A stretch of DNA of 64,000 nucleotides from an archaeon (lineage in GTDB: Archaea > Undinarchaeota > Undinarchaeia > Undinarchaeales > JBDRKL01), in NCBI GenBank assembly GCA_043814055.1, contig JBDRKL010000010.1, positions 85,433-149,432 on the forward strand. Reading direction: 5' to 3'. How positions within the stretch are numbered: position 1 is the first letter of the stretch; the number at the start of each line of letters is the position of its first letter. A model generated the notes under the pieces. It was not told where the DNA came from and made no database searches. It saw only the letters and a list, made by a program, of their open reading frames with translations. Positions 1 to 64,000 of the stretch are shown here, piece after piece. Position numbers and translations under genes: made by a program.

Positions 1-337
1 TGTAGCTGACGGCGTGATATTTTCAACCGCAACCGGCTCAACCGCGTACGGGATGAGCGCGGGCGGACCTCTAATTGACCCAATACTTGACGCCTATGAG
101 ATAGTTCCTATTTCGCCGTACAAACTGAGCTCGCGGCCGCTCGTGGTTCCTGCGGACACTCTGTGCAGGGTCAAAATCCTCAGGGAAAAAGACGCAGTTC
201 TGGTCATAGATGGCGCTACTCAGCACAGGGTTACGCGGAAGGATAAAATAGAAATCACCAAGTCCTACAACAAGGCATACTTCATCAAGTTTGAGAAAGA
301 CTTTTTTAACAAGATGAAGAAAAAGTTGATTAAGTAA
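1..337 (+). CDS. nadK: NAD kinase, C-terminal part (truncated by window start)
   Basis: DG-VIFSTATGSTAYGMSAGGP motif typical of NAD kinases. Confidence 0.9.
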   Translation, partial: VADGVIFSTATGSTAYGMSAGGPLIDPILDAYEIVPISPYKLSSRPLVVPADTLCRVKILREKDAVLVIDGATQHRVTRKDKIEITKSYNKAYFIKFEKDFFNKMKKKLIK

Positions 338-338
338 G

Positions 339-1136
339 ATGCAAATCAAACGCGAAAAGAATTCTCACAAGGGCTCAAACGGAGTAGTTCTGGTCATCGG
401 CGGTTCTGAGCTTTATACAGGCGCGCCAGCGCTGAGCGCGCTTGCCGCGCTCAACGTGGGATGCGACCTTGCGTATATCGCAGCTCCAAGAAGAGCTGCG
501 GATATCTGCGCAAAGTTCTCCCCTGACTTGATTACAATCCCACTCACAGGAACTTACTTCAAAAAGGAGCACCTTGCAAAACTCGCGCAGTGGGTGAAAA
601 AGGCAGACGCGCTTGTGATTGGTCCAGGGCTTGGCAGGGAATCTGAAACAATCCTCGCTGTGCTGGACTTTGTAAAAACCTGCAAAAAGCCGATTGTGAT
701 TGACGCTGACGCGCTCAAGGCAGTTGCAGGGCATTTGGAAGTTCTCAAGACCTGCAAAGCGGTTCTAACCCCGCATGACAGGGAGTTTGAGATTCTTTCA
801 GGAACAAAGCCGAGCGAGGCGAATGTTAAAAGTTTTGCAAAGAAGCACAGGGTAATCGTGGTAAAGAAAGGCGCAGTGGATATTATCACAAACGGCAGCT
901 CAGTTAAGTTAAACTCAACCGGGAATGAGGGCATGACTGTAGGAGGCACAGGGGACGTGCTCACAGGGGTTATCGCAGGATTAATTGCGCAGAAAATGGT
1001 TCTTTATGAAGCTGCAGAGCTTGGAGCAAAGGTGAACGGCACTGCTGGGGACTTGTGCGAGGCAGAGAAAGGGTATGACTACACAGCCACGGATGTGATT
1101 GAGAAATTGGCTGTAGCGATGAAGGGGGCGAAGTGA
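339..1136 (+). CDS. nnrD: ADP-dependent NAD(P)H-hydrate dehydratase
   Basis: SHKG..G.VLVIGGS..YTGAP, IGPGLG, IDADAL, LTPH..EF, GGTGDVL motifs. Confidence 0.92.
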   Translation: MQIKREKNSHKGSNGVVLVIGGSELYTGAPALSALAALNVGCDLAYIAAPRRAADICAKFSPDLITIPLTGTYFKKEHLAKLAQWVKKADALVIGPGLGRESETILAVLDFVKTCKKPIVIDADALKAVAGHLEVLKTCKAVLTPHDREFEILSGTKPSEANVKSFAKKHRVIVVKKGAVDIITNGSSVKLNSTGNEGMTVGGTGDVLTGVIAGLIAQKMVLYEAAELGAKVNGTAGDLCEAEKGYDYTATDVIEKLAVAMKGAK

Positions 1137-1375
1137 ATAGAAAAGAAGCTGAAAAATTATACAGTAAATTGCACAATATTTTTTACAAATCTAAAATATC
1201 CCGTGATTATGCAACTGCAGCAAAAGCACTGGTTGAGATGCTAAATATTGCAAAAATTCTGAAGGACAAAGGCAAAAAAGAGGAAGTTTTAAAGCACTGG
1301 ACACACCTTCAGATGGAAATGTCCCCGGGGAATGTTGAGCCATTTCAGGAACAAATTGACAAAATACTTAATTAG
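1133..1375 (+). CDS. hypothetical protein (AT-rich)
   Basis: 80-aa ORF overlapping the nnrD stop; no recognisable motif. Confidence 0.55.
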   Translation: MNRKEAEKLYSKLHNIFYKSKISRDYATAAKALVEMLNIAKILKDKGKKEEVLKHWTHLQMEMSPGNVEPFQEQIDKILN

Positions 1376-3555
1376 GGCAGTAAAATCTTATACTTCCCGC
1401 CGCAGTGCGCGGTGATTAACTCACAAATCTCGGTTATCGCGTCGTTCACTTCTTTTTGCGGGATATTCTTGCTACCCTGCACGCACACTATGCAGCTTGT
1501 TGCGCCTTTCTCAATCTTCACGTTATCGTGCTCCTTGGTCAGCCAGCGCGTTAAAACTTTGTTCGCGTCGTCAGCGAGCACCCACTCTGTTGGCTCAATC
1601 TTCACAGCTTCCTTTGTCCCTATTGGCACGAAGTTCTCGTCGCCCTTTGCAACCCGCAGGTTCACGTTGCCCTTAATCTTCGCCAGGTCATACGCTCCCA
1701 TAATGAGCCCGGTCTTGAAAGAAACCAAGTTGTAAATGTCCGTAACCGTGTTTATGTTTGGCACCTGCCCGGTGTTCCGCGTAAACTCAACTATGTTCTC
1801 TGATGAAAGCCCTTCTGTGCCGCAGTCCCGCTTCTCGTCAAGCAAATAACTGTATGCGCTAATGGTCTTCAGGACTTTCTGCTCGTCAAACTCGCTGATT
1901 ATTTTCTTCTTGAGCCGCTCAACAGGGCCGCTCCTTCTTTGAACTTTAAATCCAATCACCTCTGCAATTGAGCAGGTTACATCGCCTTTTTCAAAGAGCT
2001 TCTGAATTTCTTTATCAAGCACGATCTTCTTGCCGGAGAATTTGAGCTCAGGCTCTTTGTATTCAATCTTCTCAATCAGCGGGCTCGGAGTCCCAATCGC
2101 TTGGTCTGGGGCAACTTCCTCAAGCGCGGCTTTCCAGCCCTTTTTGTCAATTTTATCTTTCTCTCCGAGCTGCTCCCATATTTTCTCAGAAGTTTCAGGT
2201 ATGAAAGGCCAGAACAGGACTGCCAGCGAGCGGATTAGGGTTGCGCAAACGCGGATTGACCCCAGGTCCTTGCTCTTCCACGGCTCTTTCTCGTTCAAGT
2301 ATTGGTTCCCCAGGCGAGCCAGGTTAAGAGTTTCCTGCAGGGCCTCGTAGAACTTGAGCTGTTCAATCTTCTTGTCAACAGATTCTGAAACTTTTCGGAT
2401 TTCTGAGAGGACTTTCTTTCCTGCAGGGTCTATTTCAGCCCCAGGAACTTTTCCATCAGAGAGCTTGTTGATTAAAATCAGCACGCGGTGCACGAAGTTT
2501 CCAACATTATCTGCGAGCTCTGAATTGATTAGCTGCGCCACATCTTTCCGCGAGAAATCCCCGTCTGCGCCAAAGGGCATTGCCTTGAGCAGGGCGAACC
2601 GCGTGCGGTCTGCTCCGTAGCTCGTGTACAGTTCTTCTACTGTGATTGCGTTTCCTTTTGATTTTGAAATCTTGTCGCCTTCAACTGTCCACCAGCCGTG
2701 GCCGAACACTTTCTTTGGCAGGTCTTTCACCCCAGCGGAGAGCAGCATTGCAGGCCAGATTACTGTGTGAAACCAGAGGATGTCCTTGCCAACTAGGTGC
2801 ACATCTGGCGGCCAGAGCTCAGCATATTTCCGCCCTTTCTTCAGCCCTGAAATATAGTTCACGAGCGCGTCAAACCAAACATAAGTTACGTGCTTGTTGT
2901 CCAGAGGGAATGGAATGCCCCACTTGAGCTTTGTGCGCGTTATGCTGAGATCGTTCAAGCCGTCCTTGACGCGGTTTATGATTTCCTGGCGCTTGCCCTC
3001 TGGCGAGATGAACTCCGGGTTTTTTTCATAGAAGTCTAGCAGAGGTTTCTGATATTTTGAAAGCTTGAAGAAGTAGGTCTCTTCCTTGAGTTTTTTTACC
3101 TCGCGGTTGCAGTCCGGACACTTGCCGTGGCTCAGCTGTGTTTCAGTCCAGAAAGTTTCGCACGGTACACAGTACCAATCCTCGTACTCGCCAAGGTAGA
3201 TGTCCTTGTTCTTGAAGCACTTACGGATTATCTCGTTCACGATTTTCTCGTGGTCCGGGTCTGTTGTTCTTATGAACTGGTCGTAGGAAATGTTCAGCTT
3301 GCTCCACGCGTCCTTGAAATGCTCAACGAGCTCGTCGCAGAACTCCTTGGGCTCCTGCTCGCGTGCGTTTGCTGCCTCCTGAATCTTCTCTCCGTGTTCG
3401 TCAGTCCCAGTTAGGAAAAAAGTGTCCGCGCCCTTCAGGCGGGCCCAGCGGGCGAGCACATCCGCGGCTATGGTAGTGTAAGCGTGGCCTATGTGCGGCA
3501 CGTCATTCGGATAGTAGATAGGGGTCGTGACATAATATTTTTTGAACGGAATCAC
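1372..3555 (-). CDS. metG: methionine--tRNA ligase with C-terminal B3/4-like domain
   Basis: TTPIYYPN..HIGH, TGTDEHG, single Zn knuckle, YVWFDAL, KISKS; C-terminus PNINTVTDIYNLVS..GAYDLAKI..LR...GDE.F.PIG. Confidence 0.93.
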   Translation of the reverse strand: MIPFKKYYVTTPIYYPNDVPHIGHAYTTIAADVLARWARLKGADTFFLTGTDEHGEKIQEAANAREQEPKEFCDELVEHFKDAWSKLNISYDQFIRTTDPDHEKIVNEIIRKCFKNKDIYLGEYEDWYCVPCETFWTETQLSHGKCPDCNREVKKLKEETYFFKLSKYQKPLLDFYEKNPEFISPEGKRQEIINRVKDGLNDLSITRTKLKWGIPFPLDNKHVTYVWFDALVNYISGLKKGRKYAELWPPDVHLVGKDILWFHTVIWPAMLLSAGVKDLPKKVFGHGWWTVEGDKISKSKGNAITVEELYTSYGADRTRFALLKAMPFGADGDFSRKDVAQLINSELADNVGNFVHRVLILINKLSDGKVPGAEIDPAGKKVLSEIRKVSESVDKKIEQLKFYEALQETLNLARLGNQYLNEKEPWKSKDLGSIRVCATLIRSLAVLFWPFIPETSEKIWEQLGEKDKIDKKGWKAALEEVAPDQAIGTPSPLIEKIEYKEPELKFSGKKIVLDKEIQKLFEKGDVTCSIAEVIGFKVQRRSGPVERLKKKIISEFDEQKVLKTISAYSYLLDEKRDCGTEGLSSENIVEFTRNTGQVPNINTVTDIYNLVSFKTGLIMGAYDLAKIKGNVNLRVAKGDENFVPIGTKEAVKIEPTEWVLADDANKVLTRWLTKEHDNVKIEKGATSCIVCVQGSKNIPQKEVNDAITEICELITAHCGGKYKILLP

Positions 3556-3659
3556 CTTGCGTATTCTATGTTTAACCAGGTATAAATATTGTTTTGCCAG
3601 TTTTATTCAGTTCTGATTAATAATGTTTAAATAAGCGGCTAGCCACTATATTCCATACA

Positions 3660-5819
3660 ATGAGTGTGGATTTTAAAATCTGGGTAATTATCGGAGTGGT
3701 CGCAATTATGGGAATCGCTGCTCTTGTTTTTCTTGACGAGCCATTGCTCGGCGGCTCATTGCACGACGCGTTCTCAGGCGCGGGCGGCGGAGGTGGCAGC
3801 AGTAGTGCATCCTCAGGCAGGGGCTCTCAAGTTCAGGGCATAGATGGCAAAAGTTATACAGTTACAGGCGACTGGTTTGGGCTGATACTCTTAGTTGTAA
3901 TTCTGTTCGGGGGCGCGTGGAAAGGCATTAATTTGTTGAAGAAGCGGAAAGCTGAAAACGCTTCAGATTCGCAAGCAGTGGACGAAGGCGCTAAAGGCAA
4001 ACGTCCTCGCCATCGAAATGACATTGAAGTAAAAGTTCTTCTCGGCAAGAAGCCATTTTCCGGAGTGACCGTGACTGCAGTTGGGCTTGATGGAACTACC
4101 ACAATTGGCGAGGCTACTACAAACAAGGAAGGCATTGCTAAAGTGCGTAACAAGGACAAAAAGCTAATTTCCCGCATAACTGCAGAAACTCCTGAAACAG
4201 AAGTGCGGACAAAAAATGTGGTTAATCCTACGGGTAAAGTAACCCTGATTTTCAAAGCAGAGCGCGCAAAAAAAACAGGCGAGTTCCAGGCAATTAACCT
4301 AAAGCTTATAACTCCTACAATGGAACCTGTCAAGTTTGACAAAGGTCAGCCTGATGTGTCTTATGCAACTCTCACTATTGAGGTTATTAACAAATGGAAG
4401 GGTGACCTGGATACTGTTGTTGCTGAAATAGTGGAAGGTCCAAATTGGCTTTCTTTTAACAATAAGTCAACAAAAGCAAAGATAACTCTTAAAGACTCTA
4501 ATAAAATACACCTCACAGAGGAAGAGGGCGACACGGATTTCGTTCCATTGCCTGTCCAGATAAATCCCGTGGCTAAGCCAGACAGCAATAAGCACATAAA
4601 AATCAATTTCAGGATTCCAGGTCGCAAAGATATTTTTTCAATAAGAACTGCAAACCCTGTTCAGATTGATTTAGATGAGGATAATAATGTAAGTGCAAGC
4701 AGCCCAACTTCTACCACTATAGGGGGTTCTGGCAGTGCTGGATTAGCCAATCTTGACGATGTTTATAGAATAAAGGATGAGAAATTCTATGAGGATGTTG
4801 TTAAGGCAATTTCAGAAATATTTAAAAAAAGGTCGGACGGATATGAACCATTATTTGATTTGTTTGAGGGGGATGACAAGTGGCTTCGGGATGAAATTCA
4901 CAAGGATTTTGAGGATATTCGTTTCAAGTTCAAGTATCCTAAGTACAACGACCGGCAAACTATTTATGAGAACATTCTTCATTTTGATACCACTAACCCA
5001 GAAAAAACAATTGATAAATGGCAATTAGGTGAATCTCGGATGAACACGTCAATTAATCCAGACTTTTATGTTACTGCCGGCGCTCTTGAATATTTGTTTG
5101 AGACCTTTAGCGCTCCTAAATTGAAGGGCGAGGTTGAGTTGTTTCTTAGGTTCTTTTCACCTAATATTAATATGGGTGTGAAAGAACAGCACTTCCAGGC
5201 AAAACTCCAGGAAATCTATAAAGATGCAAACAATAAGGATTTTGTAGAAATTAAGGGTGAAATTTTTGAGCGCCTGTTAGATGACTTTGAGTCTTGGGAT
5301 GCTGATATAGAAAAACTAAAAGAGGAGGTTCTGTGGCTCCCAAAAATCATAAACAGAATAGCCAGAGAGCGCTCAATGCTGTCGCTGGGCAATGGGATTC
5401 GCGGAGATGACAAGGCACAAGAACGACTGAGGGAGTACGCTTCAAGTTTAAAGGGTATTCTGGACGGGAATTCCAGCCAGTCGGGTCTTAGAGACCTTGT
5501 GAATGAGGCATATTACCGTTTTTGTTCCGCAATACTTGAACAGTACACTGATGAAACTGTAGTAGAGAAGTTTGTGGAATCTTGGGTGGATGAGAATATA
5601 ATTGAAGACACAAACCCGACAAAAGAGAGAATCCAAAATGGCGCGGAGCAGCTTCTTTATGGCACATTTGAGCCCTTGGCAAATTTCCTTGCAGTAATGA
5701 AGCTCTACGTGTTTTTAATGGACAAGCTTGTCTACTATTTGCTGGATGATTGGGAAGCTGGAGAAGCTGAAGATTCCAATGATTTTACCGACGGCATAGA
5801 TAACAGTATTTTTAAGTAA
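3660..5819 (+). CDS. large membrane-anchored hypothetical protein
   Basis: Two N-terminal hydrophobic segments around a Gly/Ser linker, beta-rich middle, acidic helical C-terminus. Confidence 0.75.
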   Translation: MSVDFKIWVIIGVVAIMGIAALVFLDEPLLGGSLHDAFSGAGGGGGSSSASSGRGSQVQGIDGKSYTVTGDWFGLILLVVILFGGAWKGINLLKKRKAENASDSQAVDEGAKGKRPRHRNDIEVKVLLGKKPFSGVTVTAVGLDGTTTIGEATTNKEGIAKVRNKDKKLISRITAETPETEVRTKNVVNPTGKVTLIFKAERAKKTGEFQAINLKLITPTMEPVKFDKGQPDVSYATLTIEVINKWKGDLDTVVAEIVEGPNWLSFNNKSTKAKITLKDSNKIHLTEEEGDTDFVPLPVQINPVAKPDSNKHIKINFRIPGRKDIFSIRTANPVQIDLDEDNNVSASSPTSTTIGGSGSAGLANLDDVYRIKDEKFYEDVVKAISEIFKKRSDGYEPLFDLFEGDDKWLRDEIHKDFEDIRFKFKYPKYNDRQTIYENILHFDTTNPEKTIDKWQLGESRMNTSINPDFYVTAGALEYLFETFSAPKLKGEVELFLRFFSPNINMGVKEQHFQAKLQEIYKDANNKDFVEIKGEIFERLLDDFESWDADIEKLKEEVLWLPKIINRIARERSMLSLGNGIRGDDKAQERLREYASSLKGILDGNSSQSGLRDLVNEAYYRFCSAILEQYTDETVVEKFVESWVDENIIEDTNPTKERIQNGAEQLLYGTFEPLANFLAVMKLYVFLMDKLVYYLLDDWEAGEAEDSNDFTDGIDNSIFK

Positions 5820-5864
5820 AGTATTATCGCAACCTAATTAAAGCACTTAAATCATAAATTAATT

Positions 5865-6530
5865 ATGGCAAAAAACGTTATGGAGCTGTATAGCAGGGCA
5901 GAGCTGTTGTTTACTAAAGTTCAGGAATCGTCAAAGGTTGAGCAAGATGACCTGGAGGATGCGTTTTCTACAATATCCCAGGCACTTGAGCTTGCACCAA
6001 ACAACAAGAAGGTTCAAGTACTTCACCGCAGAATTTTGAATAACTTGGTTGAATTTTTATACACACAAGCCGAGGGTTTAGTAACCCGCGGCGATATGGA
6101 AACGGCAGACCAGATTGTAACCCGCGGCTTGATCCTAAACAGCAGACATGCTGGCTTGAAAGGGCTTCATACAAAAATACTCGCAGCAAAGTCTAGGCGC
6201 GAGGGCAAGAGCGGTGTTGAAAATGCAAGACGCGCTGTGCTTTCTGACCCAAAGAACCTGGTTTTGTACGAGCGCCTGATAATGGCTCTTATGCATCGCG
6301 GCAAAAAAGGAGATTTCAAGGCGGCTGATGAATGGCTTGACAAGCAAAAAGCAAAAGCCAGGGATTTTATCAAATCGGGCAAAACAGACAAAGTTCCTGC
6401 TGATATTCTCAAAGACCCTGCTGGTTATTTCAAGGCAAAAAGAAAGGCAATTAATGATGTGCGGCAAAAGCGAATAACCGAAGCGGTTGCCGAACAAAAG
6501 AAGCGAAAAGCAGCAAAAACTAAGAAATGA
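5865..6530 (+). CDS. TPR-like helical repeat protein
   Basis: QALELAPNN, GLILNSRH, AVLSDPKN TPR-like helix-turn patterns. Confidence 0.65.
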   Translation: MAKNVMELYSRAELLFTKVQESSKVEQDDLEDAFSTISQALELAPNNKKVQVLHRRILNNLVEFLYTQAEGLVTRGDMETADQIVTRGLILNSRHAGLKGLHTKILAAKSRREGKSGVENARRAVLSDPKNLVLYERLIMALMHRGKKGDFKAADEWLDKQKAKARDFIKSGKTDKVPADILKDPAGYFKAKRKAINDVRQKRITEAVAEQKKRKAAKTKK

Positions 6531-7543
6531 AAGAGCGCATTAGCACACTAATCAAAACTCTTGAGTCAAAATACTCAACCTCAGGGGACTCCAGCTTCAT
6601 GCTCTCAAGCTCTGGGTTGAAGCGCTACGAACTACATCCAATTGAAAAAACCAATTTTAACACTTTCTCACCTTATGACGCGGAGAAAAAGTTTAACACC
6701 GCAGCTGCGGACTCCGGTTCGCTCCTGATTTATGAAACTCCAGGCTGGAGCATTGGCTACTACAAAATGTCATTTCGCCTGTTTGAAATCTGCCTCAAAG
6801 GCAAAACGTGCAATACGATTCAGACGCGCAAGGCGTTCAAGGAGGACTTCGTGCTCATAGTGAATGGGGAAGGGACAAATAAAGACAATGTGATGTACAA
6901 AAAGCCCGGCAAAGACGCTGAGACTGCGCTGAACGAGTTCAGGTCACAGCGCGAGGTTGAATTCGTGCTTGAGCACTGCAAAACATTGAACAAAGAGGAT
7001 TTGCTCCTCCTGGACGGCTCGCTTGACCACGAGAACTCCAAAATAATTGAAAAACATCCTAATGTTCTAGGACTTTCAAAGAAAACCGGGCTTTCAATCG
7101 CAGGCCATTCTGCACCATCATTTTTCGCACTCAAGGCAACAGAGCACAATGTGCCTGAAAAACCCTGGTTTTACCACCCGCTTGTAAAGCGCTCACAGGC
7201 AGACTCTACAACAAATCCGGAAATCATATTTGGAACCTTAAAACCAAACTCTGTTGTTTTCAGAATCGACTTCCCTAACTCGGCAAAGAAGGACTCAATC
7301 GCGCAGAAGATGAAACAGCTCGGCGTTTGCTCATTGGACGCGAAATACCGCTCATACCCCTACCCGCTCGGCGCAGTTCATTCAGACTCAGTGATGCGCA
7401 AGAATACTAAAGAGCTCGTGAAGCGCTTCATCAAGCGCGAGTTGAACGAATACAAGGCGGGCAGCGCAAGGGACGTTTTCGCGCTGATTGAGAAAGACAT
7501 ATTGCATGCGGATTGGTATGATAACTTGAGGAGGTGCAGCTGA
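6527..7543 (+). CDS. nurA: NurA-family nuclease (divergent)
   Basis: AAADSGS, LLLDGSL, GLSKKT, FRID, YPYPL..VH motifs; upstream of a HerA. Confidence 0.8.
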   Translation: MKERISTLIKTLESKYSTSGDSSFMLSSSGLKRYELHPIEKTNFNTFSPYDAEKKFNTAAADSGSLLIYETPGWSIGYYKMSFRLFEICLKGKTCNTIQTRKAFKEDFVLIVNGEGTNKDNVMYKKPGKDAETALNEFRSQREVEFVLEHCKTLNKEDLLLLDGSLDHENSKIIEKHPNVLGLSKKTGLSIAGHSAPSFFALKATEHNVPEKPWFYHPLVKRSQADSTTNPEIIFGTLKPNSVVFRIDFPNSAKKDSIAQKMKQLGVCSLDAKYRSYPYPLGAVHSDSVMRKNTKELVKRFIKRELNEYKAGSARDVFALIEKDILHADWYDNLRRCS

Positions 7544-8478
7544 TGGCAAGCTCAAAAACAGGACTTACCCCAGAGGAGCTCAGCGGTTTTCTGCTTGACG
7601 GAAACCGGTTAATCGAGCTCAAGCCAGAGCACAGGCTCCTCTTGTGGCACATATTGGCGGCAAAGGACAGCAAAAAAAAGTTTAGGGCCAATTGGACTCG
7701 GAACTCTGCCAAGATAACAAGCCTTGAAATTGCACGTTCAATCTTAGAATTGAACCAAGAGCTGAAGCTGAACCTGACACACATTGCATTTGTGACAGAC
7801 CTCCTGCGCTCAGGCGTTGCAGACGGATACGAAACGCTCACTCTAAGAGTTTCGCCAAGGGCAGTGTACTTCTTTGGGAGAGAAGGGTGCAAAAAGCTTG
7901 TGCTGAAGAGCAGGCGCATCTGGATAAACAGGCAAAACAAAGCCCAGTGGAGAAAAACAAAAAAATACCTAGCCGATATGAGAGAAAAACTGGGAAATGT
8001 CATAACCGAGTGCGGCGAGGTCCCAAATGCAGGGGAGATCCGAGACAGGAGGTTCAAGAGAAACCGAGTGCCAAACAAAATGCTCAACGAACTGAACGCC
8101 CTGAAAGACCTGGGAAATATTTACAACAACCTTTACAACGAAGGCACAGGATTCTTATTCACAGAACTTCATCTCATATCAATGATGTACGAAAAAGAGA
8201 TTAAAGGAAAAGCCAGCGAGGAGAAACTGAAAAGCGGGCAAGAGAGGGTGGTAATGCTTGTTAATGAGTATAAAAAACTTACCGGGAGCGTACCGACAAT
8301 CAGGATGATCCAAAATCCTATTCACCTGCCAAGCATTGCCAGCGACCGGGCAGAGAAGATAAGAATACTGAATGCCCTGCAAACGCCAGCCTCAAGGCTC
8401 ACTGGGAAAAGATTAAGTAGGATAGATGAGATGAAAGACTGGAGGTCGGCTCTCCGGAGGCTCGGACTAATAGAATGA
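7534..8478 (+). CDS. basic hypothetical protein between nurA and herA
   Basis: 314-aa ORF overlapping both neighbours; start may be ATG 7543. Confidence 0.7.
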   Translation: MQLMASSKTGLTPEELSGFLLDGNRLIELKPEHRLLLWHILAAKDSKKKFRANWTRNSAKITSLEIARSILELNQELKLNLTHIAFVTDLLRSGVADGYETLTLRVSPRAVYFFGREGCKKLVLKSRRIWINRQNKAQWRKTKKYLADMREKLGNVITECGEVPNAGEIRDRRFKRNRVPNKMLNELNALKDLGNIYNNLYNEGTGFLFTELHLISMMYEKEIKGKASEEKLKSGQERVVMLVNEYKKLTGSVPTIRMIQNPIHLPSIASDRAEKIRILNALQTPASRLTGKRLSRIDEMKDWRSALRRLGLIE

Positions 8479-10109
8479 CACAAGTAGGCAAAGTTGATTA
8501 TTTTGACGGCGCAAAGCGAAAATTGTATTTCTTCGTGGAAGAAGAGGACGGAGTAGAGGAGGAAGGATTCTACAAGGTTGACACCCCGACTAAAGTGTTC
8601 TATATCTTTGTCACGAGCCTGAGCGAGCAGCCGCTTGACTCAGAGCTCGGCTCACGCTACTCAAAAGAAGGCTTCTCATACGACCTTGACGAGCGTTTTC
8701 TCCTGTACGCACAGGCGTCAATACTGCTTGAATACCGCAAGGCAGAAGACCACAAAATCGTTGGCTATAAGACTATTCCAAGGCACGGCGCAGGCATATT
8801 TGAGCTTGAGGACTCTGATTTTGACATACTCAAGCTGCCCAAATTGGACTTTGCGAACGTGCGCTCAGGGAGCAAGGAGCTCGCAACAAAAGTCGGGTTC
8901 AAGAAGGAATCATACATCACGCACTGGCTGCTCAGCGGTTGGACAAACTCAGGAAAAACCAACTCTGCAAAAGTTCTGCTTGGGGTAACGCTCAAGGGTG
9001 AAGAGGGTGACAGTTTCGCAGGCGGGGTAGTTATTGACCCGCACGGCGAATATTACAAGGATTTGAAAACAATGAACTCGGACGGCGATGTTCGCCTGGT
9101 TCACATGACAATAAATCCTGAGACAGGTGATTCAAACGAGCGCGCATTGGGCATCCCGCTCAGCATGTTAACTCCAAATGACCTCTACGAGGTCGCGGAC
9201 TTCAACCCTGAGACACAGGGCGCGTTCATGTGGCGCTGCAGGGACTACTTTTGGCGGCTTGAGAAGAGGAATACCCCTGACACGCTCAATATACTTTCCG
9301 CGTCAAAGAACTGGATTGACATGATAATCAACAGCGACCACAAGCTACTGCCTCAGCTCGGCGACGACTACAAAGACTCAACTGGACCGAAAGTGATGGA
9401 TGCTACCAAGCGACGTCTGATGCGCATAATCAAGGATGACCAAAGCGTATGGCTTCCTGAGTACACTCCGATTGTTGAGGACATACTTGCTGGAGTCTCA
9501 CGCGGCGTCTGGTACGTGATTGACGTGAGCTCAATAAGCAACAGCACTACCAAGCTCATAACTTCACTTATTGCATACAAGCTCTTCAAAAAGTACAAAG
9601 ACACAGCGATAAACAACCGCGCGGAGTGGAAGACCTACAAGCCAGCAGGCATTCTGGTTGAGGAAGCGCACAACTACCTCTCATCAGATGAGTCCAGCAA
9701 GGGCAACATAATCGCGAAGATTGCAAAAGAGGGCAGGAAGTTCAACGTGTTCTCTATCATTGTTGAGCAAGATCCGAGCGGCATAGACGAGCGCGTCCTG
9801 AAGCAGATTCACAACAAGATAACGCTCCAGCTCATCCCGGTTGACGCGAGCGCGATTGTGAAAACAACGCCGTACATCGCCGAGCTTGAGAACAAGATAC
9901 CCTATTACCAGACAGGGGAAGGTGTGTTTGTCTCAACAGGCAGTTTCACTTTCGCATTGCCTGTCAAATTCCCGCACATCTCAACCTGGCTTAATAATAA
10001 TTCGCAGAAGTGCAAGGAATGCGACGAAGGCAGGAGCTTTGGGGCGAAAGGGATTTGCGGAAAGTGTTCTGGGAAGAAATTGAAGAAGGACGCGAAAGCG
10101 TTTATGTAA
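8475..10109 (+). CDS. herA: HerA-family ATPase with C-terminal Cys4 motif
   Basis: Walker A GWTNSGKT, IDPHGEY, Walker B ILVEEAHNY, IAKEGRKF, Q.PS.ID; CKEC...CGKC tail. Confidence 0.88.
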   Translation: MTQVGKVDYFDGAKRKLYFFVEEEDGVEEEGFYKVDTPTKVFYIFVTSLSEQPLDSELGSRYSKEGFSYDLDERFLLYAQASILLEYRKAEDHKIVGYKTIPRHGAGIFELEDSDFDILKLPKLDFANVRSGSKELATKVGFKKESYITHWLLSGWTNSGKTNSAKVLLGVTLKGEEGDSFAGGVVIDPHGEYYKDLKTMNSDGDVRLVHMTINPETGDSNERALGIPLSMLTPNDLYEVADFNPETQGAFMWRCRDYFWRLEKRNTPDTLNILSASKNWIDMIINSDHKLLPQLGDDYKDSTGPKVMDATKRRLMRIIKDDQSVWLPEYTPIVEDILAGVSRGVWYVIDVSSISNSTTKLITSLIAYKLFKKYKDTAINNRAEWKTYKPAGILVEEAHNYLSSDESSKGNIIAKIAKEGRKFNVFSIIVEQDPSGIDERVLKQIHNKITLQLIPVDASAIVKTTPYIAELENKIPYYQTGEGVFVSTGSFTFALPVKFPHISTWLNNNSQKCKECDEGRSFGAKGICGKCSGKKLKKDAKAFM

Positions 10110-10114
10110 AGAAA

Positions 10115-10699
10115 ATGGATGATGAAATCTGTTTTAGCAAAGAGGAAGAGGAGATTCTAAAGAGTGTAAAAGAGCTGGGCTCAGCTGAAAAGTTATTGAT
10201 TATTCTGGAGTTACTACAGGATTTGATTTCAAGAAACCTTATTGTTGTAAAGAAATATAGGGCATTTCAAATATATTTGATTAATGGAGCTATGAGGCAT
10301 CTAGCGACTCAGTTCAATCCAGATGACATTGATAGATATGATTTGGATCACCCAACCACCCAAATTACGAATACTAATTTGAGCAGAAAAGAGCGTAATG
10401 TGTTAAAAGGTATGATTTTGTCAAAAAGCTATACCAACTATAGCGTAACCGCAGTTGGTAATATTTACATCTTTATAGCAGGGGCTACGATTCGGCAACT
10501 TGCAAACTTAACTCTTACTGAGATCCGAGTCCTTGAATACCTGACCACAGATAAAGCTATTATAGAGTTTTTAAAAAACAAAAAGAAAAAATTTCCTATG
10601 AACAAATTTATTGTCATTTGTAAGCTTGTGGGGGGTATATCCATGCCATCCAATCTACTTACTAAGCAAACTAAAAAAGCCGCGGAAGCGTTAAAGTAA
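10115..10699 (+). CDS. hypothetical protein (AT-rich)
   Basis: ATG 5 nt after herA stop; no motif. Confidence 0.6.
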   Translation: MDDEICFSKEEEEILKSVKELGSAEKLLIILELLQDLISRNLIVVKKYRAFQIYLINGAMRHLATQFNPDDIDRYDLDHPTTQITNTNLSRKERNVLKGMILSKSYTNYSVTAVGNIYIFIAGATIRQLANLTLTEIRVLEYLTTDKAIIEFLKNKKKKFPMNKFIVICKLVGGISMPSNLLTKQTKKAAEALK

Positions 10700-10820
10700 T
10701 TAAACACCCATAGCCAACCTTAGAGTATTCCTCGCGACCTTTTTCTTTCCCGTTTGTTCAAAAAGCTCGACCAAAAACAATGTTTTAAACACCCATAGCT
10801 AAACGCAAAGTATTCCTTGC
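10700..10820. mobile_element. hairpin insertion with stranded, silently different copy of DUF63 3' end
   Basis: 10700-10735 and 10785-10820 both encode ARNTLRLAMGV* on the - strand; spacer carries GACCTTTTT...AAAAAGCTCGACCAAAAA. Confidence 0.7.
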
Positions 10821-11576
10821 CCCAGGCCCGAGCGTTACGCACAGAATTGCGAACTTAATAAAATTCTTGAATGGGGTATCCCCCTCGGTCTTGTCTATTA
10901 TGTAAAGAGCACCAAGAACAACTATGAACTTGAGCGGTAGCATTACCCACGCGCTGCCTGCGAGGCCGAACAAGTAATTTGGGAGCACGTGCTTCTCGCC
11001 GTAGCCGTAGAAGTCAACACCCACAAAAGTTGAGACCGCGTCAAACATCGCGGCAAGCATTATCGCTGAGTTCAGCGGGGTGAAAATCTTCGGCTTTAGC
11101 TTGTACGCGCCGAACAGCAAAACAGCTATGGCTGCGGTGTAGCTGAGTATCTGCAAAGCTGCTGCGTACTGGGGAAATCGCATATTAATGCCAAACCCAA
11201 AAAGGAGCATGACGCCGATTAGGAACATCAGGTAGTGGTATGGAATTTTCTTCTGGAGCTTACCAAACTCCCAACTGCACAGTAAAGCAGTGAACGTAAT
11301 GCCGAAGACTAAAAAATATATGAGCGGCGTGACGTAAATCGGGGATTTAACAAGCTCGGCGTCGCGCATCACGCGCAGGACCGCGGCGAGCACGATGTAA
11401 GGCAGGGTCGCGAAGAAGAACCTGCCGTTTATGGGTATTTTCATCTTCTGCATAACCCTGTAGAGCCCGAAGACGGCTATGACTAGGATTATAGCGTACA
11501 CTGGAGTGTTGTAAATGTTATAAGGTACGTCATTTTGGAACACCGGGCTGATGAAATACTCGTTTAGGAATCCCAT
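10785..11576 (-). CDS. DUF63-family membrane protein
   Basis: YN.YNT..YA, LRV..DA, DAVSTFVGVD..GYGEKHVLP, LGPGARNTLR. Confidence 0.85.
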   Translation of the reverse strand: MGFLNEYFISPVFQNDVPYNIYNTPVYAIILVIAVFGLYRVMQKMKIPINGRFFFATLPYIVLAAVLRVMRDAELVKSPIYVTPLIYFLVFGITFTALLCSWEFGKLQKKIPYHYLMFLIGVMLLFGFGINMRFPQYAAALQILSYTAAIAVLLFGAYKLKPKIFTPLNSAIMLAAMFDAVSTFVGVDFYGYGEKHVLPNYLFGLAGSAWVMLPLKFIVVLGALYIIDKTEGDTPFKNFIKFAILCVTLGPGARNTLRLAMGV

Positions 11577-11667
11577 TTTTCAGAACTTGTTTTAGGTTGT
11601 TTATATTTCTTTAGGAATAGCCATTAGTGGTTAGCCAACGAACAGCCAAATGCCAAGAGCCAAAAAG

Positions 11668-13794
11668 CTAAGCTGTATCTGGTCCGCTCACCATAAAAAC
11701 CTTTGTAGCCCCGTCAATCTCCTTGTCCCTTTCCAATTTATACAAGTGTCCTGAGACCGCGGCTTCCAAGCGCTCTTCGTGAGTGATTAAGAAAATTTGG
11801 TCAATTAACTTTGGCATTCGGGTCTTAAGCAGCTCAGCGAGCTCGTCTATGCTTTGCGCGTCCAGGTTGTGCGTAGGCTCATCAAGCACAAGCCAGCTCA
11901 AATTAGGCGCCAAAGCCAGAGAAAACGCGATGCGCAATGCAAGAGAAGCCATTGTGCGCTCCCCGCCTGAAACCCTGCCCTCAACGTCATACCAGCCAGC
12001 TGAAGTCTTTGCTCTGAGCACGTAGTCCCCTGCGTCTACAGCAAGTTTAACTGTCTCTATGTCGCCGTAGGGGTACAAAGTACCCCAAATCTCGTCCATA
12101 ACCTCATTTACTACCTCTATAAACTCCTCGCGCAGGGATTCCTGTGTCCTTTGGAGAGCTGTCTGGAACTTTTCCATTCCTTTCTTGGTCTCCCCGGTCC
12201 AGGCAAGGTCTTTCTCGTGCTCTGCTTTCAGGGCTTTTTTGCGCTCAATCTCATCAAGCCGCTTCTTTTTCTCCTCAGCAAGGCTTTGCAGCCCCTCAAG
12301 CTTTGCTCCTATTTCGCTCTGCTTTTTAATCGCTTCTTCATAAGAATTTCTCAGCTCTGCGAACAATTTATCGTCAAACCCGCTCTTATTTGCAAGCTCC
12401 TCAAGCGCTTTGGTTTCTGATTCAAGCTTTTCAAGCGCTGATTTTTCTGTTTTAATCTTTTTCTCAGCGGTTTGAAGGTTCTTCTTCCGCTCAGCAGCAA
12501 GTTTTTTCTGCGTTTCTAACTCAGCCTTGAAGGACTCCAGCTGTTTCTCAAGCGCTTTAATCTCATCAAGCGCCTCGCCAAGCTCCTTGATTTGTGGAAT
12601 ATTCACCTCAATAGTTTTGGCAAGCTCAAGCTTCTCAAGCCCTATGCTCTTTAATCTTTCATTATGCGCACTAAGCAGTTCTTTCTTTTTCCCGCGCTTC
12701 AGGTCAGTCTCGCACAGCGGGCACGAATCCTTGTCGTGGAGTTCATTCACGATGTGCTCGGAGTGCTCTGCGCGGGCAGCAAGGACTTTTAGGTCTTTTT
12801 CTGAATCCGCAATTTCTTTCTTAAGATTGTCTAGTTTTTTTGAAACAGTGTCCGAGTCGCCGTGCAGGTTTATCAGGTCAGCGAGCTTTGTGTTAAGTTC
12901 AAGTTCTTCCTTGTTTTCTTCTGCCGGGGCATCAAGCGTTTTTTGGGACTCAGCGAGCTCAAGCTCAAGGGATTTGATGCTTTCGCTTAATTGTGAAACC
13001 TGCCCCCGCTTGCTCTCAATTTTATTATTAAGCGAGTTCAACTCAGCCTGATTTTTCTCAAGCTTCTTGAGCTCAGCGGAAAGCTTGTCCGCTGCGCCTT
13101 TAAGATTTTTAAGCTCTTCTTTGAGCGTTAGTTCTGCCTCTTTTTGATTGTCAATTTCTGACTTGAGCGCAATCTCTGCTTTCTCATCGTCCTCGCTGAG
13201 CATTTCTTTAATCACTTTCTCTTTTGCAAAATAGCTCTCGTCAAGCATATTTCTGACAGAAGTCGCGGTCTTGCGCGCGGCTTCAAACTTGTCTATGCGA
13301 AGCAGTTTGTCTATTTGAGCCATTCGCTGGCCCTTAGGTATGCTGAGAAAATGGTCAATCTGGTTCTGCTCTGAGTAAACAGCACGCGAGAACAAGTCGT
13401 AGTCAACGCCAAGCAGCTTGCACACCTGCTCCGTGACCCTCTGGGAATTTGGGCCCTCAATGAGCTCGCCGTTCTGCCTTAGCTCAGACACAGTTGTGCC
13501 TTTCCCATAATTTACCTTGCGCAAAACAGTGAATATCTCACCTTTTGCCCCTAGAAATTCAAGTTCAACCTCAGCGCTCTGCGCCTGCTTTGGCTTGCTC
13601 TTTATCACATCGTCAAGCTTGAGTTTCCGCTGGTTGAGCAAAGGGAACGTGCCAAAAAGCCCAAAGCTAAGCCCGTCCATTGCGCTGCTTTTTCCAGAGC
13701 CCATAATGCCGAAGAGCGCGTTGACTCCTTTTGAAAACGTGAACTCAGAGTCCTCGTGTGATTTCCAGTTCTTCAGCTTGAGTTTTACAATCAT
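11668..13794 (-). CDS. rad50: Rad50 SMC-like ATPase
   Basis: GIMGSGKSS, coiled coil with CPLC zinc hook, SGGE signature, LDEPT, ITH. Confidence 0.92.
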   Translation of the reverse strand: MIVKLKLKNWKSHEDSEFTFSKGVNALFGIMGSGKSSAMDGLSFGLFGTFPLLNQRKLKLDDVIKSKPKQAQSAEVELEFLGAKGEIFTVLRKVNYGKGTTVSELRQNGELIEGPNSQRVTEQVCKLLGVDYDLFSRAVYSEQNQIDHFLSIPKGQRMAQIDKLLRIDKFEAARKTATSVRNMLDESYFAKEKVIKEMLSEDDEKAEIALKSEIDNQKEAELTLKEELKNLKGAADKLSAELKKLEKNQAELNSLNNKIESKRGQVSQLSESIKSLELELAESQKTLDAPAEENKEELELNTKLADLINLHGDSDTVSKKLDNLKKEIADSEKDLKVLAARAEHSEHIVNELHDKDSCPLCETDLKRGKKKELLSAHNERLKSIGLEKLELAKTIEVNIPQIKELGEALDEIKALEKQLESFKAELETQKKLAAERKKNLQTAEKKIKTEKSALEKLESETKALEELANKSGFDDKLFAELRNSYEEAIKKQSEIGAKLEGLQSLAEEKKKRLDEIERKKALKAEHEKDLAWTGETKKGMEKFQTALQRTQESLREEFIEVVNEVMDEIWGTLYPYGDIETVKLAVDAGDYVLRAKTSAGWYDVEGRVSGGERTMASLALRIAFSLALAPNLSWLVLDEPTHNLDAQSIDELAELLKTRMPKLIDQIFLITHEERLEAAVSGHLYKLERDKEIDGATKVFMVSGPDTA

Positions 13795-13831
13795 TCGCCC
13801 AGGCTCTAATAAGGCAGAGTAATAAATAAGC

Positions 13832-15100
13832 TTAAGCTTTATTGCCAAAAGCCTGGAACACGTAGTCAAAAATCACGCCGGAGCCGAACATTGCAACGGC
13901 AACGAGCAAGTATATTGGTTCCACAAGCAGCAGCATTGAAATTGCCAGCAAGGATGCGATGCCCGGAACCAAATAGCCAAAAGGCAGCTTGTAGCTAATC
14001 TTAAGGCCTTTCTTCCTGTGGATAGGCATTGACATAAACATCATTAGGTACATCATCATCGCGAGCGCAACGAGGATGTATATGATTTCTTCAAACCCTG
14101 CGAGGAAAACTGCGGCTGACGCAAACACGAATTGCAGTATCAGCGCTATGTGCGGAGTTGCATTCTTTTTGTGAATTCTCATAAGGGCTTTTGGAAACAA
14201 GCCGTCGCGGGCAAGAGCATATGGCAGGCGGGCTGTTGCAACCACCCAGCTATTGAGGCAACCTAATAGAACTATGATTGCACCAACTGCGATTATTATG
14301 CCACCCGGGGCGCCAAGAAAAGCCTCTGCTGCTAGTGCAATTGGATAAAGTGATGTCTTGAGGTGCATTGTTTGGATGATTCCAAGTGTTACAAATATCA
14401 CTGCGCAGTAAAGGATTGTTACGAATATGCTGGAGTAAACGATTGCGCGCGGGATGTCTCTCCTCGGGAACTTTGCTTCCTCAGCAAAATAAGTGATTGC
14501 TTCCCAGCCTATAAAAGGCTCTATTATAAGGACTGACGCTAGGGCAAGAGATGAAATTGTTATGTTTACGTTTGGTGTAAAATTGGACAGGTCAATAAAG
14601 TGCATGCCCCAGGTAATGAAGAACCAAAACACAAGGATTGAGATTGAAGTCAGCAAGTACTGAGCTTTCATGCCCCAATGCAAACCGTTGTAATTGAATG
14701 CTGTAATTAAGGCCAGAACTCCAATTGCTATTGCTATTGATTGCATATGACTTAGATGGACAAAATATTGCAAATAGTAGGAGACCGCCACCGCGAGCGA
14801 TGCAATTGTAACCCAGCTAATTAGCCACGCAAGCCAGCCTGATAAAAATCCTACTCTTTTGCCAAATGCTTCTTTCACGAATTGGTAAGGCCCGCCAGCG
14901 TGCGGATAAATGCTAGACAGTTCTGCCAGGCAGAGTGCCATGAAAATCGTGAGGATGCCGACTTCAAGCCAAACCCAGAACGAGCCAACATCAGCTATTC
15001 CTGCTGCAATCGCAGGCATTACGAATACGCCTGTGCCAATGACAGCACCTATGCCAAAAAAGATTAGGTCAGCGAGGCCTAAGGTGCGCTTAAGCTTCAT
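13832..15100 (-). CDS. APC-family amino acid permease
   Basis: LKRTLGL, IGTGVF, LAELSS.YP.AGG.Y, GWE, EEAK.PRR.IPRA; many TM segments. Confidence 0.9.
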   Translation of the reverse strand: MKLKRTLGLADLIFFGIGAVIGTGVFVMPAIAAGIADVGSFWVWLEVGILTIFMALCLAELSSIYPHAGGPYQFVKEAFGKRVGFLSGWLAWLISWVTIASLAVAVSYYLQYFVHLSHMQSIAIAIGVLALITAFNYNGLHWGMKAQYLLTSISILVFWFFITWGMHFIDLSNFTPNVNITISSLALASVLIIEPFIGWEAITYFAEEAKFPRRDIPRAIVYSSIFVTILYCAVIFVTLGIIQTMHLKTSLYPIALAAEAFLGAPGGIIIAVGAIIVLLGCLNSWVVATARLPYALARDGLFPKALMRIHKKNATPHIALILQFVFASAAVFLAGFEEIIYILVALAMMMYLMMFMSMPIHRKKGLKISYKLPFGYLVPGIASLLAISMLLLVEPIYLLVAVAMFGSGVIFDYVFQAFGNKA

Positions 15101-16329
15101 AATGCGCCACCTATCTCTTTCAAGTATTTATACGCTACGCTTGGATTTCCTTTTGCAAGAATGTTAAATAATTCCTCTGAATTTTGCACAGGGCACTCAA
15201 GCGCTTCAAGGTGTTTGTTGAGCAGTTCCTGCCCCATATCATCAACTGAGAGCTGCTTCTGCCTGAGCCGCTCAACCAAGTCCCTGCGTTTTATGGACTC
15301 GCTTGACTCAAGCTTGCCCTTGTCAATGCTCAGGAGGAACTTGCCGTGGTGCTCCTGCTCAATGCGCAGAAGCTTCAAGTGCTCTTCAGAAGTTCCTTCC
15401 TTAAGCGTGCCAGCGAGCGAAATCTTCACTAGCGGCTTGGGCTCAGCGGTTTCCAAAGAGCTGATTTCTGATTCTATTTGTTTAACTATTTCATTTGGCT
15501 CAGCGTCCTCAAAACTCAGCTTTTTATAGTAGAACTTTCGCTGGCGCTTCAGCTCTTTAAACCTTAACTCATTGTTCTCATATATGAAAAAACCCTTTGG
15601 TTTTTCAGCCTCAATCTTGCGCATCTGCGTTATAAGTGTTGAGCCAGGGAGGACAAACTTGCCTGTTCCGAGCTGTTTTGTTTCACTCCAATGGATATGC
15701 CCGTTTATCACCAGATCATAGTCCTGCGGGAAGTCCCCAAGCTTCAGCGTTGGATGGTCCTCGTCAGAGTAAATAAAAGGCTCAACTGACTGGTGCAACA
15801 TGAGAATATTCTTCGCATTCTGGACTTTACGCGGAGCCCATGTCTCAAGCACCTGCCTTGCGTATTTCTCAGGAACTCCTGACATCCCATGTATTGCAAC
15901 TTTTTCATCACCCAGCTTGAGTACGATTGAGTTGCAGTGTAGGTGTATCAAAAGCCCGGCTTTCTCAAGCAATTCAACCGCGTTGGTTAGCCCTTTCCCG
16001 CGGCGCTCGTGCGTGCCGTGTATGGCGATTACAGGGGTTCCGTTCAGCGCAGTTTTTGGAATGCTCTGCGCATCCTTGCCGATTGCAGACTCAATTTGAA
16101 CTCCTTGATTTTGAGAAGTCAATGAAATGAGAAATAGCTGCATCGCCTTGCCAAGAACATCCTGGCTCGGCACTCTGGAGTCAAACATGTCGCCTGCAAT
16201 TAGGATTGCGTGGACTTTCTCGTCAAGCGCTTTCTGAATCGCTTCCCCAGCCTGGATAAAAGAATCCTCTGCTCGCTCAGTGGTTTGAGCATAACCGAGG
16301 TGGAAATCACTGAGTATGGCGAGCTTCAT
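15097..16329 (-). CDS. mre11: Mre11 nuclease
   Basis: SDFHLG, AGDMFD, HGTHE, LHQ, GHIH, PGS; near rad50. Confidence 0.9.
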   Translation of the reverse strand: MKLAILSDFHLGYAQTTERAEDSFIQAGEAIQKALDEKVHAILIAGDMFDSRVPSQDVLGKAMQLFLISLTSQNQGVQIESAIGKDAQSIPKTALNGTPVIAIHGTHERRGKGLTNAVELLEKAGLLIHLHCNSIVLKLGDEKVAIHGMSGVPEKYARQVLETWAPRKVQNAKNILMLHQSVEPFIYSDEDHPTLKLGDFPQDYDLVINGHIHWSETKQLGTGKFVLPGSTLITQMRKIEAEKPKGFFIYENNELRFKELKRQRKFYYKKLSFEDAEPNEIVKQIESEISSLETAEPKPLVKISLAGTLKEGTSEEHLKLLRIEQEHHGKFLLSIDKGKLESSESIKRRDLVERLRQKQLSVDDMGQELLNKHLEALECPVQNSEELFNILAKGNPSVAYKYLKEIGGAL

Positions 16330-16389
16330 AGAGATGGCTAGGCGCTTGAAGTATAAAAACTTAAATACCAATCTTGCATACGCAGTTCT

Positions 16390-17097
16390 ATGATAGACCT
16401 CCTATTCCTTCTGCTAACATTCCTCGGCGCAGTCTACCTGTGCTTCGTGATGTTCATGGCGTTCAAGGAGCGCTCAATGGTGGTTGGCATAGTTGCGATC
16501 AATCTTATAATATTCATTTACACTTTTCTTTTTGCTCCGCAGATGATAACAAAATACGCGCTTTCAGGAGGTAGAATCGCTGCAGGCGCTGGGTACACAA
16601 TGATAACTTACATGTTCCTGCACGCCAACGTACAGCACATTTTCCTCAACTCACTCGGACTTTTGTTCTTCGGCTATCACATGGAAAAGGAGTTTACAGG
16701 CCCGCTGACCTTACTGATTTACTTTGTTTCAGGAATGTTCGCAGCGGCTGTGTATGTGTTGAGCGCGCCGGCGAATGTTTTGGTTGTAGGGGCTTCTGGA
16801 GCAATATTTGGCCTGATGGCGTACCTCACCCTTACGCGACCGTTTAAAATTAGCCCAATGCCTTTTATAATTCCAATGCCAATCGCTGTAGCGTCCCTGC
16901 TCTACGTGATATTCGCCGCGCCAGTGATGGCAACTGGCGGCTTGCTCGAAGGGGTTGCGCACAACGCTCACATAGGCGGACTGCTTGGTGGCTCGCTGTT
17001 GGCTCTTGCGATGAACCGGCAGGAAGCGCTAAAAGGAGTTATAATAGTTGTCCTGCTCGCGGCTTTGATATTTATTCTGCCGCCGTTGTTTATGTAA
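16390..17097 (+). CDS. rhomboid intramembrane serine protease
   Basis: TYMFLHA..QHIFLN, GASG, AHIGG. Confidence 0.9.
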   Translation: MIDLLFLLLTFLGAVYLCFVMFMAFKERSMVVGIVAINLIIFIYTFLFAPQMITKYALSGGRIAAGAGYTMITYMFLHANVQHIFLNSLGLLFFGYHMEKEFTGPLTLLIYFVSGMFAAAVYVLSAPANVLVVGASGAIFGLMAYLTLTRPFKISPMPFIIPMPIAVASLLYVIFAAPVMATGGLLEGVAHNAHIGGLLGGSLLALAMNRQEALKGVIIVVLLAALIFILPPLFM

Positions 17098-17112
17098 GCT
17101 AGAAGTGCTTGC

Positions 17113-17184
17113 AGTTAGTAGTTTGTAATAAGTAGTCAATGGTGGCCGTAGTAAACTACAAACTATCAACTACCAATTACTAAC
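17113..17184. repeat. degenerate 7-mer repeats in inverted arrangement
   Basis: GTTAGTA GTTTGTA ATAAGTA ... ACTACAA ACTATCA ACTACCA ATTACTA between convergent genes. Confidence 0.6.
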
Positions 17185-17203
17185 TTTAACAAATTTCAAA
17201 GAA

Positions 17204-17560
17204 CTATTTCTTAGGAACGCCTTTCCCCTTTGCCTTTTCCTGCAGATAAACAAGCTCGTCGCAGGAGCTGCACCTGATTGTGTAAGGCCCTTCAAACTCA
17301 ACAACTGCAGAGTCCGAGTTGCCGCAGGCGCACTCATAAGCCATCTTAAAAGGAGTTTCCCCGCTTTCCTGGTAAAGAATAAACTTACCCCTAAGCATAT
17401 TGCCAGATGCATCCTTTGTAACAACGTCATTGTGGATGAACATCTTGGGCCTCTGCTCCTTTTCAAAAATTAAAACGCGGGCCTCTTCCTTAATATCCTC
17501 GAAACTATCGTCTAGAGGCTCGCTTGAAATTAACTTGCCTAACTTAGGTTTCTTAGCCAT
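17204..17560 (-). CDS. hypothetical Zn-ribbon protein
   Basis: CxC...CxxC pattern; follows rpl12. Confidence 0.7.
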   Translation of the reverse strand: MAKKPKLGKLISSEPLDDSFEDIKEEARVLIFEKEQRPKMFIHNDVVTKDASGNMLRGKFILYQESGETPFKMAYECACGNSDSAVVEFEGPYTIRCSSCDELVYLQEKAKGKGVPKK

Positions 17561-17577
17561 TCTTTTAGTTGTTATTC

Positions 17578-17874
17578 TTAGCCGAACAAAGCGCCGAGGC
17601 CAGCAGATGCTGCGCCTTCGTCTGCCTTCTTGTCTTCAGTGGATTTCTCTTCCTTAGCTGCGCCTGCTGCTGCAGGGGCTGCTGCCGCTGCTACAGGGAC
17701 TGCTGCCTCAGAAAGGGCCTTCTCAATGTCAACGCCGTCGAGAGATGCCACAAGTGCCTTGACCTGTGCGTCATCCGCCTTTGCGCCGGATGCATCAACG
17801 ACCTTCTTTAGATTAGCCTCGTTTATGTCCTGTTTTGCTGAATGCAATAGCATTGCTGCGTATACATATTCCAT
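17578..17874 (-). CDS. rpl12: 50S ribosomal stalk protein P1/L12
   Basis: [11 protein letters not shown], Ala-rich hinge, GLGALFG. Confidence 0.97.
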
Positions 17875-17948
17875 TAGTTTTAACCTCCCAAAATCGGGAA
17901 CATATAGTTGTCTGGAGGGTTTATTAATGTTACTATGTTATCCCCACA

Positions 17949-18437
17949 CTAATTCCCACTTAGCCAGACCAGATGTTGATATTGCCACTCCTGCTCTTTA
18001 GCTATGGCATCGTCGGTATCAGAGGAATTTGTAGCCCTATGAATAGCTTGTAAGGCATAAATTGCAGAACCAATAGAATGAGGTGAGACGTGTGCTGTTG
18101 CCACAGCCTGACCTGCGGCACGGGCGGCAGAGTGGGCGGCAGTATCTTCTCCAGCCGCGCGGGCAGCTGCGTGAGAATCAAGCGATGCCTTGCGTATGAC
18201 CCCCATTTTAAACACACCAGTATCAACCCAAGTCTTAAGTGTTTCAATAGCTTTTTGAGGTCGGTAATCTTTCGGGTATTCTTTTTCAAAATAAGGCAGG
18301 ACACGTTCAGCGCAATCAATTGCCCAAATGGCTAGAGTTTTAGAATCAGTTTTTTTCACAAGCGCCACAATTCGCTCGTCATTTCTGTAGCGAGCAAGAG
18401 AAAATTTTGTTTTTTTCTTTTGAGATTCAACTTTCAT
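17949..18437 (-). CDS. Imm5-like putative immunity protein
   Basis: LAIWAIDCAERVLPYFE...D.RP..AI...AARAAGQAVATAH. Confidence 0.7.
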   Translation of the reverse strand: MKVESQKKKTKFSLARYRNDERIVALVKKTDSKTLAIWAIDCAERVLPYFEKEYPKDYRPQKAIETLKTWVDTGVFKMGVIRKASLDSHAAARAAGEDTAAHSAARAAGQAVATAHVSPHSIGSAIYALQAIHRATNSSDTDDAIAKEQEWQYQHLVWLSGN

Positions 18438-18445
18438 AGTATTAA

Positions 18446-18552
18446 TGCAGGAGGAGGGATTTGGGAACCTCCGCCTGCTTGCGGAGGATAAGCTACGAGA
18501 GATAGCGAGATTTGTTGGTCAACATTTTTGCGGCGTAGCCGGAAAAAGGTTG
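18446..18552 (-). mobile_element. hairpin element plus degenerate tRNA-Leu 3' end copy
   Basis: CAACCTTTTTCCGGCTACGCCGCAAAAA shared with 31857; 18446-18463 matches 18556-18573 at 15/18. Confidence 0.65.
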
Positions 18553-18641
18553 TGGTGCGGGAGATGGGATTTGAACCCACGGAGGTACTAAACCACAGGA
18601 TCTTAAGTCCTGCCCCTTAGGCCAGGCTCGGGTACTCCCGC
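18553..18641 (-). tRNA. tRNA-Leu(UAA)
   Basis: Cloverleaf, CAGGA-CTTAAGA-TCCTG, long variable arm, CCA. Confidence 0.95.
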
Positions 18642-18701
18642 AATTTTATTGAAAATCAATAAGACTCGCTAGTTTTTAAAATGAATCCTGCCTTCACAGG
18701 A

Positions 18702-19295
18702 CTAGTGTAATAAGCCCACGGCGCTCAATGTGAACAGCACGCGAATGAACAGCATCGGAAGCGTTATCACGAGCGCAGCCTTCCAAGAGACCTCATAGTT
18801 CTCCTGCATTGACCACAGGCAAAGCACCCATACCCAATAACCGGTTATGAACGCTGCGAATGGGAAAATGTTGAAGAAGAAAGGTACCATTGAAAGCCCG
18901 ACTAGCTTCAGGCTGCGGTGCATCACGTCAATATTTGAAATGTCCTTGCCGGACACGATTGAACCGAGAAAATGAAATATAGCAGTCCACATCACCCAGG
19001 CAAATACAAACCAAACCGGGAGCACTATAAAAGAGATGAACAGTTTAAGTGTGTAGCCAAGCGCGACAAAGATGTTTGAAGTTAGCGCAATATTCCAGAT
19101 TGCCCCGCCGAAAGCTGTCATTATTGCTGCGCATATTACTACCAGGAACGGAACTATGCTGTCCTGCGGCACAAGACCCTCCCTGATTATGCGCTTTATC
19201 GTCGGCTTCGGGTTGATTATTATGCCGTGCACGTGATCAGAGAAATGCTTGCCAATCTGGAAGCTCTTCTGCTTGACATAAGTCCTTGCTTTCAT
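18702..19295 (-). CDS. Yip1-like membrane protein
   Basis: IIINPKPTIK start, about 5 TM segments, SWKAAL near end. Confidence 0.65.
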   Translation of the reverse strand: MKARTYVKQKSFQIGKHFSDHVHGIIINPKPTIKRIIREGLVPQDSIVPFLVVICAAIMTAFGGAIWNIALTSNIFVALGYTLKLFISFIVLPVWFVFAWVMWTAIFHFLGSIVSGKDISNIDVMHRSLKLVGLSMVPFFFNIFPFAAFITGYWVWVLCLWSMQENYEVSWKAALVITLPMLFIRVLFTLSAVGLLH

Positions 19296-19397
19296 AAGAC
19301 CTTATTAATGAAAAGATGAGTTTTTATACGTTACTACTGGTGAGTTGCAGAGAGTTGGGAAGGTATATTAAGTTTTGAAATGAATAGTACAAAAGTT

Positions 19398-19529
19398 GGG
19401 GTCGTGGTCTAGTTTGGTATGATACTACCTCGGGGTTGCGTGGGTCGTGAGCATAAGTTGAAATATACTTCCGAGCGACACGCGACAAATAGGTAGTGGT
19501 CGCAAGTTCAAATCTTGCCGATCCCACCA
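19398..19529 (+). tRNA. tRNA-Pro with anticodon-loop intron (GGG with C33, or CGG in shifted register)
   Basis: GGGGTCG/CGATCCC acceptor, GCAAG-TTCAAAT-CTTGC T-arm, CCA; ~55-nt intron with GTTGCGTG/CACGCGAC helix; adjacent to proS. Confidence 0.85.
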
Positions 19530-19563
19530 AATTTATTTAAATCAAGCAAACATACTCAAAACT

Positions 19564-21003
19564 ATGCCAAAAGAAGAAATAATCGGAATGACAGTGAAGA
19601 AAGACGAAAACTTCAGCGAATGGTATACTGAAGTTGTGCAGAAGGCCGAGCTTGCGGACTATGCTCCAATCGCAGGCTGTATTATATTCAGACCTTACTC
19701 CTACGAGATTTGGGAATATGTCCAGGACTACATTAACAAGGACATCAAGGCAAGAGGCCACAAAAATGCTTACTTCCCGCTCTTTATCCCAGAGTCATTC
19801 TTCAAGAAAGAGGCAGAGCACGCCGAGGGCTTCGCGCCTGAGGTAGCGTGGATTGCGCAGTCTGAGGACGAGAAGGGACAGGAGCGCTACGCGTTGCGCC
19901 CGACTTCTGAAGCGATTATGATGGACTCCTACTCAAAATGGGTGCGGTCGCACAGAGACCTTCCAATTCTAATTAACCAGTGGTGCAACGTGGTACGCTG
20001 GGAGACCGCAGTGACCAAGCCGTTCCTCCGCACCCGCGAGTTCTTGTGGCAAGAAGGGCATACTGCCCACAAGGACAAACAAGAAGCCGAACAAGAACTT
20101 AAGGACTCGCACGAGATGTACCGCAAGCTCGTTGAGGAAGAAATGGCAATTCCAGTGCTCAACGGCGTCAAGTCAAAAGGAGAAACTTTTGCAGGGGCTC
20201 AATACACGCGTGCTCTTGAAGCGCTAATGCCCGACGGCCGTGCGGTGCAGATGTGCACCTCGCACTACTTTGGAAACAATTTCGCAAAGGCGTTTGACAT
20301 CAAATTCCTGAACGAGAAAGAGCAGAGCGAGTTCGCGCACACCACCTCTTGGGGTATGAGCACGCGGGTGATTGGCGCGATAATCATGGTTCACGGTGAT
20401 GACAAAGGCTTGATACTGCCACCACGCATGGCACCGATTCAGGCAGTCATAGTGCCGATTGTATTTGATAAGGAAAAGGAGAAGATTCTTAAAAAGGCAT
20501 CGGAGCTTAAGGAGAGTCTTAAAAACATAAGGGTTCAGCTCGATGACCGCGACACGTACAAACCGGGCTGGAAGTTCCACCACTGGGAGCTCAAGGGCGT
20601 TCCAGTCCGAATTGAAATTGGACCAAAGGACCTTGAGAAGAAGCAGGTTGTACTTGTACGCAGAGACACAGGAGAGAAAATATTTGTCAAAGAAACCGAG
20701 CTCAACAAGAAACTGCCTGAGCTTTTAGAAACTATCCAGAAGGACTTGTACAAGAAGGCTGCGAAGTTTATGAAAGAAAGCATTCGCGACGCAAAGGACT
20801 TCAAGGAGTTTTCAAAGATAATAGAGAAGCAGCGCGGCTTTGTCAAGATGAACTGGTGCGGCGAGCTCAAGTGCGAGCAGGAAATCAAGGACAAGACCAC
20901 TGCTACAGTCAGAATAATTGCTGAGAAAGAAAAGGCAGCGGGCAAGTGCCCGCACTGCGGGAAAGAAGCAAAGCACGTTGCGTATTTTGCTAAGAGTTAT
21001 TAA
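19564..21003 (+). CDS. proS: proline--tRNA ligase (archaeal/eukaryal type)
   Basis: LRPTSE, FLRTREFLWQEGHT, WELKGVP.RIEIGP, C-terminal AKSY. Confidence 0.97.
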   Translation: MPKEEIIGMTVKKDENFSEWYTEVVQKAELADYAPIAGCIIFRPYSYEIWEYVQDYINKDIKARGHKNAYFPLFIPESFFKKEAEHAEGFAPEVAWIAQSEDEKGQERYALRPTSEAIMMDSYSKWVRSHRDLPILINQWCNVVRWETAVTKPFLRTREFLWQEGHTAHKDKQEAEQELKDSHEMYRKLVEEEMAIPVLNGVKSKGETFAGAQYTRALEALMPDGRAVQMCTSHYFGNNFAKAFDIKFLNEKEQSEFAHTTSWGMSTRVIGAIIMVHGDDKGLILPPRMAPIQAVIVPIVFDKEKEKILKKASELKESLKNIRVQLDDRDTYKPGWKFHHWELKGVPVRIEIGPKDLEKKQVVLVRRDTGEKIFVKETELNKKLPELLETIQKDLYKKAAKFMKESIRDAKDFKEFSKIIEKQRGFVKMNWCGELKCEQEIKDKTTATVRIIAEKEKAAGKCPHCGKEAKHVAYFAKSY

Positions 21004-21025
21004 GCAGTTTGTTTATTATTGAGTT

Positions 21026-21585
21026 ATGGTTGAGATAAAAGTATACAAACATTGCACCCCTCGCGACTTTTGGGTATATGAACGGGCAAAAAATATGAGG
21101 CAAACATTCAACACGACCCAAATATAGAACACGAGCATTCAGGAACCATACGCCTAGCCTGGTTTAAGGACTCAACACACAACAAAAAATACCCAGTTCT
21201 TTTTTCACTATTGAATTTCAAATCAACTTCTGCATATGTCTGGGGCGTTGGCATTGAAAAAATGCAGAGATGGTGCACAGTTCCAGAATTTTTCTGCTAT
21301 TACTATTACATAAACAAGGACGGCGTTTTCAAGGACTTCAAAAACCCACCTAAAGAAGAGGCAGATAAAGCAGAACAAGAAGCCAAATTATTTTTTGAAA
21401 CCCTTGCGAATTGGATAGCAAAAAGGCACAAAGAGGTTAAAGCAGTTTATTACGAGTCTGAACTAAAGTTCTGGCGCGCGAATGATCGCATACCCCTCAA
21501 AATATCTGAACCTGATGAAGGTTATACCCAAAACTGGGGATACGAATTAAGAAAAATTCACCTCCCTAAGCGCTGGAAGCATTAA
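21026..21585 (+). pseudogene. hypothetical gene interrupted by a -1 frameshift
   Basis: ATG 21026 frame stops near 21128; frame of ORF 21211-21585 is open back to 21082; A6 run at 21088-21093. Confidence 0.45.
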
Positions 21586-21624
21586 TCAGAACATATTTAA
21601 CCCTTAATTTGGTATGGCTACGCT

Positions 21625-22422
21625 ATGGTTTTGAAAATCAATTCAAAGAGTTTTATGGAATTCCGCGAAAAGGTTGCAAGAAAGGAGGACCAGCTCTTTG
21701 GCAATCCAAAATACTTCCTGATTTTCTGCATAACCACAATCACACTTATTCTCGTCCAGTACTCACTCACCCTTAATGCGCTTGTGCCAGCAGTTACGCT
21801 TGGAATGCTATGGCTCATATTTTGGGGTCGCTCAACCGCCACAGGCAAGTCATACCTTGTCATCGCAACAGCAATCGGCTACTTGCACGAGATTATAGGA
21901 GTCCATTACAGCTGGTTCAGCTACGCGACAGGCGACTTTGGGCTTGGGGTACCGCTCTGGGTTGCGCTTGGCTATGGCTGTATTTACTGGTCAATAGAAA
22001 ATTTCTGGACGCACGCCGAGGACAAACATTATTTCCCAGAGAAAAACTTCAGGCTTGTTTGGGCGCTATCTCTGCTTTCACTGCCATTGCTGGATTATTT
22101 CGTGTTTGAAATGTCAGCAAAAATACTCCCTTATCTTGTTTTCATCTTCCTGCTTTTCCTGCTGTTTAACCGGGCAAAGGAACAGCACTTGGCAATAACT
22201 GTCGCGTTCTTCTGCGGCCTGCAGGAAGTGCTCGGCACCTTGCTCGGCGCGTGGAGCCACCCAACACTCTCGCTCGTTACAATAATACCGACTTACACGT
22301 TCTTTGTCTGGGTAATACTGTTTGCAGTGCACTTGCTTCTAAAAGATATAACAATAACAAGAAGAGAACTAGCAATTGCAGTGGCAATTATTCTGCTCTG
22401 GGTCTGGACCTGGTTTTTCTAG
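21625..22422 (+). CDS. multi-pass membrane protein
   Basis: E..G....W.Y....GVPLWV..G.G repeat pattern, also seen in 49292-49636. Confidence 0.75.
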   Translation: MVLKINSKSFMEFREKVARKEDQLFGNPKYFLIFCITTITLILVQYSLTLNALVPAVTLGMLWLIFWGRSTATGKSYLVIATAIGYLHEIIGVHYSWFSYATGDFGLGVPLWVALGYGCIYWSIENFWTHAEDKHYFPEKNFRLVWALSLLSLPLLDYFVFEMSAKILPYLVFIFLLFLLFNRAKEQHLAITVAFFCGLQEVLGTLLGAWSHPTLSLVTIIPTYTFFVWVILFAVHLLLKDITITRRELAIAVAIILLWVWTWFF

Positions 22423-22425
22423 TAA

Positions 22426-22620
22426 CTAAACCCTAAACTCAGCAACTTCGTCAAGCAAATCAACCTGCGAAAGAATCATTCTCCTGCAGCAGTATCTTTC
22501 AACTTCAACTGCGTCCATGGCTTCCTTCGGTGTCTTGCCCTGCTCAAGCAAAAGCTTGAACTGCTCATACTCGCTGCCGAGTGTTTTCCCGCATGTAAAA
22601 CATCTAACTGGTATTATCAT
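22426..22620 (-). CDS. rpoN: RNA polymerase subunit N (Rpo10)
   Basis: MIIPVRCFTCGK...RYCCRRM. Confidence 0.97.
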   Translation of the reverse strand: MIIPVRCFTCGKTLGSEYEQFKLLLEQGKTPKEAMDAVEVERYCCRRMILSQVDLLDEVAEFRV

Positions 22621-22626
22621 AGTATA

Positions 22627-23034
22627 TCACCTATAGCTCTTCTGTCTCCTTGATCTTGGAGAACTGTCCCCTGGCTTGTATGGCTCTCTCTGCCTTGAGT
22701 CACCTGCAAGTATCTTGTCGTCGTACTCTATAAGCATTTTCTTGACGTCTTCTTTTCCAGTGAATTTGACTATTGCCTTTGAAATCGCTGTTCGTGACGC
22801 TGCAGCCTGACCAAGCGCCCCGCCGCCGGTTACGTTCACGCTAATATCAAGGTCTTTTGAAACATTACTTATGACTGAAAGCGGCTCTTGTATAAGGGTC
22901 CGCTCAAGCATTGTGCCCCACTTTGAAAGCTCTACTGAATTAATGCGGACACAGCCCGTGCCCTTTGTAACTGTTGCGCGCGCTTTTGCACTCTTCTTCT
23001 TGCCTATTGCAACACTTGATTTTGTTACTGCCAT
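22627..23034 (-). CDS. rps9: 30S ribosomal protein S9
   Basis: GKKKSAKARA, GGG..GQA, QKSYR. Confidence 0.96.
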   Translation of the reverse strand: MAVTKSSVAIGKKKSAKARATVTKGTGCVRINSVELSKWGTMLERTLIQEPLSVISNVSKDLDISVNVTGGGALGQAAASRTAISKAIVKFTGKEDVKKMLIEYDDKILAGDSRQREPYKPGDSSPRSRRQKSYR

Positions 23035-23534
23035 TATTCTTTAGCCCTCTCAGCTTTCCCCTCTTTCACCCTGCTCTTTTTGGCCACTGCCGGAGCAACA
23101 GAAAGGGTTTGCATTGGCTTGCCGCCAACACGGTGCGATAGCTTTTCAAGAGTTATATACTTCCGCTTCTCAACTCCAATGATTTTTGCACCCTCAACTG
23201 TCTCAAACTTGGCATTCTCAAATTCAAGAGGAACACCGAGGTAAGTTGTGATGCGCTTGAATGCGTTGGCGCCGGATGTCTTTTTGTAGGGGAGCATTCC
23301 GCGGATTGTGCGCTTTAGAATACGGTCGGCTTTCTTAGGCGCGAATGGACCCTGGTACCTTGAACCAATGTCCTGTTTCTCAAGGTAGTCTCGCTTGGTT
23401 GTGGCCTGATTGCCAGTTATTACTGCTTTTTCAGAATTAACTATGACTATTGTGTCGCCGTTTAGCGCTGACTTTGCCACGCTGCTTGCCAGCCGACCAG
23501 CCTTCAGGTTTGTTGCGTCAATTAAGCGCCTCAT
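23034..23534 (-). CDS. rpl13: 50S ribosomal protein L13
   Basis: IDA....GRLAS.VAK, RTIRGMLPYK. Confidence 0.96.
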   Translation of the reverse strand: MRRLIDATNLKAGRLASSVAKSALNGDTIVIVNSEKAVITGNQATTKRDYLEKQDIGSRYQGPFAPKKADRILKRTIRGMLPYKKTSGANAFKRITTYLGVPLEFENAKFETVEGAKIIGVEKRKYITLEKLSHRVGGKPMQTLSVAPAVAKKSRVKEGKAERAKE

Positions 23535-23884
23535 TTGATTATCCTCAGCTCTTTTGGCTTTACCTTGAGAGCAGCTGTAATTGGCATTACCTTGCCGCCT
23601 GCCTTGGTTACTTTCGCAGATGCAGAATCGGATACCTTGTATGAATATACTGTGAGAGCGTGCTCAATGTTGCCCGCACCAAGCAGCTTGCCTGGTATCA
23701 CGACGGACTCACCCTTCTTGGTTACGCGGTTTAGATTGCTCAAATTAATCTCCGCCCAGTTCTGCCTTGGCTTCTCCAAGCGCTTGGCTAGGTCGCGCCA
23801 TATCGGGGCGCTGGATTCCTCTGAAGCCTTGTATAAGGAAGCTATCAGGGAAAGAACTTCAGTATTGCTCTTTCTAAGTTTCAT
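23531..23884 (-). CDS. rpl18e: 50S ribosomal protein L18e
   Basis: APIWRDLAKRL, INLS.L.R, VVIPGKLLGAG. Confidence 0.96.
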   Translation of the reverse strand: MKLRKSNTEVLSLIASLYKASEESSAPIWRDLAKRLEKPRQNWAEINLSNLNRVTKKGESVVIPGKLLGAGNIEHALTVYSYKVSDSASAKVTKAGGKVMPITAALKVKPKELRIIK

Positions 23885-23933
23885 AATGCGAAGCTAGTAT
23901 ATGGGTTAGGGGGTTTTTAAAGGTTTTGCAGCT

Positions 23934-24584
23934 CTACCTTTTAGCCTTGTTCAAGACATCCCCCAGCTCCTTTTTGGAGCTGGACTTGTATATCCTCTTT
24001 GGCTCGTTGTACGCGTCCTTGAAGAATTCAGAGCCAACAATCATTATTGCGAGAAGCGTTGCTATGAAACCAACTGCCCACCAACCGTTTGCGTTCCCCC
24101 TCATCGGCATTGTTTCACGCGCCATAACTTCAATTGCTGGCTTTTCAGGCAGGTTCTTGACTACAACATCAACGGTCCCCTGCGTGTAAAATCCCTCGCT
24201 TGATTTCAGGTAGTATGTGCCTAGGTATGTTTTTACTTCAGCACCCTCTGGGACATTAAAGGTTATAGTAAAATAATTCTCACTCCTTGGAGCTATTGAC
24301 GCAATGAGCTCAGGTTTAATTGTGAAATATTCTTCAGGTAGGTCCTGAAGTTCAAGCTGCACGTGGGTGATGCCGCACATAACATTGCTGATGACCACAA
24401 CCGCCTCCCCTGAGCCGCCTGGGTAAATGTTTATCGCAGACGGCGCGTCAAAATCAAAAGAAGACGTGCACGGGAACGGGTATGAGATAAAGCCCGTAAC
24501 CGAGCCACTTGAGACTACCATGCTGCTAATTAGTACAATGAGGACTAAAATCCCCAAAACGTAATTTTTATTTGCAATGTTCAT
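23934..24584 (-). CDS. membrane-anchored surface protein with Ig-like domain
   Basis: N-terminal signal/TM, beta-rich domain, C-terminal TM; start uncertain. Confidence 0.7.
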   Translation of the reverse strand: MNIANKNYVLGILVLIVLISSMVVSSGSVTGFISYPFPCTSSFDFDAPSAINIYPGGSGEAVVVISNVMCGITHVQLELQDLPEEYFTIKPELIASIAPRSENYFTITFNVPEGAEVKTYLGTYYLKSSEGFYTQGTVDVVVKNLPEKPAIEVMARETMPMRGNANGWWAVGFIATLLAIMIVGSEFFKDAYNEPKRIYKSSSKKELGDVLNKAKR

Positions 24585-24670
24585 GCCATAGGTAGTAGAC
24601 GAAGTAGGTTTTAAAGGTTTTGATACAGACAAAGAGATATCTTTTTATATGGGTAGTCCAAATAGTGCAT

Positions 24671-25603
24671 ATGGATTTCATCAAAAAAGTTTTTGGCAGA
24701 CCAGAACCTACTTACGAACATTCTTACCACGACGACGGAGACGACGAACTAGAGATTCTCGTAAAACAGCAAATTCCAGACAAGGGTCCGGAGCTTGACC
24801 TGGACAAGATGTTCCTGAATTTCCTCGCGCAGGAATTCGGATATACTGGAGACATCCCTGCACTCCAGCCTGCAGTCCAGCCAATGGCGCCGCCACTTTT
24901 CATACTCAGATCAAAAGAGAGCCAGCTCAGTGTGTGGTACAGACTTCCACTTAAGGGCGAGAGCGGCACGCTCCACATCCCGGACTTCGTTGTTTTCAGG
25001 GGCAATTACAGGACTGCGCCGAGAGACAAGAACCCTGACATAATCGTTGAGTGCAGAAACCTTATAGATGACTTATCAAACAGGACTGACCTACGAGTTG
25101 TGCAGGATGTTATTGGGAGGTCGCTTGAAGTACTTCCAGGCACTTGCGTTCTTTTAACAAACCGCGAGCTTTCAGGCTATGCGAGGGGGCTTGCAGAGAA
25201 GTACGGCATCGGGCTTGTTGAGCTTGACAACACCGCAGACCCTGGGTACAGGCTGTTTAAGACGCTTGTTTCAGACGAGCAACTGACGCGGGATAAGTTC
25301 ACGAGCATCGTCAACAAGAGCCTGAACAAAATGCTCCTGCTACAGAAGAAGACAAAGAGAACGCTTGGCGCGCACGAGGCAATGCAAAAAGGAACCGTTC
25401 ACGACCGCGTTTACAAGGTTATCCAAACGCACCCAGGCTCAACAGTTGCTGAGATATCAAGTGTAATCGGAATACACGACAATTTCATAGTCAATGCGCT
25501 GTACCTGCTTGAAAAGGAAAAGAAAGCAAAGATAACCAAGCATAGCAACCAGCCTAACTCGCATAGGTATCATGAGTGGAGCGCGGTAAAACCGACTGGT
25601 TAA
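24671..25603 (+). CDS. restriction-endonuclease-like fold protein with C-terminal wHTH
   Basis: HIPDFVV...DIIVECR, S.YAR.LAEKYGI.L (Mrr-like); HPGSTVAEIS..IG..AL..LEKE wHTH. Confidence 0.6.
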   Translation: MDFIKKVFGRPEPTYEHSYHDDGDDELEILVKQQIPDKGPELDLDKMFLNFLAQEFGYTGDIPALQPAVQPMAPPLFILRSKESQLSVWYRLPLKGESGTLHIPDFVVFRGNYRTAPRDKNPDIIVECRNLIDDLSNRTDLRVVQDVIGRSLEVLPGTCVLLTNRELSGYARGLAEKYGIGLVELDNTADPGYRLFKTLVSDEQLTRDKFTSIVNKSLNKMLLLQKKTKRTLGAHEAMQKGTVHDRVYKVIQTHPGSTVAEISSVIGIHDNFIVNALYLLEKEKKAKITKHSNQPNSHRYHEWSAVKPTG

Positions 25604-25833
25604 ACCGACTCAACTAATTTTACTCCAGGCACTTTCTCTTTCAGCATAGCTTCCACAAAAGTCTTCAGCGTTATTTGAGCCATTGGACAGGTCGCACAGG
25701 CGCCCTGCAGCTTCACTTTCACAACACCGATTTCTTCATCAACATTAATCAGCTCTATGCTGCCGCCGTCCTGCTCAAGCCCGGGCTTTATTTCCTCGTC
25801 AATTACTTTTTGGATTTGTTCTTTAAGGGCCAT
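25600..25833 (-). CDS. NifU C-terminal domain protein (Nfu-type Fe-S carrier)
   Basis: IKP.L..DGG.IEL...LQGACATCP. Confidence 0.92.
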   Translation of the reverse strand: MALKEQIQKVIDEEIKPGLEQDGGSIELINVDEEIGVVKVKLQGACATCPMAQITLKTFVEAMLKEKVPGVKLVESV

Positions 25834-25840
25834 AACATAC

Positions 25841-26536
25841 CTAGTGATTTCTGCTTATTAACTCTTGCCGAAGTTTCTCAAGAAGCCTTAGTTTTACAGG
25901 CGCTTCCCTTAGATTTTGTTCAGCTCCGACACAATCCTCTATTAAATCAGCCCAAAATTTAGGGTCAGTTTCCGTTTCCCGCGCAAGTGCGCCCACTACT
26001 TTGTGCTTCCAAGCCATCCCGCCTTTTTCAACTATGGACTTTACAAGAGTATACACAGCGTTATATTTACCTAACCCTTCTTCTGTATCAAGAGTTGAAA
26101 TTGCAGCAAGAATTGCCTGAGGTATTTTATCAAATTCAACAACTTCAAAATCATGGTGGATTTGTTTGAGCAAGGCGCCGTACTTGCTGTCAGATGTAAA
26201 AACAGTTTTAATTATTGCAACAAGCATGCCATTAACCAGCCGCTGAGGATACCGCAGGTTATTATTTTTGCAATACGCCATAACAGTTCGGAGAGTGGAA
26301 ATAACCTCAGTGTAAAGCGCTTCTCCTTTCTTTTCCTTTTCTTTCTGGCTTAGCTGGAAATAGCAGTTTGCAAGCCCGAGCAAGTATTTCATAGTGTTTT
26401 GAGAAACTTCAGAATCCTGTTTGAAAAGCTCACCATATAATCTGATAGCATCCTTCCACCGCTTTCTCTGTTCAAGATGCCATATCGTGGTCACTAATTG
26501 ATTTTCATTCTGGTCTTTAGAGGAAACCATACACAC
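25841..26536 (-). CDS. hypothetical helical/TPR-like protein
   Basis: W.DAI.LY, LGLANCYFQL. Confidence 0.6.
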   Translation of the reverse strand: MCMVSSKDQNENQLVTTIWHLEQRKRWKDAIRLYGELFKQDSEVSQNTMKYLLGLANCYFQLSQKEKEKKGEALYTEVISTLRTVMAYCKNNNLRYPQRLVNGMLVAIIKTVFTSDSKYGALLKQIHHDFEVVEFDKIPQAILAAISTLDTEEGLGKYNAVYTLVKSIVEKGGMAWKHKVVGALARETETDPKFWADLIEDCVGAEQNLREAPVKLRLLEKLRQELISRNH

Positions 26537-26607
26537 AATTTGTTTTAAATCATATATAATCTCTCGCCCAAGAAACTATTTAAACTTAACAATCGTTAAA
26601 TTTGGGT

Positions 26608-26730
26608 ATGAAATCACTTCACTACGCTTTCGCTTCGTTCAGTCACAATGAAACTTCAGAGAATATAAACAATAAAATTGCTGAAGCTTCATTGTGTTCA
26701 AAGCTGGTGAAGGAGGTGAAACTTTGAAAT
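26608..26730 (+). mobile_element. structured insertion between stranded ATGAAAT and new RBS/TTGAAAT start
   Basis: Hairpin 26644-26696 shared with tRNA-Lys intron; 26697-26730 shared with EF-2 leader. Confidence 0.65.
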
Positions 26731-27089
26731 TCCCGTGTGAAATCATAGTTTGGAAAGTCCTCCCAGCGATACGCGCTGAGATGGCGCGCAACCTTGCGAA
26801 AGAGGGGATGAACCAGAAGGAAATCGCAAAGGTAATGGGCATTACAGAAGCCGCGGTGTCGCAATATGCCAACAAGAAGCGAGCTGCAGAATTCAAGATT
26901 GGCAAGAGTTTTGGCCAGCGTTTCAAGGGCGCGGCAAAGCAATTAAAGGAAACTGGCAGCCCGATACGGACTGTGGAAGTGTGCTGTGAGATATGCCGCG
27001 AGATACGCGAGCAGGGCTGTATGTGCAGTCTGCACAAGGAGAGCTCGGACCAGCCAAAAGACTGCGCGCTTTGCAAAGGAAAGTGCTAG
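26724..27089 (+). CDS. HTH transcriptional regulator with Cys-rich C-terminus
   Basis: PCE.....LPAIRA..A..L...GM.Q.EIA..MGITEAAVSQY; GGAGGTGA RBS before TTG. Confidence 0.85.
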   Translation: MKFPCEIIVWKVLPAIRAEMARNLAKEGMNQKEIAKVMGITEAAVSQYANKKRAAEFKIGKSFGQRFKGAAKQLKETGSPIRTVEVCCEICREIREQGCMCSLHKESSDQPKDCALCKGKC

Positions 27090-27781
27090 CGGTGCTTCAC
27101 ATTATCAATATGCTTTTTCGCAGCTGCAACAAACTTGCTCATTTCTTCGTCGCTCTGCGACTTTAGCGCATCATATTTTGAATTCAGGCACCGGCCGGGA
27201 ACGAACTTTTGAAGCACGTATTTCTTCACACCCTTTATGCCTTTTGCAATCGCTTCAATATCCTTCTCAGTGTGCAGGCCGGGTACGACAGTGGTGCGGA
27301 GCTCGTAGTCAATGCCGGAGTCTTTCAGGATTTGAATGCTTTCCTTGATTTTTTCAAGGTCAACCTTGGCGCCGGACGCCCTGTCATACTTAGCCTGCTC
27401 AAGCTGGGCATTAATGTCCATTGCAAAGTAGTCCACTGCTTTTGCCTTAATAAGCTGTTTGATAACTTCAGGATTGCTCCCGTTCGTGTCAACTTTCACC
27501 AGCAAATCCATTGCCCTGATTTTCCTGCAGAAATCAGACAAGCCAGGCTGCAGCGTGGGCTCACCGCCTGTGATGCAGACTGCGTCAAGGAATTTCTTCT
27601 GCCTGCCAGCAAAGTTCAGGATTTTTTCTTCAGGGATTAACTGCTGTGTATCAGCCTCAAGAACAAGCGGCCTGTTGTGACAGAAAGGGCAGCGGAAGTT
27701 GCAGCCAGGAGTGAACACTACTGCTGAGATCTTGCCATCCCAGTCCAGAGTGCTTGAATCTACAAAACCTGCAATGTTCAT
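27086..27781 (-). CDS. nrdG: anaerobic ribonucleotide reductase activating radical SAM protein
   Basis: GCNFRCPFCHN, ITGGEPTLQ, DTNGS; downstream of nrdD. Confidence 0.92.
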   Translation of the reverse strand: MNIAGFVDSSTLDWDGKISAVVFTPGCNFRCPFCHNRPLVLEADTQQLIPEEKILNFAGRQKKFLDAVCITGGEPTLQPGLSDFCRKIRAMDLLVKVDTNGSNPEVIKQLIKAKAVDYFAMDINAQLEQAKYDRASGAKVDLEKIKESIQILKDSGIDYELRTTVVPGLHTEKDIEAIAKGIKGVKKYVLQKFVPGRCLNSKYDALKSQSDEEMSKFVAAAKKHIDNVKHR

Positions 27782-27790
27782 TATTAAAAT

Positions 27791-28054
27791 TTATTTGAGC
27801 TTTTCCAGAAGCTGTTCCTTGGTCGGGATTTCCTCGCTTCCGCGGAACACTGGCTCGTTGTTAATTAAGATTGAAGGCGTAGATGCAATTTGATGCATCA
27901 GCGCTTCAACTAGGTTGTCGCCATCCTCAATGTTCTTGGACTCGTAATCCACCCCTTCTTTCCAGTTCAACTCTTTTGCAACCTCAGCCACAACAGCTTT
28001 TGCTTTTGGGCAGTTCGGGCAGTTGCTTGCTGTGTAAAGTACTAATTTCGCCAT
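27791..28054 (-). CDS. thioredoxin/glutaredoxin-like protein
   Basis: CPNC and STPSI motifs; between nrdD and nrdG. Confidence 0.88.
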   Translation of the reverse strand: MAKLVLYTASNCPNCPKAKAVVAEVAKELNWKEGVDYESKNIEDGDNLVEALMHQIASTPSILINNEPVFRGSEEIPTKEQLLEKLK

Positions 28055-28059
28055 TCATA

Positions 28060-30417
28060 TCACCCCATTTTCCTGAGCTTTGCATCAACATCTTTTTCAA
28101 CTGTTGATGTTTGCGCGCCTGCTGCAAGGCCGTAGCGCCGCCTCTCGCTGAGCTCAGCCAGCTTTCCCTTGTTCCAGCCACCAACATTCTGGTAGTATCC
28201 AGTAATGCGGGACCACCAGTCAACCTTGGTTGAGTTGCAGTTTGAGCAGGTGTTACTCAGGCCGCCGCTCGTGAAGTTGCAGTCACTGCAAACTGTCAGG
28301 TCCTTGGTGAACGCGAAGTATTGTATCGCAGTCTTCTGCGCGATGCGCTTGGTCAGCTCGTATATGCCCTCTGTGTTCGGATTTGCTTCCCCAAGCCACA
28401 CATGGCTCATTGCCCCGCCGTCAGTGAGCGGGTGGAACGCGCCCTCAAGGTCAAGGCGGTCAAACATTGGCACGTCAGCGAACGGGCTCACGTGGAAGCT
28501 GTTCGTGTAATATGCACTGTTCCCGCTGCCCTGATAAACAGCCTGGTCCGGATACGCTTTCATGTCAATCTGGGCTAGGCGGTACGAACAGGACTCAGCA
28601 GGAGTTCTGGCGAGCGAAAAGTTCATACCAGTCTCCTTTCTAAAGTCTGCAACTATATCTTTTATATCCTTCATGAATTTCAGACCAAATTTCCAGGAAT
28701 CAGTTGATTCGTGCAGTTCTGAACCGGTGTGCGCCTTGAGCATTTCATTCATCCCAACTAGTCCAATTATGAAACTCTGCTTGTCCGGCTCAAGATAGCG
28801 ATCTCCTTTGTCATTAACAGATTGGGCCATGAAGGGCAATAAGCCATTTTTCAAATTCTTTGAAATTATTTTCTTCTTTAGTATATGCGCCTCTTTTGCT
28901 TTGTCCATTCTATCCTTTAGGAGTTCATAGAGTTTGCCATCATCCCCTTTTGCTTCATATGCTAACTGGGGTAGATTTATTGTAACAACTTGCAATGCCC
29001 CGCCTCGTAGTGTACCACCGACAATATCATCTTGTGTATTTGCATCACCAAGTGGCATTAAAAATGCACAGCACTGATAGCACGAGAACTCAGGCATGTA
29101 GGGCTGGTTTATAATATAATATGGAGTGCCAAACTTTGCTGCCAATTCTGAGACTTTAAGCAGAGTTTCTTCATTCTTGCCGTTCATTTCTTTTGGGTGC
29201 AACTGCACCTCAAACTTGGGGAAATTAAACGGCTTGCCGATTGCATCCCCTTCAAGATACACATCAACAAATGCATTGAACAATTTGTTTGTTTCATTGT
29301 CAAAATCAGCATATGTTGTACTATCCTTAACTACACCACCAGGCAGCACAGCTGGGATGTCCAGGAACTGCTTTGGCACGTGCATGTCGCAATCAATGCT
29401 TGAAAATACAGTCTGCCCACCGCGGGCCACATACATTTGACTCATCTCGTAGATGAACATCTGCGCCATCTGCCTGAGCTTCTTGTCATCCATGCCTGTT
29501 ACATAGGGGGACAGGAATGTGTTAAAGTACGAAAAACCCTGCCCGCCAGCGCAGTTTGTTTGCGCCGCAGCCAGCGCTTTCGCAGCGTGCAGGAAAGCAA
29601 CTTCAGCCTTCTTTGCAGGAGCTGCAACTGCAGTGTGATTACCCACCCCGTCCGCCTTGAACCCGTTCTTTAGGAAGTACCGCACATCGTGCGAGAAGCA
29701 GAATGGTCTCATTGCGAAGTAATCCAGGTCATGGATGTGTATCTGACCCCGCATATGGGCGTCAGACAACTCAACAGGGAGAACCTTGACTAGAGTGTAT
29801 TCTTTGGCAATTTGGTCAGCCATCAACTTGTGCACTGTCTCAGGGTTGTACTGCAGGTTGGCGTTTTCCTTAGAGCCTTTCTCTATCATCTGAGTTACGT
29901 CGTAGACAGGCATTCCGATTCTGGTGTAAAGCTTTCGCTCCTTCTCAAGGCCGTGTACAATAAGCTCGCGGTTCACAAGTTCCCTGACAAGCGGGGCTGA
30001 GAGGAAATTCAAGCCAAGGCGCCTTATCTCTGCTTCAACGTCCTTGGATATCTGCTCTGCCTGTTTTGGCGCGAGCTTTGTCTCCTTTACAAGAGAGTCT
30101 TTTATGCGTAAAGCGTCAAAGGAATCCATCACGTTCTTGGTCGTCCTCACGTAGATTCCATAGTCTTTAAAGAACATGCTTTTTAGCCCGTCATAAAGAG
30201 GAGAGTTTGTATTTATCTGGAAAACCAGCATGTTGCCCTCGGAAGTCTGGCCGAGGAGACCCGTCTCAGTGAGGCGCTCTAGCTCCTTGCGCACAGAAGG
30301 AACCGAAAGATTAGTCATCCTAGCCAGCTTTCGCAGGTGAAAGCTCTTGGTAGGATTTAACAGGAAAAGCTCAAGGAGCTTAACCCGCGTCTTTGATGTG
30401 AATAATTTTTCTAGCAT
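28060..30417 (-). CDS. nrdD: class III ribonucleotide reductase with N-terminal wHTH and ATP cone
   Basis: HIHDLDY, GGQ, TPAES, YYTNS, Cys4 site, glycyl radical SRITGYY. Confidence 0.93.
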   Translation of the reverse strand: MLEKLFTSKTRVKLLELFLLNPTKSFHLRKLARMTNLSVPSVRKELERLTETGLLGQTSEGNMLVFQINTNSPLYDGLKSMFFKDYGIYVRTTKNVMDSFDALRIKDSLVKETKLAPKQAEQISKDVEAEIRRLGLNFLSAPLVRELVNRELIVHGLEKERKLYTRIGMPVYDVTQMIEKGSKENANLQYNPETVHKLMADQIAKEYTLVKVLPVELSDAHMRGQIHIHDLDYFAMRPFCFSHDVRYFLKNGFKADGVGNHTAVAAPAKKAEVAFLHAAKALAAAQTNCAGGQGFSYFNTFLSPYVTGMDDKKLRQMAQMFIYEMSQMYVARGGQTVFSSIDCDMHVPKQFLDIPAVLPGGVVKDSTTYADFDNETNKLFNAFVDVYLEGDAIGKPFNFPKFEVQLHPKEMNGKNEETLLKVSELAAKFGTPYYIINQPYMPEFSCYQCCAFLMPLGDANTQDDIVGGTLRGGALQVVTINLPQLAYEAKGDDGKLYELLKDRMDKAKEAHILKKKIISKNLKNGLLPFMAQSVNDKGDRYLEPDKQSFIIGLVGMNEMLKAHTGSELHESTDSWKFGLKFMKDIKDIVADFRKETGMNFSLARTPAESCSYRLAQIDMKAYPDQAVYQGSGNSAYYTNSFHVSPFADVPMFDRLDLEGAFHPLTDGGAMSHVWLGEANPNTEGIYELTKRIAQKTAIQYFAFTKDLTVCSDCNFTSGGLSNTCSNCNSTKVDWWSRITGYYQNVGGWNKGKLAELSERRRYGLAAGAQTSTVEKDVDAKLRKMG

Positions 30418-30531
30418 TTTATTTAGGCCACCACCTTAGTGTAAGGAAAAGATATACGATTGTCATATATAAGTATTTCGGTGGATTTTCGGTAAAAATA
30501 GATTTATACCCCCTCAAACTATAAGATTAGT

Positions 30532-31578
30532 ATGAACACCAAAATCGTTATACTAACTTTGCTTTTGGCCGTAGTGATCTTTAGCGGCTGCATAGACATA
30601 AATGTTCCACCAGAGGAGACCCATGAAGATACTCCGATAGACATTCAGCAAGATGAGGAACAACCTGATGAAGTGCAAATTGAGGAAAATGTAAATGAAA
30701 CTCCTGCCTATGCGATAGTAGACAAAACAAAAATTGGCGACGGTTTGAATCCTGCGCTTGAAGTGTATAATGAAACACTATTCATCTTCCGGGAGAAATA
30801 TGCTGGCAACAATTATGATATTTATTACAACACATATGATGGCTCGCTCGGAGACAAAGTGCACGTAGAAGGCACGATCAAGGACGATAAATACCCATCT
30901 ACAACTGTGTTTGAAGAAAAACTTTACCTGTTTACAACTGAGATTGCATCAGAAACCAGCACAAATAATTTAATCACTTACAAGACCTACGATGGTAAGT
31001 GGGGCGATGCGCAAAAAATAGACCATATGGAGTATGATACTTATACGAAAACAGTCGCAGGGGTATACAATCACGACCTTTATATGTTATTCAGCCAGGG
31101 CCTGAAGAATCAAGAGGGAAAAATAAAGTCAAGGCGGCTTTCAAGCGCGTGGGTCGGTGGGCCAATGAACACACAGAGCATAGCCAGCGAGAAGAACCCA
31201 GCAATTGTAATAGAGGGCGGCAAGTTGCATATGCTCTATGAGAGCTATTATTCAGAAAAGAATGAGATATTCCACAGATATTATTATGACGGAAAGTGGC
31301 AGAAAGCGCAACAGATAACTAACAGCGAAAAGCCAGCCTACAAGACCACTGGAGACATTGAGATTTTTGAGGGCAAGCTCCACGCGACGTGGTACACCGA
31401 CGGCGAGATATACCTGAGCACGTATGAGGCAGGTATATGGAGCAGCGCAACCCAGCTCACCAGCAATGATTACAGCGACGAAACACCATCACTTGAAGTC
31501 TATGACGGCAAACTCTACATCGCCTGGGTTTCACAGAAAGAGCCAGCGCCGTATGTTTATTTGGGCGTTATAGAATAA
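30532..31578 (+). CDS. lipoprotein, probable beta-propeller
   Basis: Lipobox SGC; repeated P.L....GKLY/..DG.W blades. Confidence 0.75.
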   Translation: MNTKIVILTLLLAVVIFSGCIDINVPPEETHEDTPIDIQQDEEQPDEVQIEENVNETPAYAIVDKTKIGDGLNPALEVYNETLFIFREKYAGNNYDIYYNTYDGSLGDKVHVEGTIKDDKYPSTTVFEEKLYLFTTEIASETSTNNLITYKTYDGKWGDAQKIDHMEYDTYTKTVAGVYNHDLYMLFSQGLKNQEGKIKSRRLSSAWVGGPMNTQSIASEKNPAIVIEGGKLHMLYESYYSEKNEIFHRYYYDGKWQKAQQITNSEKPAYKTTGDIEIFEGKLHATWYTDGEIYLSTYEAGIWSSATQLTSNDYSDETPSLEVYDGKLYIAWVSQKEPAPYVYLGVIE

Positions 31579-31771
31579 AACAGTAGCAATTATATATTGA
31601 AACCTCCATTGAGAATGAGTTCTAATAGCCGAGGTGAAAACACAGACCTTAAATTTGGTTACTGTGTTAAACCTCGTCGCTGGAGAATATATAAAACGCC
31701 GAGGCTTGCATGCAGACCTTACAGTTTGCAACTGCATGAGTCGCGGCTTGCAAAGAAATTGGTTAAAACAA

Positions 31772-31858
31772 GCCGAGGTGGCACAATCTGGTAATGCGCG
31801 ACCCTGGAAAGGTCGTTTCCTCACGGATATGCAAGTTCAAATCTTGCCCTCGGCGCCA
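31772..31858 (+). tRNA. tRNA-Ser(GGA)
   Basis: CGACC-CTGGAAA-GGTCG, long variable arm, CCA. Confidence 0.95.
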
Positions 31859-32120
31859 ACCTTTTTCCGGCTACGCCGCAAAAAGCTTGACCAAAAAATC
31901 TCGCTTCGCTCGTAATTAATGTTTCTGGCGCCAACCTTTTTATTGGTTCTGTTTTTGAAAAAAGTTTGATCAAAAACTCGCTGACGCTCGTTATGAAAAT
32001 TGATTCTCCCATTTGACCAAAGGCATTCAAATTGCCTGGCAAGGTGGCTTCGGCTTTAGCCGAACGCCGCCTAATGTGCCGCCTGAAGTTGCAGGCGGTT
32101 CTGAATCTTGCCCTCGGCGC
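31857..32120 (+). mobile_element. mosaic hairpin array ending in a copy of the tRNA-Ser 3' end
   Basis: Two CAACCTTTTT...AAAAAG(C/T)TTGA(C/T)CAAAAA units; 32104-32120 identical to 31840-31856. Confidence 0.7.
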
Positions 32121-32129
32121 TTTTCAAGA

Positions 32130-32780
32130 TCAGAACATATTTTCGTCAAACTCTAGCACCCGAAGTTTTGCTTGTTCGCGCAAAATTGATCTTGACGCTT
32201 CAAATCGGTTGTCTAAGTCACCCTTTTTGTTAACTAACCTAAATTCAGGTATTGTAATCGGCTCAACTCCTTTTTCAAAAAATTCGTCCAATTTATGGCG
32301 ATCATATTTGATATAGCCCTTTGAGGGAATGCTTGCAGTTCCGATAAGGTAATAAATTTTTGGCGGGTTATATTGTACTTTATTGGAGTTCTGAAATTTC
32401 ATAGTTAATAAATGATTTAGTGCAAGACTCATACATTTTTCTCTAAAATGTCCTGCTACAAAAACAACTGTAGGTTGGATATTATTCTCTAATAATTTAT
32501 CATAAAAATTTCTACAAAAAAAGCGAGTATTATCCTTACACAAAAAAATCAGGTTAGATATGTCTATTCCTATTTTTTTAGCTCGTTCTAAAAGTGACTC
32601 ATCTTTATCTGCAAACACAATCTCAAATCCCTTTTCTTGGGCAATTTTCATAAGCTCTACTGCCGTTGTTCTGTGCTTTCTTGCCAAATGCCCGTATCCC
32701 CTGTGCATAAGTGATTCATCTCCGGTTCCAACAAAAAATAGGACAACTGATTTTTTTAAATTTTTAACATTAGTTTTCAT
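32130..32780 (-). CDS. hypothetical protein (AT-rich)
   Basis: 216-aa ORF; no firm motif. Confidence 0.6.
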   Translation of the reverse strand: MKTNVKNLKKSVVLFFVGTGDESLMHRGYGHLARKHRTTAVELMKIAQEKGFEIVFADKDESLLERAKKIGIDISNLIFLCKDNTRFFCRNFYDKLLENNIQPTVVFVAGHFREKCMSLALNHLLTMKFQNSNKVQYNPPKIYYLIGTASIPSKGYIKYDRHKLDEFFEKGVEPITIPEFRLVNKKGDLDNRFEASRSILREQAKLRVLEFDENMF

Positions 32781-32826
32781 GTGGTGTCTATTAATTTTTA
32801 TGTTGCGGCTTGTATTTATTTAAATC

Positions 32827-33402
32827 CTAAATGATCCCGCGCGCGCCCCCCAGCACATTTTTAACCTTCTTAAGAAGCAGTTCAAACTTGTCAAAGCCGG
32901 CAGCTGTGTTGAAATGCCCTGCGTTTGGAACAAACGTTAGTTCAGTGCCTAGCTGTTTAGAAGTTTCTCTCCCGTTGCCAATCGACACATAAGGATCCGG
33001 GTCAGAGTGAAAGACAAAAAAGTTTGAACAGTTTTCTTTTATCTTTACCCAATCAAAGGGATGTCCAATAAATGGTTTATCACCTTCATAGTTTTTGATA
33101 GGCAAAACTCCCACAGGCGCAGAAACAATGAAAGCTGCTTTTATTTTAATATTAGATTGCTCTAGTACGCGAAGCAAAAACGCGCCGCCCAAGCTGTGTC
33201 CAATTAGAATAGTGTCTTCAGTAAAATGCTCTTTGTATTGGTTAAACACAGGGAACCAAGTCGCAGGCGTTTGGTTTTCAGGCGTTGGAAACTGCGGAAT
33301 AAATACTTTGCACCCTAAAGATTCCAACTCAGCTTTTAGCCAGGGAAACCAGTTCTCTTCTGGATACCCACCTGTCCCGTGGAAGATAAAAACATTAGCC
33401 AT
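32827..33402 (-). CDS. RBBP9/YdeN-family alpha/beta hydrolase
   Basis: HG.GG....NWFPWL, GHSLG, D.YV, AGHFN. Confidence 0.9.
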   Translation of the reverse strand: MANVFIFHGTGGYPEENWFPWLKAELESLGCKVFIPQFPTPENQTPATWFPVFNQYKEHFTEDTILIGHSLGGAFLLRVLEQSNIKIKAAFIVSAPVGVLPIKNYEGDKPFIGHPFDWVKIKENCSNFFVFHSDPDPYVSIGNGRETSKQLGTELTFVPNAGHFNTAAGFDKFELLLKKVKNVLGGARGII

Positions 33403-33515
33403 AATGCACAGTAGGCAGGTCTGAATAAATACGTTTCTGAACCTTAATCTATTTCAAAGTCGCGCAATACCACAGCGTACCGTTCTTATACGCACTTAGC
33501 ACTGCATAACTTTCT

Positions 33516-34019
33516 TCAAATAAATACATTTCTTGCACCCTCCAGAACCGCGGTGTAGTCCATCCTGCGCGGCTCGCTGATTATTCCAAGGATTTCGTAG
33601 TCCTTGATTCGCTCGCCGAATGCCTGCCGGAAGCGCTTCAGGATTTCGCTGAAGTGCCCCTGGTCGCGGGCTGCAATTGTGATTGCGTAGTCATACCGGC
33701 CGACAAGGCCTTTTGCATTAACAATGTATTGGGAGGAATGGAGGTAGCGCGCAATTTTTTCCTCAGCTTCTGGCGTCAGGCTGTGGAATGAGACAAGAAC
33801 TTCGTTCAGCGTAGTGAAGCCGATTTCTGCAGGATTGAGCACTGCGAGAAAGTCCCTGATGACTTTCTTCTCGTGCAGTCTTTTGATGCGGTAGCGCACA
33901 ACCTCCTGGGACAAATCAACGCGCTGAGCTATGGTTGCGAGGGAGACTCGGCCGTCCCTGCACAGCTCCTTGAGGATGTTATGGTCCTTTTTGTCCAGTT
34001 TTTGCTCAGTTTTACCCAT
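33516..34019 (-). CDS. Lrp/AsnC-family regulator
   Basis: LD..D..IL..L..DGR.S...IA..V.LS...V.YRIKRL, G.YDY. Confidence 0.9.
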   Translation of the reverse strand: MGKTEQKLDKKDHNILKELCRDGRVSLATIAQRVDLSQEVVRYRIKRLHEKKVIRDFLAVLNPAEIGFTTLNEVLVSFHSLTPEAEEKIARYLHSSQYIVNAKGLVGRYDYAITIAARDQGHFSEILKRFRQAFGERIKDYEILGIISEPRRMDYTAVLEGARNVFI

Positions 34020-34184
34020 ATTTACTGATATGGAAAAGAATAGTATATAAACCTTTCTATTTCAGAAGAAATAATGATAATATTTCTTTTATAGAAAAAA
34101 TATAGAATATAATTAACTATAACAGTAAAAAGTGTGAAAAATGGCGTTTTTGAAGGCATCCTGCCTTAATATGAGAACTTTTAA

Positions 34185-34362
34185 GAAGTTTTTTACAGCT
34201 TCGCTCGCTAAAAAAGCTGGCGAAAAACTAAAGCAGAAACCTAACTCTTAATCTCTATCTCAGCTTTTTTGGACGTTCGCTACACTCACTAAAAAAGCTG
34301 GCAAAAAACCGTGCCGCAATCAAATTTGACAAGCGGCTGTTTAACTCTTGATTTCTATCTCA
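34185..34362. mobile_element. two hairpin units with stranded, silently different copy of rpsJ 3' end
   Basis: 34241-34262 vs 34341-34362 both encode EIEIKS*; CAGCTTTTTT...AAAAAAGCTGGCAAAAAA. Confidence 0.7.
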
Positions 34363-34652
34363 ATATTAACGCCGTCAGGAACCTGTAGCCTCATAACCTG
34401 CCGCATAACCCGGTCATTCGGCTCAACATCAAGAACTCGCTTGTGAATGCGCATCTGCCAGCGTTCCCAGGTTGCCGTGCCGTTGCCTGAAACGCTCTTT
34501 CTTGTTGGTATCTTAAGAATTTTAGTAGGTAGTGGAATAGGGCCTGCGTAATCAACCTTGCTCTCGCCTGCTATGTATTTAATCTGACTGCAAATCTCAT
34601 TGAGCTGATTTATGTCAACGCCACTGAGTCTGATACGCGCTTTAGTTGTCAT
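34341..34652 (-). CDS. rpsJ: 30S ribosomal protein S10
   Basis: GPIPLPTK, RKS..G.GTATWERWQMRIHKR. Confidence 0.97.
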   Translation of the reverse strand: MTTKARIRLSGVDINQLNEICSQIKYIAGESKVDYAGPIPLPTKILKIPTRKSVSGNGTATWERWQMRIHKRVLDVEPNDRVMRQVMRLQVPDGVNIEIEIKS

Positions 34653-34672
34653 TTAAAAATAGGAAACAGGAA

Positions 34673-34694
34673 GAGGGGTCTGCATTGACCCCTC
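34673..34694 (-). terminator. GC-rich hairpin between tuf and rpsJ
   Basis: GAGGGGTC-TGCATT-GACCCCTC followed by pyrimidine tract on the - strand. Confidence 0.4.
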
Positions 34695-34707
34695 AACCTC
34701 AGATTAT

Positions 34708-36036
34708 TTACTTTTTAGCCTTAGCCTCCGGTTTTTCTTTGGCGTCTGATTTTGTCTTACCCTCTACTTTTGCCTTGACATCAGTTACCATTCCAGCTCC
34801 AACTGTCGCGCCCATGTCTCGGATAGCGAACCTGCCGAGCGGCGGGAAATCAGCTGCTTTCTCAACCACAAATGGCTTTGTTGGCTTGAGCCTCACAATA
34901 GCTGCGTCACCTGTCTTGAGGAAGTCTGGGTTCGCTTCCTTGACCTCACCAGTTGCCGGGTCAATCTTCTTTAGAAGCTCAACGAATGTGCACGCAACCT
35001 GGGCTGTGTGGCAGTGGAACACTGGAGTGTAGCCCTTTGTAATTGCGGTTGGGTGCTGCAGCACGATTATCTGTGCTGTGAACTCCTCTGCAACTACCGG
35101 CGGGCTTGATGCCTCGCCAGCCACGTCTCCGCGCTTCACGTCGCCTTTTCCGATTCCTCGGATGTTAGCTCCAACATTGTCGCCTGGCTCTGCCTTTTCA
35201 AGCTGCTCGTGGTGCATTTCAACACTCTTTACCTCACCAGTTGCGCCTGATGGCTGGAATACCAGCTTCATGTTAGGCTTTAACACACCAGTCTCAACAC
35301 GACCGACAGGAACTGTGCCGACACCAGTGATGGTGTATGCGTCCTGAATTGGCCACCTGAGCGGCTTGTCTGTCAGCTTCGCCGGCGGGACTAGGTCGTC
35401 AAGCGCAGCGGTTAAATGCTTGCCCTTGTACCAGCCCATCTTCTCGCCTGCTGGCTTTGTAACGTTCTCGCCGCTTACGAAAGAAGCTGTTGGTATGAAC
35501 GGAACCTTGTCAATCTTGACGCCAATCGGCTTCAGAAGGTCTTCAACAGTCTTCTTGACCTCGTTGAAGCGGTCTTCCTTGTAGTCAACCTCGTCCATCT
35601 TGTTGATGCAGACGATAAGCTGGTTGACGCCGAGCGTCTTGGTAAGCCAAGCGTGCTCCTTGGTCTGGGGCTGTATGCCCTCTTTTGCGGACACCATCAA
35701 AACTGCAGCATCTGCCTGGGAAGCACCCGTAATCATGTTCTTCACGAAGTCCCTGTGACCCGGAGCATCAATGATTGTAAAGTAGAACTTGTCCGTGTCA
35801 AAGCGCTTGTGAGCAACATCAATTGTAAGCCCGCGCTCGCGCTCTTCTTTCATTCTGTCCATTATGAAAGCCAGACCAAAAGTTTCCTTTCCGTATTTCT
35901 TGGCCTCCTCCTGGATCTTCTTCATTTCCTGTTCAGGAATGTTGCCGGTGTCGAACAAAATTCGTCCGACTGTGGTCGATTTGCCGTGGTCAACGTGACC
36001 AACAACGACCAGATTCATGTGTGGTTTGTTTGCCAT
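34708..36036 (-). CDS. tuf: elongation factor 1-alpha
   Basis: [21 protein letters not shown]; GGAGGT RBS before ATG 36036. Confidence 0.98.
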
Positions 36037-36232
36037 TTTATGTAACCTCCATATTACTATTAAATAGATAACATTAGCTCGGTTAAGATACTTTTGCCAT
36101 CTCCCTTTAAACACCTAAAAGGTGCTCTGTTATATGGTTCTAAGGAGTATATAAAGTTTATCTCAAAGATGTGGAAGCTTCATACTGTACCACTTTGAGA
36201 TCAACTAAGTTACCAATTACAAAGTCTAAGTG

Positions 36233-38422
36233 TTATTCAAGGTAATCGCTTGGCTTTGGCAGGTCCTCTTTGAGCCCTTTCCTCTGCCTGATTTCCTTCA
36301 CGACCTTCATCTGGATTTCCTGCGGGAGCTGCTCAAACCCTGCGTTCTCTGTGCTCCAGAGCACGCGGCCCTCTGTTGCTGAGCGGATATCATTTGAGAA
36401 ACCAAACAATTCAGCCACAGGCGCCTTGGCTGTAATCTCAGTGCTGTCCCCTTCCTGCTGCATGTCCAGAATCTGCCCTCTACGGGACTGCATCTCCTTG
36501 TTCACAGCACCCATGTGCTCGTCTGGAACTCGGATAAAGAGCGTCTGTTTTGGCTCAAGCAATCTCACGCCCGCGGTTAGCATAGCGCCCTTGATAGCGG
36601 AACGCACTGCTGGAATAACTTGTGCCGGGCCCCGGTGAATGGCATCTTCGTGGAGTTTTGTGTCGTGCAGCTTGACCTTTACCCCAGCGCACGATTCATC
36701 GCAGAGCGGGCCTCTCTTCATTACCACCTCAAATGCCTCAATTGCGAGCTCCATAATTTCAGTAAGGTGAACCTCACCCTTGACCATGCTGATTAGCATG
36801 TTCTGGCCGCAGATGTCAGCAACACCCTTTGCCTCGTTTTTGTCAAGTCCAAGCTCCTGGAATTCAGCCAGATACTCCTTCTTCTTGACCTTGCCCTGCG
36901 CAAGCTTGCCCTGGAATATCGCAGTCTGGAGGGGTTGCTCAAGGGGCTCAACTGTTATGTAGAACTTGTTATGCCTGTTTGGGCTCTTGCCCTCAACCTC
37001 AGGCGATGCCTTGTCAATGGTCTCCCTGTAAACCACAATTGGGTCAGAGTGAGTGATTGGAATTTTCTTGTCGTGTTCTATCCTGTACCTCCAAATCTCA
37101 AGGTGCAGTTCGCCCTGGCCGGACATCTTGTGCTCACCAGTGGCTTCGTCAAGCTCAATCTTGATTGCAGGATCCTCCTTTTCTATGTTCCTGAGAACTT
37201 CAACCAGCTTAGGAAGGTCTGCTGTATTCTTTGCCTCAATAGCCTCTGTAACAACTGGCTCTGCCTCGTGGATTGCTTCAAATGGCTCAATTGGATTATT
37301 TGGGTCGCAGACAGTTTCCCCAGATCTTGCTGATTTCAAGCCCATCACTGCGATTATGTTGCCGGCAGGAACCTTCTCAATCTTTGAGCGTTCAGGCCCC
37401 ATGTAAATTCCAACCTGCTGGGTTCGGAAATTCTGACCAATGTTGCACAAGTGTACTTCAGCACCGTCATACAGTGTTCCTGAGAATAATCTGCCTGTTG
37501 CAACATCGCCCGCTTGCGGGTCAATTATCATTTTTGTAACCATTAGGGCGAGCGGACCCTCAGAGTTGCACTCTGCCAATTTTGCCTCCATTTCCTTGTC
37601 GTCACCAGGCCAAATCTGAGGTATCCTGTAAATCTGCGCCTGCTTCGGGCTTGGGTGGTGCTTTACGACCATATCAAGAAGAATCTTGTGAAGCGGTGCT
37701 TTCTTGTAAAGGTTCTGCCATTCCTCTGATGCATAAGAATCAAGAATGTCCTTGAAGCCGAGCCCGAGCTTCTTCATGTGCGGCAAAGAAAGCGCCCACT
37801 TGTGGAACGCTGAGCCGAACATGACAGAGCCGTCATCCACACCAACCTTGAACTGTTCATAGAGCTCTGGTGTGCAGTTCTTGCGGATGAGCTCGTTAAC
37901 ACGCGCTATAATCTTGACAAACCGCTTCTGCATCTCCTCAGGCGTAAGCTTGATTTCCCTGATTAAGCGGTCAACCTTGTTAATGAAAAGAATCGGCCTG
38001 ACGCGCTCGCGCATTGCCTGCCTGAGCACGGTCTCAGTCTGGGGCATGGCGCCTTCAACAGCGCATACCACAACAACCCCGCCGTCAACAGCGCGCATCG
38101 CGCGGATAACGTCACCGCCGAAGTCAACGTGGCCTGGAGTGTCAATCATGTTTATGAGATATTCCACACCATCAACTTCGTGCAAAAGCGAAACGTTAGC
38201 TGCATTAATCGTGATACCACGTGCCTGTTCCTGCTCGTCAAAATCCATAAACAGCTGCTTTCCTGCGTGCTCCTCTGAAATCATGCCTGAGCCGGCGACC
38301 AGGCTGTCCGACAGCGTGGTCTTGCCGTGGTCAATATGCGCTATAATACCAATGTTCCTGATTTTGTCAGGCTTCCACATCAATTCCTTTACCTTAGCAA
38401 TCAAATCTTCTTTTCGTGCCAT
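36233..38422 (-). CDS. fusA: elongation factor 2
   Basis: AHIDHGKTT, RGITI, DTPGHVDF, diphthamide loop HEDAIHRGPAQ. Confidence 0.98.
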   Translation of the reverse strand: MARKEDLIAKVKELMWKPDKIRNIGIIAHIDHGKTTLSDSLVAGSGMISEEHAGKQLFMDFDEQEQARGITINAANVSLLHEVDGVEYLINMIDTPGHVDFGGDVIRAMRAVDGGVVVVCAVEGAMPQTETVLRQAMRERVRPILFINKVDRLIREIKLTPEEMQKRFVKIIARVNELIRKNCTPELYEQFKVGVDDGSVMFGSAFHKWALSLPHMKKLGLGFKDILDSYASEEWQNLYKKAPLHKILLDMVVKHHPSPKQAQIYRIPQIWPGDDKEMEAKLAECNSEGPLALMVTKMIIDPQAGDVATGRLFSGTLYDGAEVHLCNIGQNFRTQQVGIYMGPERSKIEKVPAGNIIAVMGLKSARSGETVCDPNNPIEPFEAIHEAEPVVTEAIEAKNTADLPKLVEVLRNIEKEDPAIKIELDEATGEHKMSGQGELHLEIWRYRIEHDKKIPITHSDPIVVYRETIDKASPEVEGKSPNRHNKFYITVEPLEQPLQTAIFQGKLAQGKVKKKEYLAEFQELGLDKNEAKGVADICGQNMLISMVKGEVHLTEIMELAIEAFEVVMKRGPLCDESCAGVKVKLHDTKLHEDAIHRGPAQVIPAVRSAIKGAMLTAGVRLLEPKQTLFIRVPDEHMGAVNKEMQSRRGQILDMQQEGDSTEITAKAPVAELFGFSNDIRSATEGRVLWSTENAGFEQLPQEIQMKVVKEIRQRKGLKEDLPKPSDYLE

Positions 38423-38507
38423 TTCAAAGTTTCTCCTTTTTCTCCAGCTTTGAAATGCACACAAAGCTGGAGACCTTTATGATGCTTTGTTGTGCCATTT
38501 TTTAAAA

Positions 38508-39110
38508 TTACCTCGCGCTCTGCGCCACTCGCTCAAGCTCGTCGCGCTTGCCGATTGAGTAGCACTTGTTGTCATAATTAGATGCAGCTATGATTTCCTC
38601 TGCCAAAGCAGATTCAAGTGTAGCCTTCTTTGAGAAAGACCTCTGAGCTGCGCCGTGCGTTACAAATTTCAATGCAATGTCCAATCGCCTTGCTGGCGCA
38701 ACATCAACTGCCTTATGAACTATGATTCCACCCTGCCTGATTCTTGTGGTTTCTTCCCTTGGTGCTGCGTTCTCAATTGCCTGCACCAAGACCTGGACTG
38801 GATTCTGCTTTGTCCTCTTTTCTATAAGGTCAAACGCGCTCTCTATGCTCTTGTAGGTGCGCTGCTTCTTCCCAGAGTCTCGGCCACTGATTCTCTTGTG
38901 GACTCTTGTGTCCTTGATGTGACCTGTAACCATGAGGTTATTTACCAGGCGCTCAACAAGGTGGATCTTTGACTTGCCAAACTTCCTGGTCGCGCCGAGG
39001 CCGAAAGAATAAGGAAGCGCCTTGTTTGGCAGGTTTATGTAGCTTCGCAGCCCAACGTCTTTGATTATGACACTTGCACAGTCCCATTTGTTGAATAATT
39101 TAACGTCCAT
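38508..39110 (-). CDS. rps7: 30S ribosomal protein S7
   Basis: NPVQVLV.AIENAAPREE, ERVAQSAR. Confidence 0.97.
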   Translation of the reverse strand: MDVKLFNKWDCASVIIKDVGLRSYINLPNKALPYSFGLGATRKFGKSKIHLVERLVNNLMVTGHIKDTRVHKRISGRDSGKKQRTYKSIESAFDLIEKRTKQNPVQVLVQAIENAAPREETTRIRQGGIIVHKAVDVAPARRLDIALKFVTHGAAQRSFSKKATLESALAEEIIAASNYDNKCYSIGKRDELERVAQSAR

Positions 39111-39114
39111 ATGT

Positions 39115-39552
39115 TTATTTCACCGGTTTTTCTTTTTTGCCCCGAACCATCTGATTCAGGCTTGTCCCCTTGACTTTCGTGACCTTGAAACGGACACCAG
39201 GAATATCACCCATTGACTTGCCGCGCGGACCGCCAATTCCTGCTATCTCAACCTCGTCGTGCTCGTCAATGAAACTTATGGCGTTGTTGCCAGGCGCAAA
39301 CGCTGTAACCATCCTGCCACTCTTGATAAGCTGAACCCTGACACACTTCCTAATACCTGAGTTCGGCTGTTTTGCTTCAAGCCCGACCTTCTCAAGAACA
39401 ATCCCGCGGGCCATTGGAGCGCCTCCGAGCGGGGATGACTTGATGTTAAGCTTAAGGGCACGCCTCTTGTAATCCATGTCGTGCCATCTAAAGGTCTTGC
39501 GCCTTTCTTCAAGTTTTCGTGCTGTAAACAGCCCCTTGGGTTTATTTGCCAT
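39115..39552 (-). CDS. rps12: 30S ribosomal protein S12
   Basis: [20 protein letters not shown]. Confidence 0.97.
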
Positions 39553-39556
39553 TTTA

Positions 39557-39979
39557 TTACTTTATTATTACCTCACTTATATTGTGGTGCCTCTTTAGTA
39601 GATCTTTTAGTATTTGAACCTTTTTCCCGCCCTTCCCGAGCACTGCGCCGCGGGATTTGAAGTCAACCTCTATTTGAATTGAGGTTAAACCAGAATCCTC
39701 CGTCTTTGTGACAGTCTTTTGCGCGATTGTGCTGAGCATGTTGCTCACGAACTTAACAGGGTCAGTTGAAAATTCAATGAGCTGTACTCTCTTGCCGAGC
39801 GCGGCATTGAGCTTTTTAACATTCACGCCGTTCTTGCCTATTGCCTTGCCGAGCTGACCCTCTTTCACGACGAACATTATTGTATCCTCGTTTGCTATGC
39901 AGTCCTTGACCTCAACACCGGTTGTGCTTTCAAGAGCAGCAATGTAACGCAGTGAATCCATGTTCAACTTTATCGTCAT
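39557..39979 (-). CDS. nusA: archaeal NusA (KH domains)
   Basis: AIGKNG.NV and LGKGG KH motifs; conserved position. Confidence 0.92.
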
Positions 39980-40251
39980 TTGCTTTTTGTTTCCTCTTTA
40001 AGCACAACAAGTGAAGATACTGGAAAAGGTTTTTTGCACAATGCCCCAAGGCTTTTTGAATCGCCCTTGAATTCAAAGAGTTCTGTACCGGAGCTCTCTG
40101 AGTACGCCCTGAGTTTCTCAAGGTTTGGGCAATTGCTTGCCGCGACTATGAATTTTGGGTTTCCCTGCTTGATTGCGCGGAGAGTTTCATCACTGCCGAA
40201 AACAGTTGTTCCACCCTGCACTATTTTTGGAAGTTCTTTTACTATGTCCAT
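39976..40251 (-). CDS. rpl30e: 50S ribosomal protein L30e
   Basis: ASNCP, LG.LC.KPF; synteny. Confidence 0.92.
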   Translation of the reverse strand: MDIVKELPKIVQGGTTVFGSDETLRAIKQGNPKFIVAASNCPNLEKLRAYSESSGTELFEFKGDSKSLGALCKKPFPVSSLVVLKEETKSK

Positions 40252-41396
40252 TATTTCTTCTTCACTATGCTCCTATTGAGCACCAGTTCAGGCACTCCTG
40301 TGCCCAAGTTAATTACCTGCCCAACTATGATATTTTCAACAACCCCATTGAGCTCGTCTGACTCACCATACGCTGCAGCCCTGAGAAGGTGCTTTACGGT
40401 TTCCTCAAAACTTGCCCTTGCGAGTATGGATGCCTTGTTCCCGGAAACCCCGTGCCTGCCGATTGCTTTTACCAGACCATCTGCACACATCGTGTCTGCC
40501 ACGAGCGTCACGTGCCTTACGTCAACACTCAAGCCAGCCTCTTTTAGAGTTTCAAGTGTTTCATCAACAAGAAGATTTCTTGCAGCTTCAACACCAAGCA
40601 CACGCTCAGTTTCCATTATGTCATTTGTGCGGGTCCTCTTAACGTCAACTTCCTTGACCAGCAACATATCCTTCAGATTTGTCCCCTTGGTGTAGAGCAC
40701 GTATCGGTGGTCCTCCTTCTGGATAACCACGTAACTTACGCCCTTGACACCTGAGACGTGAACCTGCTGGATTTCTTCCCTGAGCTTCTGAAGCGCTGAA
40801 GCGCTGCGCTTTGGCGCTTTTATGATTATTTTGTCCTTGACCACGGCTGCCTTGTCGGCGAACTTCTCTTCCAGTATCTTGCTGAGATTCTTGGAGGTAA
40901 CACCACGCTCGCTGAGTTTTTTCACGTCAAGAGTGATTGTAAGCTCAAACTTAGCGAAGTTTGATTCCATCTCTTTCATAACGTGCTTGATATTAGTTTC
41001 TTTTATGTGGTTTGCAAGCTTTTCCGCTTTCTCCGCAGTATTGTACTCGCTCTTCAGGAACACAGACATCATTGGAGTCTTTGGAGTTTTCCTTGCGTCA
41101 AAAATTTCAATAAGCCTTGGAAGACCCCGCGTAACGTCCATTGCAGTTCCTGCGTAGTGCTTGGTTCGCATCATCATCTGGGTGCCTGGCTCGCCGATTG
41201 ATTGTGCTGCAACAACGCCAACCCCTTCACCTGGCTCAACCTTTGCCTTTCCATAAACCTCAATTAGCTTGTCTAGGACTGGCTCAATATACTTCTTCTC
41301 TACTTTTGCGCGCTTGATTTGTATCTCTATTTCATTAACTAAGTTTGAGGGAAATTCAGCCCCTTTCTTTTCCAAGAGAATTTTTATGTCACTCAT
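40251..41396 (-). CDS. rpoA2: RNA polymerase subunit A''
   Basis: [28 protein letters not shown]. Confidence 0.97.
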
Positions 41397-44011
41397 TTTG
41401 AGCCCTTCCTAAGGGTGACGTCTTTTATTACTTTCTTGATATTAACACCCTTTCCGTGATCAGACTTTGCAGGGTCAATTCCATCGTCACCATACTTGAA
41501 CTGAATGATAATCCCGCGCCCGTCCTTTACGGTTTCATTATAATCAACCATTATGTCCTGCAGCGCGTTCACGAGACGCCTCTGTAGATAACCTGATTTT
41601 GGCGTTCGCATTGCCGTGTCTGTTAGAGATTCGCGGCCACCCATTGCGTGGAGGAAGAATTCAACTGGGTCCATTCCGCCCTTGTAACTGTTGCTAACGA
41701 AACCTCTAGACTTTGCACCAAGGTCGCCTTCCTTAAAGTGCGGTAATGTTCTTCCGTGATAACCACGCAAGATACGCTTGCCACGCACAGCCTGCTGACC
41801 AATGCACGCAGACATTTGAGTAATGTTAAGTGTACTTCCCCTTGCCCCTGTCTTTGCCATCACAAGCGCTGCGTTTTCTTTCTTCAGGTGTGCGCCTGCC
41901 ATTTCTCCAGCCTTGTTCCTGCCGTTGTTTAGCTCAAGCATTATTAGCTCTTCAAGAGTATCAGTAACTGTTTTGCCCTTTGATGGCTGTAGCTTGCCTG
42001 CCCTGTACTTTTCAACCAGTTCGTCAACTTTACCCCGTGCCTTTTCCAGAACCTTTGCAATTTCAGCACGAACCTCGCGAGGCAGATGCTCATCGTCCAG
42101 CCCAGTTGTGAAACCAACCAAATCAAGATATGCGATTCCCAGCTTTGTTATGCCGTCAAGGAAATCCTTGACCTTTGCTGGTCCGTGCTTCCTTAGTATT
42201 TCGTCAACCAAGCGGCCAGACATTGCGCCGATTGCGCGCTCATCAATTATTCCAGACAGCAGTTCGCCGTCCCGAATCAGCACATATTCGTTATACTTGC
42301 ACTTTGACTTTATACAATCCCCGCACTTGCGGCACATCTTTGACTTGAAACCGATTGAGAGGTCATCTGGGAGGAATATTGAGAATATCTGCTTGCCATC
42401 AATCATTCCCTTCTTTGACTTTGGCAATAGACCGTCATAGTTTGCCCTCGCAAGTATGTTCGCTGCTTCCCTCTCAGTGAACGTGGATGAGGTCAAGAAG
42501 TACAAACCGGAAATGTGGTCGTGAATAGCGCCTATGATTGGACCAGTAAACCTTGGTGAGCGAATCTGGGTCTGAACCCCCATAAGAATTCTTGCCTCGG
42601 TTCTGGCCTCTTCAGTCTGCGGCACGTGCAGGTTCATTTCGTCGCCGTCAAAGTCAGCGTTGTAAGGTGTGCATACACAAAGGTTAAGCCTGAATGTTTT
42701 GCACGGCAAAACACGGACCTTGTGCGCCATTATTGACATTCTGTGCAGTGATGGCTGCCTGTTGAACAAGACGATGTCGCCGTCCTTCAAGTGGCGTTCA
42801 ATGATATAACCTGGCTCAAGTTCCGCAATGAGCTCTTCAATGTTCTCATCTGTTATTTTCTTTCTCTTGCCATCTGGCCGAATAACATAATTTGCACCAG
42901 GGTGATTGCTTGGACCCCTGCGGATAAGCGCTTTCAAAGCTTCTAAGTTCATTTCTGTGGCGCGTTCTGGAATCGTGAGCTCCATTGCAATTTCGTACGG
43001 AATGCCGACCTCGTCAATGCTGATATTTGGGTCTGGCGAAATAACTGTTCGGGCCGAGAAGTCAACACGCTTTCCAGCCAAGCTGTGCCTGAACCTACCT
43101 TCCTTGCCCTTGAGCCTCTGCTTCAGTGTCTTGAGAGGCCTTCCAGAGCGGTGCCTTGCGGTTGGAACTCCTGTGACTTCGTTGTCAAGATAAGTTGTAA
43201 CGTGATACTGGACAAGCTCCCACTGGTCCTCTACAATCAAGTGCGGAGCGCCTGCCTCAATGTTCTCGCGGAGCCGCTGGTTCAGCCTGAGTATGTCAAC
43301 AAGTTTGTGTGTCAGGTCGTCTTCCGAACGCTCCCCGGTTTCAAGCGTGATGCTCGGCCTTGTGGTCACAGGAGGCACTAGTAAAAGTGTAAGGACCATC
43401 CACTCAGGCCTTGAAGTTTCTGAACTAAGACCGAAAATTTTGATATCATCATCAGGTATCTTTTCAAGGCGCTCTCGGATTTCAGTTGGCATTATGCGCT
43501 GACCGCCCTCAAGTATGGTAGTCGGTTTTTCAAGTTTTATCTTTAGCTGAACCTCGCCGCAGTGCGGGCACTTCTTTGCCTTTCGGGACTCACTGAGAAC
43601 CTCTGCGAATATTTTGTCAAGCTCTTCTGTTCCGCCGAGATTATTCTTTATCCGCCCCTTGTACTCATCAATCTTCTGCGGAGACAAGAGTGTCCTGCTG
43701 CAATCCTTGCAGGTTGAGCGTAGTAAATTGTAGACCAGTTTTGTATAACCAACGTGCAACACTGGTCTTGCGAGCTCAATATAACCAGGGTGGCCAGGGC
43801 AATCGCCCATCTTTCCCTTGCAAGTTCGGCAGCGGAGCCCTGGGTCTATGACACCCATTCTTGGATCCATAAGACCTGCCTTGATTGGGTAACCATCAGT
43901 ATCGTGAGTATCAGGAGCAATGACCTTGACTGCAGCCATCTTCTTTACCATCTTTGGTGAGAGCACTCCAAACTCAATTCTCTCTATCCGCTTGCTTATG
44001 AATTCCACCAT
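41393..44011 (-). CDS. rpoA1: RNA polymerase subunit A'
   Basis: [10 protein letters not shown] catalytic motif, NRQPSLH. Confidence 0.98.
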
Positions 44012-45852
44012 TATCCCTTATCACCTATCACGAGTTTTGGATATATGCTCATGGATTTTAATTCATCCAGAAGCAACTTGAACGCATATGAAATTTCAAC
44101 GAATTCTATGTCAACATTATCTCCGCAGACCGTGCAGTAGCTATAGTCTCGGAACTTGTCATAGATTGCAATCATGCCGCAGCTCGTGCATATTGGCACT
44201 TGTGTCTTGTCTGACTCATCCAGGAGACGCTCCTTGAGGAGCAGCGCTGCGCCGTGCGCAACCAAGCAGTCTTTCTCCATTTCACCCATTCTAAGACCGC
44301 CCTCGCGCGCCTTTCCTGAGGTTGGCTGCCTTGTGAGAATCTGCACAGGACCTCGTGACCTTGCGCGAATCTTATCAACAACCATGTGCTTGAGCTTCTG
44401 GTAGTATACAACGCCGATGAATATTTCAGCCTCAAGCTTCTGCCCGGTTATTCCGTCATACATGACTTCCTTGCCACTGCTCTTGAATCCCAGTGAGTGC
44501 AGTTCATCGCGCAGTGAGCGCTCTGGCTCACCTGAGAAAGGAGTTCCATCAATTGTGCGCCCGTTTAACGAGCCGACCTTACCGCCGAGCGTCTCAAGCA
44601 ATTGACCCACTGTCATTCTAGATGGAATTGCGTGCGGGTTAAGAAGCAAGTCTGGACTCATTCCAGAAGCAGTAAATGGAGCATCCTCCTGTGGAATTAC
44701 AAGACCGATAACACCCTTCTGACCATGCCTTGAAGCGAACTTGTCCCCAACCTCTGGGATTCGCTGTTCGCGAAGAGTGACCTTTACCATTTTGTCACCC
44801 TCAAGAGTTTCTGAAAGCATAACCTTGTCAACAATTCCGCCCTCACCAGAACGAACAACCACTGAGCTTTCCCTTCGGTTTTTCACAGACATTCCGAACT
44901 CTTCCATAACCTCAAGGAATCTTGGAGGCGATGTCTTTCCAATAAGAACATCGTCCTCGCCAACTTTGTACTCTGACTCAATGAGCCCGTCCTCGCCGAG
45001 GAACCTGTAGGATTCCTCTGAGAGATAGCCGCGGACTTCCTTGTCAGGAAGCTCTATGGTATCAACCTGCCCACCCGGATATTTGCGCTCTTCAGCGTTG
45101 TAGGAGCGGAAGAAAATTGAGCGGCCAAGACCGCGCTCTATTGAAGCCTTGTTAATTATGATGGCGTCCTGCATGTTGTAGCCGCCCTTTGAAATAATCG
45201 CAACCACAAAGTTCTGGCCGGATGGGCGCCTGTCATAATTAATTAGGTCAAGACCATGTGTTCGCACAAGAGGCGACTGAGGGTACACCATTAGGTGGCG
45301 CTGAGTGTCAGCCCGTGCATTGTAATTTGAGGTATAAACGCCGATACCCTGCTTGGACATGTTCGCACCCAGTGTTACACGGGTAGCCATGTTGTGATTT
45401 AGGAAAGGAACAACGCCAGCGCAGATTCCGAATATTGTAAGAGGGTCAATTTCAAGGTGCGTGTGCTCAGGGGTAATATCACCGTCGCGCAGGGCAACAA
45501 GCGTGTTTTCCTCCTCTGCCGCGTCAAGATACTCCACAATACCCTGGCTGACCAAGTCACTCCACTGCAGTTCACCCTTCTTTATCTTGTCAAGGTGCTC
45601 CTGTGTAATCAGTGGTTTACCATCAATAACTTTTATGAGCGGCCTTATGATTCTGCCCTCGTCTGAGTTTATGTGAACCTCATCAAAGTCCTTTGAACGT
45701 GAAATACTGACCTCAGCCCCGATTACACCCTCGGTTCGCATCTCCTTGAGCTCTTTAATAAGCGCGTCAGTGTCCTCGTGCTCTCCGATTAGACGACCGT
45801 TTAGGTAGATGCCAATTTTTTTCTTTTCTGGTTTTGTTTCTACTTTAGCCAT
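44011..45852 (-). CDS. rpoB1: RNA polymerase subunit B'
   Basis: GDKFASRHGQKG, GGLRMGEME. Confidence 0.97.
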   Translation of the reverse strand: MAKVETKPEKKKIGIYLNGRLIGEHEDTDALIKELKEMRTEGVIGAEVSISRSKDFDEVHINSDEGRIIRPLIKVIDGKPLITQEHLDKIKKGELQWSDLVSQGIVEYLDAAEEENTLVALRDGDITPEHTHLEIDPLTIFGICAGVVPFLNHNMATRVTLGANMSKQGIGVYTSNYNARADTQRHLMVYPQSPLVRTHGLDLINYDRRPSGQNFVVAIISKGGYNMQDAIIINKASIERGLGRSIFFRSYNAEERKYPGGQVDTIELPDKEVRGYLSEESYRFLGEDGLIESEYKVGEDDVLIGKTSPPRFLEVMEEFGMSVKNRRESSVVVRSGEGGIVDKVMLSETLEGDKMVKVTLREQRIPEVGDKFASRHGQKGVIGLVIPQEDAPFTASGMSPDLLLNPHAIPSRMTVGQLLETLGGKVGSLNGRTIDGTPFSGEPERSLRDELHSLGFKSSGKEVMYDGITGQKLEAEIFIGVVYYQKLKHMVVDKIRARSRGPVQILTRQPTSGKAREGGLRMGEMEKDCLVAHGAALLLKERLLDESDKTQVPICTSCGMIAIYDKFRDYSYCTVCGDNVDIEFVEISYAFKLLLDELKSMSIYPKLVIGDKG

Positions 45853-47325
45853 TTAATCTCCGAGTTTTACGTTCTTCTTTCTAAGTGTTTCCTCAATCAA
45901 AGCGTCGTCCGAGTACTTGCTTATCTTTGCCATTAGCGCAAGGTTCTTGACAAGACCGATGTTTGAACCCTCAGGAGTTTCATTAGGGCAGAGCCTACCC
46001 CAGTGGGTTGAGTGCAGGTCACGCGCCTCGAAGTGAGGCTGGGTCGTGCTCAGAAGTGATCGGACACGACGCCTGTGGGACATTGAAGAAAGATAATTCA
46101 TCCTGTCAAGGTGCTGCGAGACACCTTGCCTGTTGCCAATCCACGCACCGGTTGCAATGGCGTGCTGGATTCGCTCGGTGAGGAAGTTTGAGCGAACAGC
46201 AGTGAGAACTGAAATTTTTCTGTGCCGCTTAAACGCTTTTTCAAGAGAGTAAACAGTGTTGTTGATGAGCGCTCTGAAAGTCACCCTAAAGAGGTCCTCA
46301 AAGAGAGACCCTGCAAGGCGCAGGCGCTTGTTTGAGTAGTGGTCCTTGTCGTCAATGTCGTGCAGACCGATGTGCAGCTTGATTACCTTTTCAGCCATCT
46401 TCGCCACGTAATATGCCTTCTTCTTTCGGTCCTCGGGTTCAACTCCAACGTGAGGGAGAAGGAAAGTGTCAAGTATGCGCTTTGCGCGCTCAATTCGCTC
46501 CGGCCTGTTCTGGCCGAACGCGACCTTCTTGCCAAGGTAGTCAAGCGCATCATCAGTGCTGTTCTCTTCTGCTGCCTCTTCAAAACTCACGTAGAGTTCT
46601 GAGGAAACTCGCTGGTTAAGTGAAACCGCCTTTGCAAGCTCTGAGTCCTTTCCAAGGCCAAGTGCCCTGAGCAGAACCACGAATGGTATTGGCTTTGAGA
46701 ATGGCGGCATGTTCACGACAAGCCCGCCGTCCTTCTTTCGCTCAACCCCGTTCCTTCTTCGGTACCAGCCGCTCTCTGAGAATACACGAGCGCTCTCTGT
46801 GACTGTGCCGATTGTTGAGCGCTCAAGGTTGATGCGGTTCGCAGCAAGGTCCTCTACAAGAACAAGAACTCGTTCTGTTCCGTTGACTACGAAATACCCC
46901 CCGGGGTCATCAGGATCCTCACTGGCCCTGATTAATTCATCTCTCTTAAGACCCTTAAGCAGGCAGATGTTTGACTTGAGCATAATCGGAAGCTCGCCGA
47001 TTTTTGCCTCCAGCGTGTCTTGGTCAACCCCGTTCTTTATTGGAGTCATGTCAAGAAGAATTGGAGCAGAATAAGTCAGGTTACGAAGCCTTGCCTCGTT
47101 CGGGAAGATTTTTCGGATTGAACCATTTGCCTCTTTTACAGATGGCACACCAATATGAATATTTTCAAGCCGAATTTGGAAATTCTCAATCTCAGGCTCT
47201 ATAAGACCCATCTCATCAATTACGTGCTGCAACTTGTTCTCAAGGAAGTCATTGTATGAGTCTATCTGATGCTCCACTAGACCTGTCTGTTGCATATACG
47301 ATGTGATGACTGGTTTGTAATCCAT
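45853..47325 (-). CDS. rpoB2: RNA polymerase subunit B''
   Basis: DPGGYFVVNG.ERV, CPNETPEG.NIGLVKN. Confidence 0.96.
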   Translation of the reverse strand: MDYKPVITSYMQQTGLVEHQIDSYNDFLENKLQHVIDEMGLIEPEIENFQIRLENIHIGVPSVKEANGSIRKIFPNEARLRNLTYSAPILLDMTPIKNGVDQDTLEAKIGELPIMLKSNICLLKGLKRDELIRASEDPDDPGGYFVVNGTERVLVLVEDLAANRINLERSTIGTVTESARVFSESGWYRRRNGVERKKDGGLVVNMPPFSKPIPFVVLLRALGLGKDSELAKAVSLNQRVSSELYVSFEEAAEENSTDDALDYLGKKVAFGQNRPERIERAKRILDTFLLPHVGVEPEDRKKKAYYVAKMAEKVIKLHIGLHDIDDKDHYSNKRLRLAGSLFEDLFRVTFRALINNTVYSLEKAFKRHRKISVLTAVRSNFLTERIQHAIATGAWIGNRQGVSQHLDRMNYLSSMSHRRRVRSLLSTTQPHFEARDLHSTHWGRLCPNETPEGSNIGLVKNLALMAKISKYSDDALIEETLRKKNVKLGD

Positions 47326-47326
47326 T

Positions 47327-47569
47327 TTAAGTAACAACCCTGTAGTAAATCGCAGTGCCAGCAGTCTGGCTAGCGCGTGTTATCTTGATAATGTTGCCCC
47401 GAGCCGCCTTAAGGTGTTTTATCGCCGGGTCGTTAGCCAGAATCTTTGGAAGCTGGCGCTTGATGATTCCATACTCAATGAGTATTTCCTCGCCTTTTGC
47501 CTCAGAAACAATTTCGTGCTTTGGAACAAGCTCGTGTTCCAACACCAGTTTCATGTCTTCTATTTCCAT
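47327..47569 (-). CDS. rpoH: RNA polymerase subunit H (Rpo5)
   Basis: HELVPKHE, QLPKI...DP, TAG..IYYR.V. Confidence 0.96.
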   Translation of the reverse strand: MEIEDMKLVLEHELVPKHEIVSEAKGEEILIEYGIIKRQLPKILANDPAIKHLKAARGNIIKITRASQTAGTAIYYRVVT

Positions 47570-47587
47570 TGCGGTTTTTACTATGAA

Positions 47588-47661
47588 TGGGTCCGACGGG
47601 ATTTGAACCCGCGACCCCTTGGTTAAAAGCCAAGTGCTCTCCCAACCTGAGCTACGGACCC
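47588..47661 (-). tRNA. tRNA-Lys(UUU)
   Basis: CTTGG-CTTTTAA-CCAAG; no encoded CCA. Confidence 0.95.
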
Positions 47662-47668
47662 ATGGTAG

Positions 47669-47743
47669 TGGCGCCCTGGCCGGAAGTCGAATCCGGGTCA
47701 CGGCCGTGACAGGGCCGTATGATAACCACTACACCACCAGGGC
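47669..47743 (-). tRNA. tRNA-Asp(GUC)
   Basis: CGGCC-CTGTCAC-GGCCG, CCA. Confidence 0.95.
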
Positions 47744-47872
47744 GTAGTTCGTTACGGTGTGTCATAGATAGGGGTGGGTAGGTTAGTATGTACACTAGAT
47801 GAAATACTCTATTTGGAGTTTGTGTCACCTAAAGAAAACAATTGAATCATATACCCGCATCCATGTTGAAGT

Positions 47873-47990
<118 letters not shown>

Positions 47991-48091
47991 CTCATATAGA
48001 ACTACGGATAGGTATTTAAAGGTTTCGGAAAGAATAAAGAGGGTCTTAAACATAAGATATAAATAAGCCACTAAAGTACTAAGTTAAGCAA

Positions 48092-49282
48092 ATGAAGAAA
48101 ATACTCCTGACAATGATAGGGGTAGTCCTGCTAACTGCAGCAGGAGCCAGTGCATACACAATTCAGGGTGGCAACGCGTATTGTAGCGGCTGCAGCGACT
48201 GCGAGGCCGCACTTGACAGTGATTATACAACCACCTTCCTGGCGCAAGGCATAGCCAGCTTTGAAAGCAACTGCATAGAATGGCCAAAGCATGGGAAAGT
48301 GCTCAACTGCCAGGGATATGCTATAACTGGTAATGATAATAGCAATGTTGGCATATACTTGAGCAATAAAGATGGCAATATCATAAAGAACTGTGCAATC
48401 ACGGATTTTATGAAAGGAATTTATCTTGACTCTGACTCAGATGATAATCTCGTTAAGAACAATAACCTGAGCTCGAATGGCAGAGGCATAGCACTGGACG
48501 CAGGATCAAGCAATAACAATATAGAAGGAAACATAGCAAAAAATAACTACGAGGGCATCTCGCTGGTTGCAAGCGATGGCAACCTTTTAAAAGACAATAC
48601 ATTGAACAAAAATACTCAAACAGGCATATTTCTTCAGGATAGCGACAACAATGTTATTAGAGATTCCAGTATGAAATCCAATGGCGAAGTCGGAATATAC
48701 CTAGGCGACTCTTCAAATAATTTACTCATAAACAACACTGTGACCAAGAATTATAACGGGATAGAAGCCCAGGGTTTTGGCTCCAGCAATAACATTCTAA
48801 ACAACAACTATGTCTGCTCCAGCACAAATAAGGATATTAAAAACAAAGGCAATGGGAATACAGGGGAGAATAACAGGTGCAGCAAAGACAAGAACTGGAA
48901 TGACACGAACGAAGTCGGCTGTGAGCATATCTGCATTGAAGACGTTATTGAGAAGCAGGATGATTATATCAAGAAAGATAGCAAATATTATGGCATCCCG
49001 TGGCTGAGCAAAACCAAGCCAGGGAACACAAACTCTGGACCTGATACATCAGTAAAAAAGAGCATATCACCAAGCTATGATACAGCGCCTTCGGAGACTC
49101 TAACACCAAGCTATGATACAACACCTTCCAAGACTAAGACTTTGCCAAAAAGCTATGATACGGCGCCTTCCAAGACTCCGCCGAAGAGTTACAAGAGCTT
49201 AACTAAGCAGTCCTCAATAAGCAAGACGAGTTCTAAAATTCAGAAATCATTTTTAAAACTTAGAGTTATTGTGAAAAAGTAA
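48092..49282 (+). CDS. secreted right-handed beta-helix (NosD/CASH-like) protein
   Basis: Signal peptide; GI.L..S.NN.I..N repeats; SYDT.PS repeats in tail. Confidence 0.85.
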   Translation: MKKILLTMIGVVLLTAAGASAYTIQGGNAYCSGCSDCEAALDSDYTTTFLAQGIASFESNCIEWPKHGKVLNCQGYAITGNDNSNVGIYLSNKDGNIIKNCAITDFMKGIYLDSDSDDNLVKNNNLSSNGRGIALDAGSSNNNIEGNIAKNNYEGISLVASDGNLLKDNTLNKNTQTGIFLQDSDNNVIRDSSMKSNGEVGIYLGDSSNNLLINNTVTKNYNGIEAQGFGSSNNILNNNYVCSSTNKDIKNKGNGNTGENNRCSKDKNWNDTNEVGCEHICIEDVIEKQDDYIKKDSKYYGIPWLSKTKPGNTNSGPDTSVKKSISPSYDTAPSETLTPSYDTTPSKTKTLPKSYDTAPSKTPPKSYKSLTKQSSISKTSSKIQKSFLKLRVIVKK

Positions 49283-49291
49283 AGCTAGAAT

Positions 49292-49636
49292 ATGAAAAAC
49301 AAGCAACAAGCAGAAATTGCCACATTACTAATTGGCGCAACTTCCTTGATTTTTGTTACATATTTATGGACAACACCATTTATCTTAACCGCGATTTTGA
49401 TTGCCCTCGGAGTTTTAATGCTCGGGCTTTCCAAGCGGCTTGATGACATTTTGCTGTTTATTCTAGCAGGAGTAAGCGGAGCTCTTGCAGAAATTTATGG
49501 AATATCCCACGGCGCCTGGGCTTATGCAAATCCAACCTTCTTTGGCATCCCAATCTGGCTACCGATTCTTTGGGGAGTTGCAGGGCTGTATATGAGGAAT
49601 CTGCATAGTATGATTAAAAGATGTATAGAAAAATGA
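49292..49636 (+). CDS. small membrane protein
   Basis: AEI.GI..GAW.Y..P..FGIPIWLP.LWG. Confidence 0.75.
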   Translation: MKNKQQAEIATLLIGATSLIFVTYLWTTPFILTAILIALGVLMLGLSKRLDDILLFILAGVSGALAEIYGISHGAWAYANPTFFGIPIWLPILWGVAGLYMRNLHSMIKRCIEK

Positions 49637-49710
49637 GTCCCCTCCCCAGGATTTAGGAACGTCCGCCTGCTTGCGGACGAAAAGCAGCTTCGCTTAAACA
49701 CTTAGAAATT

Positions 49711-49884
49711 TGGTCCCCTCCCCGGGATTTGAACCTGGAACCTGCCGGTTTCTGCACGATGCGTATCCTTTGCTGTGCACAGGGCAATTGTTGCCCCGGC
49801 AACAGGTTAATCAGCTACACATCGTGTACGCGCAAAGCACGTGACGTTCTACAGCCGGCCGCTCTACCGTTGAGCCAGGAGGGG
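49711..49884 (-). tRNA. tRNA-Tyr(GUA) with 99-nt intron at 37/38 (49750-49848)
   Basis: GCCGG-CTGTAG|intron|A-CCGGC, BHB helix CTGT/GCAG, CCA. Confidence 0.92.
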
Positions 49885-50039
49885 GCTCTTAGATGTTTAC
49901 CGTAGTTATAGAGGCGTCGGCTTTAGCCGAACGCCTCCGACCTTCCTCCGAGGCCAGTCGGAGCCGACTGAGCCAGGAGGGGAATAATGGTAACCCTATC
50001 TAATGCAAAACCTTCTTTAAATCTTTTGCTCTTGGGGCT

Positions 50040-50594
50040 TTATTCGTAAACCAACACGGTGTTGCCGTTATCGTCTACAATGGAAATTGGCAGCCCTTCA
50101 GTCCACATGCCTTCAGTTCTGCCCATGTAGACGTTGATGCTATTACCAAGACCCATGCCAGTGTTTATTCGCAGTTGCCCATTAAGGTTGAAGTAGTTGT
50201 TCCCGAACTTGAACATCTCAGTACCGTTGGTCTCAATAGTCCAGCCGCGCACATCCATGTTCTTCGCATTAAGGTCCATCCACTCATCCGCGTCGTCGTA
50301 GTTAACCCCTGTGATGGCAATGTAGCCGGACTCTTCAACAGCACAGCCGGATGCCAAAAGATTGACGCAGGTGCCGTCGTTGCAGTTGTCAGTTGTGCAG
50401 AAGTTGTCGTCGTCACAGTCGTCCTTTACTTCACACTCAGCTTCAGTTTCTGGCTCAGGTTCCAATTCAGATTCAACCTCAGTATCCGCAGGTGGTGCGT
50501 ACACGCCGCTGTCATCTGAACTATCTTCAACGCAGCCAGACACGAAAACCAGAGCAATCAAGGCAAATGCCAATACCCACACTCTTGTATTCAT
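50040..50594 (-). CDS. lipoprotein with Cys-rich repeat and lamin-tail-like domain
   Basis: SGC lipobox; CDDDNFCTTDNC; I..VNYD...EW..L....D..GWTI. Confidence 0.7.
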   Translation of the reverse strand: MNTRVWVLAFALIALVFVSGCVEDSSDDSGVYAPPADTEVESELEPEPETEAECEVKDDCDDDNFCTTDNCNDGTCVNLLASGCAVEESGYIAITGVNYDDADEWMDLNAKNMDVRGWTIETNGTEMFKFGNNYFNLNGQLRINTGMGLGNSINVYMGRTEGMWTEGLPISIVDDNGNTVLVYE

Positions 50595-50793
50595 AGGGCA
50601 AGATAAAATTTCAGGGTATAAATAGGTTTGTAAAAGCATTCCAATCCGAATTTTTTAAAGAACAAATAATATAAAGGTGGAACGCAATTTTCCTACGACT
50701 GGGCTGGATCTCAATAGTTCAATTAACCCGGCAAGGTGGCTTCGCGAACGCAGTGAGCGAATGCCGCCTAATTTCCCGGGGTAATTTGACGCC

Positions 50794-51023
50794 GCCGATG
50801 TAGCTCAGCGGTTAGAGCGCCAGACTCATAAGTTCGCTTGTGAGTTATGACCCTTCGGGGAATGATAAGCGCGCTAAGACATCTGGAGGTCACGTGTTCA
50901 AAACAGCGGCAAATTCCGCTGGCAAATTGGGCCGCGTTCGGCTTCGCCGAAGCGACCCTGCTCGCATCCTGCGAGAAAGCCAAAAGCGAGTTTGCTGTTG
51001 AGAAATTCACGTCATCGGCACCA
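50794..51023 (+). tRNA. tRNA-Met(CAU), elongator, with introns at 37/38 (50831-50880) and 59/60 (50903-51006)
   Basis: GCCGATG/CATCGGC, CCAGA/TCTGG, ACGTG/CACGT; removing both inserts gives a normal cloverleaf. Confidence 0.88.
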
Positions 51024-51200
51024 AACTTTTTATTTGTTATATTTGTCCAAAAAGTTTGATCAAAAAACTCGCTATCGCTCGGTTGTTTGAATTTGACCGA
51101 AGGCATTGAAATTGCTTAGCAGCGCTGCATCACAAGTTATTTTGCAGCGCAACTTTCCTCCGGAGTTTGCCGGAGTGATCAAAAAACTCGCTTCAGCACA
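51022..51200 (+). repeat. mosaic hairpin array after tRNA-Met
   Basis: CAAACTTTTT...AAAAAGTTTGATCAAAAAACTCGCT; modules shared with 32011-32041 and 52916-52954. Confidence 0.7.
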
Positions 51201-51262
51201 CAGCGCATGAGCGCCGTGTGTCTCTACATGCTGCGCATGTAGATCGCTCGTTAAGAAATAAC

Positions 51263-52738
51263 TTACCGCCTCGTATACGCAGTCCTTTTTGCCCTGTTCC
51301 CGCCCTGAGGCCTTCCGCGGTTCCCGCCTTGCGGTCTTCCCCTGCCGCCGCCCTGCTTGTAATTACTCCGCTTGTTTTCAGTGCGCTTCATTACTGCCTG
51401 CTCAACATACGGCACTTCCTCGCGCTTTATGTCCGCAGCGGTATCGCGCTTGACAAATCCAAAATTCTCATAATCCCTGCTGGAGAGTATGTTTATGGCC
51501 TTGCCTTCTTTTCCTGCCCTAGCAGTCCTGCCTATCCTGTGAATGTACTGCTTGCTCTCCTTGGGTATGTCATAATTGTAGATGTGCGACACCCCTTTGA
51601 TGTCCAGCCCCCTAGCTGCAACATCAGTACAGACGAGCACTTTTATGTTCTGGGCGTGGAACTGCTGCATTGTCTTATTCCTCTTGGACTGATTCTGCCC
51701 GCCGTGTATTGCTATGGCGCTGATGCCATTCGCTTTCAGGTTGTCTGCAATTTGGTCAACATATCTTCGGGTGTTGCAGAATACCATTACAAGCCCTGAA
51801 GAGTTTTCGTGCTTCAGGAGGTGCACCAGCAGAGAGAACTTGAGGCTGTCCCGCACGTCGTAGTAAACCTGCTTGAGCATTCGGGGATCAACCTGCGACT
51901 CTGCAGCTATATCTATTGGAGCGTTCATGTACTTCTGGGCGAGCTTGCTTATCCCTGTTGAAACCGTTGCAGAGAACAGGAGAGTCTGCCGCTTTTTTGG
52001 GCAGCTGTTGATTATCCGCTCCACATCAGGCAGGAAGCCCATGTCAAGCATCCTGTCCGCCTCGTCAAGAACTAGTATGCTGACACATCTCAGGTCTATG
52101 GTTTTCCTTTGCATGTGGTCAAGCAGCCTGCCCGGCGTGCCCACTACCACGTCAGCGCTTCGCAGTGAGTTTATCTGCCCCATTATTCCAACGCCGCCGT
52201 ATACTGCAGTGATGCGCAGGGATTTGTACTTTGAGAATCCATTTAGCGCGCCCTTGATTTGCTCAGCGAGCTCTCGTGTAGGAGTTAAAATAAGCGCTTG
52301 TATGCCCTTGCCCCGCTCAGAGTTCTGGATTATGCCAGAGCCGAAAGCGAGTGTCTTCCCAGAGCCTGTTGCAGCGCCTGCTATGATATCCTTGCCATCC
52401 ACAACTAGGGGTATGGACTTGATTTGCACCTCAGTCGGCATCACAAAACCCTGTTCTGTTATCGCTCTGAGCACTGGCTCTGTTATCCCGAGCTTGCGGA
52501 ATAGTTCAATTGAGTCTGGAGCGCGCTCTGTATTAAGTTTAGGCGCGGAGTGAGGCGAAGCCTCTGCTACACGCTCGGTTTTGCCAGGCTGTGCCGCTTC
52601 AGTTTTGCCTTCATTTGGCATTTCTTTAGTTTGTTCTTCATGGGTTGCGCCTTCTTTTTGTTTCTTGCGCACCCATTCTGTAGTTTTCACTATAGTCTTG
52701 TTAGTCTTGTTTTGTTCTAATTCGGTCATTTTATACAT
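51263..52738 (-). CDS. DEAD-box RNA helicase
   Basis: ATGSGKT, PTRELA, DEAD, SAT, ARGLD, HRIGRTARAG; RG-rich tail. Confidence 0.96.
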   Translation of the reverse strand: MYKMTELEQNKTNKTIVKTTEWVRKKQKEGATHEEQTKEMPNEGKTEAAQPGKTERVAEASPHSAPKLNTERAPDSIELFRKLGITEPVLRAITEQGFVMPTEVQIKSIPLVVDGKDIIAGAATGSGKTLAFGSGIIQNSERGKGIQALILTPTRELAEQIKGALNGFSKYKSLRITAVYGGVGIMGQINSLRSADVVVGTPGRLLDHMQRKTIDLRCVSILVLDEADRMLDMGFLPDVERIINSCPKKRQTLLFSATVSTGISKLAQKYMNAPIDIAAESQVDPRMLKQVYYDVRDSLKFSLLVHLLKHENSSGLVMVFCNTRRYVDQIADNLKANGISAIAIHGGQNQSKRNKTMQQFHAQNIKVLVCTDVAARGLDIKGVSHIYNYDIPKESKQYIHRIGRTARAGKEGKAINILSSRDYENFGFVKRDTAADIKREEVPYVEQAVMKRTENKRSNYKQGGGRGRPQGGNRGRPQGGNRAKRTAYTRR

Positions 52739-52973
52739 CTAGAAAAATAGCGTTGTATGCACTTTTTTCTATCCCCGTCTTTCAACTATGACTATTTATG
52801 TGAACGGCGTTGTATTTAATACTATGGTAGGAACACCAAAACTTATTTAATCAGAGCAACGATTTAGTATGAGTTCAGTTTGGTTGGCAAATTGCAAAGC
52901 AGGATGACTTGCTCGGCAGCGCTGCAGCATCACCAAAGTGATGCAGCGCAACTTGTCAACTGAGTTCGCAGTT

Positions 52974-53048
52974 GCCTCGGTGGCTCAGTGGTAGAGCGGC
53001 TGTCCTGTAAACAGCAGGTCGGGAGTTCAATTCTCCCCCGGGGCTCCA
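52974..53048 (+). tRNA. tRNA-Thr(UGU), C at position 33
   Basis: GCTGT-CCTGTAA-ACAGC, U73, CCA. Confidence 0.9.
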
Positions 53049-53051
53049 AAT

Positions 53052-53219
53052 CAAACTTTTTAGTAAAAAAGTTTGATCAAAAACAAAAAGAAGAAACACA
53101 TTAACCTTTAACCCACAACAAACTTTTTAGTAAAAAAGTTTGATCAAAAACAAAAAGAAGAAACACATTAACCTTTAACCCACAACAAACTTTTTAGTAA
53201 AAAAGTTTGATCAAAAACA
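53052..53219 (+). repeat. 2.5 x 67-bp tandem repeat (palindromic core plus stranded gene end)
   Basis: CAAACTTTTTAGTAAAAAAGTTTGATCAAAAACA at 53052, 53119, 53186. Confidence 0.9.
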
Positions 53220-53239
53220 CAATACACCTCTGGCACAAT

Positions 53240-53701
53240 TTACCCCCCTTTCACCCACATTAAAATAGCCCAGCCGAGTTTTGAGAAGATTAAGTAATTA
53301 AATAATATAGAGAGCATTGCAAACTTGACCAGGCGGAACCAGTTTGAGCCCATAAACATCCAGATTATGTTTGAGACAATGTTGTAGCCAATCACAATCA
53401 TCATTGAGTTGAGCAGGAAGTTCTTCGCGGTTATGTCAAAGAACGTTGCGGCGAAGAGCGTGCCTGCAAGAGTTATGCCCATAATGAACAATCCCTGGAT
53501 TTCATAAGGGAACAGGACGAACGAGATTATCAGGATTGAGATTGCGAAGAGGAAACCCCACAGCGGGCCGAATGCGTAGGTCAGAATCAGGCCGAATGAG
53601 AGCCAGATGCCGACGCCCTGCATCTCAAAGCGGCGCATCCAAAACTCAAGGAAGCCGCCAATCATCACGAGCCCGATGAGCGCGAGGAGTTGGTAAAACA
53701 T
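53240..53701 (-). CDS. multi-pass membrane protein
   Basis: About 6 hydrophobic helices, FGP.WG motif reminiscent of ECF S components. Confidence 0.7.
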   Translation of the reverse strand: MFYQLLALIGLVMIGGFLEFWMRRFEMQGVGIWLSFGLILTYAFGPLWGFLFAISILIISFVLFPYEIQGLFIMGITLAGTLFAATFFDITAKNFLLNSMMIVIGYNIVSNIIWMFMGSNWFRLVKFAMLSILFNYLIFSKLGWAILMWVKGG

Positions 53702-53781
53702 ACTTGGGAATACTTGGAAGGTGTATTTAAGTTTTGAGAAGAAGTTATATATTACTAAATAAATAGTGTTGAGTCTAACGT

Positions 53782-54004
53782 GGGCTCGTGGCTCAAGCTG
53801 GTAGAGCATCTGACTCTTAATCAGAGGGTTGAGGGTTCAAATCTCCGCCGCTGCGGACACAATGAAACGCCAGAGATGTAATAAAATTGCTGGCGATTCA
53901 TTGTGAGGATAGCAGGGGGCTTGGTGAAAACCAAGCATTCAGCCTTCGGCTGAAGCCCCCCTATAAAATGCAGCTTCGGACTGAAAATCCCTTCGGGCCC
54001 ACCA
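53782..54004 (+). tRNA. tRNA-Lys(CUU) with 146-nt T-loop intron at 59/60 (53842-53987)
   Basis: TCTGA-CTCTTAA-TCAGA; BHB TTCA-AA|T ... TGAA-AA|T; GAGGG/CCCTT; CCA. Confidence 0.88.
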
Positions 54005-54127
54005 ATCACAATATCGGGGCTTCGGCAACAGCCGAATGCCCTCGGCCTACAAACACGCAAAGCGTGTTGTACAACCCGCTGTCGCGGGTTCGTACCTCCG
54101 CGGCCAGGCGGAGCTTCGGGCCCACCA
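54005..54127 (+). mobile_element. hairpin array ending in a copy of the tRNA-Lys 3' end
   Basis: CTTCGGGCCCACCA at 54114-54127 identical to 53991-54004. Confidence 0.7.
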
Positions 54128-54162
54128 AAACCTTATAATAAACAATAGCTAACTTCATACTC

Positions 54163-55452
54163 ATGAACTGGAAAACCCTTGCAGAAACAGACCCTGAAAT
54201 TTTGAAAGCGCTGAACGGCGAAGTCACTAGGGAGAACGAGGGGCTTGAGCTTATCCCGTCGGAGAATTACATCAGCAAGGCAGTGATGACCGCGATGGGC
54301 TCGATTCTTAACAACAAATATTCAGAGGGCTACCCAGGCAAGCGCTACTACGGCGGACAGGAATTCACGGACATTGTAGAAAACCTTGCGATTGACAGGG
54401 CAAAGAAACTCTTCGGCGCTGAGCACGCAAATGTCCAGCCTTACTCAGGAAGCCCAGCGAACCTCGCGGCTTACCTCGCGGTTATGAAACTAGGGGACAC
54501 GCTGATGGGCATGGCGCTTCCGATGGGCGGACACTTGACACACGGTCACTCAGTGAGCGCAACAGGCAAATTGTTCAAAGCAGTGCAATATGGAGTTGAT
54601 GAAGAAACCCATTTGATTGACTACGATGCAGTTAGGAAACTTGCCCAAGAGCACAAGCCGCAGGTGATTGTCTCAGGCGCAACAGCGTATCCAAGAGAAT
54701 ATGATTTCAAGGAGTTCCACGCCATAGCTGAAGAAGTTGGAGCTTACTCAATGGTTGACATGGCGCACATCGCCGGCCTAATCGCAGCTGACGCGCACCA
54801 GAGTCCTTTCCCATTCACAGACATCATCACGACCACGACGCACAAGACACTGCGCGGGCCGAGAGGGGGGATGATACTTTGTAAACAGGAAGACCGATTG
54901 AAGGAGAAGTATCACGCAGAGTCCAAGTGGAACCTCGCAGAGCTGATTGACCGCTCAATATTCCCAGGACTTCAAGGCGGGCCACACGAGCACACAATCG
55001 CTGGGCTCGCAGTTGCGTTGCTTGAGGACTCCCAGCCCGAGTTCAAGAACTACGGCAAGCAAGTTGTGAAGAACGCGAAACACCTTGCTGAGAAATTAAT
55101 GGACTTTGGATTTGAGCTAATCACTGGCGGAACAGACAATCACTTGATTTTAATTGACCTCACGAACAAAGGCATTGCCGGCGGGGAGGCAGAGGCTGCG
55201 CTGGACAAGGCAGGCATCACAGTGAACAAGAACACAGTGCCTTACGACAAGCGCAAGCCATTTGACCCGTCGGGAATCCGGCTCGGAACTCCAGCACTCA
55301 CAACGCGCGGGATGAAAGAAGGCGAGATGGAGCAGGTCGCTGAGTTTATGAACAAGGCGATTGCAAATGTTAAAGATGAGTCTGCACTCGGCAAGATTAA
55401 GGCAGAAGTTAAAGAGTTGTGTGACAAGTTCCCGTTGTATGAATTGTATTAG
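54163..55452 (+). CDS. glyA: serine hydroxymethyltransferase (bacterial-like)
   Basis: LIPSEN, EGYPGKRYYGG, TTTTHKTLRGPRGG, SGIRLGTPA. Confidence 0.97.
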   Translation: MNWKTLAETDPEILKALNGEVTRENEGLELIPSENYISKAVMTAMGSILNNKYSEGYPGKRYYGGQEFTDIVENLAIDRAKKLFGAEHANVQPYSGSPANLAAYLAVMKLGDTLMGMALPMGGHLTHGHSVSATGKLFKAVQYGVDEETHLIDYDAVRKLAQEHKPQVIVSGATAYPREYDFKEFHAIAEEVGAYSMVDMAHIAGLIAADAHQSPFPFTDIITTTTHKTLRGPRGGMILCKQEDRLKEKYHAESKWNLAELIDRSIFPGLQGGPHEHTIAGLAVALLEDSQPEFKNYGKQVVKNAKHLAEKLMDFGFELITGGTDNHLILIDLTNKGIAGGEAEAALDKAGITVNKNTVPYDKRKPFDPSGIRLGTPALTTRGMKEGEMEQVAEFMNKAIANVKDESALGKIKAEVKELCDKFPLYELY

Positions 55453-55499
55453 TAGCTCCACGAAAACTTTAAATACCCAGCAACTTACTTGATTGCACT

Positions 55500-55733
55500 A
55501 TGACCAATCAGCGACCATTTGATTCTTTGAATGAAGCTATCGGCAGCGAAGTCATATTGAGACTTAAGGAAGGCGGCGAAGTTCGCGGCACCCTTAAGGC
55601 TTTTGACGTGCACATGAATCTGGTGTTGGACAAGGCAGAGGAAGTCTGCGAGGATACCACCAAGAGGTTCGGCATGTTAATCGTGCGCGGCGACAATATA
55701 ATCTTCGTTTCACCGAACAAGAACGGCGAGTAA
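55500..55733 (+). CDS. Sm-like (LSm) protein
   Basis: RP...L, G.L..FD.HMNLVL, RGDNI; upstream of L37e. Confidence 0.94.
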   Translation: MTNQRPFDSLNEAIGSEVILRLKEGGEVRGTLKAFDVHMNLVLDKAEEVCEDTTKRFGMLIVRGDNIIFVSPNKNGE

Positions 55734-55738
55734 AGACG

Positions 55739-55867
55739 ATGAGCAAGGGAACAACCTTTTTCTGTGCGCCTTCGGCGCTTGAAAAACGTTGACGAAAAAG
55801 AAATTTTGCAAAGCAAAATTTCAGCCGCTCACGCGGCAATTCATAGGTAAAAAATGAGCAAGGGAAC
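55739..55867 (+). mobile_element. hairpin insertion with duplicated rpl37e start
   Basis: ATGAGCAAGGGAAC at 55739 and 55854; AACCTTTTT...AAAAACGTTGACGAAAAAG between. Confidence 0.72.
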
Positions 55868-56021
55868 TCCAAGTTTTGGAAAGCATAACAAGAAGACGCA
55901 CATCCGCTGCAGGCGATGCGGCAGGGGCGCGTACCACAAGACCAAGGCGGTCTGCGCTAGCTGCGGCTACGGCAGGTCAGCCAAGCTGAGGAGCTTTGCG
56001 TGGGGAACGTTGGGGAGGTAA
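55854..56021 (+). CDS. rpl37e: 50S ribosomal protein L37e (absent from ORF track)
   Basis: [26 protein letters not shown].....CASCGYG. Confidence 0.97.
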
Positions 56022-56026
56022 AAAAA

Positions 56027-56266
56027 ATGGGTAAATACAGACTATTTTCAGTTATTTCAAAAGGAGTCAATACTTATGTGCATATGCAGGCAGCAAAGGA
56101 AGTTTTTAAAGGTAGCATATTAAGCAAAAGATATAAAATCATTGAGGAAGCTGGCGAGGTCGTTATTGTTACATACCAAATAACAAATCTTAATACTGAA
56201 CTTCGCGAAATCATTAAATACTTGTATAAAAATGGAGCAGAAGGAGTAAGTGTGTTTCAGCACTAA
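56027..56266 (+). CDS. hypothetical protein (AT-rich)
   Basis: GGAGGT RBS; fills the L37e-S8e gap. Confidence 0.6.
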   Translation: MGKYRLFSVISKGVNTYVHMQAAKEVFKGSILSKRYKIIEEAGEVVIVTYQITNLNTELREIIKYLYKNGAEGVSVFQH

Positions 56267-56274
56267 AAAATAAA

Positions 56275-56658
56275 ATGGCAATATCACAAGAAAGGTCAAA
56301 AAGAAAGAATACGGGCGGCAAGTACCACTCGCTCAAGGGGAAGAGGAAGCGAACACTTGGCAATGCGCATCTTGAGGTCACCATTGGAGCGACCAAGAGG
56401 AAGACTGTAAAGGGAATGGGCTCCACCACACGAGTCCGCGCAATGCTTCTGAAAGAGGCGAACGTGCTTGACCCAAAAACCAAGAAATATTCCAAGAGCG
56501 AGATAGTCACAGTAAAGGCGAACAAGGCTAACCAGCACTACGTCCGAAGAAACACAATCACCAAGGGCGCGATAATCGAGACCAAGCTCGGGCTCGCCAA
56601 GGTCCTGAACAGGCCTGGGCAAGAAGGGCACGTGAACGCTGTTTTGGTTGAGAAATGA
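56275..56658 (+). CDS. rps8e: 30S ribosomal protein S8e
   Basis: RSKRK.TGG, RRN.ITKGAII.T, RPGQEG.VNAVL. Confidence 0.96.
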   Translation: MAISQERSKRKNTGGKYHSLKGKRKRTLGNAHLEVTIGATKRKTVKGMGSTTRVRAMLLKEANVLDPKTKKYSKSEIVTVKANKANQHYVRRNTITKGAIIETKLGLAKVLNRPGQEGHVNAVLVEK

Positions 56659-56978
56659 ACAAAGCAATTCTCATTGTTATAATCCTAATTTTAATAGCTC
56701 TATTTGCATGGTCTCCTTGGATTACTGCTGATTATGCTGAGGCTAGAGTTACTAACAAGTTCAATGACACTTGGATGGGCGTTATGGATGGCTGCGGTTT
56801 CTACAATGAGGCAACAGGTAGGATGGAGCCGAAAACTATAACGTCCAGCAAGACAGCTTTTGGCCGCTCGGTTGAGATAGGCTATCCCTGCAGCTGGACC
56901 CCTAAATACCCAGAGCTTGAGACAGAGACGGTATTTGTTTCCCCTCTAGGCACTGTTCATGGAATGCGCGGCTTGTAA
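56655..56978 (+). CDS. membrane-anchored hypothetical protein
   Basis: N-terminal TM; overlaps rps8e stop. Confidence 0.65.
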   Translation: MNKAILIVIILILIALFAWSPWITADYAEARVTNKFNDTWMGVMDGCGFYNEATGRMEPKTITSSKTAFGRSVEIGYPCSWTPKYPELETETVFVSPLGTVHGMRGL

Positions 56979-57022
56979 CAACAAACCTTATTAACTCAAT
57001 CTTCTGAATAAAGATTAGACAG

Positions 57023-57382
57023 ATGAAAGCAAAAGTTGGTTTATTTATCCTGGCAATCATAATTATTGCCGCAGTTTTTTTGATTTTAAGCAATCAACCC
57101 AACCTCCCTAAAGAAGAGGGAAAAACATGGGTAGACAAACATTTGACACAGTGTGCTGAGGACTGGCAGATGTGGGGAGCTGAAAAACTATACAGCCATT
57201 TAGATAATTTGATTAAGGATTTCTATGAAGAAGAGCATGGAATAACAATTTACAGCGTTCACCACGAAGAAGCAAGAGGCGATGCGTGCGAAGCCTGTAC
57301 TTGTTTAGCACCAGTTAGATTGTTTCTCCAGATTGCAAATGAAGATGCGGATAAAATGGAAGCATTGGGATATAACAGATAG
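57023..57382 (+). CDS. membrane-anchored hypothetical protein
   Basis: N-terminal TM; TQCA..W and CEAC.C motifs. Confidence 0.65.
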   Translation: MKAKVGLFILAIIIIAAVFLILSNQPNLPKEEGKTWVDKHLTQCAEDWQMWGAEKLYSHLDNLIKDFYEEEHGITIYSVHHEEARGDACEACTCLAPVRLFLQIANEDADKMEALGYNR

Positions 57383-57433
57383 GCCTTCCCAAAACAATAA
57401 ACCTTATTAACTTCTAATTCTGATTAGACCGCT

Positions 57434-59188
57434 ATGCAAGAAGCACTATTGATTGACCTTGTCACGATTATATTAGCCGCGACTGGCGTTGCGTTTGTCG
57501 CGAAGCTGCTAAGGCAGCCGCTGATTCCCGCCTACATTATAGCTGGTGTTTTAATCGGCCCGCTGGGCTTGGGAATTGTACGCGACCTTGAAACTGTTTC
57601 AACTCTCGCCGAGCTTGGCATTGCGTTTCTGCTGTTTATCGTGGGAATGGAGCTGAGCGGTCGCAGGCTGAGGAACATTGGGAAGGTTTCAACAATTATC
57701 GGCGTCCTCCAGGTTGGGGTAATGCTCGGGCTGGGCTACCTGATTGCATTGTTCATAGGGTTCAGCGAGATTGAGGCGATTTACATCGGATTAATCGTTG
57801 CGTTCAGCAGCACAATGGTGGTCATAAAGCTGCTTGATGACAAGGGCGAGCTTGACACGCTTCACGGCAGAATCACGCTGGGTGTCTTGCTAGTGCAGGA
57901 CATTATCGTTATCATCGCAATTTCATTCCTTATAAATCTCGGCAATTTAGACATGACATTCATACTCGGCACAGCTGTGAAGGGCCTTGGAATGCTCTCA
58001 ATTGCAATCATAGCGAGCAAGTTCATCCTCCCGCATCTGTTCAAGTACATCGCAGACTCGCAGGAGCTCTTGTTCCTCTCCGCGCTTTCGTGGCTCTTCA
58101 TGTTCTCAGGCTTTGCTTATTTGAGCGGGTTCTCAATTGCAATAGGTGCTTTTGTAGCAGGCGTGGGCCTCGCATCTTTCCCATACAACCTTGAAATTGT
58201 GAGCAGGATGAAATCGCTAAAGGATTTCTTCATCACGATATTCTTTGTCATACTAGGGGTTGAGCTGGCAAGAGTGCCTAGCAGCGCGGTGCTTCCAGCG
58301 TTTATCGCGCTCACGGTAATGGTAATAGTCCTCAAGCCGTTCATTACCGCGCTCGTTGCTTCCTTTATGCGCTACGGCCGCAGAACATCTTTCCTGACTG
58401 CAATAAATCTGGGGCAGGTCAGCGAGTTTTCACTTATCATAGCAATGATGGGCCTTGAGCTGGGGCATATCGGCGAAGAGCTCTTCGCAACCACAATAAT
58501 AATCGCGCTCGTCACAATCACGATTAGCACATACTTCATCGCATTTGACCAGCAGATGTTCGCGCTCTTCGGCAGGATAATCCCAAGGTTCCACAAGCTG
58601 ACGCACGAGGAGGTGCTTAGCGAGAAAGGAAAACTCAAGGACCATATCATTCTTCTCGGCTGCCACAATACAGGGCACGCGATATACCAGGAGCTCAAAA
58701 AGCTCAAGATTCCGTTTATTGTAGTTGACTTTGACCCTGAGATAGTTGAGCACTTGAAATCAATGGGAACAAACTGCATCTACGGCGACGTGAGCGACAT
58801 TGAGCTATTGCACAAGCTCAACCTGCGCAGGGCAAAGATGATAATTTCAACAGTGAGGAATGAGGAGGACAACGCGCTCATAATTGATGAGGTTCGCAAG
58901 GTCAACAAGACTGCGCCGATAATAATGGCAGCGAAGGAAATTGAAGAGGCGCTGATGCTCTACGACAAGGGCGCTGACTACGTGATACTGCCACGCATAG
59001 TCGCTGGCGAGCGCATCGCGAAGGGAATTGACAGCTTCTTCAAGAAAAAGATGGACATAGAAAAGGTGAGGAACGAGCACCTGAACAAGATTAAGAAAAT
59101 ACAGGATGAGAAAATATTATACAGGTACGGGCCGCGTGCGAAGTTCAAGCTGAGGGAGAAGCTAAGGCAGGCCAGAGCCAAGAAGTGA
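57434..59188 (+). CDS. CPA2/Kef-type cation:proton antiporter with TrkA-N domain
   Basis: AELGIAFLLF.VG.E, SST, LL.QD, SEFS, YGD, GADYVI.P. Confidence 0.92.
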   Translation: MQEALLIDLVTIILAATGVAFVAKLLRQPLIPAYIIAGVLIGPLGLGIVRDLETVSTLAELGIAFLLFIVGMELSGRRLRNIGKVSTIIGVLQVGVMLGLGYLIALFIGFSEIEAIYIGLIVAFSSTMVVIKLLDDKGELDTLHGRITLGVLLVQDIIVIIAISFLINLGNLDMTFILGTAVKGLGMLSIAIIASKFILPHLFKYIADSQELLFLSALSWLFMFSGFAYLSGFSIAIGAFVAGVGLASFPYNLEIVSRMKSLKDFFITIFFVILGVELARVPSSAVLPAFIALTVMVIVLKPFITALVASFMRYGRRTSFLTAINLGQVSEFSLIIAMMGLELGHIGEELFATTIIIALVTITISTYFIAFDQQMFALFGRIIPRFHKLTHEEVLSEKGKLKDHIILLGCHNTGHAIYQELKKLKIPFIVVDFDPEIVEHLKSMGTNCIYGDVSDIELLHKLNLRRAKMIISTVRNEEDNALIIDEVRKVNKTAPIIMAAKEIEEALMLYDKGADYVILPRIVAGERIAKGIDSFFKKKMDIEKVRNEHLNKIKKIQDEKILYRYGPRAKFKLREKLRQARAKK

Positions 59189-59340
59189 CAAAGGCTTAAA
59201 CAATCTCTTTTTTCCCGTATTTCACTTCAACAACATTCTTGAATTCTTTAGATCACAAAAATAAAACCTAATTTAAAGATGAAACAGTTTAAGTCCAAAG
59301 CAGATACTATTTTAAGTGAGGTCATAGTAGGTATAAAGTA

Positions 59341-60693
59341 ATGACAAACATCACATTTCACGGCGGCGCGAATGAAATCGGCGGGAACAAGATACTTTTG
59401 GAAGAGGACAAGACCAAGCTCTACTTGGACTTTGGAGAGTCGTTCAATTTTGGCGAGGAATATTTCTACGAGTACCTGCAACCGAGAACAGTAAATGGCC
59501 TTGAGGTCATGTTTGAGTTTGATTTGATGCCCCGCACAAGCAATCTCTACAGCGAAAAAGCGCTCCAATTCGCGGACATGAAGTATGAAAAGCCAGACGT
59601 GGATGGTGTGCTCATAAGTCACAGCCACTCGGACCACATCGGCCACCTAAAATACCTTGACGAGAGCATTCCAGTCCACATGGGTCACGGCACTTACCGA
59701 TTGTGCGAGGCATATGCCAAGCTCTTCCCGCAGTTTGGGAAGCTTGGCGAGCACGGCATGAAACTTTTCAAAACCGGGGACAAGTTCAATGTGAAGAACC
59801 TTGAGGTTGAGCCAGTTCACGTTGAGCACTCGGCTCCTGCTTCTTATGGGTACATAATAAAAACGAAAACAGGGCCGCTTGTCTACACCGGAGATTTCAG
59901 GCTTCACGGCCCCACTGACTTAACAGATGATTTTATTAAAGAAGCCTCAAAGAGCAAACCACACGTAATGCTGTGCGAGGGCACACGGATGGGACGGGAG
60001 GAAGATAAGAACTACACAGAGACAGAGGTACAGGGAAAGATTGAGGGGATAATTGAAAATGCGAAGGAAAGTGTGTTTGCGTATTCCTCAATGCTTAACC
60101 TTGACCGCGTAATGTCACTCTACAACGCGGCTAAAAAGACTTCGCGGAGATTAGTAATTGACACGCGCCTTGCTTACATAATAGATAGCATGCGCGACAA
60201 GATGAAGGTTCTGCCAAACCCGCTGGAAGATGATAATATTGATGTTTATTTTAGAATGGCGAAGTCCTGCAAGTTCTGCGAGAAGGATTATTCACCCTGG
60301 GCGCGAGAATACATGGACAAAATGGTTTCGTACAAGGACCTGCGAAAAAGCCCAAAGGAATACATAATGCACCTTGGATTCTACAGGCTAATAGAGCTAG
60401 TATACATAAAACCGAAGCGCGGCGACTTTATCTTTTCACAGTCAGAGCACTTTTTTGAAGGAGAAGAAAACAAGGAGCAGAAGCAGGTCTGGGAGAACTG
60501 GATGGAGCACTATAATATTGAATTCCACAAGGCGCACTGCTCTGGGCACGCGAGCAAGGATGATATTGAAAGCACAATTAAGAAAATCAAGCCGGATGTG
60601 CTTGTCCCGATACACACAGATAACGCCGAGGCGTTTAAAGAGATTCACGATAATGTGATTATTCCGGAGAAAGGAAAGAGGGTTGAGGTGTAA
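59341..60693 (+). CDS. MBL-fold beta-CASP hydrolase (RNase J-related)
   Basis: GGANEIGGN, HSHSDH, YTGDFRLHG, EGT, HCSGHA, PIHT. Confidence 0.88.
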   Translation: MTNITFHGGANEIGGNKILLEEDKTKLYLDFGESFNFGEEYFYEYLQPRTVNGLEVMFEFDLMPRTSNLYSEKALQFADMKYEKPDVDGVLISHSHSDHIGHLKYLDESIPVHMGHGTYRLCEAYAKLFPQFGKLGEHGMKLFKTGDKFNVKNLEVEPVHVEHSAPASYGYIIKTKTGPLVYTGDFRLHGPTDLTDDFIKEASKSKPHVMLCEGTRMGREEDKNYTETEVQGKIEGIIENAKESVFAYSSMLNLDRVMSLYNAAKKTSRRLVIDTRLAYIIDSMRDKMKVLPNPLEDDNIDVYFRMAKSCKFCEKDYSPWAREYMDKMVSYKDLRKSPKEYIMHLGFYRLIELVYIKPKRGDFIFSQSEHFFEGEENKEQKQVWENWMEHYNIEFHKAHCSGHASKDDIESTIKKIKPDVLVPIHTDNAEAFKEIHDNVIIPEKGKRVEV

Positions 60694-60767
60694 GTTATTT
60701 TATAAATTATTGAATACTTTCTAAGCCCCTATATTATTTCTTAACTCCACCACTCCCTCAAGATTCT

Positions 60768-61319
60768 TCATAAACCGTTCCAAAGTGCAAGGAACAAATC
60801 TGTATATAAAACCACGATTGAAATTATGAGGATTATGCTCACCCCGACTATGAGTGTGTTGAACAAGTGCCACATGAACTTATTGTCAGTCTTGTGATGC
60901 TTCTCAAGCGCGTTGAGCATTATGTACATTGGTACTACTGCAATAAGCGTTTCAAGCACTGGAAGGTAGCTGGTTGTTGCGCTTCCCAGATAGCCAGACA
61001 ACAGCGAGTAAACCATATAACCAAGCGCAGTGCCGCCAAGATAACCGCTCACGAAGCGAATGTCATTGTCGCTCTTCCTCAGTTTGAAGTACTGCGTCAC
61101 CCAGTCAAAAGCCATTGGATAGAAGAATAGAATCAGCCAGATTGAGTTTGTATTCAGGCTGAAAAAGCCGTAGAAGAAAAGCATAATTAGGAAAGAAACC
61201 AGGAAACCGCTGTAAACGCCGAGGCAGCGCGAGCAAATGTGCAACGGCTCCTCGCAGAAGTGGTAGCACCGCTCAGGCATTTGGTGGCACACATATTTGA
61301 ACAAGTTTTTGAATTTCAT
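60768..61319 (-). CDS. DUF2085-family membrane protein
   Basis: CHQ.PER, CSRC.G.Y.G, D..TQ...LR.S.N..RF.SG. Confidence 0.85.
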   Translation of the reverse strand: MKFKNLFKYVCHQMPERCYHFCEEPLHICSRCLGVYSGFLVSFLIMLFFYGFFSLNTNSIWLILFFYPMAFDWVTQYFKLRKSDNDIRFVSGYLGGTALGYMVYSLLSGYLGSATTSYLPVLETLIAVVPMYIMLNALEKHHKTDNKFMWHLFNTLIVGVSIILIISIVVLYTDLFLALWNGL

Positions 61320-61420
61320 TAAAATAACCAGATAAAGACGATGAGGATTATCACGACGATGCAACAACAGCTGATTGGACTCTTACCATCACCCCTTGTA
61401 TTTTGCAGTAATCTTAACAT
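61319..61420 (-). CDS. 33-aa single-TM peptide
   Basis: MLRLLQNTRGDGKSPISCCCIVVIILIVFIWLF*; TAATG overlap with DUF2085 start. Confidence 0.55.
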   Translation of the reverse strand: MLRLLQNTRGDGKSPISCCCIVVIILIVFIWLF

Positions 61421-61505
61421 CTACTTCTCCACTTTTATTAAAGAGCCTGCCTATTTAAAACTAACTGCGAAATGGATATAAGCTGGCTTGGGCATAGGAA
61501 ATACA

Positions 61506-61583
61506 ATGAAAAACCTGATAACCGTGCTGAGGATAACCGGCGTGATTCTAATAGGCTTCGCTTTAGTGTGGTACATAGTATAA
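61506..61583 (+). CDS. 25-aa hydrophobic peptide
   Basis: MKNLITVLRITGVILIGFALVWYIV*; TAATG overlap with next ORF. Confidence 0.45.
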   Translation: MKNLITVLRITGVILIGFALVWYIV

Positions 61584-61855
61584 TGACAATTTCAAAAGCT
61601 GCAACAATCGGAGTATTTGTCACAATTGCGACACTAGTCCAGGGATTTGACCCAGTGTGGGCGTTTGCAATAGGCGGCATTGGAGTGACTGCGATTTACC
61701 GCGGGCTCAAGGGCTGCTTGAATTTTATCAACCCGATGGCACTCACCGGCGCAGGCGCAACAGTGCTCGTGTTCGGCTTCACAGGCGACTGGGTACCAGC
61801 GCTCGTCGGCGGAATGATTGTTTCGCTGATAGTTGGGATTCTTGTGCCGGCGTAG
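61583..61855 (+). CDS. small membrane protein
   Basis: Gly-rich hydrophobic helices with internal two-fold repeat. Confidence 0.65.
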   Translation: MTISKAATIGVFVTIATLVQGFDPVWAFAIGGIGVTAIYRGLKGCLNFINPMALTGAGATVLVFGFTGDWVPALVGGMIVSLIVGILVPA

Positions 61856-61890
61856 TTAACTTTAAATATCTCGCTGGATTACGCAGGGTT

Positions 61891-62655
61891 ATGGCAGTGA
61901 AAACAGCTACTTCTAAAATTGCCCCGGAAACCAGTTTCATAAAGAGCGGAGTCCCGGGACTTGATGACCTATTCGTAGAGAAAGGAATACGGAAAAAGAA
62001 CACGGTCCTCGTGACTGGCGCGCCTGGCACTGGAAAGAGCATACTCCTCTGGCAGTTCCTCTACAACGGCGCGATGCAGGGCGAGCCTGGCTTGCTTTTG
62101 ACAATTGAAGAGCCTGCCGAGAGGGTGAGGGAAAATGCAAAATCACTCGGAATTGATTTCACTGAACTGGAGAAGACCAAGCAAATCAAGATAATTGAGC
62201 GCCCCCTCCTCACGAAGAGTCTGTTCGGCGCTGGCGAGCTCATAGAGAACATAAAGAAGATGAAGGCAAAGCGCGTCGCGGTTGACTCGCTCACAATGTT
62301 CAAGCACCTTTACCCTCCTGAAACAACAGAGTACAGGACCGAGCTCCTCAAGTTCATGGAGTATATGAAGAATGAGGGAGTCACGATGCTCTGCAGCTCA
62401 GAAAGAGAAGTAACTGACTGGGACAACTTCGCGTATGAAGCCCAGGACTTCCTGTTTGACGGCCTTGTCGTGGTTGGCAAGATACGCAAGGGGCTGAACT
62501 ACGAGAGAATACTGAACATCGCAAAGATGCGCGGGCAGGATCACTCACTCCTAATAGCGCCGACAAAAATTGAGAAAGGCGGGATGCATGTCTATTCAAA
62601 ATCACCATCCTTCGCGATGATAGATAAGGATCTGCGAGGAGGCAAGAAAAATTAG
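61891..62655 (+). CDS. single-domain KaiC/RAD55-like ATPase
   Basis: SGVPGLD.L, GAPGTGKS, EE, RVAVDSL, KMRG. Confidence 0.9.
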   Translation: MAVKTATSKIAPETSFIKSGVPGLDDLFVEKGIRKKNTVLVTGAPGTGKSILLWQFLYNGAMQGEPGLLLTIEEPAERVRENAKSLGIDFTELEKTKQIKIIERPLLTKSLFGAGELIENIKKMKAKRVAVDSLTMFKHLYPPETTEYRTELLKFMEYMKNEGVTMLCSSEREVTDWDNFAYEAQDFLFDGLVVVGKIRKGLNYERILNIAKMRGQDHSLLIAPTKIEKGGMHVYSKSPSFAMIDKDLRGGKKN

Positions 62656-62668
62656 CAAAACTACAGGA

Positions 62669-63250
62669 TTGGCAGGAACTGAAATCTACAAGAAGATTAA
62701 GCGAGGCATTTCAGGTAATGAGGGCGGGATAACACTCCTGCTCGTGGACTCTGTGAACTACCAAAAAGCCAACCTCAGCTTGCTGCACTACCTCTCAAAC
62801 GAGAAGAATATGCCCGGCGTGTACGTCACTTTTAACAAGCCGTATAAAACCCTCAAGAAAATTCTTGAAGAGAATGGAATAAATCCAAACAAGATGATAT
62901 TCATTGACGGCATAAGTGAAGTAACTGGAACTAAAGAGCAGAATACCGCAGAGTGCTTGTATATCGGCGGGCCTGAAAAATTGACCGACGTGAGCATTGC
63001 AATGGATCACGCTGTTGAGACGCTTAGTGGCAAGGACAAGTACGCATTCCTGGATTCGCTCTCAACGCTACAAGTTTACCACGAGAGCGGGACTGTTTCA
63101 AAATTCGCGCATTTCCTCACTACAAAAATGCGGGAGTGGGGCATTGTAGGAGTCATAATAAGCATGGAAAAAGAGACTAATGAAACCCTTTTGGGCCAGT
63201 TGGTTCAGTTTTGCGACAACGTGATAACAATAGGAGGGAAAAATGTATGA
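62669..63250 (+). CDS. inactive KaiC-like domain protein
   Basis: YVT.NKP, FID.IS, FLDSLSTL..Y, QFCD; no Walker A. Confidence 0.75.
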   Translation: MAGTEIYKKIKRGISGNEGGITLLLVDSVNYQKANLSLLHYLSNEKNMPGVYVTFNKPYKTLKKILEENGINPNKMIFIDGISEVTGTKEQNTAECLYIGGPEKLTDVSIAMDHAVETLSGKDKYAFLDSLSTLQVYHESGTVSKFAHFLTTKMREWGIVGVIISMEKETNETLLGQLVQFCDNVITIGGKNV

Positions 63251-63593
63251 AGTTATTTTTGCAGCAATCATAGTCATGATTGGCTGGGTTGCAGGTTCTA
63301 TGATATATATGGGCTGGAAGGAAATGAGCCCAGGGCTCACCAAGAGAATGATGGCATGGCTGATGATTACTGTCATTGGCTGCGGGTTCCCATACGCGTT
63401 CTGGAACTTCTTCCTCTACGCAGGCGTTGTGAACATAACAAACCCATTCTACAGGGAATTGCCAGGAAACCTGCTAATGGCGCTCTTTTTCGTGCTGATG
63501 CTCAAGACAGGACATGTGGCAAAGGAGATGGGTGTGCAATATGGGTTTGCCAAGCAGAATAAGAAAGTGGAAGAAGCAATAAAGAAAGGCTGA
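63243..63593 (+). CDS. 3-TM membrane protein
   Basis: Hydrophobic helices; overlaps previous stop. Confidence 0.65.
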   Translation: MYEVIFAAIIVMIGWVAGSMIYMGWKEMSPGLTKRMMAWLMITVIGCGFPYAFWNFFLYAGVVNITNPFYRELPGNLLMALFFVLMLKTGHVAKEMGVQYGFAKQNKKVEEAIKKG

Positions 63594-63636
63594 GAGCGGC
63601 ATAAAGTATATAACCACGAGGGGACACGGAATAATT

Positions 63637-63849
63637 ATGAATGCAACCAGAGTCACGGACAAGATGCTAGGGCTGTTTTTGACAGTTGTAACAATATCTG
63701 TCCTGTTCTCAATGGCAAAATTATCAGGTTTTAGTGTCAGCGGTTTTGCAGGCACTGAGAGTGCGAACAGCGGCTTTGGAATAATTGCAGTGTTTGCGCT
63801 TTTGGCAATGGGCGCCATAGCATACTGGTCTTACAAAGCGCAGAATTAG
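63637..63849 (+). CDS. small 2-TM protein
   Basis: Two hydrophobic segments; own TATA-like box upstream. Confidence 0.55.
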   Translation: MNATRVTDKMLGLFLTVVTISVLFSMAKLSGFSVSGFAGTESANSGFGIIAVFALLAMGAIAYWSYKAQN

Positions 63850-63908
63850 GACTTTTTAAGTAGGTTACGAAAGATATATATACCAGAAAAACAGGTCTAT
63901 TTAAAACT

Positions 63909-64000
63909 ATGCGTTTGATAGGGCAAGTTCTTCATTCTTCAAAAAACAGCCGGCTTGTTCTCCGTACGGACTGCGTTCCAAAGGGAAACGAACGGGTTTA
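63909..64000 (+). CDS. gar1: H/ACA RNP protein Gar1, N-terminus (truncated by window end)
   Basis: MRLIGQVLHSSKNSRLVLRTDCVPKGNERV resembles archaeal Gar1 N-termini. Confidence 0.65.
   Translation, partial: MRLIGQVLHSSKNSRLVLRTDCVPKGNERV

Follow-up and report, generated by a model that had tools for sequence, protein, structure and literature searches.

Why is the 3' end of a DUF63 membrane-protein gene present twice, 49 nt apart, in two versions that differ at the nucleotide level and encode the same peptide? The question concerns a window of 64,000 nt (the whole stretch of archaeal DNA that was analysed; contig JBDRKL010000010.1, positions 85,433 to 149,432) from a genome referred to here as G000. 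The relevant features are listed in Table 1.

Table 1. Features of the DUF63 locus, in positions of the 64,000-nt window.
Feature	Position	Strand	Basis
HerA-like helicase gene	8475-10109	+	Pfam PF01935; synteny in L003, L004, L007-L009
Convergent ORFan B, 194 aa from ATG at 10115, low G+C, between HerA and copy 2	10115-10699	+	
Copy 2, stranded gene end, same peptide ARNTLRLAMGV*	10735-10700	-	sequence, translation
Palindrome family member TTGRTCRANCTTTTT...AAAAAGNTYG; arms 10760-10769, 10735-10744	10735-10774	-	pattern match
Spacer between the copies, 49 nt, T5 runs on both strands	10784-10736	.	sequence; unique as a whole in the window
Copy 1, live last 11 codons and stop (ARNTLRLAMGV*)	10820-10785	-	sequence, translation
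Live DUF63 membrane-protein gene, 263 aa, complete to the C-terminus	10785-11576	-	ORF and Pfam PF01889
Rad50-like gene, conserved neighbour upstream of DUF63	11668-13869	-	Pfam, synteny

The DUF63 ORF matched PF01889 with an E value of 3.4e-69, over residues 2-263 and profile positions 3-269 of 269. The live end, copy 1, reads GCA AGG AAT ACT TTG CGT TTA GCT ATG GGT GTT TAA, and the stranded end, copy 2, reads GCG AGG AAT ACT CTA AGG TTG GCT ATG GGT GTT TAA. The two are identical at 30 of 36 nt, and their longest exact common word is 15 nt. All six differences (positions 3, 13, 15, 16, 18 and 21) are silent; they affect four codons (Ala, Leu, Arg, Leu), with two-base changes at Leu (TTG/CTA) and Arg (CGT/AGG). 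The first-pass annotation, which had described a second 3' end with six silent substitutions and two-base changes in Leu and Arg codons, is confirmed. In an ungapped nucleotide scan (+1/-2) the pair scored 18 against a permuted maximum of 14. Because the 49-nt spacer is not a multiple of three, copy 2 lies in another frame than the DUF63 ORF as well as behind its stop codon, and is therefore outside that ORF. The stop of copy 2 (10700-10702) adjoins the stop of ORF B, which ends at 10699, with no spacer between them.

The differences are clustered. Five of the six are packed into 9 nt that correspond to three consecutive six-fold codons (L-R-L), and outside this patch the copies use the same codon at six 2-, 4- or 6-fold positions (AGG, AAT, ACT, GCT, GGT and GTT). 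The nucleotide scan places the start of the repeat at AGG, giving a length of 33 nt; the Ala codon (GCA/GCG) may thus lie outside the repeat, in the right arm of the palindrome, so that the count may be five differences in three codons. Seen this way, the pair is a mosaic of 9 identical, 9 diverged and 15 identical nucleotides.

Two simple sources of copy 2 were rejected. A paralogue is contradicted by the single DUF63 match in G000, and a remnant of a former overlap with B by the frame of B, which meets a stop 8 codons beyond its own stop. An assembly chimera of two strains or species is very improbable. G000 is a 14-contig, 82%-complete assembly (979,685 bp), which speaks for such an error, but the copies share no word longer than 15 nt, no shared word stands at the junction of spacer and copy 2 to mislead a graph assembler, and the contamination estimate is 0.21%. 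Furthermore, the same architecture recurs inside contigs at about 19 loci, always at gene or tRNA 3' ends, and scars at S10 are found in the independently assembled G003 and G005.

DUF63 orthologues in 11 of the 12 other genomes of the order (named members: Undinarchaeota/Naiadarchaeales) end with the same or a very similar peptide, and the conservation of RNTLRLAMGV* extends through the order and past it, so that it would be encoded by any DUF63 allele that works. A degenerate pattern for the last nine residues matched 10 genomes (Thermoplasmata, Aenigmatarchaeota, Undinarchaeota), nine of which encode NTLRLAMGV* and one, L032, NTFRLAMGV*. Their DUF63 ends agree with copy 1 at 25-32 of 36 nt and with copy 2 at 27-30 of 36. 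The 30/36 between our copies lies within this outside range and is thus no more than the peptide alone can give. None of the 10 genomes matches either copy at all six variable codons outside L-R-L, and the copies look like one sequence with a foreign patch of 9-11 nt, not like two unrelated alleles.

Only the 19-nt left arm of the spacer recurs elsewhere in the genome (C4:126347 and C2:8830). As had been claimed for it, the spacer holds a member of a palindrome family, and the last base of this palindrome is the first base of copy 2. The family pattern, TTGRTCRANCTTTTT-N3-30-AAAAAGNTYG, retrieved 22 copies in G000, against none for the reversed pattern used as a control and 0-2 in each of 40 other genomes; matches occurred in five of the 41 genomes including G000, the other four having 1-2 copies each. 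AAAAAGGTCGCG is also present in the family copy C2:8801-8845, which likewise continues GGTCGCG, and 8 of the 22 copies adjoin a tRNA 3' end, within -2 to +3 nt. The right border of the insert lies 0-7 nt past the palindrome arm: directly at the arm in DUF63, and 5-7 nt past it in two other family loci. Copy 2 and both DUF357 copies open with the same 11-mer directly after homologous palindromes, and the genome contains this 11-mer five times, where its length alone would predict 0.5 occurrences. The 9-mer AAGGTTGGC, common to copy 2 and other family arms, was set aside as probably due to chance; it is also how other archaea commonly encode R-L-A.

In archaea, transcription is terminated at oligo-T runs. 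One such run, TTTTT, begins 9 nt past the DUF63 stop, and on the opposite strand another begins 46 nt past the B stop; a member of the palindrome family with T5 on both strands thus sits where archaeal transcript ends are expected. Judging from sequence, the most likely role of the spacer is that of a putative terminator, forming the 3' ends of transcripts from the convergent genes DUF63 and B. This reading is weakened by the hairpin itself (9 of 10 arm pairs, a 15-nt loop, -8.6 kcal/mol), which is no more stable than shuffled sequence (z = +0.29). A structured RNA at the locus was rejected: Rfam gave 0 matches over 10000-11700 at E up to 1, and the fold of the 141-nt region does not surpass that of shuffled sequences (z = -0.16).

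These folding results bear on the proposal that copy 2 is functional, either as a real gene end reached by splicing or ribosome hopping, or as a 3' UTR element of B that is antisense to the DUF63 mRNA; selection would then preserve its sequence or its coding capacity. Copy 2 is intact and encodes the same peptide, its frame is open backwards through the spacer, and a B transcript would pass it before the first T5 run. Against this stand the lack of Rfam matches and of a fold, the DUF63 profile, which ends at copy 1, and the fact that the protein would be the same either way, leaving nothing to select. Moreover, at other loci the stranded copy directly follows a stop codon (primase) or carries non-silent changes (PGK). 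A function of this kind is hard to credit.

ORF B stands apart from its surroundings. In relatives within the order HerA and DUF63 are convergent, with abutting stops in L003 and L004 and stops about 11 nt apart in L007-L009; B is not found at this position, nor at 10 other DUF63 loci. Its G+C content is 0.33-0.38, compared with 0.49-0.52 in the flanks, which places it at the 3rd percentile of gene G+C. It has no Pfam family, its best PHROGs match has E = 0.12, and in a search of 5.8 billion proteins its sole match is itself. Nothing convincing came from the 12 other genomes of the order (one 34-residue match in G006, E = 0.001, with two internal stops), searches for a viral locus found none, and those of the Atlas gave sub-threshold matches only. 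A foreign gene downstream of every such duplicated end was considered and rejected, B alone being a G+C outlier.

The DUF63 locus is one of a series. We compared the last 60 nt of 1030 gene models with the 400 nt downstream, ungapped and at +1/-2, with one permutation of the pairs as a control. A downstream copy of the 3' end scored at least 15 in 11 of the 1030 models compared with 0 permuted, and at least 13 in 18 compared with 2; at the protein level, seven downstream tail copies were found at 6 of 1645 ORFs. We studied 11 loci, named after Pfam: DUF63, FttA/aCPSF1, DUF357, PheRS-alpha, a fused primase, TP_methylase (which we read as diphthine-synthase-like), GCD14/TrmI, S10, archease, thermosome and PGK. 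Seven scan rows were left out: C13:17121 (a short ORF in repeats), C4:42634, C4:82249 (an opposite-strand ORF within the archease spacer) and four matches of 13-17 nt. Together with eight tRNA loci, this makes about 19-20 scars in the genome, inside contigs and at gene or tRNA 3' ends.

The duplicates are 11-84 nt long, which leaves relics of 5-28 codons, and the inserts measure 49-200 nt, with left borders that vary by locus. In eight protein-gene cases the duplication ends at or inside the stop codon, and at the primase locus the stranded copy comes immediately after a stop codon. A small set of hairpin modules, common to intergenic regions, makes up the spacers in mosaic fashion. Gene ends are stacked at TrmI, at the diphthine-synthase-like gene and at tRNA-Pro. 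Upstream copies of gene 5' ends are also present (five at a score of at least 15), and the PGK/GAPDH duplicate crosses from the end of one gene 35 nt into the gene that follows. An excess of TAG stops in the stranded copies (4 of 11 loci, compared with 20% genome-wide) was not significant.

Transfer RNA genes are affected as well. A 3'-end copy lies 48-90 nt downstream of 8 of the 40 tRNA genes at a score of at least 11, seven of them at 14 or more, against a permuted maximum of 12. These copies all start in the T-loop and extend as far as CCA, in some cases with as many as 6 flanking nt. Identical pairs in G000 are found at tRNA-Pro (22/22), tRNA-Ser (20/20) and tRNA-Met (17/17).

How such scars begin can be seen at S10 in relatives. 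In G003 a 121-nt block consists of a 41-nt exact copy of the gene end and an 80-nt filler with two hairpins. Its congener G007 is without the block and has a TAG stop, which is kept in the downstream copy of G003. This filled/empty pair implies that the duplication arose in place, or that its donor was near-identical. G003 has the filler only once, so what is inserted need not be a repeat element. S10 is affected in 3 of the 11 genomes of the order with an examinable S10 3' end (G000, G003 and G005), with differing lengths and fillers. G003 also has 3'-end copies at 4 of 21 tRNAs and 1 of 451 protein genes, and the control genome G004 (230 kb) has none scoring at least 13 among 252 gene models. 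Insertion-duplication is thus recurrent in the order and strongly enriched in G000, alongside the hairpin modules.

From this follows a second account of the DUF63 pair, namely that it is purely an in-place duplicate, made as a long target duplication or by replication template switching at the insertion of the palindrome, in which later point mutations accumulated in the live copy and the silent ones survived, possibly favoured by breaking a 33-nt direct repeat or by lowering pairing with the antisense 3' UTR of B. The S10 case documents such an origin, near-identical pairs are common, and the scars track the expansion of hairpin modules through the genomes just compared. The difficulty is the pattern of differences. 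In a simulation of neutral decay of the stranded copy, the all-silent outcome had P = 0.002 for six differences and 0.007 for five. Five changes in 9 nt, with seven other silent sites untouched, are unlike independent point mutations, and the FttA/aCPSF1 pair, in which 34 identical nt are followed by 8 differences in 24 nt, misfits uniform accumulation. Furthermore, there is no known reason for the stranded copy to stay frozen. As a complete account, in-place duplication is improbable.

The other loci show the same bias towards silent change. Pooled over 12 rows from the 11 loci, Sd was 38.5 over 75.5 silent sites and Nd 21.5 over 287.5 other sites (pS = 0.51, pN = 0.075, pN/pS 0.15), with no codons from the S10 row and only five from the archease row. 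Silent differences are saturated, with few or no amino-acid changes, at DUF63, FttA, DUF357 and TrmI, and DUF357 is again a mosaic (18 nt identical, 54 nt diverged, 15 nt identical); the older pairs thus alternate between identical and saturated blocks. Other pairs are nearly identical, such as PheRS-alpha (23/23) and primase (32/33), whose differences are confined to the last codon and the stop, and two are non-silent (PGK, 0 silent and 5 non-silent; primase, 0 and 2). The first-pass annotation took the two DUF63 ends to come from different functional alleles, and this was upheld in part. In its favour are the low probability of a silent-only outcome, the pooled pN/pS and the conservation of RNTLRLAMGV*; against it, only the 9-nt patch differs and six other variable codons are common to both copies. 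As the sole origin of the pair, different alleles do not suffice, since the near-identical duplicates elsewhere and the S10 pair of G003 and G007 point to in-place duplication first.

Our best explanation, which we hold tentatively, has two parts: an insertion-duplication left a scar at the end of the gene, and short-patch exchange with a different functional DUF63 allele subsequently edited one of the copies. Copy 2 may well be the non-coding relic left when DUF63 acquired a new 3' end, and the relic itself is probably without function. By analogy with the other loci, where the same arrangement recurs at protein and tRNA 3' ends in the genome and in the order, a block made up of a fresh copy of the last 33-36 nt and the 49-nt spacer with its terminator-like palindrome would have been placed before the original end of DUF63. 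The upstream copy would have stayed on the gene body as the live end, and the old end would have stayed with the downstream DNA, stranded. In a second step, suggested by the pattern of differences, a stretch of 9-11 nt (Leu-Arg-Leu) in one of the copies would have been replaced from another functional DUF63 allele by short-patch homologous exchange, possibly in the same event that brought the foreign-looking B. The copies would then differ by silent changes only, two-base changes included, because the patch came from a functional allele. We infer both the order of these events and the allelic exchange.

Several observations sit uneasily with scar and exchange. To invoke a patch of 9-11 nt whose limits coincide with those of the three six-fold codons is ad hoc and tailored to a single locus, and the last 15 nt are identical in both copies, which is awkward if the right part of copy 2 came with B. 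The differences at PGK and primase are non-silent. The donor allele for the patch was not found: the nearest DUF63 protein (P0003) is 74% identical, and the 33-mer of copy 2 has 0 exact matches in the species-genome collection. As to close relatives, the species genomes reach at most 55% amino-acid identity, and a metagenome scan gave one distant locus with 39% identity over 103 residues. Nor was insertion machinery found. In the 82%-complete G000 there were 0 hits to Y1 transposase (PF01797) and TnpB (PF07282), for which controls were detected, and likewise 0 to tyrosine integrase (PF00589) and to Cas1.

The main rival is displacement of the 3' end in one step by foreign DNA from a diverged relative, following the pattern of homology-facilitated illegitimate recombination. 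Homology would have joined this DNA on one side and, on the other, at the foot of the palindrome, an illegitimate or microhomology-based junction. In one version, a DUF63 gene arrived together with the spacer that follows it and took the place of the resident gene, of which only the last 33-36 nt remained; in the other, which is the most economical, the DNA caught between the resident palindrome and HerA was a foreign fragment comprising B and, from the DUF63 next to it in the donor, the last 33-36 nt. Copy 2 adjoins the B stop without a spacer, as HerA and DUF63 do in L003 and L004, B is a low-G+C ORFan missing from the locus in relatives, the 30/36 identity falls within the range of 25-32/36 seen against the DUF63 ends of 10 other archaeal genomes, and the junction lies directly at the right arm of the palindrome (5-7 nt past it in the two other family loci). 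The stacked ends at TrmI, the diphthine-synthase-like gene and tRNA-Pro also recall the arrays of displaced ends at T6SS/Rhs loci (PMC5361080).

Such displacement nevertheless meets several obstacles. All six variable codons outside the 9-nt patch are common to the copies, which is unexpected for saturated alleles and has no parallel in the 10 other genomes. The relics are always short although the scan reached 400 nt, and random illegitimate joins should leave long ones too. Expansion of the palindrome in this genome (22 copies, 0-2 elsewhere) makes the spacer look native, so that only the capture of B fits comfortably. Finally, a foreign end placed 49 nt from the resident end needs guidance by homology, which normally gives a clean single end. 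We regard displacement as unlikely.

Known systems resemble the scars in part. Integrases of the tyrosine-recombinase family leave partial direct repeats of tRNA or protein-gene 3' ends (att sites) flanking the integrated element. As in att sites, the live end is upstream and a partial 3'-end copy downstream, and the tRNA copies begin in the T-loop. Unlike att sites, the repeats enclose no gene and an 'element' of only 49-110 nt (49 nt at DUF63), the 82%-complete genome gave no tyrosine integrase hit, and identical hairpin modules are found at about 19 different targets, something that site-specific att recombination would rule out.

In Allomyces atp6, the insertion of a mobile ORF into a fungal mitochondrial gene brings a replacement C-terminus and strands the resident one. 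There, as here, a gene has two versions of its end, of which the upstream one is in frame and works, and the differences between them are mostly silent; in atp6 this is because the two ends stem from separate lineages. In contrast, an endonuclease ORF lies between the ends of atp6, whereas only the 49-nt spacer lies between those of DUF63, with B outside the pair. A diversity-generating retroelement, which would alter only adenines in one repeat, was rejected as a source of the differences: these are A/G, T/C, G/A, C/A, T/G and A/G, each copy having adenine at only 2 of the 6, and the protein is unchanged.

At Rhs, CDI and T6SS effector loci, 3'-end ('C-terminal') displacement is proposed to proceed via homology-facilitated illegitimate recombination (PMC5361080, which cites Jackson et al. 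2009). By that account, a new end with downstream DNA is placed ahead of the old one, which survives as an orphan, and repeated events stack the orphans; both features are shared by the scars, the second at TrmI, the diphthine-synthase-like gene and tRNA-Pro. The ends in those systems encode different toxins and bring immunity genes, whereas here both ends encode the same peptide of housekeeping genes; the relics of 5-28 codons, the cargo-free hairpin inserts and the involvement of tRNA genes also set our loci apart.

Homology-facilitated illegitimate recombination is said to be the subject of de Vries & Wackernagel 2002 and of Prudhomme et al. 2002. In transformable bacteria (PMC3240628), a homologous anchor and an illegitimate join can trap foreign DNA and duplicate or delete adjacent recipient sequence. 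At DUF63, the foreign-looking B adjoins copy 2 but lies outside the repeat pair, and the spacer looks native. This type of recombination is not known from archaea of this group, and it predicts neither joins clustered within 84 nt of the stop nor an association with hairpin modules.

REP/BIME-type extragenic palindromes and MITEs are known in prokaryotes (PMC3184786, PMC2229807). The modules of G000 resemble REP/BIME in being extragenic, multi-copy palindromes at 3' ends, mosaic and expanded in one genome. They differ in that no Y1 (RAYT-like) transposase was found in the 82%-complete genome and the G003 filler is single-copy. Compared with REP/BIME and MITEs, the duplications (11-84 nt) are long and variable instead of short and fixed, and the left border of the insert is undefined. 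Dispersed copies, as expected of a MITE-like element, are present as 22 palindrome cores, whereas the spacer as a whole is unique.

These comparisons leave room for a copy-and-paste process in this lineage of archaea with small genomes that would be new to description, although we consider it rather doubtful. It would install hairpin/terminator modules exactly at tRNA and protein 3' ends by re-synthesising the last 11-84 nt from a template. The template would sometimes be the homologous chromosome of a diverged relative; dissociation would follow shortly beyond the hairpin, and rejoining would take place in front of the old end. If true, this would let a genome with a coding share of 93% gain intergenic DNA without breaking genes, and exchange between lineages would leave datable fossils at 20% of its tRNA genes and about 1% of its protein genes.

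For genome annotation, the relics (33-84 nt) carry a risk, as they can be mistaken for att sites, small ORFs or assembly errors. For the biology of these archaea, the scars represent a tolerated route by which compact genomes gain spacers: insertions should be harmful because genes in these genomes abut or overlap, and a duplicated end leaves both neighbours with intact termini. Stranded ends that are saturated with silent differences yet intact in coding would be direct sequence evidence that working alleles of diverged lineages met in one genome; for uncultivated DPANN archaea, evidence of such exchange is difficult to come by in other ways. Should the process be confined to 3' ends, which the T-loop and stop-codon boundaries suggest, it would link transcript 3'-end formation to DNA rearrangement in a way that is new to description.

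We observed that the 3'-terminal 21 nt of the ribosomal protein S10 gene are present again 100 nt downstream in the window, with an identity of 19/21. Both differences between the live end, which is joined to the gene body, and the stranded copy past the spacer are silent; the live copy terminates with TAA, the stranded copy with TAG. Two copies of a hairpin module (34198-34228 and 34279-34309) that differs from the palindrome family found behind the DUF63 gene lie in the spacer.

Within the order, the S10 3' end could be inspected in 11 genomes, and in 3 of them it is duplicated, with fillers that differ. In the related genome G003, a 41-nt exact duplicate of the gene end is preceded by an 80-nt filler with two hairpins. 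The resulting 121-nt block is absent from its congener G007, so the two loci form a filled/empty pair. G005 carries a 24-nt exact copy located 201 nt downstream.

Gene ends of tRNAs are also involved. Downstream of tRNA-Tyr, at a distance of 56 nt and past a hairpin spacer, is a stranded copy of its 3' end (17 of 18 nt matching), which overlaps the stop codon of a convergent ORF. This tRNA presumably contains an intron; it was missed by a plain tRNA scan of the window and found using the intron option. At 52974-53246, three units of 67 nt in tandem follow tRNA-Thr, and every unit includes a short palindrome-family member; the same arrangement of a tRNA and tandem units occurs elsewhere in this genome (G000) at C8:32558-32720. 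Three more copies of the family were found in the window, two in tandem directly 3' of tRNA-Ser (within 31857-31973) and one at 51022-51063.

Features of the duplicated gene ends and related loci.
Feature	Location	Strand	Size or family
S10 gene	window 34341-34652	-	PF00338
Stranded S10 end	window about 34241-34264		
S10 locus, G003 (L070)	G003:C3:45229-48534		
S10 locus, G007 (L069)	G007:C4:3765-7070		
S10 locus, G005 (L074)			
tRNA-Tyr	window 49711-49884	-	174 nt
Stranded tRNA-Tyr 3' end	window 49636-49654		
tRNA-Ser	window 31772-31858		
Stacked relics, TrmI	G000:C13:25880-26100		
Stacked relics, TP_methylase	G000:C7:33886-34100		
Stacked relics, tRNA-Pro	G000:C12:133084-133290		
PGK/GAPDH duplicate	G000:C7:110480-110740		
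Near-identical pair	G000:C4:143550-143670		
Near-identical pair	G000:C7:14630-14740		
Near-identical pair	G000:C7:33880-33980		
Fused primase ORF	G000:C7:13350-14639		429 aa; PF01896, PF04104

The final 21 nt of DUF63 in a Thermoplasmata genome (L028) are identical to the live end at window 10785-10805, the best of 10 DUF63-end comparisons. The two proteins otherwise share only 39% identity, and the match is probably due to chance under a common peptide. Separately, one ORF of G000 has matches to the families of both primase subunits, small and large, and thus encodes a fused primase.

At TrmI, TP_methylase and tRNA-Pro, two stranded copies of one gene end lie in succession, each with its own spacer; the TrmI copies differ from one another mostly by silent changes. 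The PGK/GAPDH duplicate runs across the PGK stop and 35 nt into the GAPDH gene. Compared to the live sequence, its GAPDH start shows five silent changes and one non-silent change, and its PGK end, which contains the GGAGG motif preceding GAPDH, shows five non-silent changes.

In all three near-identical pairs, the live stop is TGA and the stranded stop is TAA, the latter overlapping or almost touching the ATG of the following gene. Since the final sense codon also differs between copies, the last codon and stop of these pairs seem to come from the inserted DNA.

Follow-up and report, generated by a model that had tools for sequence, protein, structure and literature searches.

Short hairpin DNA elements at many gene and tRNA ends of a small archaeon point to a poorly described spread of very small mobile DNA

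Genome and features of the window

The window is the whole stretch of DNA analysed here, 64,000 nt in length (JBDRKL010000010.1:85433-149432), and all locus coordinates are positions in it. It comes from a small archaeon (GCA_043814055.1) whose genome was assembled as a 14-contig metagenome bin of 0.98 Mb, 82% complete. At the loci listed below a gene terminus is typically present in two direct copies, with a hairpin-rich insert of 30-250 nt between them, and the copy that is continuous with the gene body leaves the gene intact. Two families of insert, module M and family B, are described in the sections that follow.

10700..10735, minus strand: displaced copy of the last 11 codons and stop of the DUF63 gene (36 nt), adjoining the stop of a convergent gene at 10699
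10735..10784, plus strand: M module and 7-nt spacer at DUF63
10785..11576, minus strand: DUF63 gene with its working 3' end
18446..18552, minus strand: insert 3' of tRNA-Leu(TAA) (gene at 18553-18641), made up of an M variant, a short direct-repeat motif and a GC hairpin
18446-18467, minus strand: displaced 3' fragment of tRNA-Leu(TAA)
26640..26731, plus strand: derivative of the family B start-codon element before an HTH regulator (26724)
31629..31771, plus strand: two or three hairpin units on the 5' side of tRNA-Ser(GGA), with 9 nt of the tRNA 5' end repeated at the head of every unit
31857..32120, plus strand: insert 3' of tRNA-Ser(GGA) (gene at 31772-31858), two M modules with add-on hairpins
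31927-33, plus strand: 7-nt copy of the tRNA-Ser(GGA) end, between the two M modules
32099-32120, plus strand: displaced tRNA-Ser(GGA) fragment from T-loop to 3' end, 17 identical bases
34185..34340, plus strand: two M-like modules downstream of rpsJ
34241-34264, plus strand: displaced copy of the last 7 codons and stop of rpsJ (working end at 34341-34364)
38416..38498, minus strand: family B element in EF-2, inserted 4 nt past the start codon
49637..49710, minus strand: 3' side of tRNA-Tyr(GTA), a displaced fragment (49637-49660) and a 50-nt hairpin insert
49711-49884, minus strand: tRNA-Tyr(GTA) gene with a 99-nt intron
49885..49982, minus strand: upstream of tRNA-Tyr, an 84-nt hairpin insert and then the first 14 nt of the tRNA once more (49969-49982)
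51018..51250, plus strand: composite in which an M module is combined with other hairpin modules, lying between two genes on the minus strand
53046..53246, plus strand: three tandem 67-nt units 3' of tRNA-Thr(TGT)
53101-53117 and 53168-53184: copies of the end of a membrane gene within the 67-nt units (working end at 53240-53259)
53782..54127, plus strand: tRNA-Lys(CTT), its T-loop split by ~145 nt of hairpins
55739-55752 and 55854-55867, plus strand: duplicated start of rpl37e, 14 identical bases
Within 55739..55867, plus strand: 101-nt composite insert at rpl37e, an M variant and two hairpins

The original prediction had named duplicated termini at 12 ends, and 11 of these were verified; at the 26724 regulator the element is present, and the gene-start duplicate sought there gave nothing convincing. 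Empty sites were called in order-level relatives at 66-75% DNA identity. Unfilled alleles exist among them at DUF63 (8/8 relatives), EF-2 (11/11) and rpsJ (10/11), as had been anticipated, and by this sequence comparison the inserts are insertions relative to these relatives. Modules were also found to cluster at gene and tRNA termini. The proposal that all inserts belong to one modular system did not hold: the shared module M is real, but at least three unrelated families are present, the third, besides M and family B, consisting of GC-rich hairpin pairs. Overall the original prediction was partly supported, and its three refutation tests, all of which were run, did not go against the idea.

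Ends of protein genes

The two 36-nt copies of the DUF63 end (10700-10735 and 10785-10820) are 83% identical. The stop of the displaced copy still directly adjoins the stop of the convergent gene, an arrangement also present in a relative (G007), so the resident end appears to have been pushed aside and the working end to be the incoming one. Several order-level families have the same ten residues at the end of DUF63, at an overall identity of ~50%, which makes diverged donors of this end plausible. At rpsJ, one relative (G003) carries an unrelated hairpin insert with a second copy of 30 nt, identical to the first. Units 1 and 2 of the 67-nt array are each a minimal M with a copy of the last codons and stop of the membrane gene. 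A flank duplicate was sought around the composite at 51018..51250 and none was found.

The inserts at EF-2 and the regulator are family B, separate from M. Family B is a 76-nt lineage-specific start-codon element with short inverted ends and a 7-9-nt duplication, present in ~26 copies in front of ORFs, one kind of target. In EF-2 the distance from start to start is 76 nt, the ribosome-binding site lies in the hairpin loop, and the old start opens a 24-codon upstream frame that closes one base ahead of the new start. The EF-2 duplicate is only 7 bases, one copy on each side (38416-38422 and 38492-38498); proof of the insertion comes from the relatives compared, in all of which the site is empty.

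Differences between the two copies were strongly biased at 3' ends, where 29/30 differing bases lie in codons that preserve the residue. The silent fraction is 6/6 at DUF63, 3/3 at rpsJ, 8/8 at a gene of 636 aa on contig C4, and 8/8 and 4/5 at 3' pairs in two other archaea. Under random substitution the bias has P=0.00015 at DUF63, 0.0029 at rpsJ and 0.0028 at a Methanobacterium gene (locus L079), and 0/20000 simulations matched the C4 gene or, likewise, a Woesearchaeota gene (locus L032). At 5' ends 1/5 differing bases is silent, and the rpl37e pair is identical. The earlier statement that copies of protein genes differ mostly at silent sites therefore holds for 3' ends and not for 5' ends. 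The best reading of the 3'-end pairs is the one that had been proposed, in which a gene end that underwent coding selection in a different lineage moves with the module; many events need no foreign donor, because the 5' pairs lack silent bias and several pairs are identical.

tRNA loci

The 3' duplicate of tRNA-Tyr(GTA) pairs 49637-49660 with 49711-49735, and its 5' copies share 14 identical bases (49871-49884 and 49969-49982). The 3' end of tRNA-Lys(CTT) at 53991-54004 recurs at 54114-54127 as 14 identical bases, with a second insert of 109 nt between. At the 5' end of tRNA-Ser(GGA) the sole repeat is a 9-base word occurring two or three times, which alone is within chance; units similar to these upstream hairpins are present in two relatives (G004 and G008). 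Two points of naming were corrected: the tRNA at 19398 is in fact tRNA-Pro(CGG) with an intron, and the tRNA-Lys that lacks an insert is the one at 47587, tRNA-Lys(TTT).

By eye, the inner edge of the tRNA duplicates lies in the T-loop or anticodon region. Displaced tRNA fragments at two loci (L057 and L084) show paired T-stem changes relative to the working tRNA, or match another isoacceptor. Seven module arrays begin no more than 8 nt from the 3' end of a tRNA, for which our own rough estimate of the chance expectation is ~0.005.

Structure and distribution of module M

Module M consists of a 10-bp stem with a T5/A5 core, a loop and a conserved A-rich tail, and T5 runs are present on both strands. 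Pairing of the outer stem is kept, with CAA opposite TTG in 61/69 archaeal copies, a pairing that the search pattern did not impose; the one variable stem position occurs in three paired variants, and the module ends are sharp and conserved. Copies at different, unrelated loci have loop sequences in common.

This genome has 23-28 copies of M (23 by pattern search, against 0 for a reversed control pattern), and each of 12 order-level relatives has 0-3. In the window the tail motif was counted 8 times where 2.58 were expected, and 2/100 shuffles reached that count. Searching with a covariance model placed M in 37/141 sampled genomes, ten of them with 10-29 copies, in a patchy distribution across archaeal lineages. 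The suggestion that spread is confined to related strains did not survive this result, M occurring in many archaeal lineages. Isolates and complete genomes show this architecture too: it was found in a Methanosarcina isolate and in the chromosomes of a Methanobacterium and of a member of the Methanosarcinales.

A flank duplicate with a score of at least 30 was found at 7/23 M modules here and at 5/600 random positions. Most copies have no detectable duplicate (16/23 in this genome, 47/59 archaeal loci and 18/20 in other genomes). Duplicates at M flanks range in length from 5 to 63 nt, are often identical or nearly so, and in some cases include non-coding flank (L036, L056, L013).

Search for enzymes

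No element-type enzyme gene lies within or near the inserts, in agreement with the earlier reading of the window. Eight Pfam families (PF00589, PF00239, PF01797, PF07282, PF01609, PF01548, PF01867 and PF00078) were sought in this genome and none was found, covering integrase, Y1 transposase, TnpB, DDE and IS110 transposases, serine recombinase, Cas1 and reverse transcriptase (RT). Mobile-element genes are often missing from assemblies, which bears on their absence from a genome that is 82% complete. The tyrosine recombinase family PF00589 is also absent from 3/5 other genomes with high copy numbers of M, and these three, with 11-23 copies, lack Y1 as well. Y1 transposase was present in 7/37 genomes with M and 15/104 without, and in 2/10 genomes carrying at least 10 copies. 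No gene family recurs beside M, the largest neighbour cluster being at 3/80 loci. Large elements with a second copy at their far end were looked for within 8-kb loci and throughout this genome, and there were none. The enzyme in trans that the original prediction proposed is thus still conjecture, eight families having been sought here and not found, of which two are also missing from three further genomes rich in M, and a route through host recombination or repair is at least as likely because these searches were negative.

Comparison with known systems

Tyrosine-integrase elements resemble the present inserts in having a gene end twice in direct orientation, an incoming copy that restores the gene and tandem accretion, and in tRNA duplicates that span the T-loop or anticodon region to the 3' end; for one archaeal island in a tRNA gene, the available part of the source gives 44-bp repeats (PMC9897764). 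They differ in that the inserts here are 30-250 nt and not kilobases, with no integrase found in element or genome, and in that one module is here found on at least 10 targets, with some duplicates of 5-9 nt or non-coding. The cis-mobilizable elements (CIMEs) of streptococci, which are flanked by att sites and have no recombination genes, are what is left of ICEs or IMEs at one site, and their helper is known. Like them, the present units are non-autonomous, have att-like bounds and would depend on functions in trans, but they are far smaller, occupy many sites, occur in Archaea and have no known helper.

With MITEs and with REP or BIME elements the inserts share the character of short, multi-copy hairpin elements without a coding gene, assembled as modular mosaics. 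Terminal inverted repeats and many copies are a further likeness to MITEs (M with its 10-bp stem in 23-28 copies, family B in ~26). MITE duplications are given as 2-10 bp in the accessible part of one source (PMC11602168), whereas the flank duplicates of M are 5-63 nt and carry foreign-allele signatures, family B alone fitting with 7-9 nt at EF-2. A related autonomous IS transposase is also missing here (PF01609, PF01548, PF01797 and PF07282 absent, in a genome 82% complete). As for REP elements, these make no target duplication and need a Y1 (RAYT) enzyme. M has a hairpin and a conserved tail, yet has duplicates at 7/23 copies; Y1 is absent here and shows no link to M across genomes.

Free-standing homing-endonuclease genes in organelle genes bring a duplicated foreign C-terminal coding end. 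There too the donor rebuilds the 3' end of the gene and the old end becomes a downstream remnant, but those elements encode an endonuclease, while the inserts here have no ORF. Two other systems were tried and rejected: casposon or Cas1 integration gives a fixed duplication of ~14-15 bp, while PF01867 is absent here and the duplicates vary in length; diversity-generating retroelements involve an RT and a pair of template and variable repeats with differences at adenines, while PF00078 is absent here and the differences are silent changes of all kinds.

Models of archaeal tRNA intron gain via mobile elements are set out in the available parts of two sources (PMC3293823; bioRxiv 10.64898/2026.10.13.758758), and the same parts do not report tRNA intron families at protein-gene ends with flank duplicates.

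Origin of the inserts

Taken together, these short hairpin DNA elements, landed in many gene and tRNA ends, point to a poorly described spread of very small mobile DNA. The explanation that we prefer, while giving it somewhat less than an even chance, is that the inserts are non-autonomous cassettes of module and gene end which enter by recombination within a gene end, through host enzymes or enzymes supplied in trans. A cassette would consist of one or more hairpin modules, mainly M, that carry or generate a copy of a host-gene terminus, and this unit would recombine inside the resident gene end. Entry might take place through one crossover with a small unit that is circular or derived from a tandem array, or by one-ended repair synthesis off an incoming homologous fragment that halts at the hairpin and is followed by end-joining; either route would place the donor end on the gene and displace the resident end. 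The catalysts may be host proteins of recombination or repair, or else an enzyme that the assembled genome does not contain. Only very conserved termini (tRNA 3' ends and conserved C-termini) would admit entry from diverged donors, which would account for the choice of targets and for the reach across lineages. First arrival at a new locus was probably by another route, because duplications there are just 5-14 nt (EF-2, rpl37e, the tRNA-Tyr 5' end and the T-loop of tRNA-Lys); too short for homologous recombination, these resemble plain target duplications or the overlap regions of recombinases, which counts against the cassettes. So does a duplicate edge in the T-loop or anticodon region, which is typical of site-specific integrases, and no circular or free intermediate, or donor genome with the displaced allele, was seen.

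An unlikely but serious alternative is that the inserts are MITE- or REP-type transposons moved by a transposase or nuclease in trans, whose variable stagger gives a target-site duplication, the gene body being replaced later up to the insert edge. Family B fits this account in its short inverted ends, its 7-9-nt duplicate at EF-2, its copy number and its single kind of target; for M, the sharp, conserved module ends, the burst-like copy number and the many identical or near-identical flank duplicates, some with non-coding flank, speak the same way. The duplicates nevertheless vary from 5 to 63 nt, a range that no transposase known to us produces. No transposase family is present here and Y1 is unlinked to M; at least five times independently, allele replacement would have had to stop precisely where the insert begins, and the displaced copy differs at 14-18% of bases without the non-silent drift that a non-coding target duplication of such an age should show. 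The classical att layout, in which direct repeats contain a gene 3' end and the incoming end restores the gene, suggests instead scars or miniatures of larger tyrosine-integrase elements (viruses or plasmids), each with its own gene end and with M beside the att site, the interior having been lost or att-only minicircles having been mobilised by a helper in the manner of bacterial CIMEs. Duplicates that begin, by eye, in the T-loop or anticodon region, tandem arrays resembling repeated integration and loop-sized duplicates of 5-9 nt that suit an overlap region agree with this; we still hold it to be rather improbable, given that neither this genome nor three others with 11-23 copies has a tyrosine recombinase, that one module on at least 10 targets would require as many integrase specificities, and that independent deletions must all have stopped at the same module edge. 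Neither the 8-kb loci nor this whole genome yielded a large element with a second copy, and some duplicates are purely non-coding flank (L056).

A comparably low probability is assigned to the view that the modules do not move and act as signals for the host, for instance as tRNA trailers or as terminators working in both directions, and that duplicates arise locally at their hairpins through replication slippage, unequal crossing-over or aborted repair. T5 runs on both strands just past tRNAs and between convergent genes would suit a terminator, as would tandem arrays of identical units, the like use of different hairpins by different lineages (the unrelated hairpin at rpsJ in G003) and the failure to find an enzyme. 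Local duplication, however, cannot yield copies that differ at silent sites only; M is patchy, burst-like and not conserved at orthologous sites (12 relatives have 0-3 copies each, this genome 23-28), has loop sequences common to copies at unrelated loci, and occurs at gene 5' ends and, in M-led composites, as tRNA introns, where a terminator would harm. An assembly artefact, with variants from different strains of the metagenome fused in tandem around palindromes, is very improbable: the genome is a 14-contig metagenome bin and the two copies do look like two alleles, but the same module and layout recur in independent assemblies, including complete chromosomes and isolates, and the inserts have a specific conserved sequence and regular arrays.

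A further claim, that the inserts form an undescribed class of mobile DNA, is put forward tentatively and as doubtful: hairpin modules of ~30 nt without an enzyme of their own would travel attached to the copied, conserved terminus of a gene or tRNA, enter the homologous terminus of a new genome and replace it, leaving the old end behind. Were such a class to exist, the near-identity of tRNA termini across Archaea would permit crossing between distant lineages, and copies landing in tRNA loops would turn into new tRNA introns.

Introns in tRNA-Gly and tRNA-Met

With introns allowed, ARAGORN placed a 106-nt intron in tRNA-Gly(GCC) and a 109-nt intron in tRNA-Met(CAT) of this genome, each of which begins with M. 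In both, the whole putative intron at position 37/38 is an M-led composite insert, a likeness to archaeal tRNA introns, and the tRNAs are otherwise complete. By eye, the anticodon loop can pair with the intron 3' end in a 4-bp helix, a candidate for part of a bulge-helix-bulge (BHB) splice motif. In another genome (G110), M lies inside a tRNA call. The composite at rpl37e has, by eye, the same layout as the tRNA-Gly and tRNA-Met introns.

Gene termini present twice around hairpin-rich inserts

The original prediction described hairpin-rich inserts of 50-250 bp at ten genes, each enclosed by two copies of a gene terminus. Inspection of the genes named and a repeat search showed this layout, with the copies in direct orientation. 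The copy joined to the gene body is referred to below as the working copy, and the second terminus beyond the insert as the displaced copy.

Gene termini present in two direct copies
3' ends of protein genes: DUF63, rpsJ and the 53240 membrane gene
3' ends of tRNA genes: tRNA-Leu(TAA), tRNA-Ser(GGA), tRNA-Tyr(GTA) and tRNA-Lys(CTT)
5' ends: rpl37e (14 identical bases), tRNA-Tyr (14 identical bases) and EF-2 (7 bases)
5' end of tRNA-Ser: a 9-base word, weak alone

At the 26724 regulator, also counted among the duplicated starts, the element is present but a convincing duplicate of the gene start was not found. No insert is present at tRNA-Lys(TTT) (47587), and the tRNA at 19398, which bears an intron, is correctly named tRNA-Pro(CGG). 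The shared hairpin module (M) occurs in 23 copies in the genome under study (G000), against none for the reversed pattern. A flank duplicate scoring at least 30 accompanies 7 of the 23 copies versus 5 of 600 random positions, and seven module arrays start within 8 nt of a tRNA 3' end.

In tRNA-Lys(CTT) (window 53782-54004) the T-loop is split by approximately 145 nt of hairpins with a short loop duplicate at both edges; the gene either has an unusual intron or is dead. Upstream of tRNA-Ser (window 31629-31771) lie repeated units, each headed by the first bases of the tRNA and carrying a similar hairpin. Similar units are found in two order-level relatives (L200 in G004 and L202 in G008), both from a single other family of the order, and may be conserved or recurrent.

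Insertion relative to order-level relatives

The archaeal genome G000 (979,685 bases in 14 contigs, 46-47% G+C, estimated completeness 82%) is the sole member of its own family in the species collection, and its nearest neighbours are 12 order-level relatives at 66-75% DNA identity. The window lies on contig C10 and holds ribosomal-protein, EF-2/EF-1alpha and RNA-polymerase genes, one 5S rRNA and several tRNAs. A query with 9.9 kb of it listed no public sequencing run. Rfam at the gathering threshold returned only tRNAs and the 5S rRNA, with chance-level matches only in the tRNA-Ser insert region, and a metagenome scan using a neighbouring protein as query returned relatives of at most 58% identity, with modules in none.

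Empty sites, which the predicted insertions called for, were present in the order-level relatives. Downstream of DUF63, eight of eight relatives had neither the module nor a second copy. The 76-nt element at EF-2, sited 4 nt after the start codon in G000, was in none of 11 relatives, and in 9 of these 11 EF-2 starts a few bases past the stop of the upstream gene. At rpsJ, 10 of 11 relatives were empty. The exception, G003 (L195), has its own unrelated hairpin insert of approximately 95 nt downstream of rpsJ. Beyond this insert the rpsJ end recurs as an identical stretch of 30 nt, closed by another stop codon. The rpsJ end was struck independently in another family, so the habit predates any single module and reaches beyond it. 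At these genes DNA was inserted, the terminus was duplicated directly and the gene was preserved. The displaced DUF63 copy adjoins the stop of the convergent neighbour, as the DUF63 end does in the relative G007, which indicates that the resident end was shoved aside and that the end now used arrived with the module.

Coding history of the duplicated ends

Coding pairs were set in frame and each differing base was classed by its effect on the residue. Across the 3'-end pairs 30 bases differ, of which 29 lie in codons still specifying the same residue, and several two-step synonymous switches were seen in Leu and Arg codons.

Silent differences between working and displaced copies at 3' ends
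DUF63: 6/6
rpsJ: 3/3
636-aa gene on contig C4: 8/8 over 18 codons and the stop
Woesearchaeota gene: 8/8
Methanobacterium gene: 4/5

When bases of the working copy were substituted at random, this silence recurred in at most 0.3% of trials per gene. A freely drifting non-coding copy would lose it, so the displaced 3' copy was recently a working gene end, and both copies at 3' ends have a coding history. The original prediction had extended silent-site bias to protein genes at either end; it holds at 3' ends but not at 5' ends, where one of five differing bases was silent and several pairs were identical. The last ten residues of DUF63 are identical across several order-level families, with only about half of residues shared overall, and given this identity a diverged donor for the 3' end is plausible. 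Displaced tRNA fragments with paired T-stem changes, or derived from another isoacceptor, were found in two other archaea and are the tRNA counterpart of the silent coding differences.

Families of inserts

A single system had been proposed; in a self-comparison of the genome the inserts fall into three families or more. In family A (M), a 10-bp stem with a T5/A5 core encloses a loop of 3-45 nt. A conserved A-rich tail completes the module, and additional small hairpins often follow.

Family B, a start-codon element, numbers approximately 26 copies directly upstream of ORFs in G000 and was found in none of the 12 order-level relatives searched. The old ribosome-binding site and start codon are retained upstream, and a new ribosome-binding site lies in the hairpin loop. 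The start-to-start distance is 76 nt in 13 copies; in 10 copies of this spacing a 24-codon frame opens at the old start and closes a single base short of the new one, and three longer composite copies also keep the 24-codon frame open. Judged from sequence, the layout looks built for translational coupling; with its new ribosome-binding site and this closely spaced upstream frame, the element amounts to a natural expression cassette.

Family C consists of paired GC-rich hairpins and lies in frame inside long ORFs at three or more places, where it adds approximately 19 similar residues and resembles Rickettsia palindromic elements.

Copies of families B and C in G000
window 38416-38498: family B
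C13:5760-5854: family B
C11:9160-9251: family B
C9:26241-26297, C4:112790-112841 and C4:24812-24899: family C, in frame in ORFs of 222-502 codons

Distribution of M

A pattern scan of one genome per species matched at least 114 stretches; 80 loci were retrieved among them, 59 of these archaeal by title. Archaeal loci among the matches listed came from Methanosarcina, Methanobacteriaceae, Methanomicrobiales, Woesearchaeota, Micrarchaeota, Altiarchaeota, Iainarchaeota, Nanohaloarchaeota, Thaumarchaeota and Thermoproteota, and the order flank duplicate, module, flank was found at 12 of the 59 archaeal loci among the matches listed (one more low-complexity match was dropped). In 61 of 69 archaeal copies the stem is completed by the three bases that the search pattern left free, and the variable stem pair occurs as three paired variants and one recurrent mismatch.

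A covariance model made from 20 minimal copies found M in 37 of 141 sampled archaeal genomes (29 of 101 genera), with 10-29 copies in ten genomes and 0-3 copies in each of the 12 order-level relatives. M extends beyond the spread between related strains that had been proposed and occurs patchily in many archaeal lineages. Modules at unrelated loci are related as by copy-and-paste, and their spread across lineages is patchy and burst-like. In G066, the genome with most copies of any (29), M lies mid-way in a longer repeat with flanks conserved on both sides (L212, L213, L217 and L218).

M and tRNA introns

tRNA calling in G000 gave 23 tRNAs without introns and 40 when introns of up to 300 nt were allowed; 17 of the 40 have introns (24-193 nt), the longest in tRNA-Trp (C6:51029-51297), directly 3' of which lies an M module. 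In tRNA-Gly(GCC) and tRNA-Met(CAT) the whole intron at position 37/38 is an M-led composite insert, and the insert at the start of rpl37e is, by eye, the same three-hairpin composite. Among the 20 best M copies in eight other genomes, four adjoin a called tRNA 3' end, one is inside a tRNA and two are flanked by duplicates where a tRNA ends. A 2026 bioRxiv preprint (10.64898/2026.10.13.758758) describes the arrival route of archaeal tRNA introns as open. M would be a concrete and testable source for such introns: it leads two whole introns in G000, and it is also found next to tRNA 3' ends in several lineages and at the ends of protein genes.

Enzymes and proposed mode of insertion

An enzyme acting in trans had been inferred. 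Searches with eight Pfam families in the 82%-complete G000 found no tyrosine or serine recombinase, Y1 transposase, TnpB, DDE or IS110 transposase, Cas1 or reverse transcriptase. Tyrosine recombinase was not found in three other genomes with 11-23 M copies either; together with G000 they make four genomes, of 11-28 copies each, in which neither integrase nor Y1 transposase was found. All genomes searched are somewhat incomplete, and absence here means not found. Genomes with M encode Y1 transposase no more often (7 of 37) than genomes without M (15 of 104). No recurrent gene family near M was seen across the 80 loci, and no distant second flank copy, as a large element would leave, was seen within the loci or in G000.

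The layout originally predicted is genuine and occurs more generally than the original prediction could show, and the inserts are best classed as non-autonomous integrative or mobile elements. In our leading account, which we rate at slightly less than even odds, module and gene end enter together as one unit through recombination inside the gene end. This could proceed by a single crossover with a small circle, for which tandem arrays are a possible origin, or by one-ended repair synthesis on an incoming homologous fragment that would halt at the hairpin and be followed by end-joining; either route would give the order resident end, module, donor end. Such recombination would yield duplicates of variable length, tandem arrays, no element enzyme and a preference for very conserved termini. 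It does not explain the 5-14-nt duplicates, the first arrival of a module at a new locus, or tRNA duplicates that start, by eye, in the T-loop or anticodon region; such starts are typical of site-specific integrases and keep in play a reading of the inserts as scars or minicircle derivatives of integrase-borne elements, which we consider improbable. Transposition in which the cuts are staggered over wide distances and alleles are exchanged later is a further rival, which we rate as unlikely. Host terminator hairpins with local slippage are likewise given little weight, and an assembly artefact is most improbable, as the same layout is found in complete chromosomes and isolates. We give a fair chance, though less than even, to the inserts forming a new class, enzyme-free and homology-guided, that also seeds tRNA introns.

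In organelles, homing-endonuclease genes carry an incoming gene end that restores the target, a logic like that of the inserts here. Integrative elements share this logic, but no integrase was found here. MITEs and REP/BIMEs have the same tiny, modular, gene-less hairpin form, but the duplication here is not fixed and short as in MITEs, and the Y1 enzyme of REP/BIMEs was not found. Membership in integrative elements, MITEs and REP/BIMEs each fails on at least one tested defining feature. The open-access text searched yielded no description of M, nor of hairpin inserts that lie between diverged copies of a gene end.

If recombination inside gene ends is correct, very small non-coding DNA colonises the most compact genomes harmlessly by duplicating or importing the gene end that it interrupts, and may need no enzyme of its own to do so. 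Displaced gene ends would then be dated fossils of gene flow among diverged archaea. On any reading, the tRNA and gene-end fragments that the inserts leave are misleading to annotation.

Other hairpins and repeats

In Clostridia gut and rumen bins (L021, L029, L051, L061 and L067) an M-like hairpin is complete, with the outer stem bases that 10 of 22 bacterial copies have; either cross-domain transfer or mere resemblance may account for it. In IMG/VR, contigs that carry giant-virus bin labels (L154-L191) hold tandem arrays of 31-37-nt units that match the M search pattern. These were set aside, with outer stem bases in 3 of 69 copies and a base combination not seen in archaeal loci, and are probably an unrelated AT-rich hairpin repeat. 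In G000, the ORF at 48092-49282 contains three tandem units of 36-42 nt, 80% identical, at window 49059-49177.

What the first reader, a model, noticed from the sequence alone, without database searches (positions are those of the whole stretch)
18446..54127. Conserved hairpin next to stranded tRNA ends
In tRNA sense: Leu CCTCCGC-AAGCAG-GCGGAGG-TTCCCAAATC; Tyr CGTCCGC-AAGCAG-GCGGACG-TTCCTAAATC; Lys CTCCGC-GGCCAG-GCGGAG-CTTCGGGCCCACCA; Ser CCGCCTG-AAGTTG-CAGGCGG-TTCTGAATC. Also CTCCGA-GGCCAG-TCGGAG near the Tyr 5' copy (49946-49963). The stems covary and the NNNCAG loop is kept in four of five. The junction falls in or near the T-arm, so this is a candidate element-end or recognition signal.
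Basis: partly seen in the sequence, partly recalled or inferred. Interest (0 to 1): 0.7.

Follow-up and report, generated by a model that had tools for sequence, protein, structure and literature searches.

The report
Hairpin repeat bordering duplicated gene ends
The hairpin is the end of a small two-hairpin repeat that has spread through this tiny archaeal genome, and the orphan tRNA ends beside it are the scars left where such repeats were inserted into the ends of genes.

Summary
All five hairpins and the partial tRNA copies lie at the stated places. Genome-wide, 14 of 42 tRNA genes carry a copy of their own 5' or 3' end within 600 nt. A GC-rich hairpin with a 6-nt loop precedes 8 of 10 such 3' copies, against 25 of 3000 random windows.

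The hairpin is not tRNA-specific. It is the second stem-loop of a ~67-nt double-hairpin element (DHE). The DHE has 47 model hits in this 0.98-Mb DPANN genome, 4-16 in three species of one other family of the same order, and none in 11 of the other 13 genomes of the phylum (1-2 weak hits in two).

In 24 of 46 copies, the sequence just after the hairpin repeats a stretch lying upstream of the insert, against 7 of 300 random sites. The targets are tRNA T-loop-to-3'-end, tRNA +1-to-D-loop, protein-gene ends, an ORF start, a promoter-like stretch and other repeat modules.

Congeneric species differ in whether a site is filled or empty. Protein-coding repeats differ mostly at third codon positions, so one copy was probably imported.

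No integrase was found in the four DHE genomes. Reverse transcriptase, Cas1, Y1 transposase and TnpB were sought in this genome only and not found.

Best reading: the hairpin is the border of small insertions that duplicate or replace gene ends. The enzyme is unknown.

The parts
18553..18641 (-). intact tRNA-Leu(UAA) with encoded CCA
18488..18552 (-). trailer insert: T-run/A-run palindrome module followed by a TTGACC..CTCGCT box; the same module follows tRNA-Ser(GGA), tRNA-Ile and RNase P RNA
18468..18487 (-). terminal hairpin (hp2) of the repeat; the first hairpin (hp1) is missing here (weak model hit 18469-18525, 27.6 bits)
18446..18467 (-). outer (stranded) copy of the tRNA-Leu T-loop/T-stem/acceptor 3' end; 3 of 16 mismatches to the gene; closer to the stranded copy beside tRNA-Leu(GAG) on contig C9
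31772..31858 (+). intact tRNA-Ser(GGA)
31859..32028 (+). two T-run/A-run modules, the second preceded by a short GGCGCCA copy of the tRNA end, then a leader-type module
32029..32098 (+). double-hairpin element (model hit 32029-32097, 36 bits); hp2 at 32079-32098
32099..32119 (+). outer copy of the tRNA-Ser(GGA) 3' end (16 of 16 identical over the scored part)
49711..49884 (-). intact tRNA-Tyr(GUA) with a 99-nt canonical intron; its T-stem has an A.C mismatch with the inner 3' strand
49638..49679 (-). hp2 (49660-49679) plus the outer 3' copy of tRNA-Tyr (49638-49659), whose T-stem strand pairs perfectly with the gene's 5' T-stem strand
49896..49982 (+). double-hairpin element read on the + strand (model hit 49896-49963, 61 bits; hp2 49946-49963), abutting the outer 5' copy of tRNA-Tyr (49964-49982, read on the - strand)
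53782..54004 (+). tRNA-Lys(CUU) with a 146-nt bulge-helix-bulge-type intron in the T-loop (53840-53985); ARAGORN calls a 77-nt tRNA-Lys once the intron is removed
54001..54113 (+). double-hairpin element with two extra nested hairpins (model hit, 38.7 bits); hp2 at 54096-54113
54114..54127 (+). outer copy of the last 14 nt of tRNA-Lys(CUU), including CCA
51130..51175 (+). hp2-type module 0.1 kb downstream of tRNA-Met(CAU); it is followed by a 17-nt repeat of the module sequence lying 119 nt upstream

Best explanation
The hairpin is the second, terminal stem-loop (hp2) of a ~67-nt double-hairpin element (DHE). The DHE consists of a short ATAG-like lead, a first hairpin (hp1) with a conserved CTTCG...CGAAYG base and a bulged T, a ~7-nt linker, and then hp2 (CTCCGN, a 6-nt loop usually ending in CAG, N'CGGAG). 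The DHE forms the far border of small insertions of about 60-250 nt that sit in or just beyond the ends of genes. Each such insertion is bracketed by a direct repeat of the target, 8-82 nt long. The inner copy completes the gene. The outer copy, which is the 'stranded end', starts 0-13 nt after hp2. In tRNA genes the repeat runs from the T-loop to the 3' end, or, with the element inverted, from position +1 to the D-loop. The tRNA therefore survives and the orphan piece is a scar. Shown here: the element family, its structure, its association with flanking repeats, its presence/absence between congeneric species, and its restriction to two families of one DPANN order. Inferred: the insert arrives by recombination together with its own copy of the gene end (gene-end replacement, as at the attachment sites of integrative elements), and hp2 marks the end of the incoming DNA. 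The enzyme is unknown and may be host recombination or repair.
For: Family and structure: 19 copies align over hp1-linker-hp2. 16 pairs are predicted, and 8 of them have compensatory changes. The covariance model finds 47 hits at E<=0.01 in this genome. At E<=0.001 there are 37 here, 16, 12 and 4 in the three species of genus g3, 1-2 in two genomes of family f2 and 0 in seven others. At E<=1e-4, 4 of 17 genomes of the phylum have hits.

Flank repeats: 24 of 46 hits have a copy of at least 10 nt of their downstream flank within 450 nt upstream, against 7 of 300 random sites. At 12 nt or more the counts are 20 of 46 against 2 of 300.

Non-tRNA targets with the same layout: the archease 3' end on C4, the 3' end of a 253-aa ORF on C7, three copies of an ORF start on C4, four copies of a 9-10-nt piece before a 2437-aa ORF on C11, four copies of a 13-nt end on C4, and repeats of the TGATCAAAAA..CTCGCT module itself.

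Imported copy: the two archease ends differ at 22 of 90 compared positions, 13 of them third codon positions. Both frames stay open to the same stop, and 4 of 27 residues differ. The outer tRNA-Tyr copy fits the gene's T-stem better than the inner one. In relative G002 the outer tRNA-Leu copy is the perfect partner of the 5' acceptor strand, while the inner one needs a G.U pair.

Gain or loss: in genus g3, tRNA-Pro and tRNA-Leu(UAA) are followed by DHE plus outer copy in G010 but not at the syntenic locus of G006 or G002. tRNA-Tyr has the 5' copy plus hairpin in G010 only, and the promoter there abuts the outer copy.

Tandem units (Pro-UGG x2, Pro-CGG x2, Glu-UUC x2, Met at least x3) resemble repeated insertion at one site.
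Against: No mobilising enzyme was found. There was no hit for tyrosine recombinase, reverse transcriptase, Cas1, Y1 transposase or TnpB in this genome, and no tyrosine recombinase in any of the four DHE-bearing genomes. All four genomes are only 78-82% complete.

22 of 46 copies show no flank repeat of 10 nt or more.

Repeat length is not fixed, unlike a transposase footprint.

A 70-190-bp double-stranded circle is an unlikely recombination substrate, so the physical intermediate is unexplained.

In several tRNA cases (Leu-UAA, Val-UAC, Glu-CUC) the inner copy fits the gene better than the outer one (my reading). That fits decay of the outer copy but does not show import.

Five of seven 5' copies are bordered by a different, AT-rich palindrome rather than by hp2, so the duplication is not a property of hp2 alone.

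No same-genus relative of this genome exists in the collection, so no empty site could be shown for the window's own loci.
Confidence: 0.6

Rival explanations
1. The stranded ends are decayed attachment sites (attR/attL) of ordinary integrase-driven proviruses or plasmids that integrated into tRNA genes and were later almost wholly deleted. On this reading the hairpin is an integrase arm site left next to the core.
For: Direct repeats of tRNA 3' or 5' ends, one intact and one partial, are the known signature of such integration (passages read in PMC3293823, and PMC9897764). Upstream of tRNA-Trp on contig C6, five copies of promoter plus the first ~16 nt are spread over 8.4 kb with cargo genes between them.
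Against: All DHE-bordered inserts are shorter than 450 nt, and none has its repeat at kb distance. The same unit also borders repeats of protein-gene ends and of other modules. No tyrosine recombinase was found in 0 of 4 DHE genomes, whereas three DHE-poor genomes of the order have one. Random deletion would not leave the same intact 67-nt unit about 20 times. The tRNA-Trp islands end in a different sequence, without hp2.
Confidence: 0.12
2. The hairpins are functional RNA or DNA structures at gene borders, such as terminators, processing sites or insulators. The neighbouring repeats arose locally, by slippage or break repair at the palindrome, without any mobile element.
For: Modules follow stable-RNA genes (tRNAs, RNase P RNA) and contain T-runs right after CCA. 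Stems are kept by compensatory change. Tandem unit arrays exist.
Against: Copies lie in both orientations, inside tRNA introns and in frame inside two protein genes. The archease repeats differ mainly at third codon positions with both frames open, which a local duplication followed by neutral decay does not predict. Distribution in the phylum is patchy.
Confidence: 0.15
3. The outer copies are true exons. On this reading the stretch from the T-loop (or D-loop) through the inner copy and hairpin is a non-canonical bulge-helix-bulge intron, or the pieces are halves of split tRNAs.
For: This genome does have T-loop introns built of similar hairpins: tRNA-Lys(CUU), with a TTCA/TGAA central helix flanked by two 3-nt AAT bulges, and tRNA-Met(CAU). 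A splicing endonuclease gene is present. The Ser copy is preceded by TGAA, as in the Lys intron end.
Against: Every case has an intact gene copy next to it, often with encoded CCA followed by a T5 run. By eye, no 3-4-3 bulge-helix-bulge can be drawn at the Leu, Tyr or Ser junctions: only 1 nt separates TGAA from the T-stem in Ser, and the Leu and Tyr T-loops carry two extra bases. Repeats often extend beyond the tRNA into the flanks (Glu-CUC 7 nt; Ala on C12 ~15 nt upstream). RNase P RNA is present, so leaders can be removed in the usual way. The same layout occurs at protein genes.
Confidence: 0.05

Closest known systems
Attachment-site repeats of tRNA-integrating archaeal elements (SSV1, pNOB8-type plasmids, Thermococcales islands)
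   Same: One intact and one partial copy of a tRNA 3' or 5' end flank the inserted DNA. Mismatches between the copies are inherited. Tandem integration at one tRNA occurs. (Passages read in PMC3293823; PMC9897764.)
   Different: Inserts here are 60-250 nt with no gene. No integrase is present in the four genomes that carry the element. Repeat length ranges from 8 to 82 nt. Targets include protein-gene ends, an ORF start and other repeat modules.
REP elements with RAYT, and IS200/IS605-derived palindromic elements (recalled, not read here)
   Same: Both are multi-copy, non-coding imperfect palindromes without terminal inverted repeats. Both have a conserved short word 5' of the hairpin and a bulged base in the stem. 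Stems are kept by compensatory change.
   Different: No Y1 transposase was found. Those elements insert without target duplication, whereas half of the copies here are bracketed by a repeat.
Rickettsia palindromic elements and mitochondrial GC clusters / double-hairpin elements (recalled; PMC4478555 seen only in a search listing)
   Same: All are small structured repeats that colonise compact genomes, including RNA genes, and that insert in frame into protein genes. Here they lie in frame in FtsY and in ribosomal protein LX.
   Different: The lineage differs (a DPANN archaeon). The elements here are oriented, with one hairpin end against a duplicated gene end. No sequence relation was tested.
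Non-canonical archaeal tRNA introns and the mobile-element model of tRNA gene disruption (Sugahara et al. 2012, PMC3293823, abstract and discussion read)
   Same: tRNA fragments lie next to tRNA genes and are linked to inserted DNA. The same hairpin modules fill the D-loop, anticodon-loop and T-loop introns of this genome.
   Different: The stranded pieces here are not exons, no recombinase gene lies in the insert, and the inserts are tens of times smaller.
[quoted passage not shown]
   Same: Small, non-coding, multi-copy, and polymorphic between related species.
   Different: There are no terminal inverted repeats (left end ATAG-hp1, right end hp2). The flanking repeat has no fixed length. 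No parent transposase was found.

Membership tests
Integrase-mediated tRNA attachment site | Direct repeat of a tRNA end on both sides of the insert, one copy completing the gene | tested here: met
Integrase-mediated tRNA attachment site | Tyrosine (or serine) recombinase gene in the insert or genome | tested here: not met
   PF00589: no hit in G000 and 0 of 4 DHE-bearing genomes. Serine recombinases were not searched. The genomes are 78-82% complete.
Integrase-mediated tRNA attachment site | Insert is a gene-bearing element of kb size | tested here: not met
   All hairpin-bordered inserts are <450 nt. The kb-size islands at tRNA-Trp lack hp2.
MITE | Terminal inverted repeats | tested here: not met
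   Alignment of 19 copies: the two ends are unrelated.
MITE | Target-site duplication of fixed length | tested here: not met
   Repeats range from 8 to 82 nt.
REP/RAYT or IS200/IS605-type palindromic element | Imperfect palindromes at asymmetric ends, many copies | tested here: met
REP/RAYT or IS200/IS605-type palindromic element | Cognate Y1 (HUH) transposase in the genome | tested here: not met
   PF01797 and PF07282: no hit; the genome is incomplete.
REP/RAYT or IS200/IS605-type palindromic element | Insertion without target duplication | tested here: not met
   24 of 46 copies have a flank repeat.
Bulge-helix-bulge tRNA intron | Two 3-nt bulges separated by a 4-bp helix at the two junctions, and no intact gene without splicing | tested here: not met
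   Not drawable at the Leu, Tyr or Ser junctions (read by eye), and intact copies are present. Met for the separate T-loop intron of tRNA-Lys(CUU).
Split tRNA halves (Nanoarchaeum type) | No intact gene for that tRNA; halves carry complementary leader and trailer | tested here: not met
   An intact cognate gene lies 57-245 nt away in every case.
Casposon / CRISPR-type integration | Cas1 integrase and a repeat of fixed length | tested here: not met
   PF01867: no hit; repeat lengths vary.

The most novel reading that the evidence does not exclude
Members of this DPANN order (relatives' records are titled Candidatus Undinarchaeota) may use an integrase-independent, homology-anchored way of inserting DNA at gene ends. 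On this reading the incoming DNA carries a replacement copy of the gene end and is closed by a conserved hairpin. The same process would place 70-nt hairpin cassettes at about a third of the tRNA genes and kb-size cargo cassettes (Obg, RsgA, CorA, ArsP, thioredoxin, DsbD, ArsR) upstream of tRNA-Trp. When the inner copy is lost, it would give rise to the D-loop and T-loop introns seen in this genome.
Probability: 0.25. Interest if true: 0.8.

Novelty: new variant of a known kind. Interest (0 to 1): 0.62.

Why it matters
Partial tRNA copies are normally read as footprints of large integrated viruses or plasmids. Here the same footprint surrounds inserts too small to encode anything, in genomes where no integrase was found, and it extends to protein genes.

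If the mechanism is a host-driven or still unknown recombination, three things would follow:
- It would be a route by which genome-reduced symbiotic archaea gain DNA.
- It would offer a concrete and testable path for the birth of non-canonical tRNA introns.
- It would give a practical warning for tRNA annotation in DPANN genomes: ARAGORN in default mode missed tRNA-Tyr and tRNA-Lys(CUU), and even with introns allowed it missed tRNA-Lys(CUU) and tRNA-Met(CAU).

Tried and rejected
- Earlier findings of the scan were not open.
- Sequencing runs: none was listed for window 47500-54300, and no RNA holder was listed. No read-level test of polymorphism or expression was therefore possible.
- Viral collection: the degenerate DHE pattern hit 2 loci, and neither matched the covariance model.
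- Genome collection: of 61 loci, nearly all were single chance hits in GC-rich bacteria. Only the two archaeal records that correspond to G006 and G010 were confirmed.
- The Rfam gathering scan of the window found only tRNAs and 5S rRNA, and no family for the hairpins.
- Three literature searches found no description of this element. I saw search listings, plus passages of PMC3293823, PMC9897764 and the bioRxiv preprint 10.64898/2026.05.13.725050. Supplements were not seen and may list tRNA fragments.
- A minihelix reading (hairpin loop plus stem pairing with the stranded acceptor strand) works for the two Leu copies, Ser(CGA) and Cys, but not for Tyr. I dropped it as a general explanation.
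- A search for kb-distant repeats of DHE flanks gave only one low-complexity match.
- The comparison of inner and outer tRNA copies for fit to the gene gave mixed directions, so it does not by itself show which copy is imported.

Full report
**Setting.** The window is contig C10:85433-149432 of a 979,685-base, 14-contig assembly that is 82% complete. It is archaeal. ARAGORN with introns allowed finds 40 tRNA-like genes, many with long canonical introns. RNase P RNA and a splicing endonuclease gene are present. The collection holds no genome of the same genus or family. The order has 12 other genomes and the phylum 16. Two relatives that carry the element correspond to public records titled 'Candidatus Undinarchaeota archaeon' and 'archaeon UBA543'. 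I infer a DPANN/Undinarchaeota-like organism from those titles only.

**Observation.** All five hairpins and the partial tRNA copies are at the stated coordinates (see the parts list).
- The 'Lys' piece belongs to a tRNA-Lys(CUU) at 53782-54004 with a 146-nt intron in the T-loop, which ARAGORN missed in default mode. With the intron removed, ARAGORN calls a 77-nt tRNA-Lys.
- Of 42 tRNA genes examined, 14 have a copy of their own end within 600 nt on the expected side. That set is the 40 calls minus one evident miscall, plus three multi-intron genes that I added by eye.
- Six have a 5' copy with at most 2 mismatches in 14 nt, and ten have a 3' copy with at most 3 mismatches in 16 nt. Non-cognate ends gave 14 5' hits and 14 3' hits in 1446 control pairs.
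- Looser copies occur beside two tRNA-Ala genes, tRNA-Cys and tRNA-Pro(CGG).
- A GC-rich hairpin with a 6-nt loop lies just upstream of 8 of 10 3' copies. The Lys case fell outside the scoring window, and the Met hairpin is imperfect. The control was 25 of 3000 random windows.

**What the hairpin belongs to.**
- A self-comparison of the genome showed many short repeats, both near tRNAs and far from them.
- A core regular expression for the hairpin (TCCGN, 4-8 nt, N'CGGA) has 52 matches. By my reading of that list, about 17 abut tRNA pieces and about 20 clear family members lie more than 1 kb from any tRNA gene called by ARAGORN. The rest are chance hits in coding sequence.
- Nineteen copies align over a common ~67-nt unit: a short ATAG-like lead, hairpin 1, a linker and hairpin 2. 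Sequence diverges upstream of the lead and immediately after hairpin 2.
- The consensus fold has 16 pairs, 8 of them with compensatory changes. The CTCCG/CGGAG core of hairpin 2 and the TTCG/CGAA base of hairpin 1 are invariant.
- A covariance model built from these copies finds 47 hits at E<=0.01 in the genome, 19 of them its own training copies.
- At E<=0.001 it finds 37 hits here, 16, 12 and 4 in the three species of genus g3 (family f3), 1 and 2 weak hits in family f2, and none in seven other genomes of the order.
- At E<=1e-4, 4 of 17 genomes of the phylum have hits.

**The rule: insert bracketed by a repeat.**
- For the 46 full-length hits (its one 26-nt partial hit on C7 left out), I asked whether the first bases after hairpin 2 recur within 450 nt upstream of the element. 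24 of 46 have a match of at least 10 nt, and 20 of 46 one of at least 12 nt. Random positions gave 7 and 2 of 300.
- The repeat starts 0-13 nt after hairpin 2.
- tRNA targets are the T-loop-to-3'-end, or, with the element inverted, position +1 to the D-loop.
- Non-tRNA targets:
  - The last 27 codons of an archease-like gene at C4:82121 and 82291. I named it from its C-terminal sequence, not from a family search.
  - About 41 nt at the 3' end of a 253-aa ORF on C7, with two elements in tandem.
  - Three copies of the start of ORF C4:96096-97298.
  - Four copies of a 9-10-nt piece before a 2437-aa ORF on C11.
  - Four copies of a 13-nt end on C4.
  - A 9-nt TATA-like stretch on C9.
  - The TGATCAAAAA..CTCGCT module that follows tRNA-Ile, tRNA-Met(CAU) and RNase P RNA.
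- In all of these, hairpin 2 faces the copy that is not attached to the gene body.
- No element has its repeat at kb distance.

**Are the two copies a fresh duplication?**
- For the archease end, the copies differ at 22 of 90 compared positions, 13 of them third codon positions. Both frames stay open to the same stop codon position, and 4 of 27 residues differ.
- The C7 pair shows the same tendency. By eye I count three synonymous changes and one replacement in about 41 nt.
- This pattern is what two functional alleles that diverged apart would show. It is not what a duplicate decaying in place would show.
- The outer tRNA-Tyr copy completes a perfect T-stem, whereas the inner one leaves an A.C mismatch.
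- In G002 the outer tRNA-Leu copy is the exact partner of the 5' acceptor strand.
- In other cases (Leu-UAA, Val, Glu-CUC) the inner copy fits better, and four pairs are identical. The direction is therefore not uniform.
- The two tRNA-Leu loci of this genome share outer copies that resemble each other more than their own genes, so whole units have also been copied between paralogous loci.

**Gain and loss.**
- In genus g3, G010 has tRNA-Pro followed by a ~35-nt filler, the element, a T-loop-like GTTCGGAA and a 21-nt repeat that runs 5 nt past CCA. The next gene, tRNA-Leu(UAA), has the same layout.
- At the syntenic locus of G006 the two tRNAs are 7 nt apart with no element. G002 has a different spacer and no element.
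- tRNA-Tyr of G010 has an outer 5' copy plus hairpin. The promoter that directly abuts the gene in G006 abuts the outer copy in G010. G002 also lacks the insert.
- A second tRNA-Pro of G006 is filled, with an 18-nt repeat.

**Enzymes.**
- This genome has no hit for tyrosine recombinase, reverse transcriptase, Cas1, Y1 transposase or the TnpB zinc-ribbon domain.
- None of the four element-bearing genomes has a tyrosine recombinase, while three element-poor genomes of the order do.
- All of these assemblies are incomplete.

**Interpretation.**
- The hairpin is an element end, and the stranded tRNA ends are insertion scars.
- The layout is that of attachment-site repeats of integrative elements. 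However, the inserts are miniature and gene-less, no integrase was found in these four incomplete assemblies, the repeat length varies, and the targets go beyond tRNAs.
- I favour recombination in which the incoming DNA brings a copy of the gene end and is joined at its hairpin end. At tRNAs the join would use the shared GTTC of the T-loop as microhomology. This step is inference.
- A local, palindrome-driven duplication, decayed integrase sites, or unrecognised exons are the rivals; I rate them lower for the reasons given under each.
- The genome also holds real T-loop introns made of similar hairpins. That makes a link between such insertions and intron birth worth testing.

**Limits.**
- No read data or RNA data were available.
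- No same-genus relative of this genome exists in the collection.
- The bulge-helix-bulge test was done by eye.
- The names of the comparison families under REP/RAYT, Rickettsia and mitochondrial elements are recalled, not read.

Noticed in passing
window 53782-54004 and 50794-51023: Two tRNA genes missed by ARAGORN even with introns allowed. tRNA-Lys(CUU) has a 146-nt T-loop intron with a textbook bulge-helix-bulge (TTCA/TGAA helix, two AAT bulges). tRNA-Met(CAU) has a canonical intron plus a 103-nt T-loop intron. A third gene of this kind, tRNA-Arg(UCG) with D-loop, anticodon-loop and T-loop introns, lies at C12:115217-115465 next to a gene that ARAGORN labels tRNA-Pyl.
   Followed up: partly
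contig C6:42615-51297 (outside the window): Five diverged copies of the tRNA-Trp promoter plus its first ~16 nt are spread over 8.4 kb upstream of tRNA-Trp. Between them lie cargo genes: Obg and RsgA GTPases, CorA, an Ig-domain protein, ArsP permease, thioredoxin, DsbD and ArsR. There is no integrase. The islands share a different end motif, without the hairpin.
   Followed up: partly
window 38408-38505 and 26636-26730; more than 20 further copies genome-wide: A second, unrelated repeat family lies immediately upstream of ORF starts. It is a hairpin, TTTCAAAG..CTTTGAAA, that holds the GGAGG ribosome-binding site in its loop and ends at the ATG. It is preceded by a second hairpin.
   Followed up: no
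contig C9:25308-26816 and 27257-27619 (locus L125): The double-hairpin element lies in frame inside the acidic N-terminal region of an FtsY-like protein and forms the C-terminal tail of a ribosomal protein LX-like ORF (both named from their translations, no family search was run). It is read in the same frame both times (..ASPxANASAxPPxAxGE).
   Followed up: partly
window 18488-18552, 31859-31990, 53049-53222; also the introns of tRNA-Gly(GCC), tRNA-Met and tRNA-Val(UAC) on other contigs: A T-run/A-run palindrome followed by TTGAYCAAAAA starts right after the CCA of many tRNAs and after RNase P RNA. It also starts right at the 5' splice site of three canonical tRNA introns and follows five stranded 5' tRNA copies. 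After tRNA-Thr(UGU) it is repeated three times, with a ~71-nt period.
   Followed up: no
upstream of many tRNA genes, e.g. window 52870-52973 and 50721-50793: Conserved structured leaders abut tRNA position +1. They combine an ACCAAAGGCA hairpin, an AAGGTGGCTTCG..CGAATGCCGCC hairpin or a GCAGCATCAC hairpin, and then a short GTCAACT..GCAGTT hairpin. The TATA-like box lies about 100-135 nt upstream, so these leaders are probably transcribed.
   Followed up: no
contigs C12 (end) and C13 (end): tRNA-Met at C12:152935-153119 is followed by a stranded 3' copy, and the end of C13 holds three more copies at 90-nt spacing. The two contig ends probably join within this tandem array.
   Followed up: no
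ARAGORN calls on C6:86651, C12:18696 and C12:115016: These are probable miscalls. The 'tRNA-His(atg)' lies in coding-like sequence. The 'tRNA-Ser(cga)' has a tRNA-Ala-like acceptor. The 'tRNA-Pyl(cta)' with a 95-nt intron looks like an intron-bearing tRNA with shifted intron bounds.
   Followed up: no

Follow-up and report, generated by a model that had tools for sequence, protein, structure and literature searches.

A short repeated hairpin nested in a tRNA intron and in start-codon leaders of an Undinarchaeota genome

A hairpin that occurs both in the leader of an HTH regulator gene and in a tRNA-Lys(CUU) intron is best explained as a self-complementary mini-insertion of 48-55 bp, present in seven copies, that belongs to a genome-wide pool of modular repeats spreading as DNA and duplicating a variable stretch of their target; we put the probability of this reading at about 0.6. 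Both copies lie in the window, by which we mean the whole 64,000-nt stretch of DNA that was analysed, part of an 82% complete assembly of 979,685 bp in 14 contigs (genome ~0.98 Mb). The closest matches of its EF-2 come from archaeal MAGs (73% and 69% identity), followed by a Candidatus Undinarchaeales MAG (68%). The nearest comparison genomes are from the same order, and all evidence of absence rests on paralogues or on distant orthologues, of the same order or further away. Features of the window are collected in Table 1.

Table 1. Positions of the hairpins, cassettes and genes discussed, numbered from the first letter of the window.
Feature	Position	Strand	Remarks
TATA box TATTTAAA of HTH gene	26577..26584	+	homologue L055: TTTATAAA 24 nt before ATG
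Palindrome TTAACAATCGTTAA, candidate operator	26586..26599	+	L055: TTAACGATTGTTAA, in the same place between TATA box and ATG
Stranded ATGAAAT	26608..26614	+	start of 39-codon upstream frame 26608-26727
Degenerate remnant of cassette hp1	26615..26643	+	aligns to hp1 of C10:26384-26516 and C11:6813-6945
Mini-hairpin, HTH leader copy	26644..26696	+	53 nt: 9 bp, mismatch, 6 bp, A-rich loop
Cassette hp2, TTCAAAG / CTTTGAA	26697..26728	+	GGAGGTGA at 26712-26719 in loop
HTH regulator gene	26724..27089	+	Pfam HTH_3, 24.3 bits; homologues align from residue 1
Second leader cassette, before EF-2	38420..38498	-	ATGGCAC, 69-nt insert, ATGGCAC (7-nt duplication)
Second GC-hairpin cassette	~49908-49963, with flank to 49985		flanked by repeat TGAGCCAGGAGGGG
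tRNA-Lys(CUU) 5' exon	53782..53843	+	
T-loop intron	53844..53989	+	146 nt; intronless orthologues, BHB motif, paralogous intron
Mini-hairpin, tRNA-Lys intron copy	53858..53905	+	48 nt; in apical loop of intron stem, CTGCGGA^GGATAGCAG
tRNA-Lys(CUU) 3' exon	53990..54004	+	includes encoded CCA
GC-hairpin cassette	54006..54113	+	108 nt; ends CTCCGCGGCCAGGCGGAG; directly after tRNA-Lys
Repeat of tRNA-Lys 3' end, CTTCGGGCCCACCAA	54114..54128	+	15 nt; follows GC-hairpin cassette

The two hairpins have the sequences given by an earlier note on this DNA and lie exactly where that note had placed them. The pattern CACAATGAAA-N20-40-TTCATTGTG matches only these two places in the window and none of 100 shuffles. 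As had been claimed, the stems differ by compensation, the inner stem being CTTCAG/CTGAAG in the leader copy and CGCCAG/CTGGCG in the intron copy (two compensatory pairs), and the loop is kept, with the ends AGA...AATAAAATTG common to both copies and 5 nt fewer in the loop of the intron copy. The leader copy folds at -16.2 kcal/mol (z -5.75) and the intron copy at -23.3 kcal/mol (z -8.05), and in neither case are any of 200 shuffles equally stable. A chance origin of the pair is ruled out by the empty shuffles, by seven loci at E <= 9e-13 and by the covariation of the stems. A K-turn or C/D-box identity of the hairpin was likewise rejected by inspection, on a reading of the sequence against consensus motifs: it contains neither tandem G-A pairs nor a 3-nt bulge, and the box spacing is wrong.

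A profile search finds the hairpin at seven loci in the genome, the next match having E = 0.08, and a covariance model recovers the same seven, with 68-81 bits on the sense strand and 42-50 bits on the other. Further covarying copies, for which the earlier note had proposed such a search, are therefore present: in the alignment of seven rows, six of them distinct, 4 of 15 stem pairs are changed on both sides. Stem cells are paired in 98.9% of cases (at most 47.8% in slid controls), and the covariation score of 0.204 (0.091 in shuffles) is reached by none of 500 shuffles. Variants of the outer stem include CACAACGAA/TTCGTTGTG and CGCAATGAA/TTCATTGCG, and the copies measure 48, 52, 53, 54 or 55 nt. 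Since the loop is polar (AGA ... ATTG), every copy has an orientation. Besides the intron copy, three copies lie in mRNA leaders of one type (the window HTH gene, a PorB-like gene and Spt4), one in a different leader type before a TFS/RpoM-like gene, one in a cassette behind an endonuclease IV-like gene, and one ~100 nt past the 3' end of the 23S rRNA gene, in the opposite orientation to 23S. All sites are loops or linkers of other structured repeats, in one case a GC-rich cassette; they have no common motif, and border repeats are of 0-2 nt.

As a discrete unit, the hairpin occurs in one and is missing from the other copy of otherwise homologous hosts. Aligned with its paralogue, the tRNA-Lys intron shows one clean 49-column gap that corresponds to the hairpin (CTGCGGA|GGATAGCAG versus CTGCGGA-hairpin-A-GGATAGCAG). 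Similarly, the hairpin is missing from 26 aligned leader cassettes and present in three, always at the junction of their two constituent hairpins, hp1 and hp2. Beyond this genome, the hairpin pattern matched only nine perfect palindromes in 185,579 representative genomes, all in unrelated bacteria and taken as chance, and nothing in a scan of metagenomes; the covariance model gave, in 40 other genomes, one weak match in the same-order relative G002 (31.7 bits) and one probable false match in a coding region. This weakly similar G002 hairpin (L007 1480-1560) is enclosed by a further stem, AAGCCCCT/AGGGGCTT, and lies immediately 3' of a tRNA. With Rfam 15, only tRNA and 5S rRNA reach the gathering score in the window, and at E <= 1 the region 26550-26780 matches two microRNA families and one snoRNA family with 18-19 bits against cut-offs of 39-70, which we take as noise.

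The intron that carries one of the copies interrupts tRNA-Lys(CUU) after GAGGGTTCAAATC; AAATC is repeated at both intron borders, which leaves an uncertainty of up to 5 nt in the position of the cut. ARAGORN does not call this gene, and its Rfam match covers the 5' part only. By comparison, tRNA-Lys(CUU) is intronless in all four relatives in which it was found among nine loci scanned (G002, G006, G007 and G010), where it is 75-77 nt long and called by ARAGORN as tRNA-Lys(ctt). The intron site itself reads without interruption as GAGGGTTCAAATCCCTTCGGGCCCACC or a close variant in G006, G002 and G007, and in G006 and G002 a tRNA-Thr(UGU) lies near tRNA-Lys, as in the window. The intron contains a bulge-helix-bulge (BHB) motif, GAGGG-TTCA-AAT ... 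TGAA-AAT-CCCTT, composed of the T-stem GAGGG/CCCTT, a 4-bp helix TTCA/TGAA, an AAT bulge on each strand, and then an inner helix TCCG/CGGA, in which one C-C mismatch makes the motif slightly relaxed. A BHB scanner matches it at 53836/53982 (AGGG-TTCA-AAT-CTCC ... GGAC-TGAA-AAT-CCCT; pairs 4/4, 4/4 and 3/4), and a fold forced to the motif has -94.3 kcal/mol against a minimum of -94.7, a cost of 0.4 kcal/mol. On contig C6, an open frame of 185 residues codes for the splicing endonuclease EndA (PF01974, 110.3 bits), which could presumably remove the intron.

This intron also has a relative within the genome. The 85 nt 3' of the hairpin are 87% identical to C12:115368-115451, a T-loop intron that occupies the corresponding position of another tRNA gene, which is interrupted several times and has no ARAGORN call. 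Compensatory changes distinguish the internal stems of these two introns. The tRNA-Lys intron is thus lineage-specific, with a splice motif and a paralogue in a second tRNA. Several other tRNA genes of this genome are interrupted. The region C12:115016-115467 (L087 117-303 and ~320-568) holds two adjacent, heavily interrupted tRNA genes, neither called by ARAGORN; the first has a ~110-nt intron of GC hairpins and the second apparently three introns, one of them the paralogue of the tRNA-Lys intron that has no hairpin. At 19398-19526 of the window there is a tRNA with a ~55-nt intron that has an Rfam match and no ARAGORN call. At C10:28918-29055 (L088 219-356), a tRNA 3' end of ~22 nt on the minus strand is duplicated around an insert, which has a 23-nt hairpin module in common with the tRNA-Lys intron.

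The other window copy sits in what we call a leader cassette, an element of ~75-80 nt at gene starts that is found at ~30 loci (31 profile hits from a flank search; 41 covariance-model matches over both strands, corresponding to ~30 loci). An ATG forms its 5' end, in most cases with a GGAGG or GGTGA of its own ahead of it. The first of its two hairpins, hp1 (consensus GACACAAAGC ... GCTTCGTGTT), is closed by the pairing of this ATG with CAT; the second, hp2, consists of TTCAAAG ... CTTTGAA with the Shine-Dalgarno sequence in its loop, and the ATG of the gene follows directly. The ends of the cassette are direct, ATG...ATG, with no terminal inverted repeat, and the mini-hairpin is made entirely of two inverted arms and a loop. 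In 26 aligned copies, 11 of 21 cassette pairs are changed on both sides (4.8 in shuffles; none of 500 reach 11), and 86.9% of cells are paired against 81.5% in shuffles. Seven of nine hp1 pairs covary, and a 5' ATC is matched by GAT in 4/4 cases. All cassettes are in sense orientation directly upstream of genes, and these genes are unrelated housekeeping genes, among others those for EF-2, transketolase halves, Mrp antiporter subunits, Spt4, a PorB-like protein, NDK and S28e. Moreover, the bases after the 5' ATG match the first codons of the gene's own coding sequence (run sum 29 against 15.4 when permuted, n = 18, p = 0.0002). Tandem dimers of the leader cassette, of one and the same type, occur at C7:65142-65288 and C10:34926-35065, where the internal ATG is ATC and is paired with GAT. 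In 30 other genomes the cassette model gave only weak matches (E 4e-4 to 7e-3), two of which, in G007 and G010, have a similar layout of ATG-hairpin, Shine-Dalgarno-hairpin and ATG.

Leader cassettes have landed on start codons, leaving the old ATG upstream and bringing a new Shine-Dalgarno sequence and a repeated start codon. The orthologues of the HTH gene and of EF-2 that are without a cassette start exactly where the stranded 5' ATG lies in the window. For the HTH gene, the earlier note had taken ATGAAAT, placed ~25 nt after the TATA box, for a stranded and probably formerly leaderless start. The interval between the two is 23 nt, and all three homologues examined (L055-L057, of 16 homologous loci found) begin ATG AAR TTY CCN TGT GAG (MKFPCE), in agreement with that proposal; in the Woesearchaeota homologue at L055 the ATG follows directly on a TTAAC-N4-GTTAA palindrome. 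In the window, the remainder of the gene, TCCCGTGTGAA..., resumes 116 nt after ATGAAAT. The insert had been described as ending in TTGAAAT, and the sequence there is as described, with the TTG start at 26724-26726, but it is not a simple duplicated gene start: it is the conserved end of hp2, CTTTGAA, plus an ATG that is mutated to ATT. The gene thus starts at a TTG within the 3' arm of hp2, and this TTG shares bases with the upstream frame's stop as TTGA. The TTAAC-N4-GTTAA palindrome, conserved at L055 1475-1488 in this distant homologue, is likely an autoregulatory operator of the HTH gene.

The junction of the S7 and EF-2 genes is comparable. At L091 and L093 the S7 stop is followed by 5 nt and the EF-2 ATG (ATGGGA), with no insert, whereas in the window it is followed by 9 nt, ATGGCAC, the 69-nt insert and then ATGGCACGAAAAG. 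Members of this cassette family are also present on two metagenome contigs, one of which (L089) has matching coding DNA that is ~71% identical to this genome. In the metagenome relative at L090, a cassette before L19e shows a 15/15-nt duplication, AAATGAACACACAAA, flanking a 63-nt insert; the L19e gene was not found in the 82% complete assembly studied here. A thyX-like gene of the metagenome relative has a tandem cassette pair with different stem sequences, and its orthologue in this genome is without a cassette. Overall, cassette duplications range from 2 to >15 nt, with the junction microhomologies TGAAAT at the HTH gene and ATGGCAC at EF-2. The proposal that a tRNA intron and a 5' insert stem from one element pool holds with one correction: the hairpin is a guest in two different hosts, namely a T-loop intron family of two copies and a start-codon leader cassette of ~30 copies.

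Landing on a start codon creates a short frame. Among 21 cassettes with ATG or GTG at the 5' end, this frame ends 1 nt before the gene start or overlaps it in 19. These upstream frames comprise 21-26 codons, or 39-42 with the hairpin, and end at TGA, overlapping as ATGA or, in the window, as TTGA; the window frame crosses the hairpin without a stop and reaches its TGA at 26725-26727. Only 1/21 copies has a stop in the ATG frame of hp1, compared with 6/21 in another frame, and the third frame of the cassette meets TGA inside GGTGA. In addition, hp1 length variants within a class differ by multiples of 3 (44 to 35; 45 to 42 to 30). The openness of the frame is weak evidence of translation because it is partly inherited from a stop-free consensus; the short frame through each cassette is likely translated. 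Ribosomes would start at the stranded ATG, read the short frame and melt the hairpins, which may expose the Shine-Dalgarno sequence, so that the ribosome could stop at TGA and re-initiate at the real start.

A third repeat family consists of GC-rich cassettes ending in CTCCGCGRNCAGGCGGAG, of which 32 sites were scored. At 22 of them, the duplicated flank exceeds the 95th percentile of controls: 9-40 nt from upstream, often a tRNA 3' end, recur in the flank downstream.

We regard cassettes and hairpins as probable selfish modular repeats that would persist where splicing or coupled translation neutralises them; in tRNA-Lys, the hairpin would be tolerated in the apical loop of a spliceable intron. 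The stems are kept by compensatory change presumably because the fold is needed for copying or for tolerance. Searches of the 82% complete assembly for a Y1 transposase (PF01797), reverse transcriptase, tyrosine integrase, Cas1, DDE_Tnp_1 and rve gave no hits, and TnpB reached 16.5 bits, below the cut-off; given this completeness, the absence of a mobilising enzyme is provisional. The duplications of 0-2 nt at the hairpin and 2 to >15 nt at the cassettes fit no known transposition chemistry. Copying may proceed by copy-choice, that is, template switching in replication, or by an enzyme encoded outside the assembly: the variable duplications, the junction microhomology and the mosaic modules fit template switching and, equally well, an enzyme in the missing 18%. 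A stronger version, which we hold only tentatively, is that of an undescribed, possibly transposase-free modular hairpin-repeat system of this DPANN archaeon, in which the cassette would target starts through a CAT guide pairing with ATG and convert leaderless or coupled genes to Shine-Dalgarno-led ones, the hairpin would invade cassettes and introns, and the tRNA-Lys intron would represent an observed gain and growth from the pool.

One may argue that hairpin and cassettes are instead a selected cis-acting RNA, a binding site or switch controlling the translation or stability of ~30 housekeeping mRNAs, in which hp2 hides the start and presents the Shine-Dalgarno sequence and dispersal is secondary. 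The compensatory changes that conserve structure in both hairpin and cassette would be expected from such an RNA, as would a Shine-Dalgarno loop that is conserved and a placement at gene starts that is strictly in sense orientation. A canonical copy folds into hp1 and a 10-bp CAUUUCAAAG/CUUUGAAAUG stem that covers the AUG, G-U pairs (5/26 at one hp1 pair) make the fold specific to the sense strand, and the ~71% identical relative keeps the architecture with different stems. Yet the downstream genes have no common function, the orthologous genes of relatives do not have cassettes, Rfam gives no match, and the hairpin occurs also in a tRNA intron that is discarded and near 23S in the opposite orientation. 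Furthermore, some copies are near-identical, with two full cassettes differing at few positions, which indicates recent copying and argues against a regulatory RNA. We therefore consider this explanation unlikely as an alternative, and selected regulation may possibly coexist with the mobile-repeat reading.

Two further explanations concern what the inserts encode or how they are removed. If they were genes for small proteins of 24-42 residues, with the hairpin merely coding sequence, this would account for the open frame that, in nearly all copies, crosses the element from an ATG with a Shine-Dalgarno-like sequence before it, for the alignable peptides of three long copies and for the hp1 length variants. 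However, the same nucleotides are read in two frames in different copies (...SKLLKEVKL* and ...FKAGEGGETLK*), on which the protein-coding reading fails; the differing hairpin lengths (48-55 nt) put the frame out of register, stops interrupt it in the intron copy, and conservation tracks base pairing rather than codons. A small-protein gene is accordingly very improbable. That the HTH insert is itself a BHB intron, spliced from the mRNA to restore a leaderless ATGAAATTCCCG message, is suggested by the direct repeat TGAAAT at both insert borders, by the same hairpin in the tRNA-Lys BHB intron and by the presence of EndA. The scanner that recovers the tRNA-Lys motif, however, gives six candidates in 26570-26790 against 5.8 in shuffles, with none at the insert borders, so that we rejected such an intron in the leader and find it hardly credible.

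The preferred reading, a hairpin that spreads as DNA within a pool of modular repeats, can be compared with several known systems, of which the nearest are the small palindromic repeats of compact genomes and the non-canonical archaeal tRNA introns. Small prokaryotic palindromic or stem-loop repeats include MITEs, REP/BIME, ERIC, Correia elements and Rickettsia palindromic elements. Like these, the elements described here are short, non-autonomous, multi-copy, hairpin-forming and lineage-specific, and they are tolerated in transcribed intergenic DNA and RNA genes where they do little harm. Unlike them, the whole element is one polar-loop hairpin with 0-2 nt duplications that nests in other repeats, and its companion cassettes, which have no inverted repeats at their ends, are placed precisely on start codons, leave the start duplicated and supply a Shine-Dalgarno sequence themselves; in addition, no cognate transposase was found in the 82% complete assembly. 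Classical MITEs are defined by terminal inverted repeats, a target duplication of fixed length and a cognate transposase. The duplications here are of 0-2 nt (hairpin), 2 to >15 nt (cassettes) and 9-40 nt (GC cassettes), and six enzyme families gave no hits and one a score below the cut-off. IS200/IS605 palindrome-associated elements and REP/RAYT have strand-specific subterminal hairpins and a chemistry that gives no target duplication. The likeness to our elements lies in the strand-specific hairpins and in the CAT beside the hairpin, which is complementary to the target ATG; the difference lies in the duplicated junctions and in the assembly's lack of a Y1 transposase (0 hits for PF01797), both of which set our elements apart from IS200/IS605 and REP. 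Small repeats are the subject of a review (PMC3184786).

Two further systems concern translation. In translational coupling, an upstream frame is joined to the next gene by stop-start overlaps such as ATGA or TGAnATG; here, too, a short frame runs up to the main start, with its end at this start or 1 nt short of it, and the main start has its own Shine-Dalgarno sequence, but the frame was created by an insertion that stranded the original start, and ~30 unrelated genes have the same leader. Yeast mitochondria contain GC clusters and translational-bypass 'byp' elements. As in yeast, a compact genome has its genes invaded by many small hairpin modules, which RNA-level or translational processes neutralise, and matching codons flank the insert. 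Unlike in byp, no bypassing is needed, since the insert has stops in all three frames and a re-initiation Shine-Dalgarno sequence, and the host is an archaeon.

For the intron, transposition is reportedly the subject of a paper on Thermoproteales. The T-loop intron resembles non-canonical archaeal BHB tRNA introns in having a splice motif, in being missing from orthologues of relatives and in occupying the same position in two tRNAs; it differs from them in that one copy carries a separately mobile hairpin that is also found in mRNA leaders and beside an rRNA gene. Because the hairpin is common to intron, leaders and rRNA flank, it ties the intron to the repeat pool rather than to a large integrative element. 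Transposition or gain via mobile DNA has been proposed for such introns. The study by Sugahara et al. (2012, PMC3293823) deals with archaeal BHB tRNA introns at non-canonical positions, and the abstract of a 2026 preprint (10.64898/2026.10.13.758758) still calls the arrival of archaeal tRNA introns open. With a lineage-specific intron, its paralogue in a second tRNA and a nested mobile hairpin in one genome, a mobile-repeat origin becomes testable. In the open-access literature, supplements aside, we found no reports of start-codon-targeting miniature elements in archaea, of Woesearchaeota palindromic repeats or of palindromic coding repeats in Methanococcus, and no description of the phenomenon among the papers listed for Undinarchaeota repeats or for start-codon insertions with target duplication. 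Two features appear to be undescribed: one mobile hairpin that is nested in an intron as well as in leaders of mRNAs, and a family of cassettes by which start codons are duplicated and a Shine-Dalgarno sequence is provided.

The cassettes would represent a survival route for insertions where the genome is very compact: having landed on a start codon, they make good the loss of the translation signals that they disrupt, and a single insertion could turn a leaderless gene into a Shine-Dalgarno-led one in one step. There are also practical implications for the annotation of DPANN genomes, as ARAGORN misses interrupted tRNAs such as tRNA-Lys(CUU) and gene callers likely misplace starts at cassette loci. 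Finally, the EF-2 matches at L091-L093 extend over ~2.7-2.8 kb for 728 residues, compared with 2.19 kb in this genome, and this span suggests that the EF-2 genes of these relatives contain an intervening sequence, possibly an intein, that is absent from the genome studied here.
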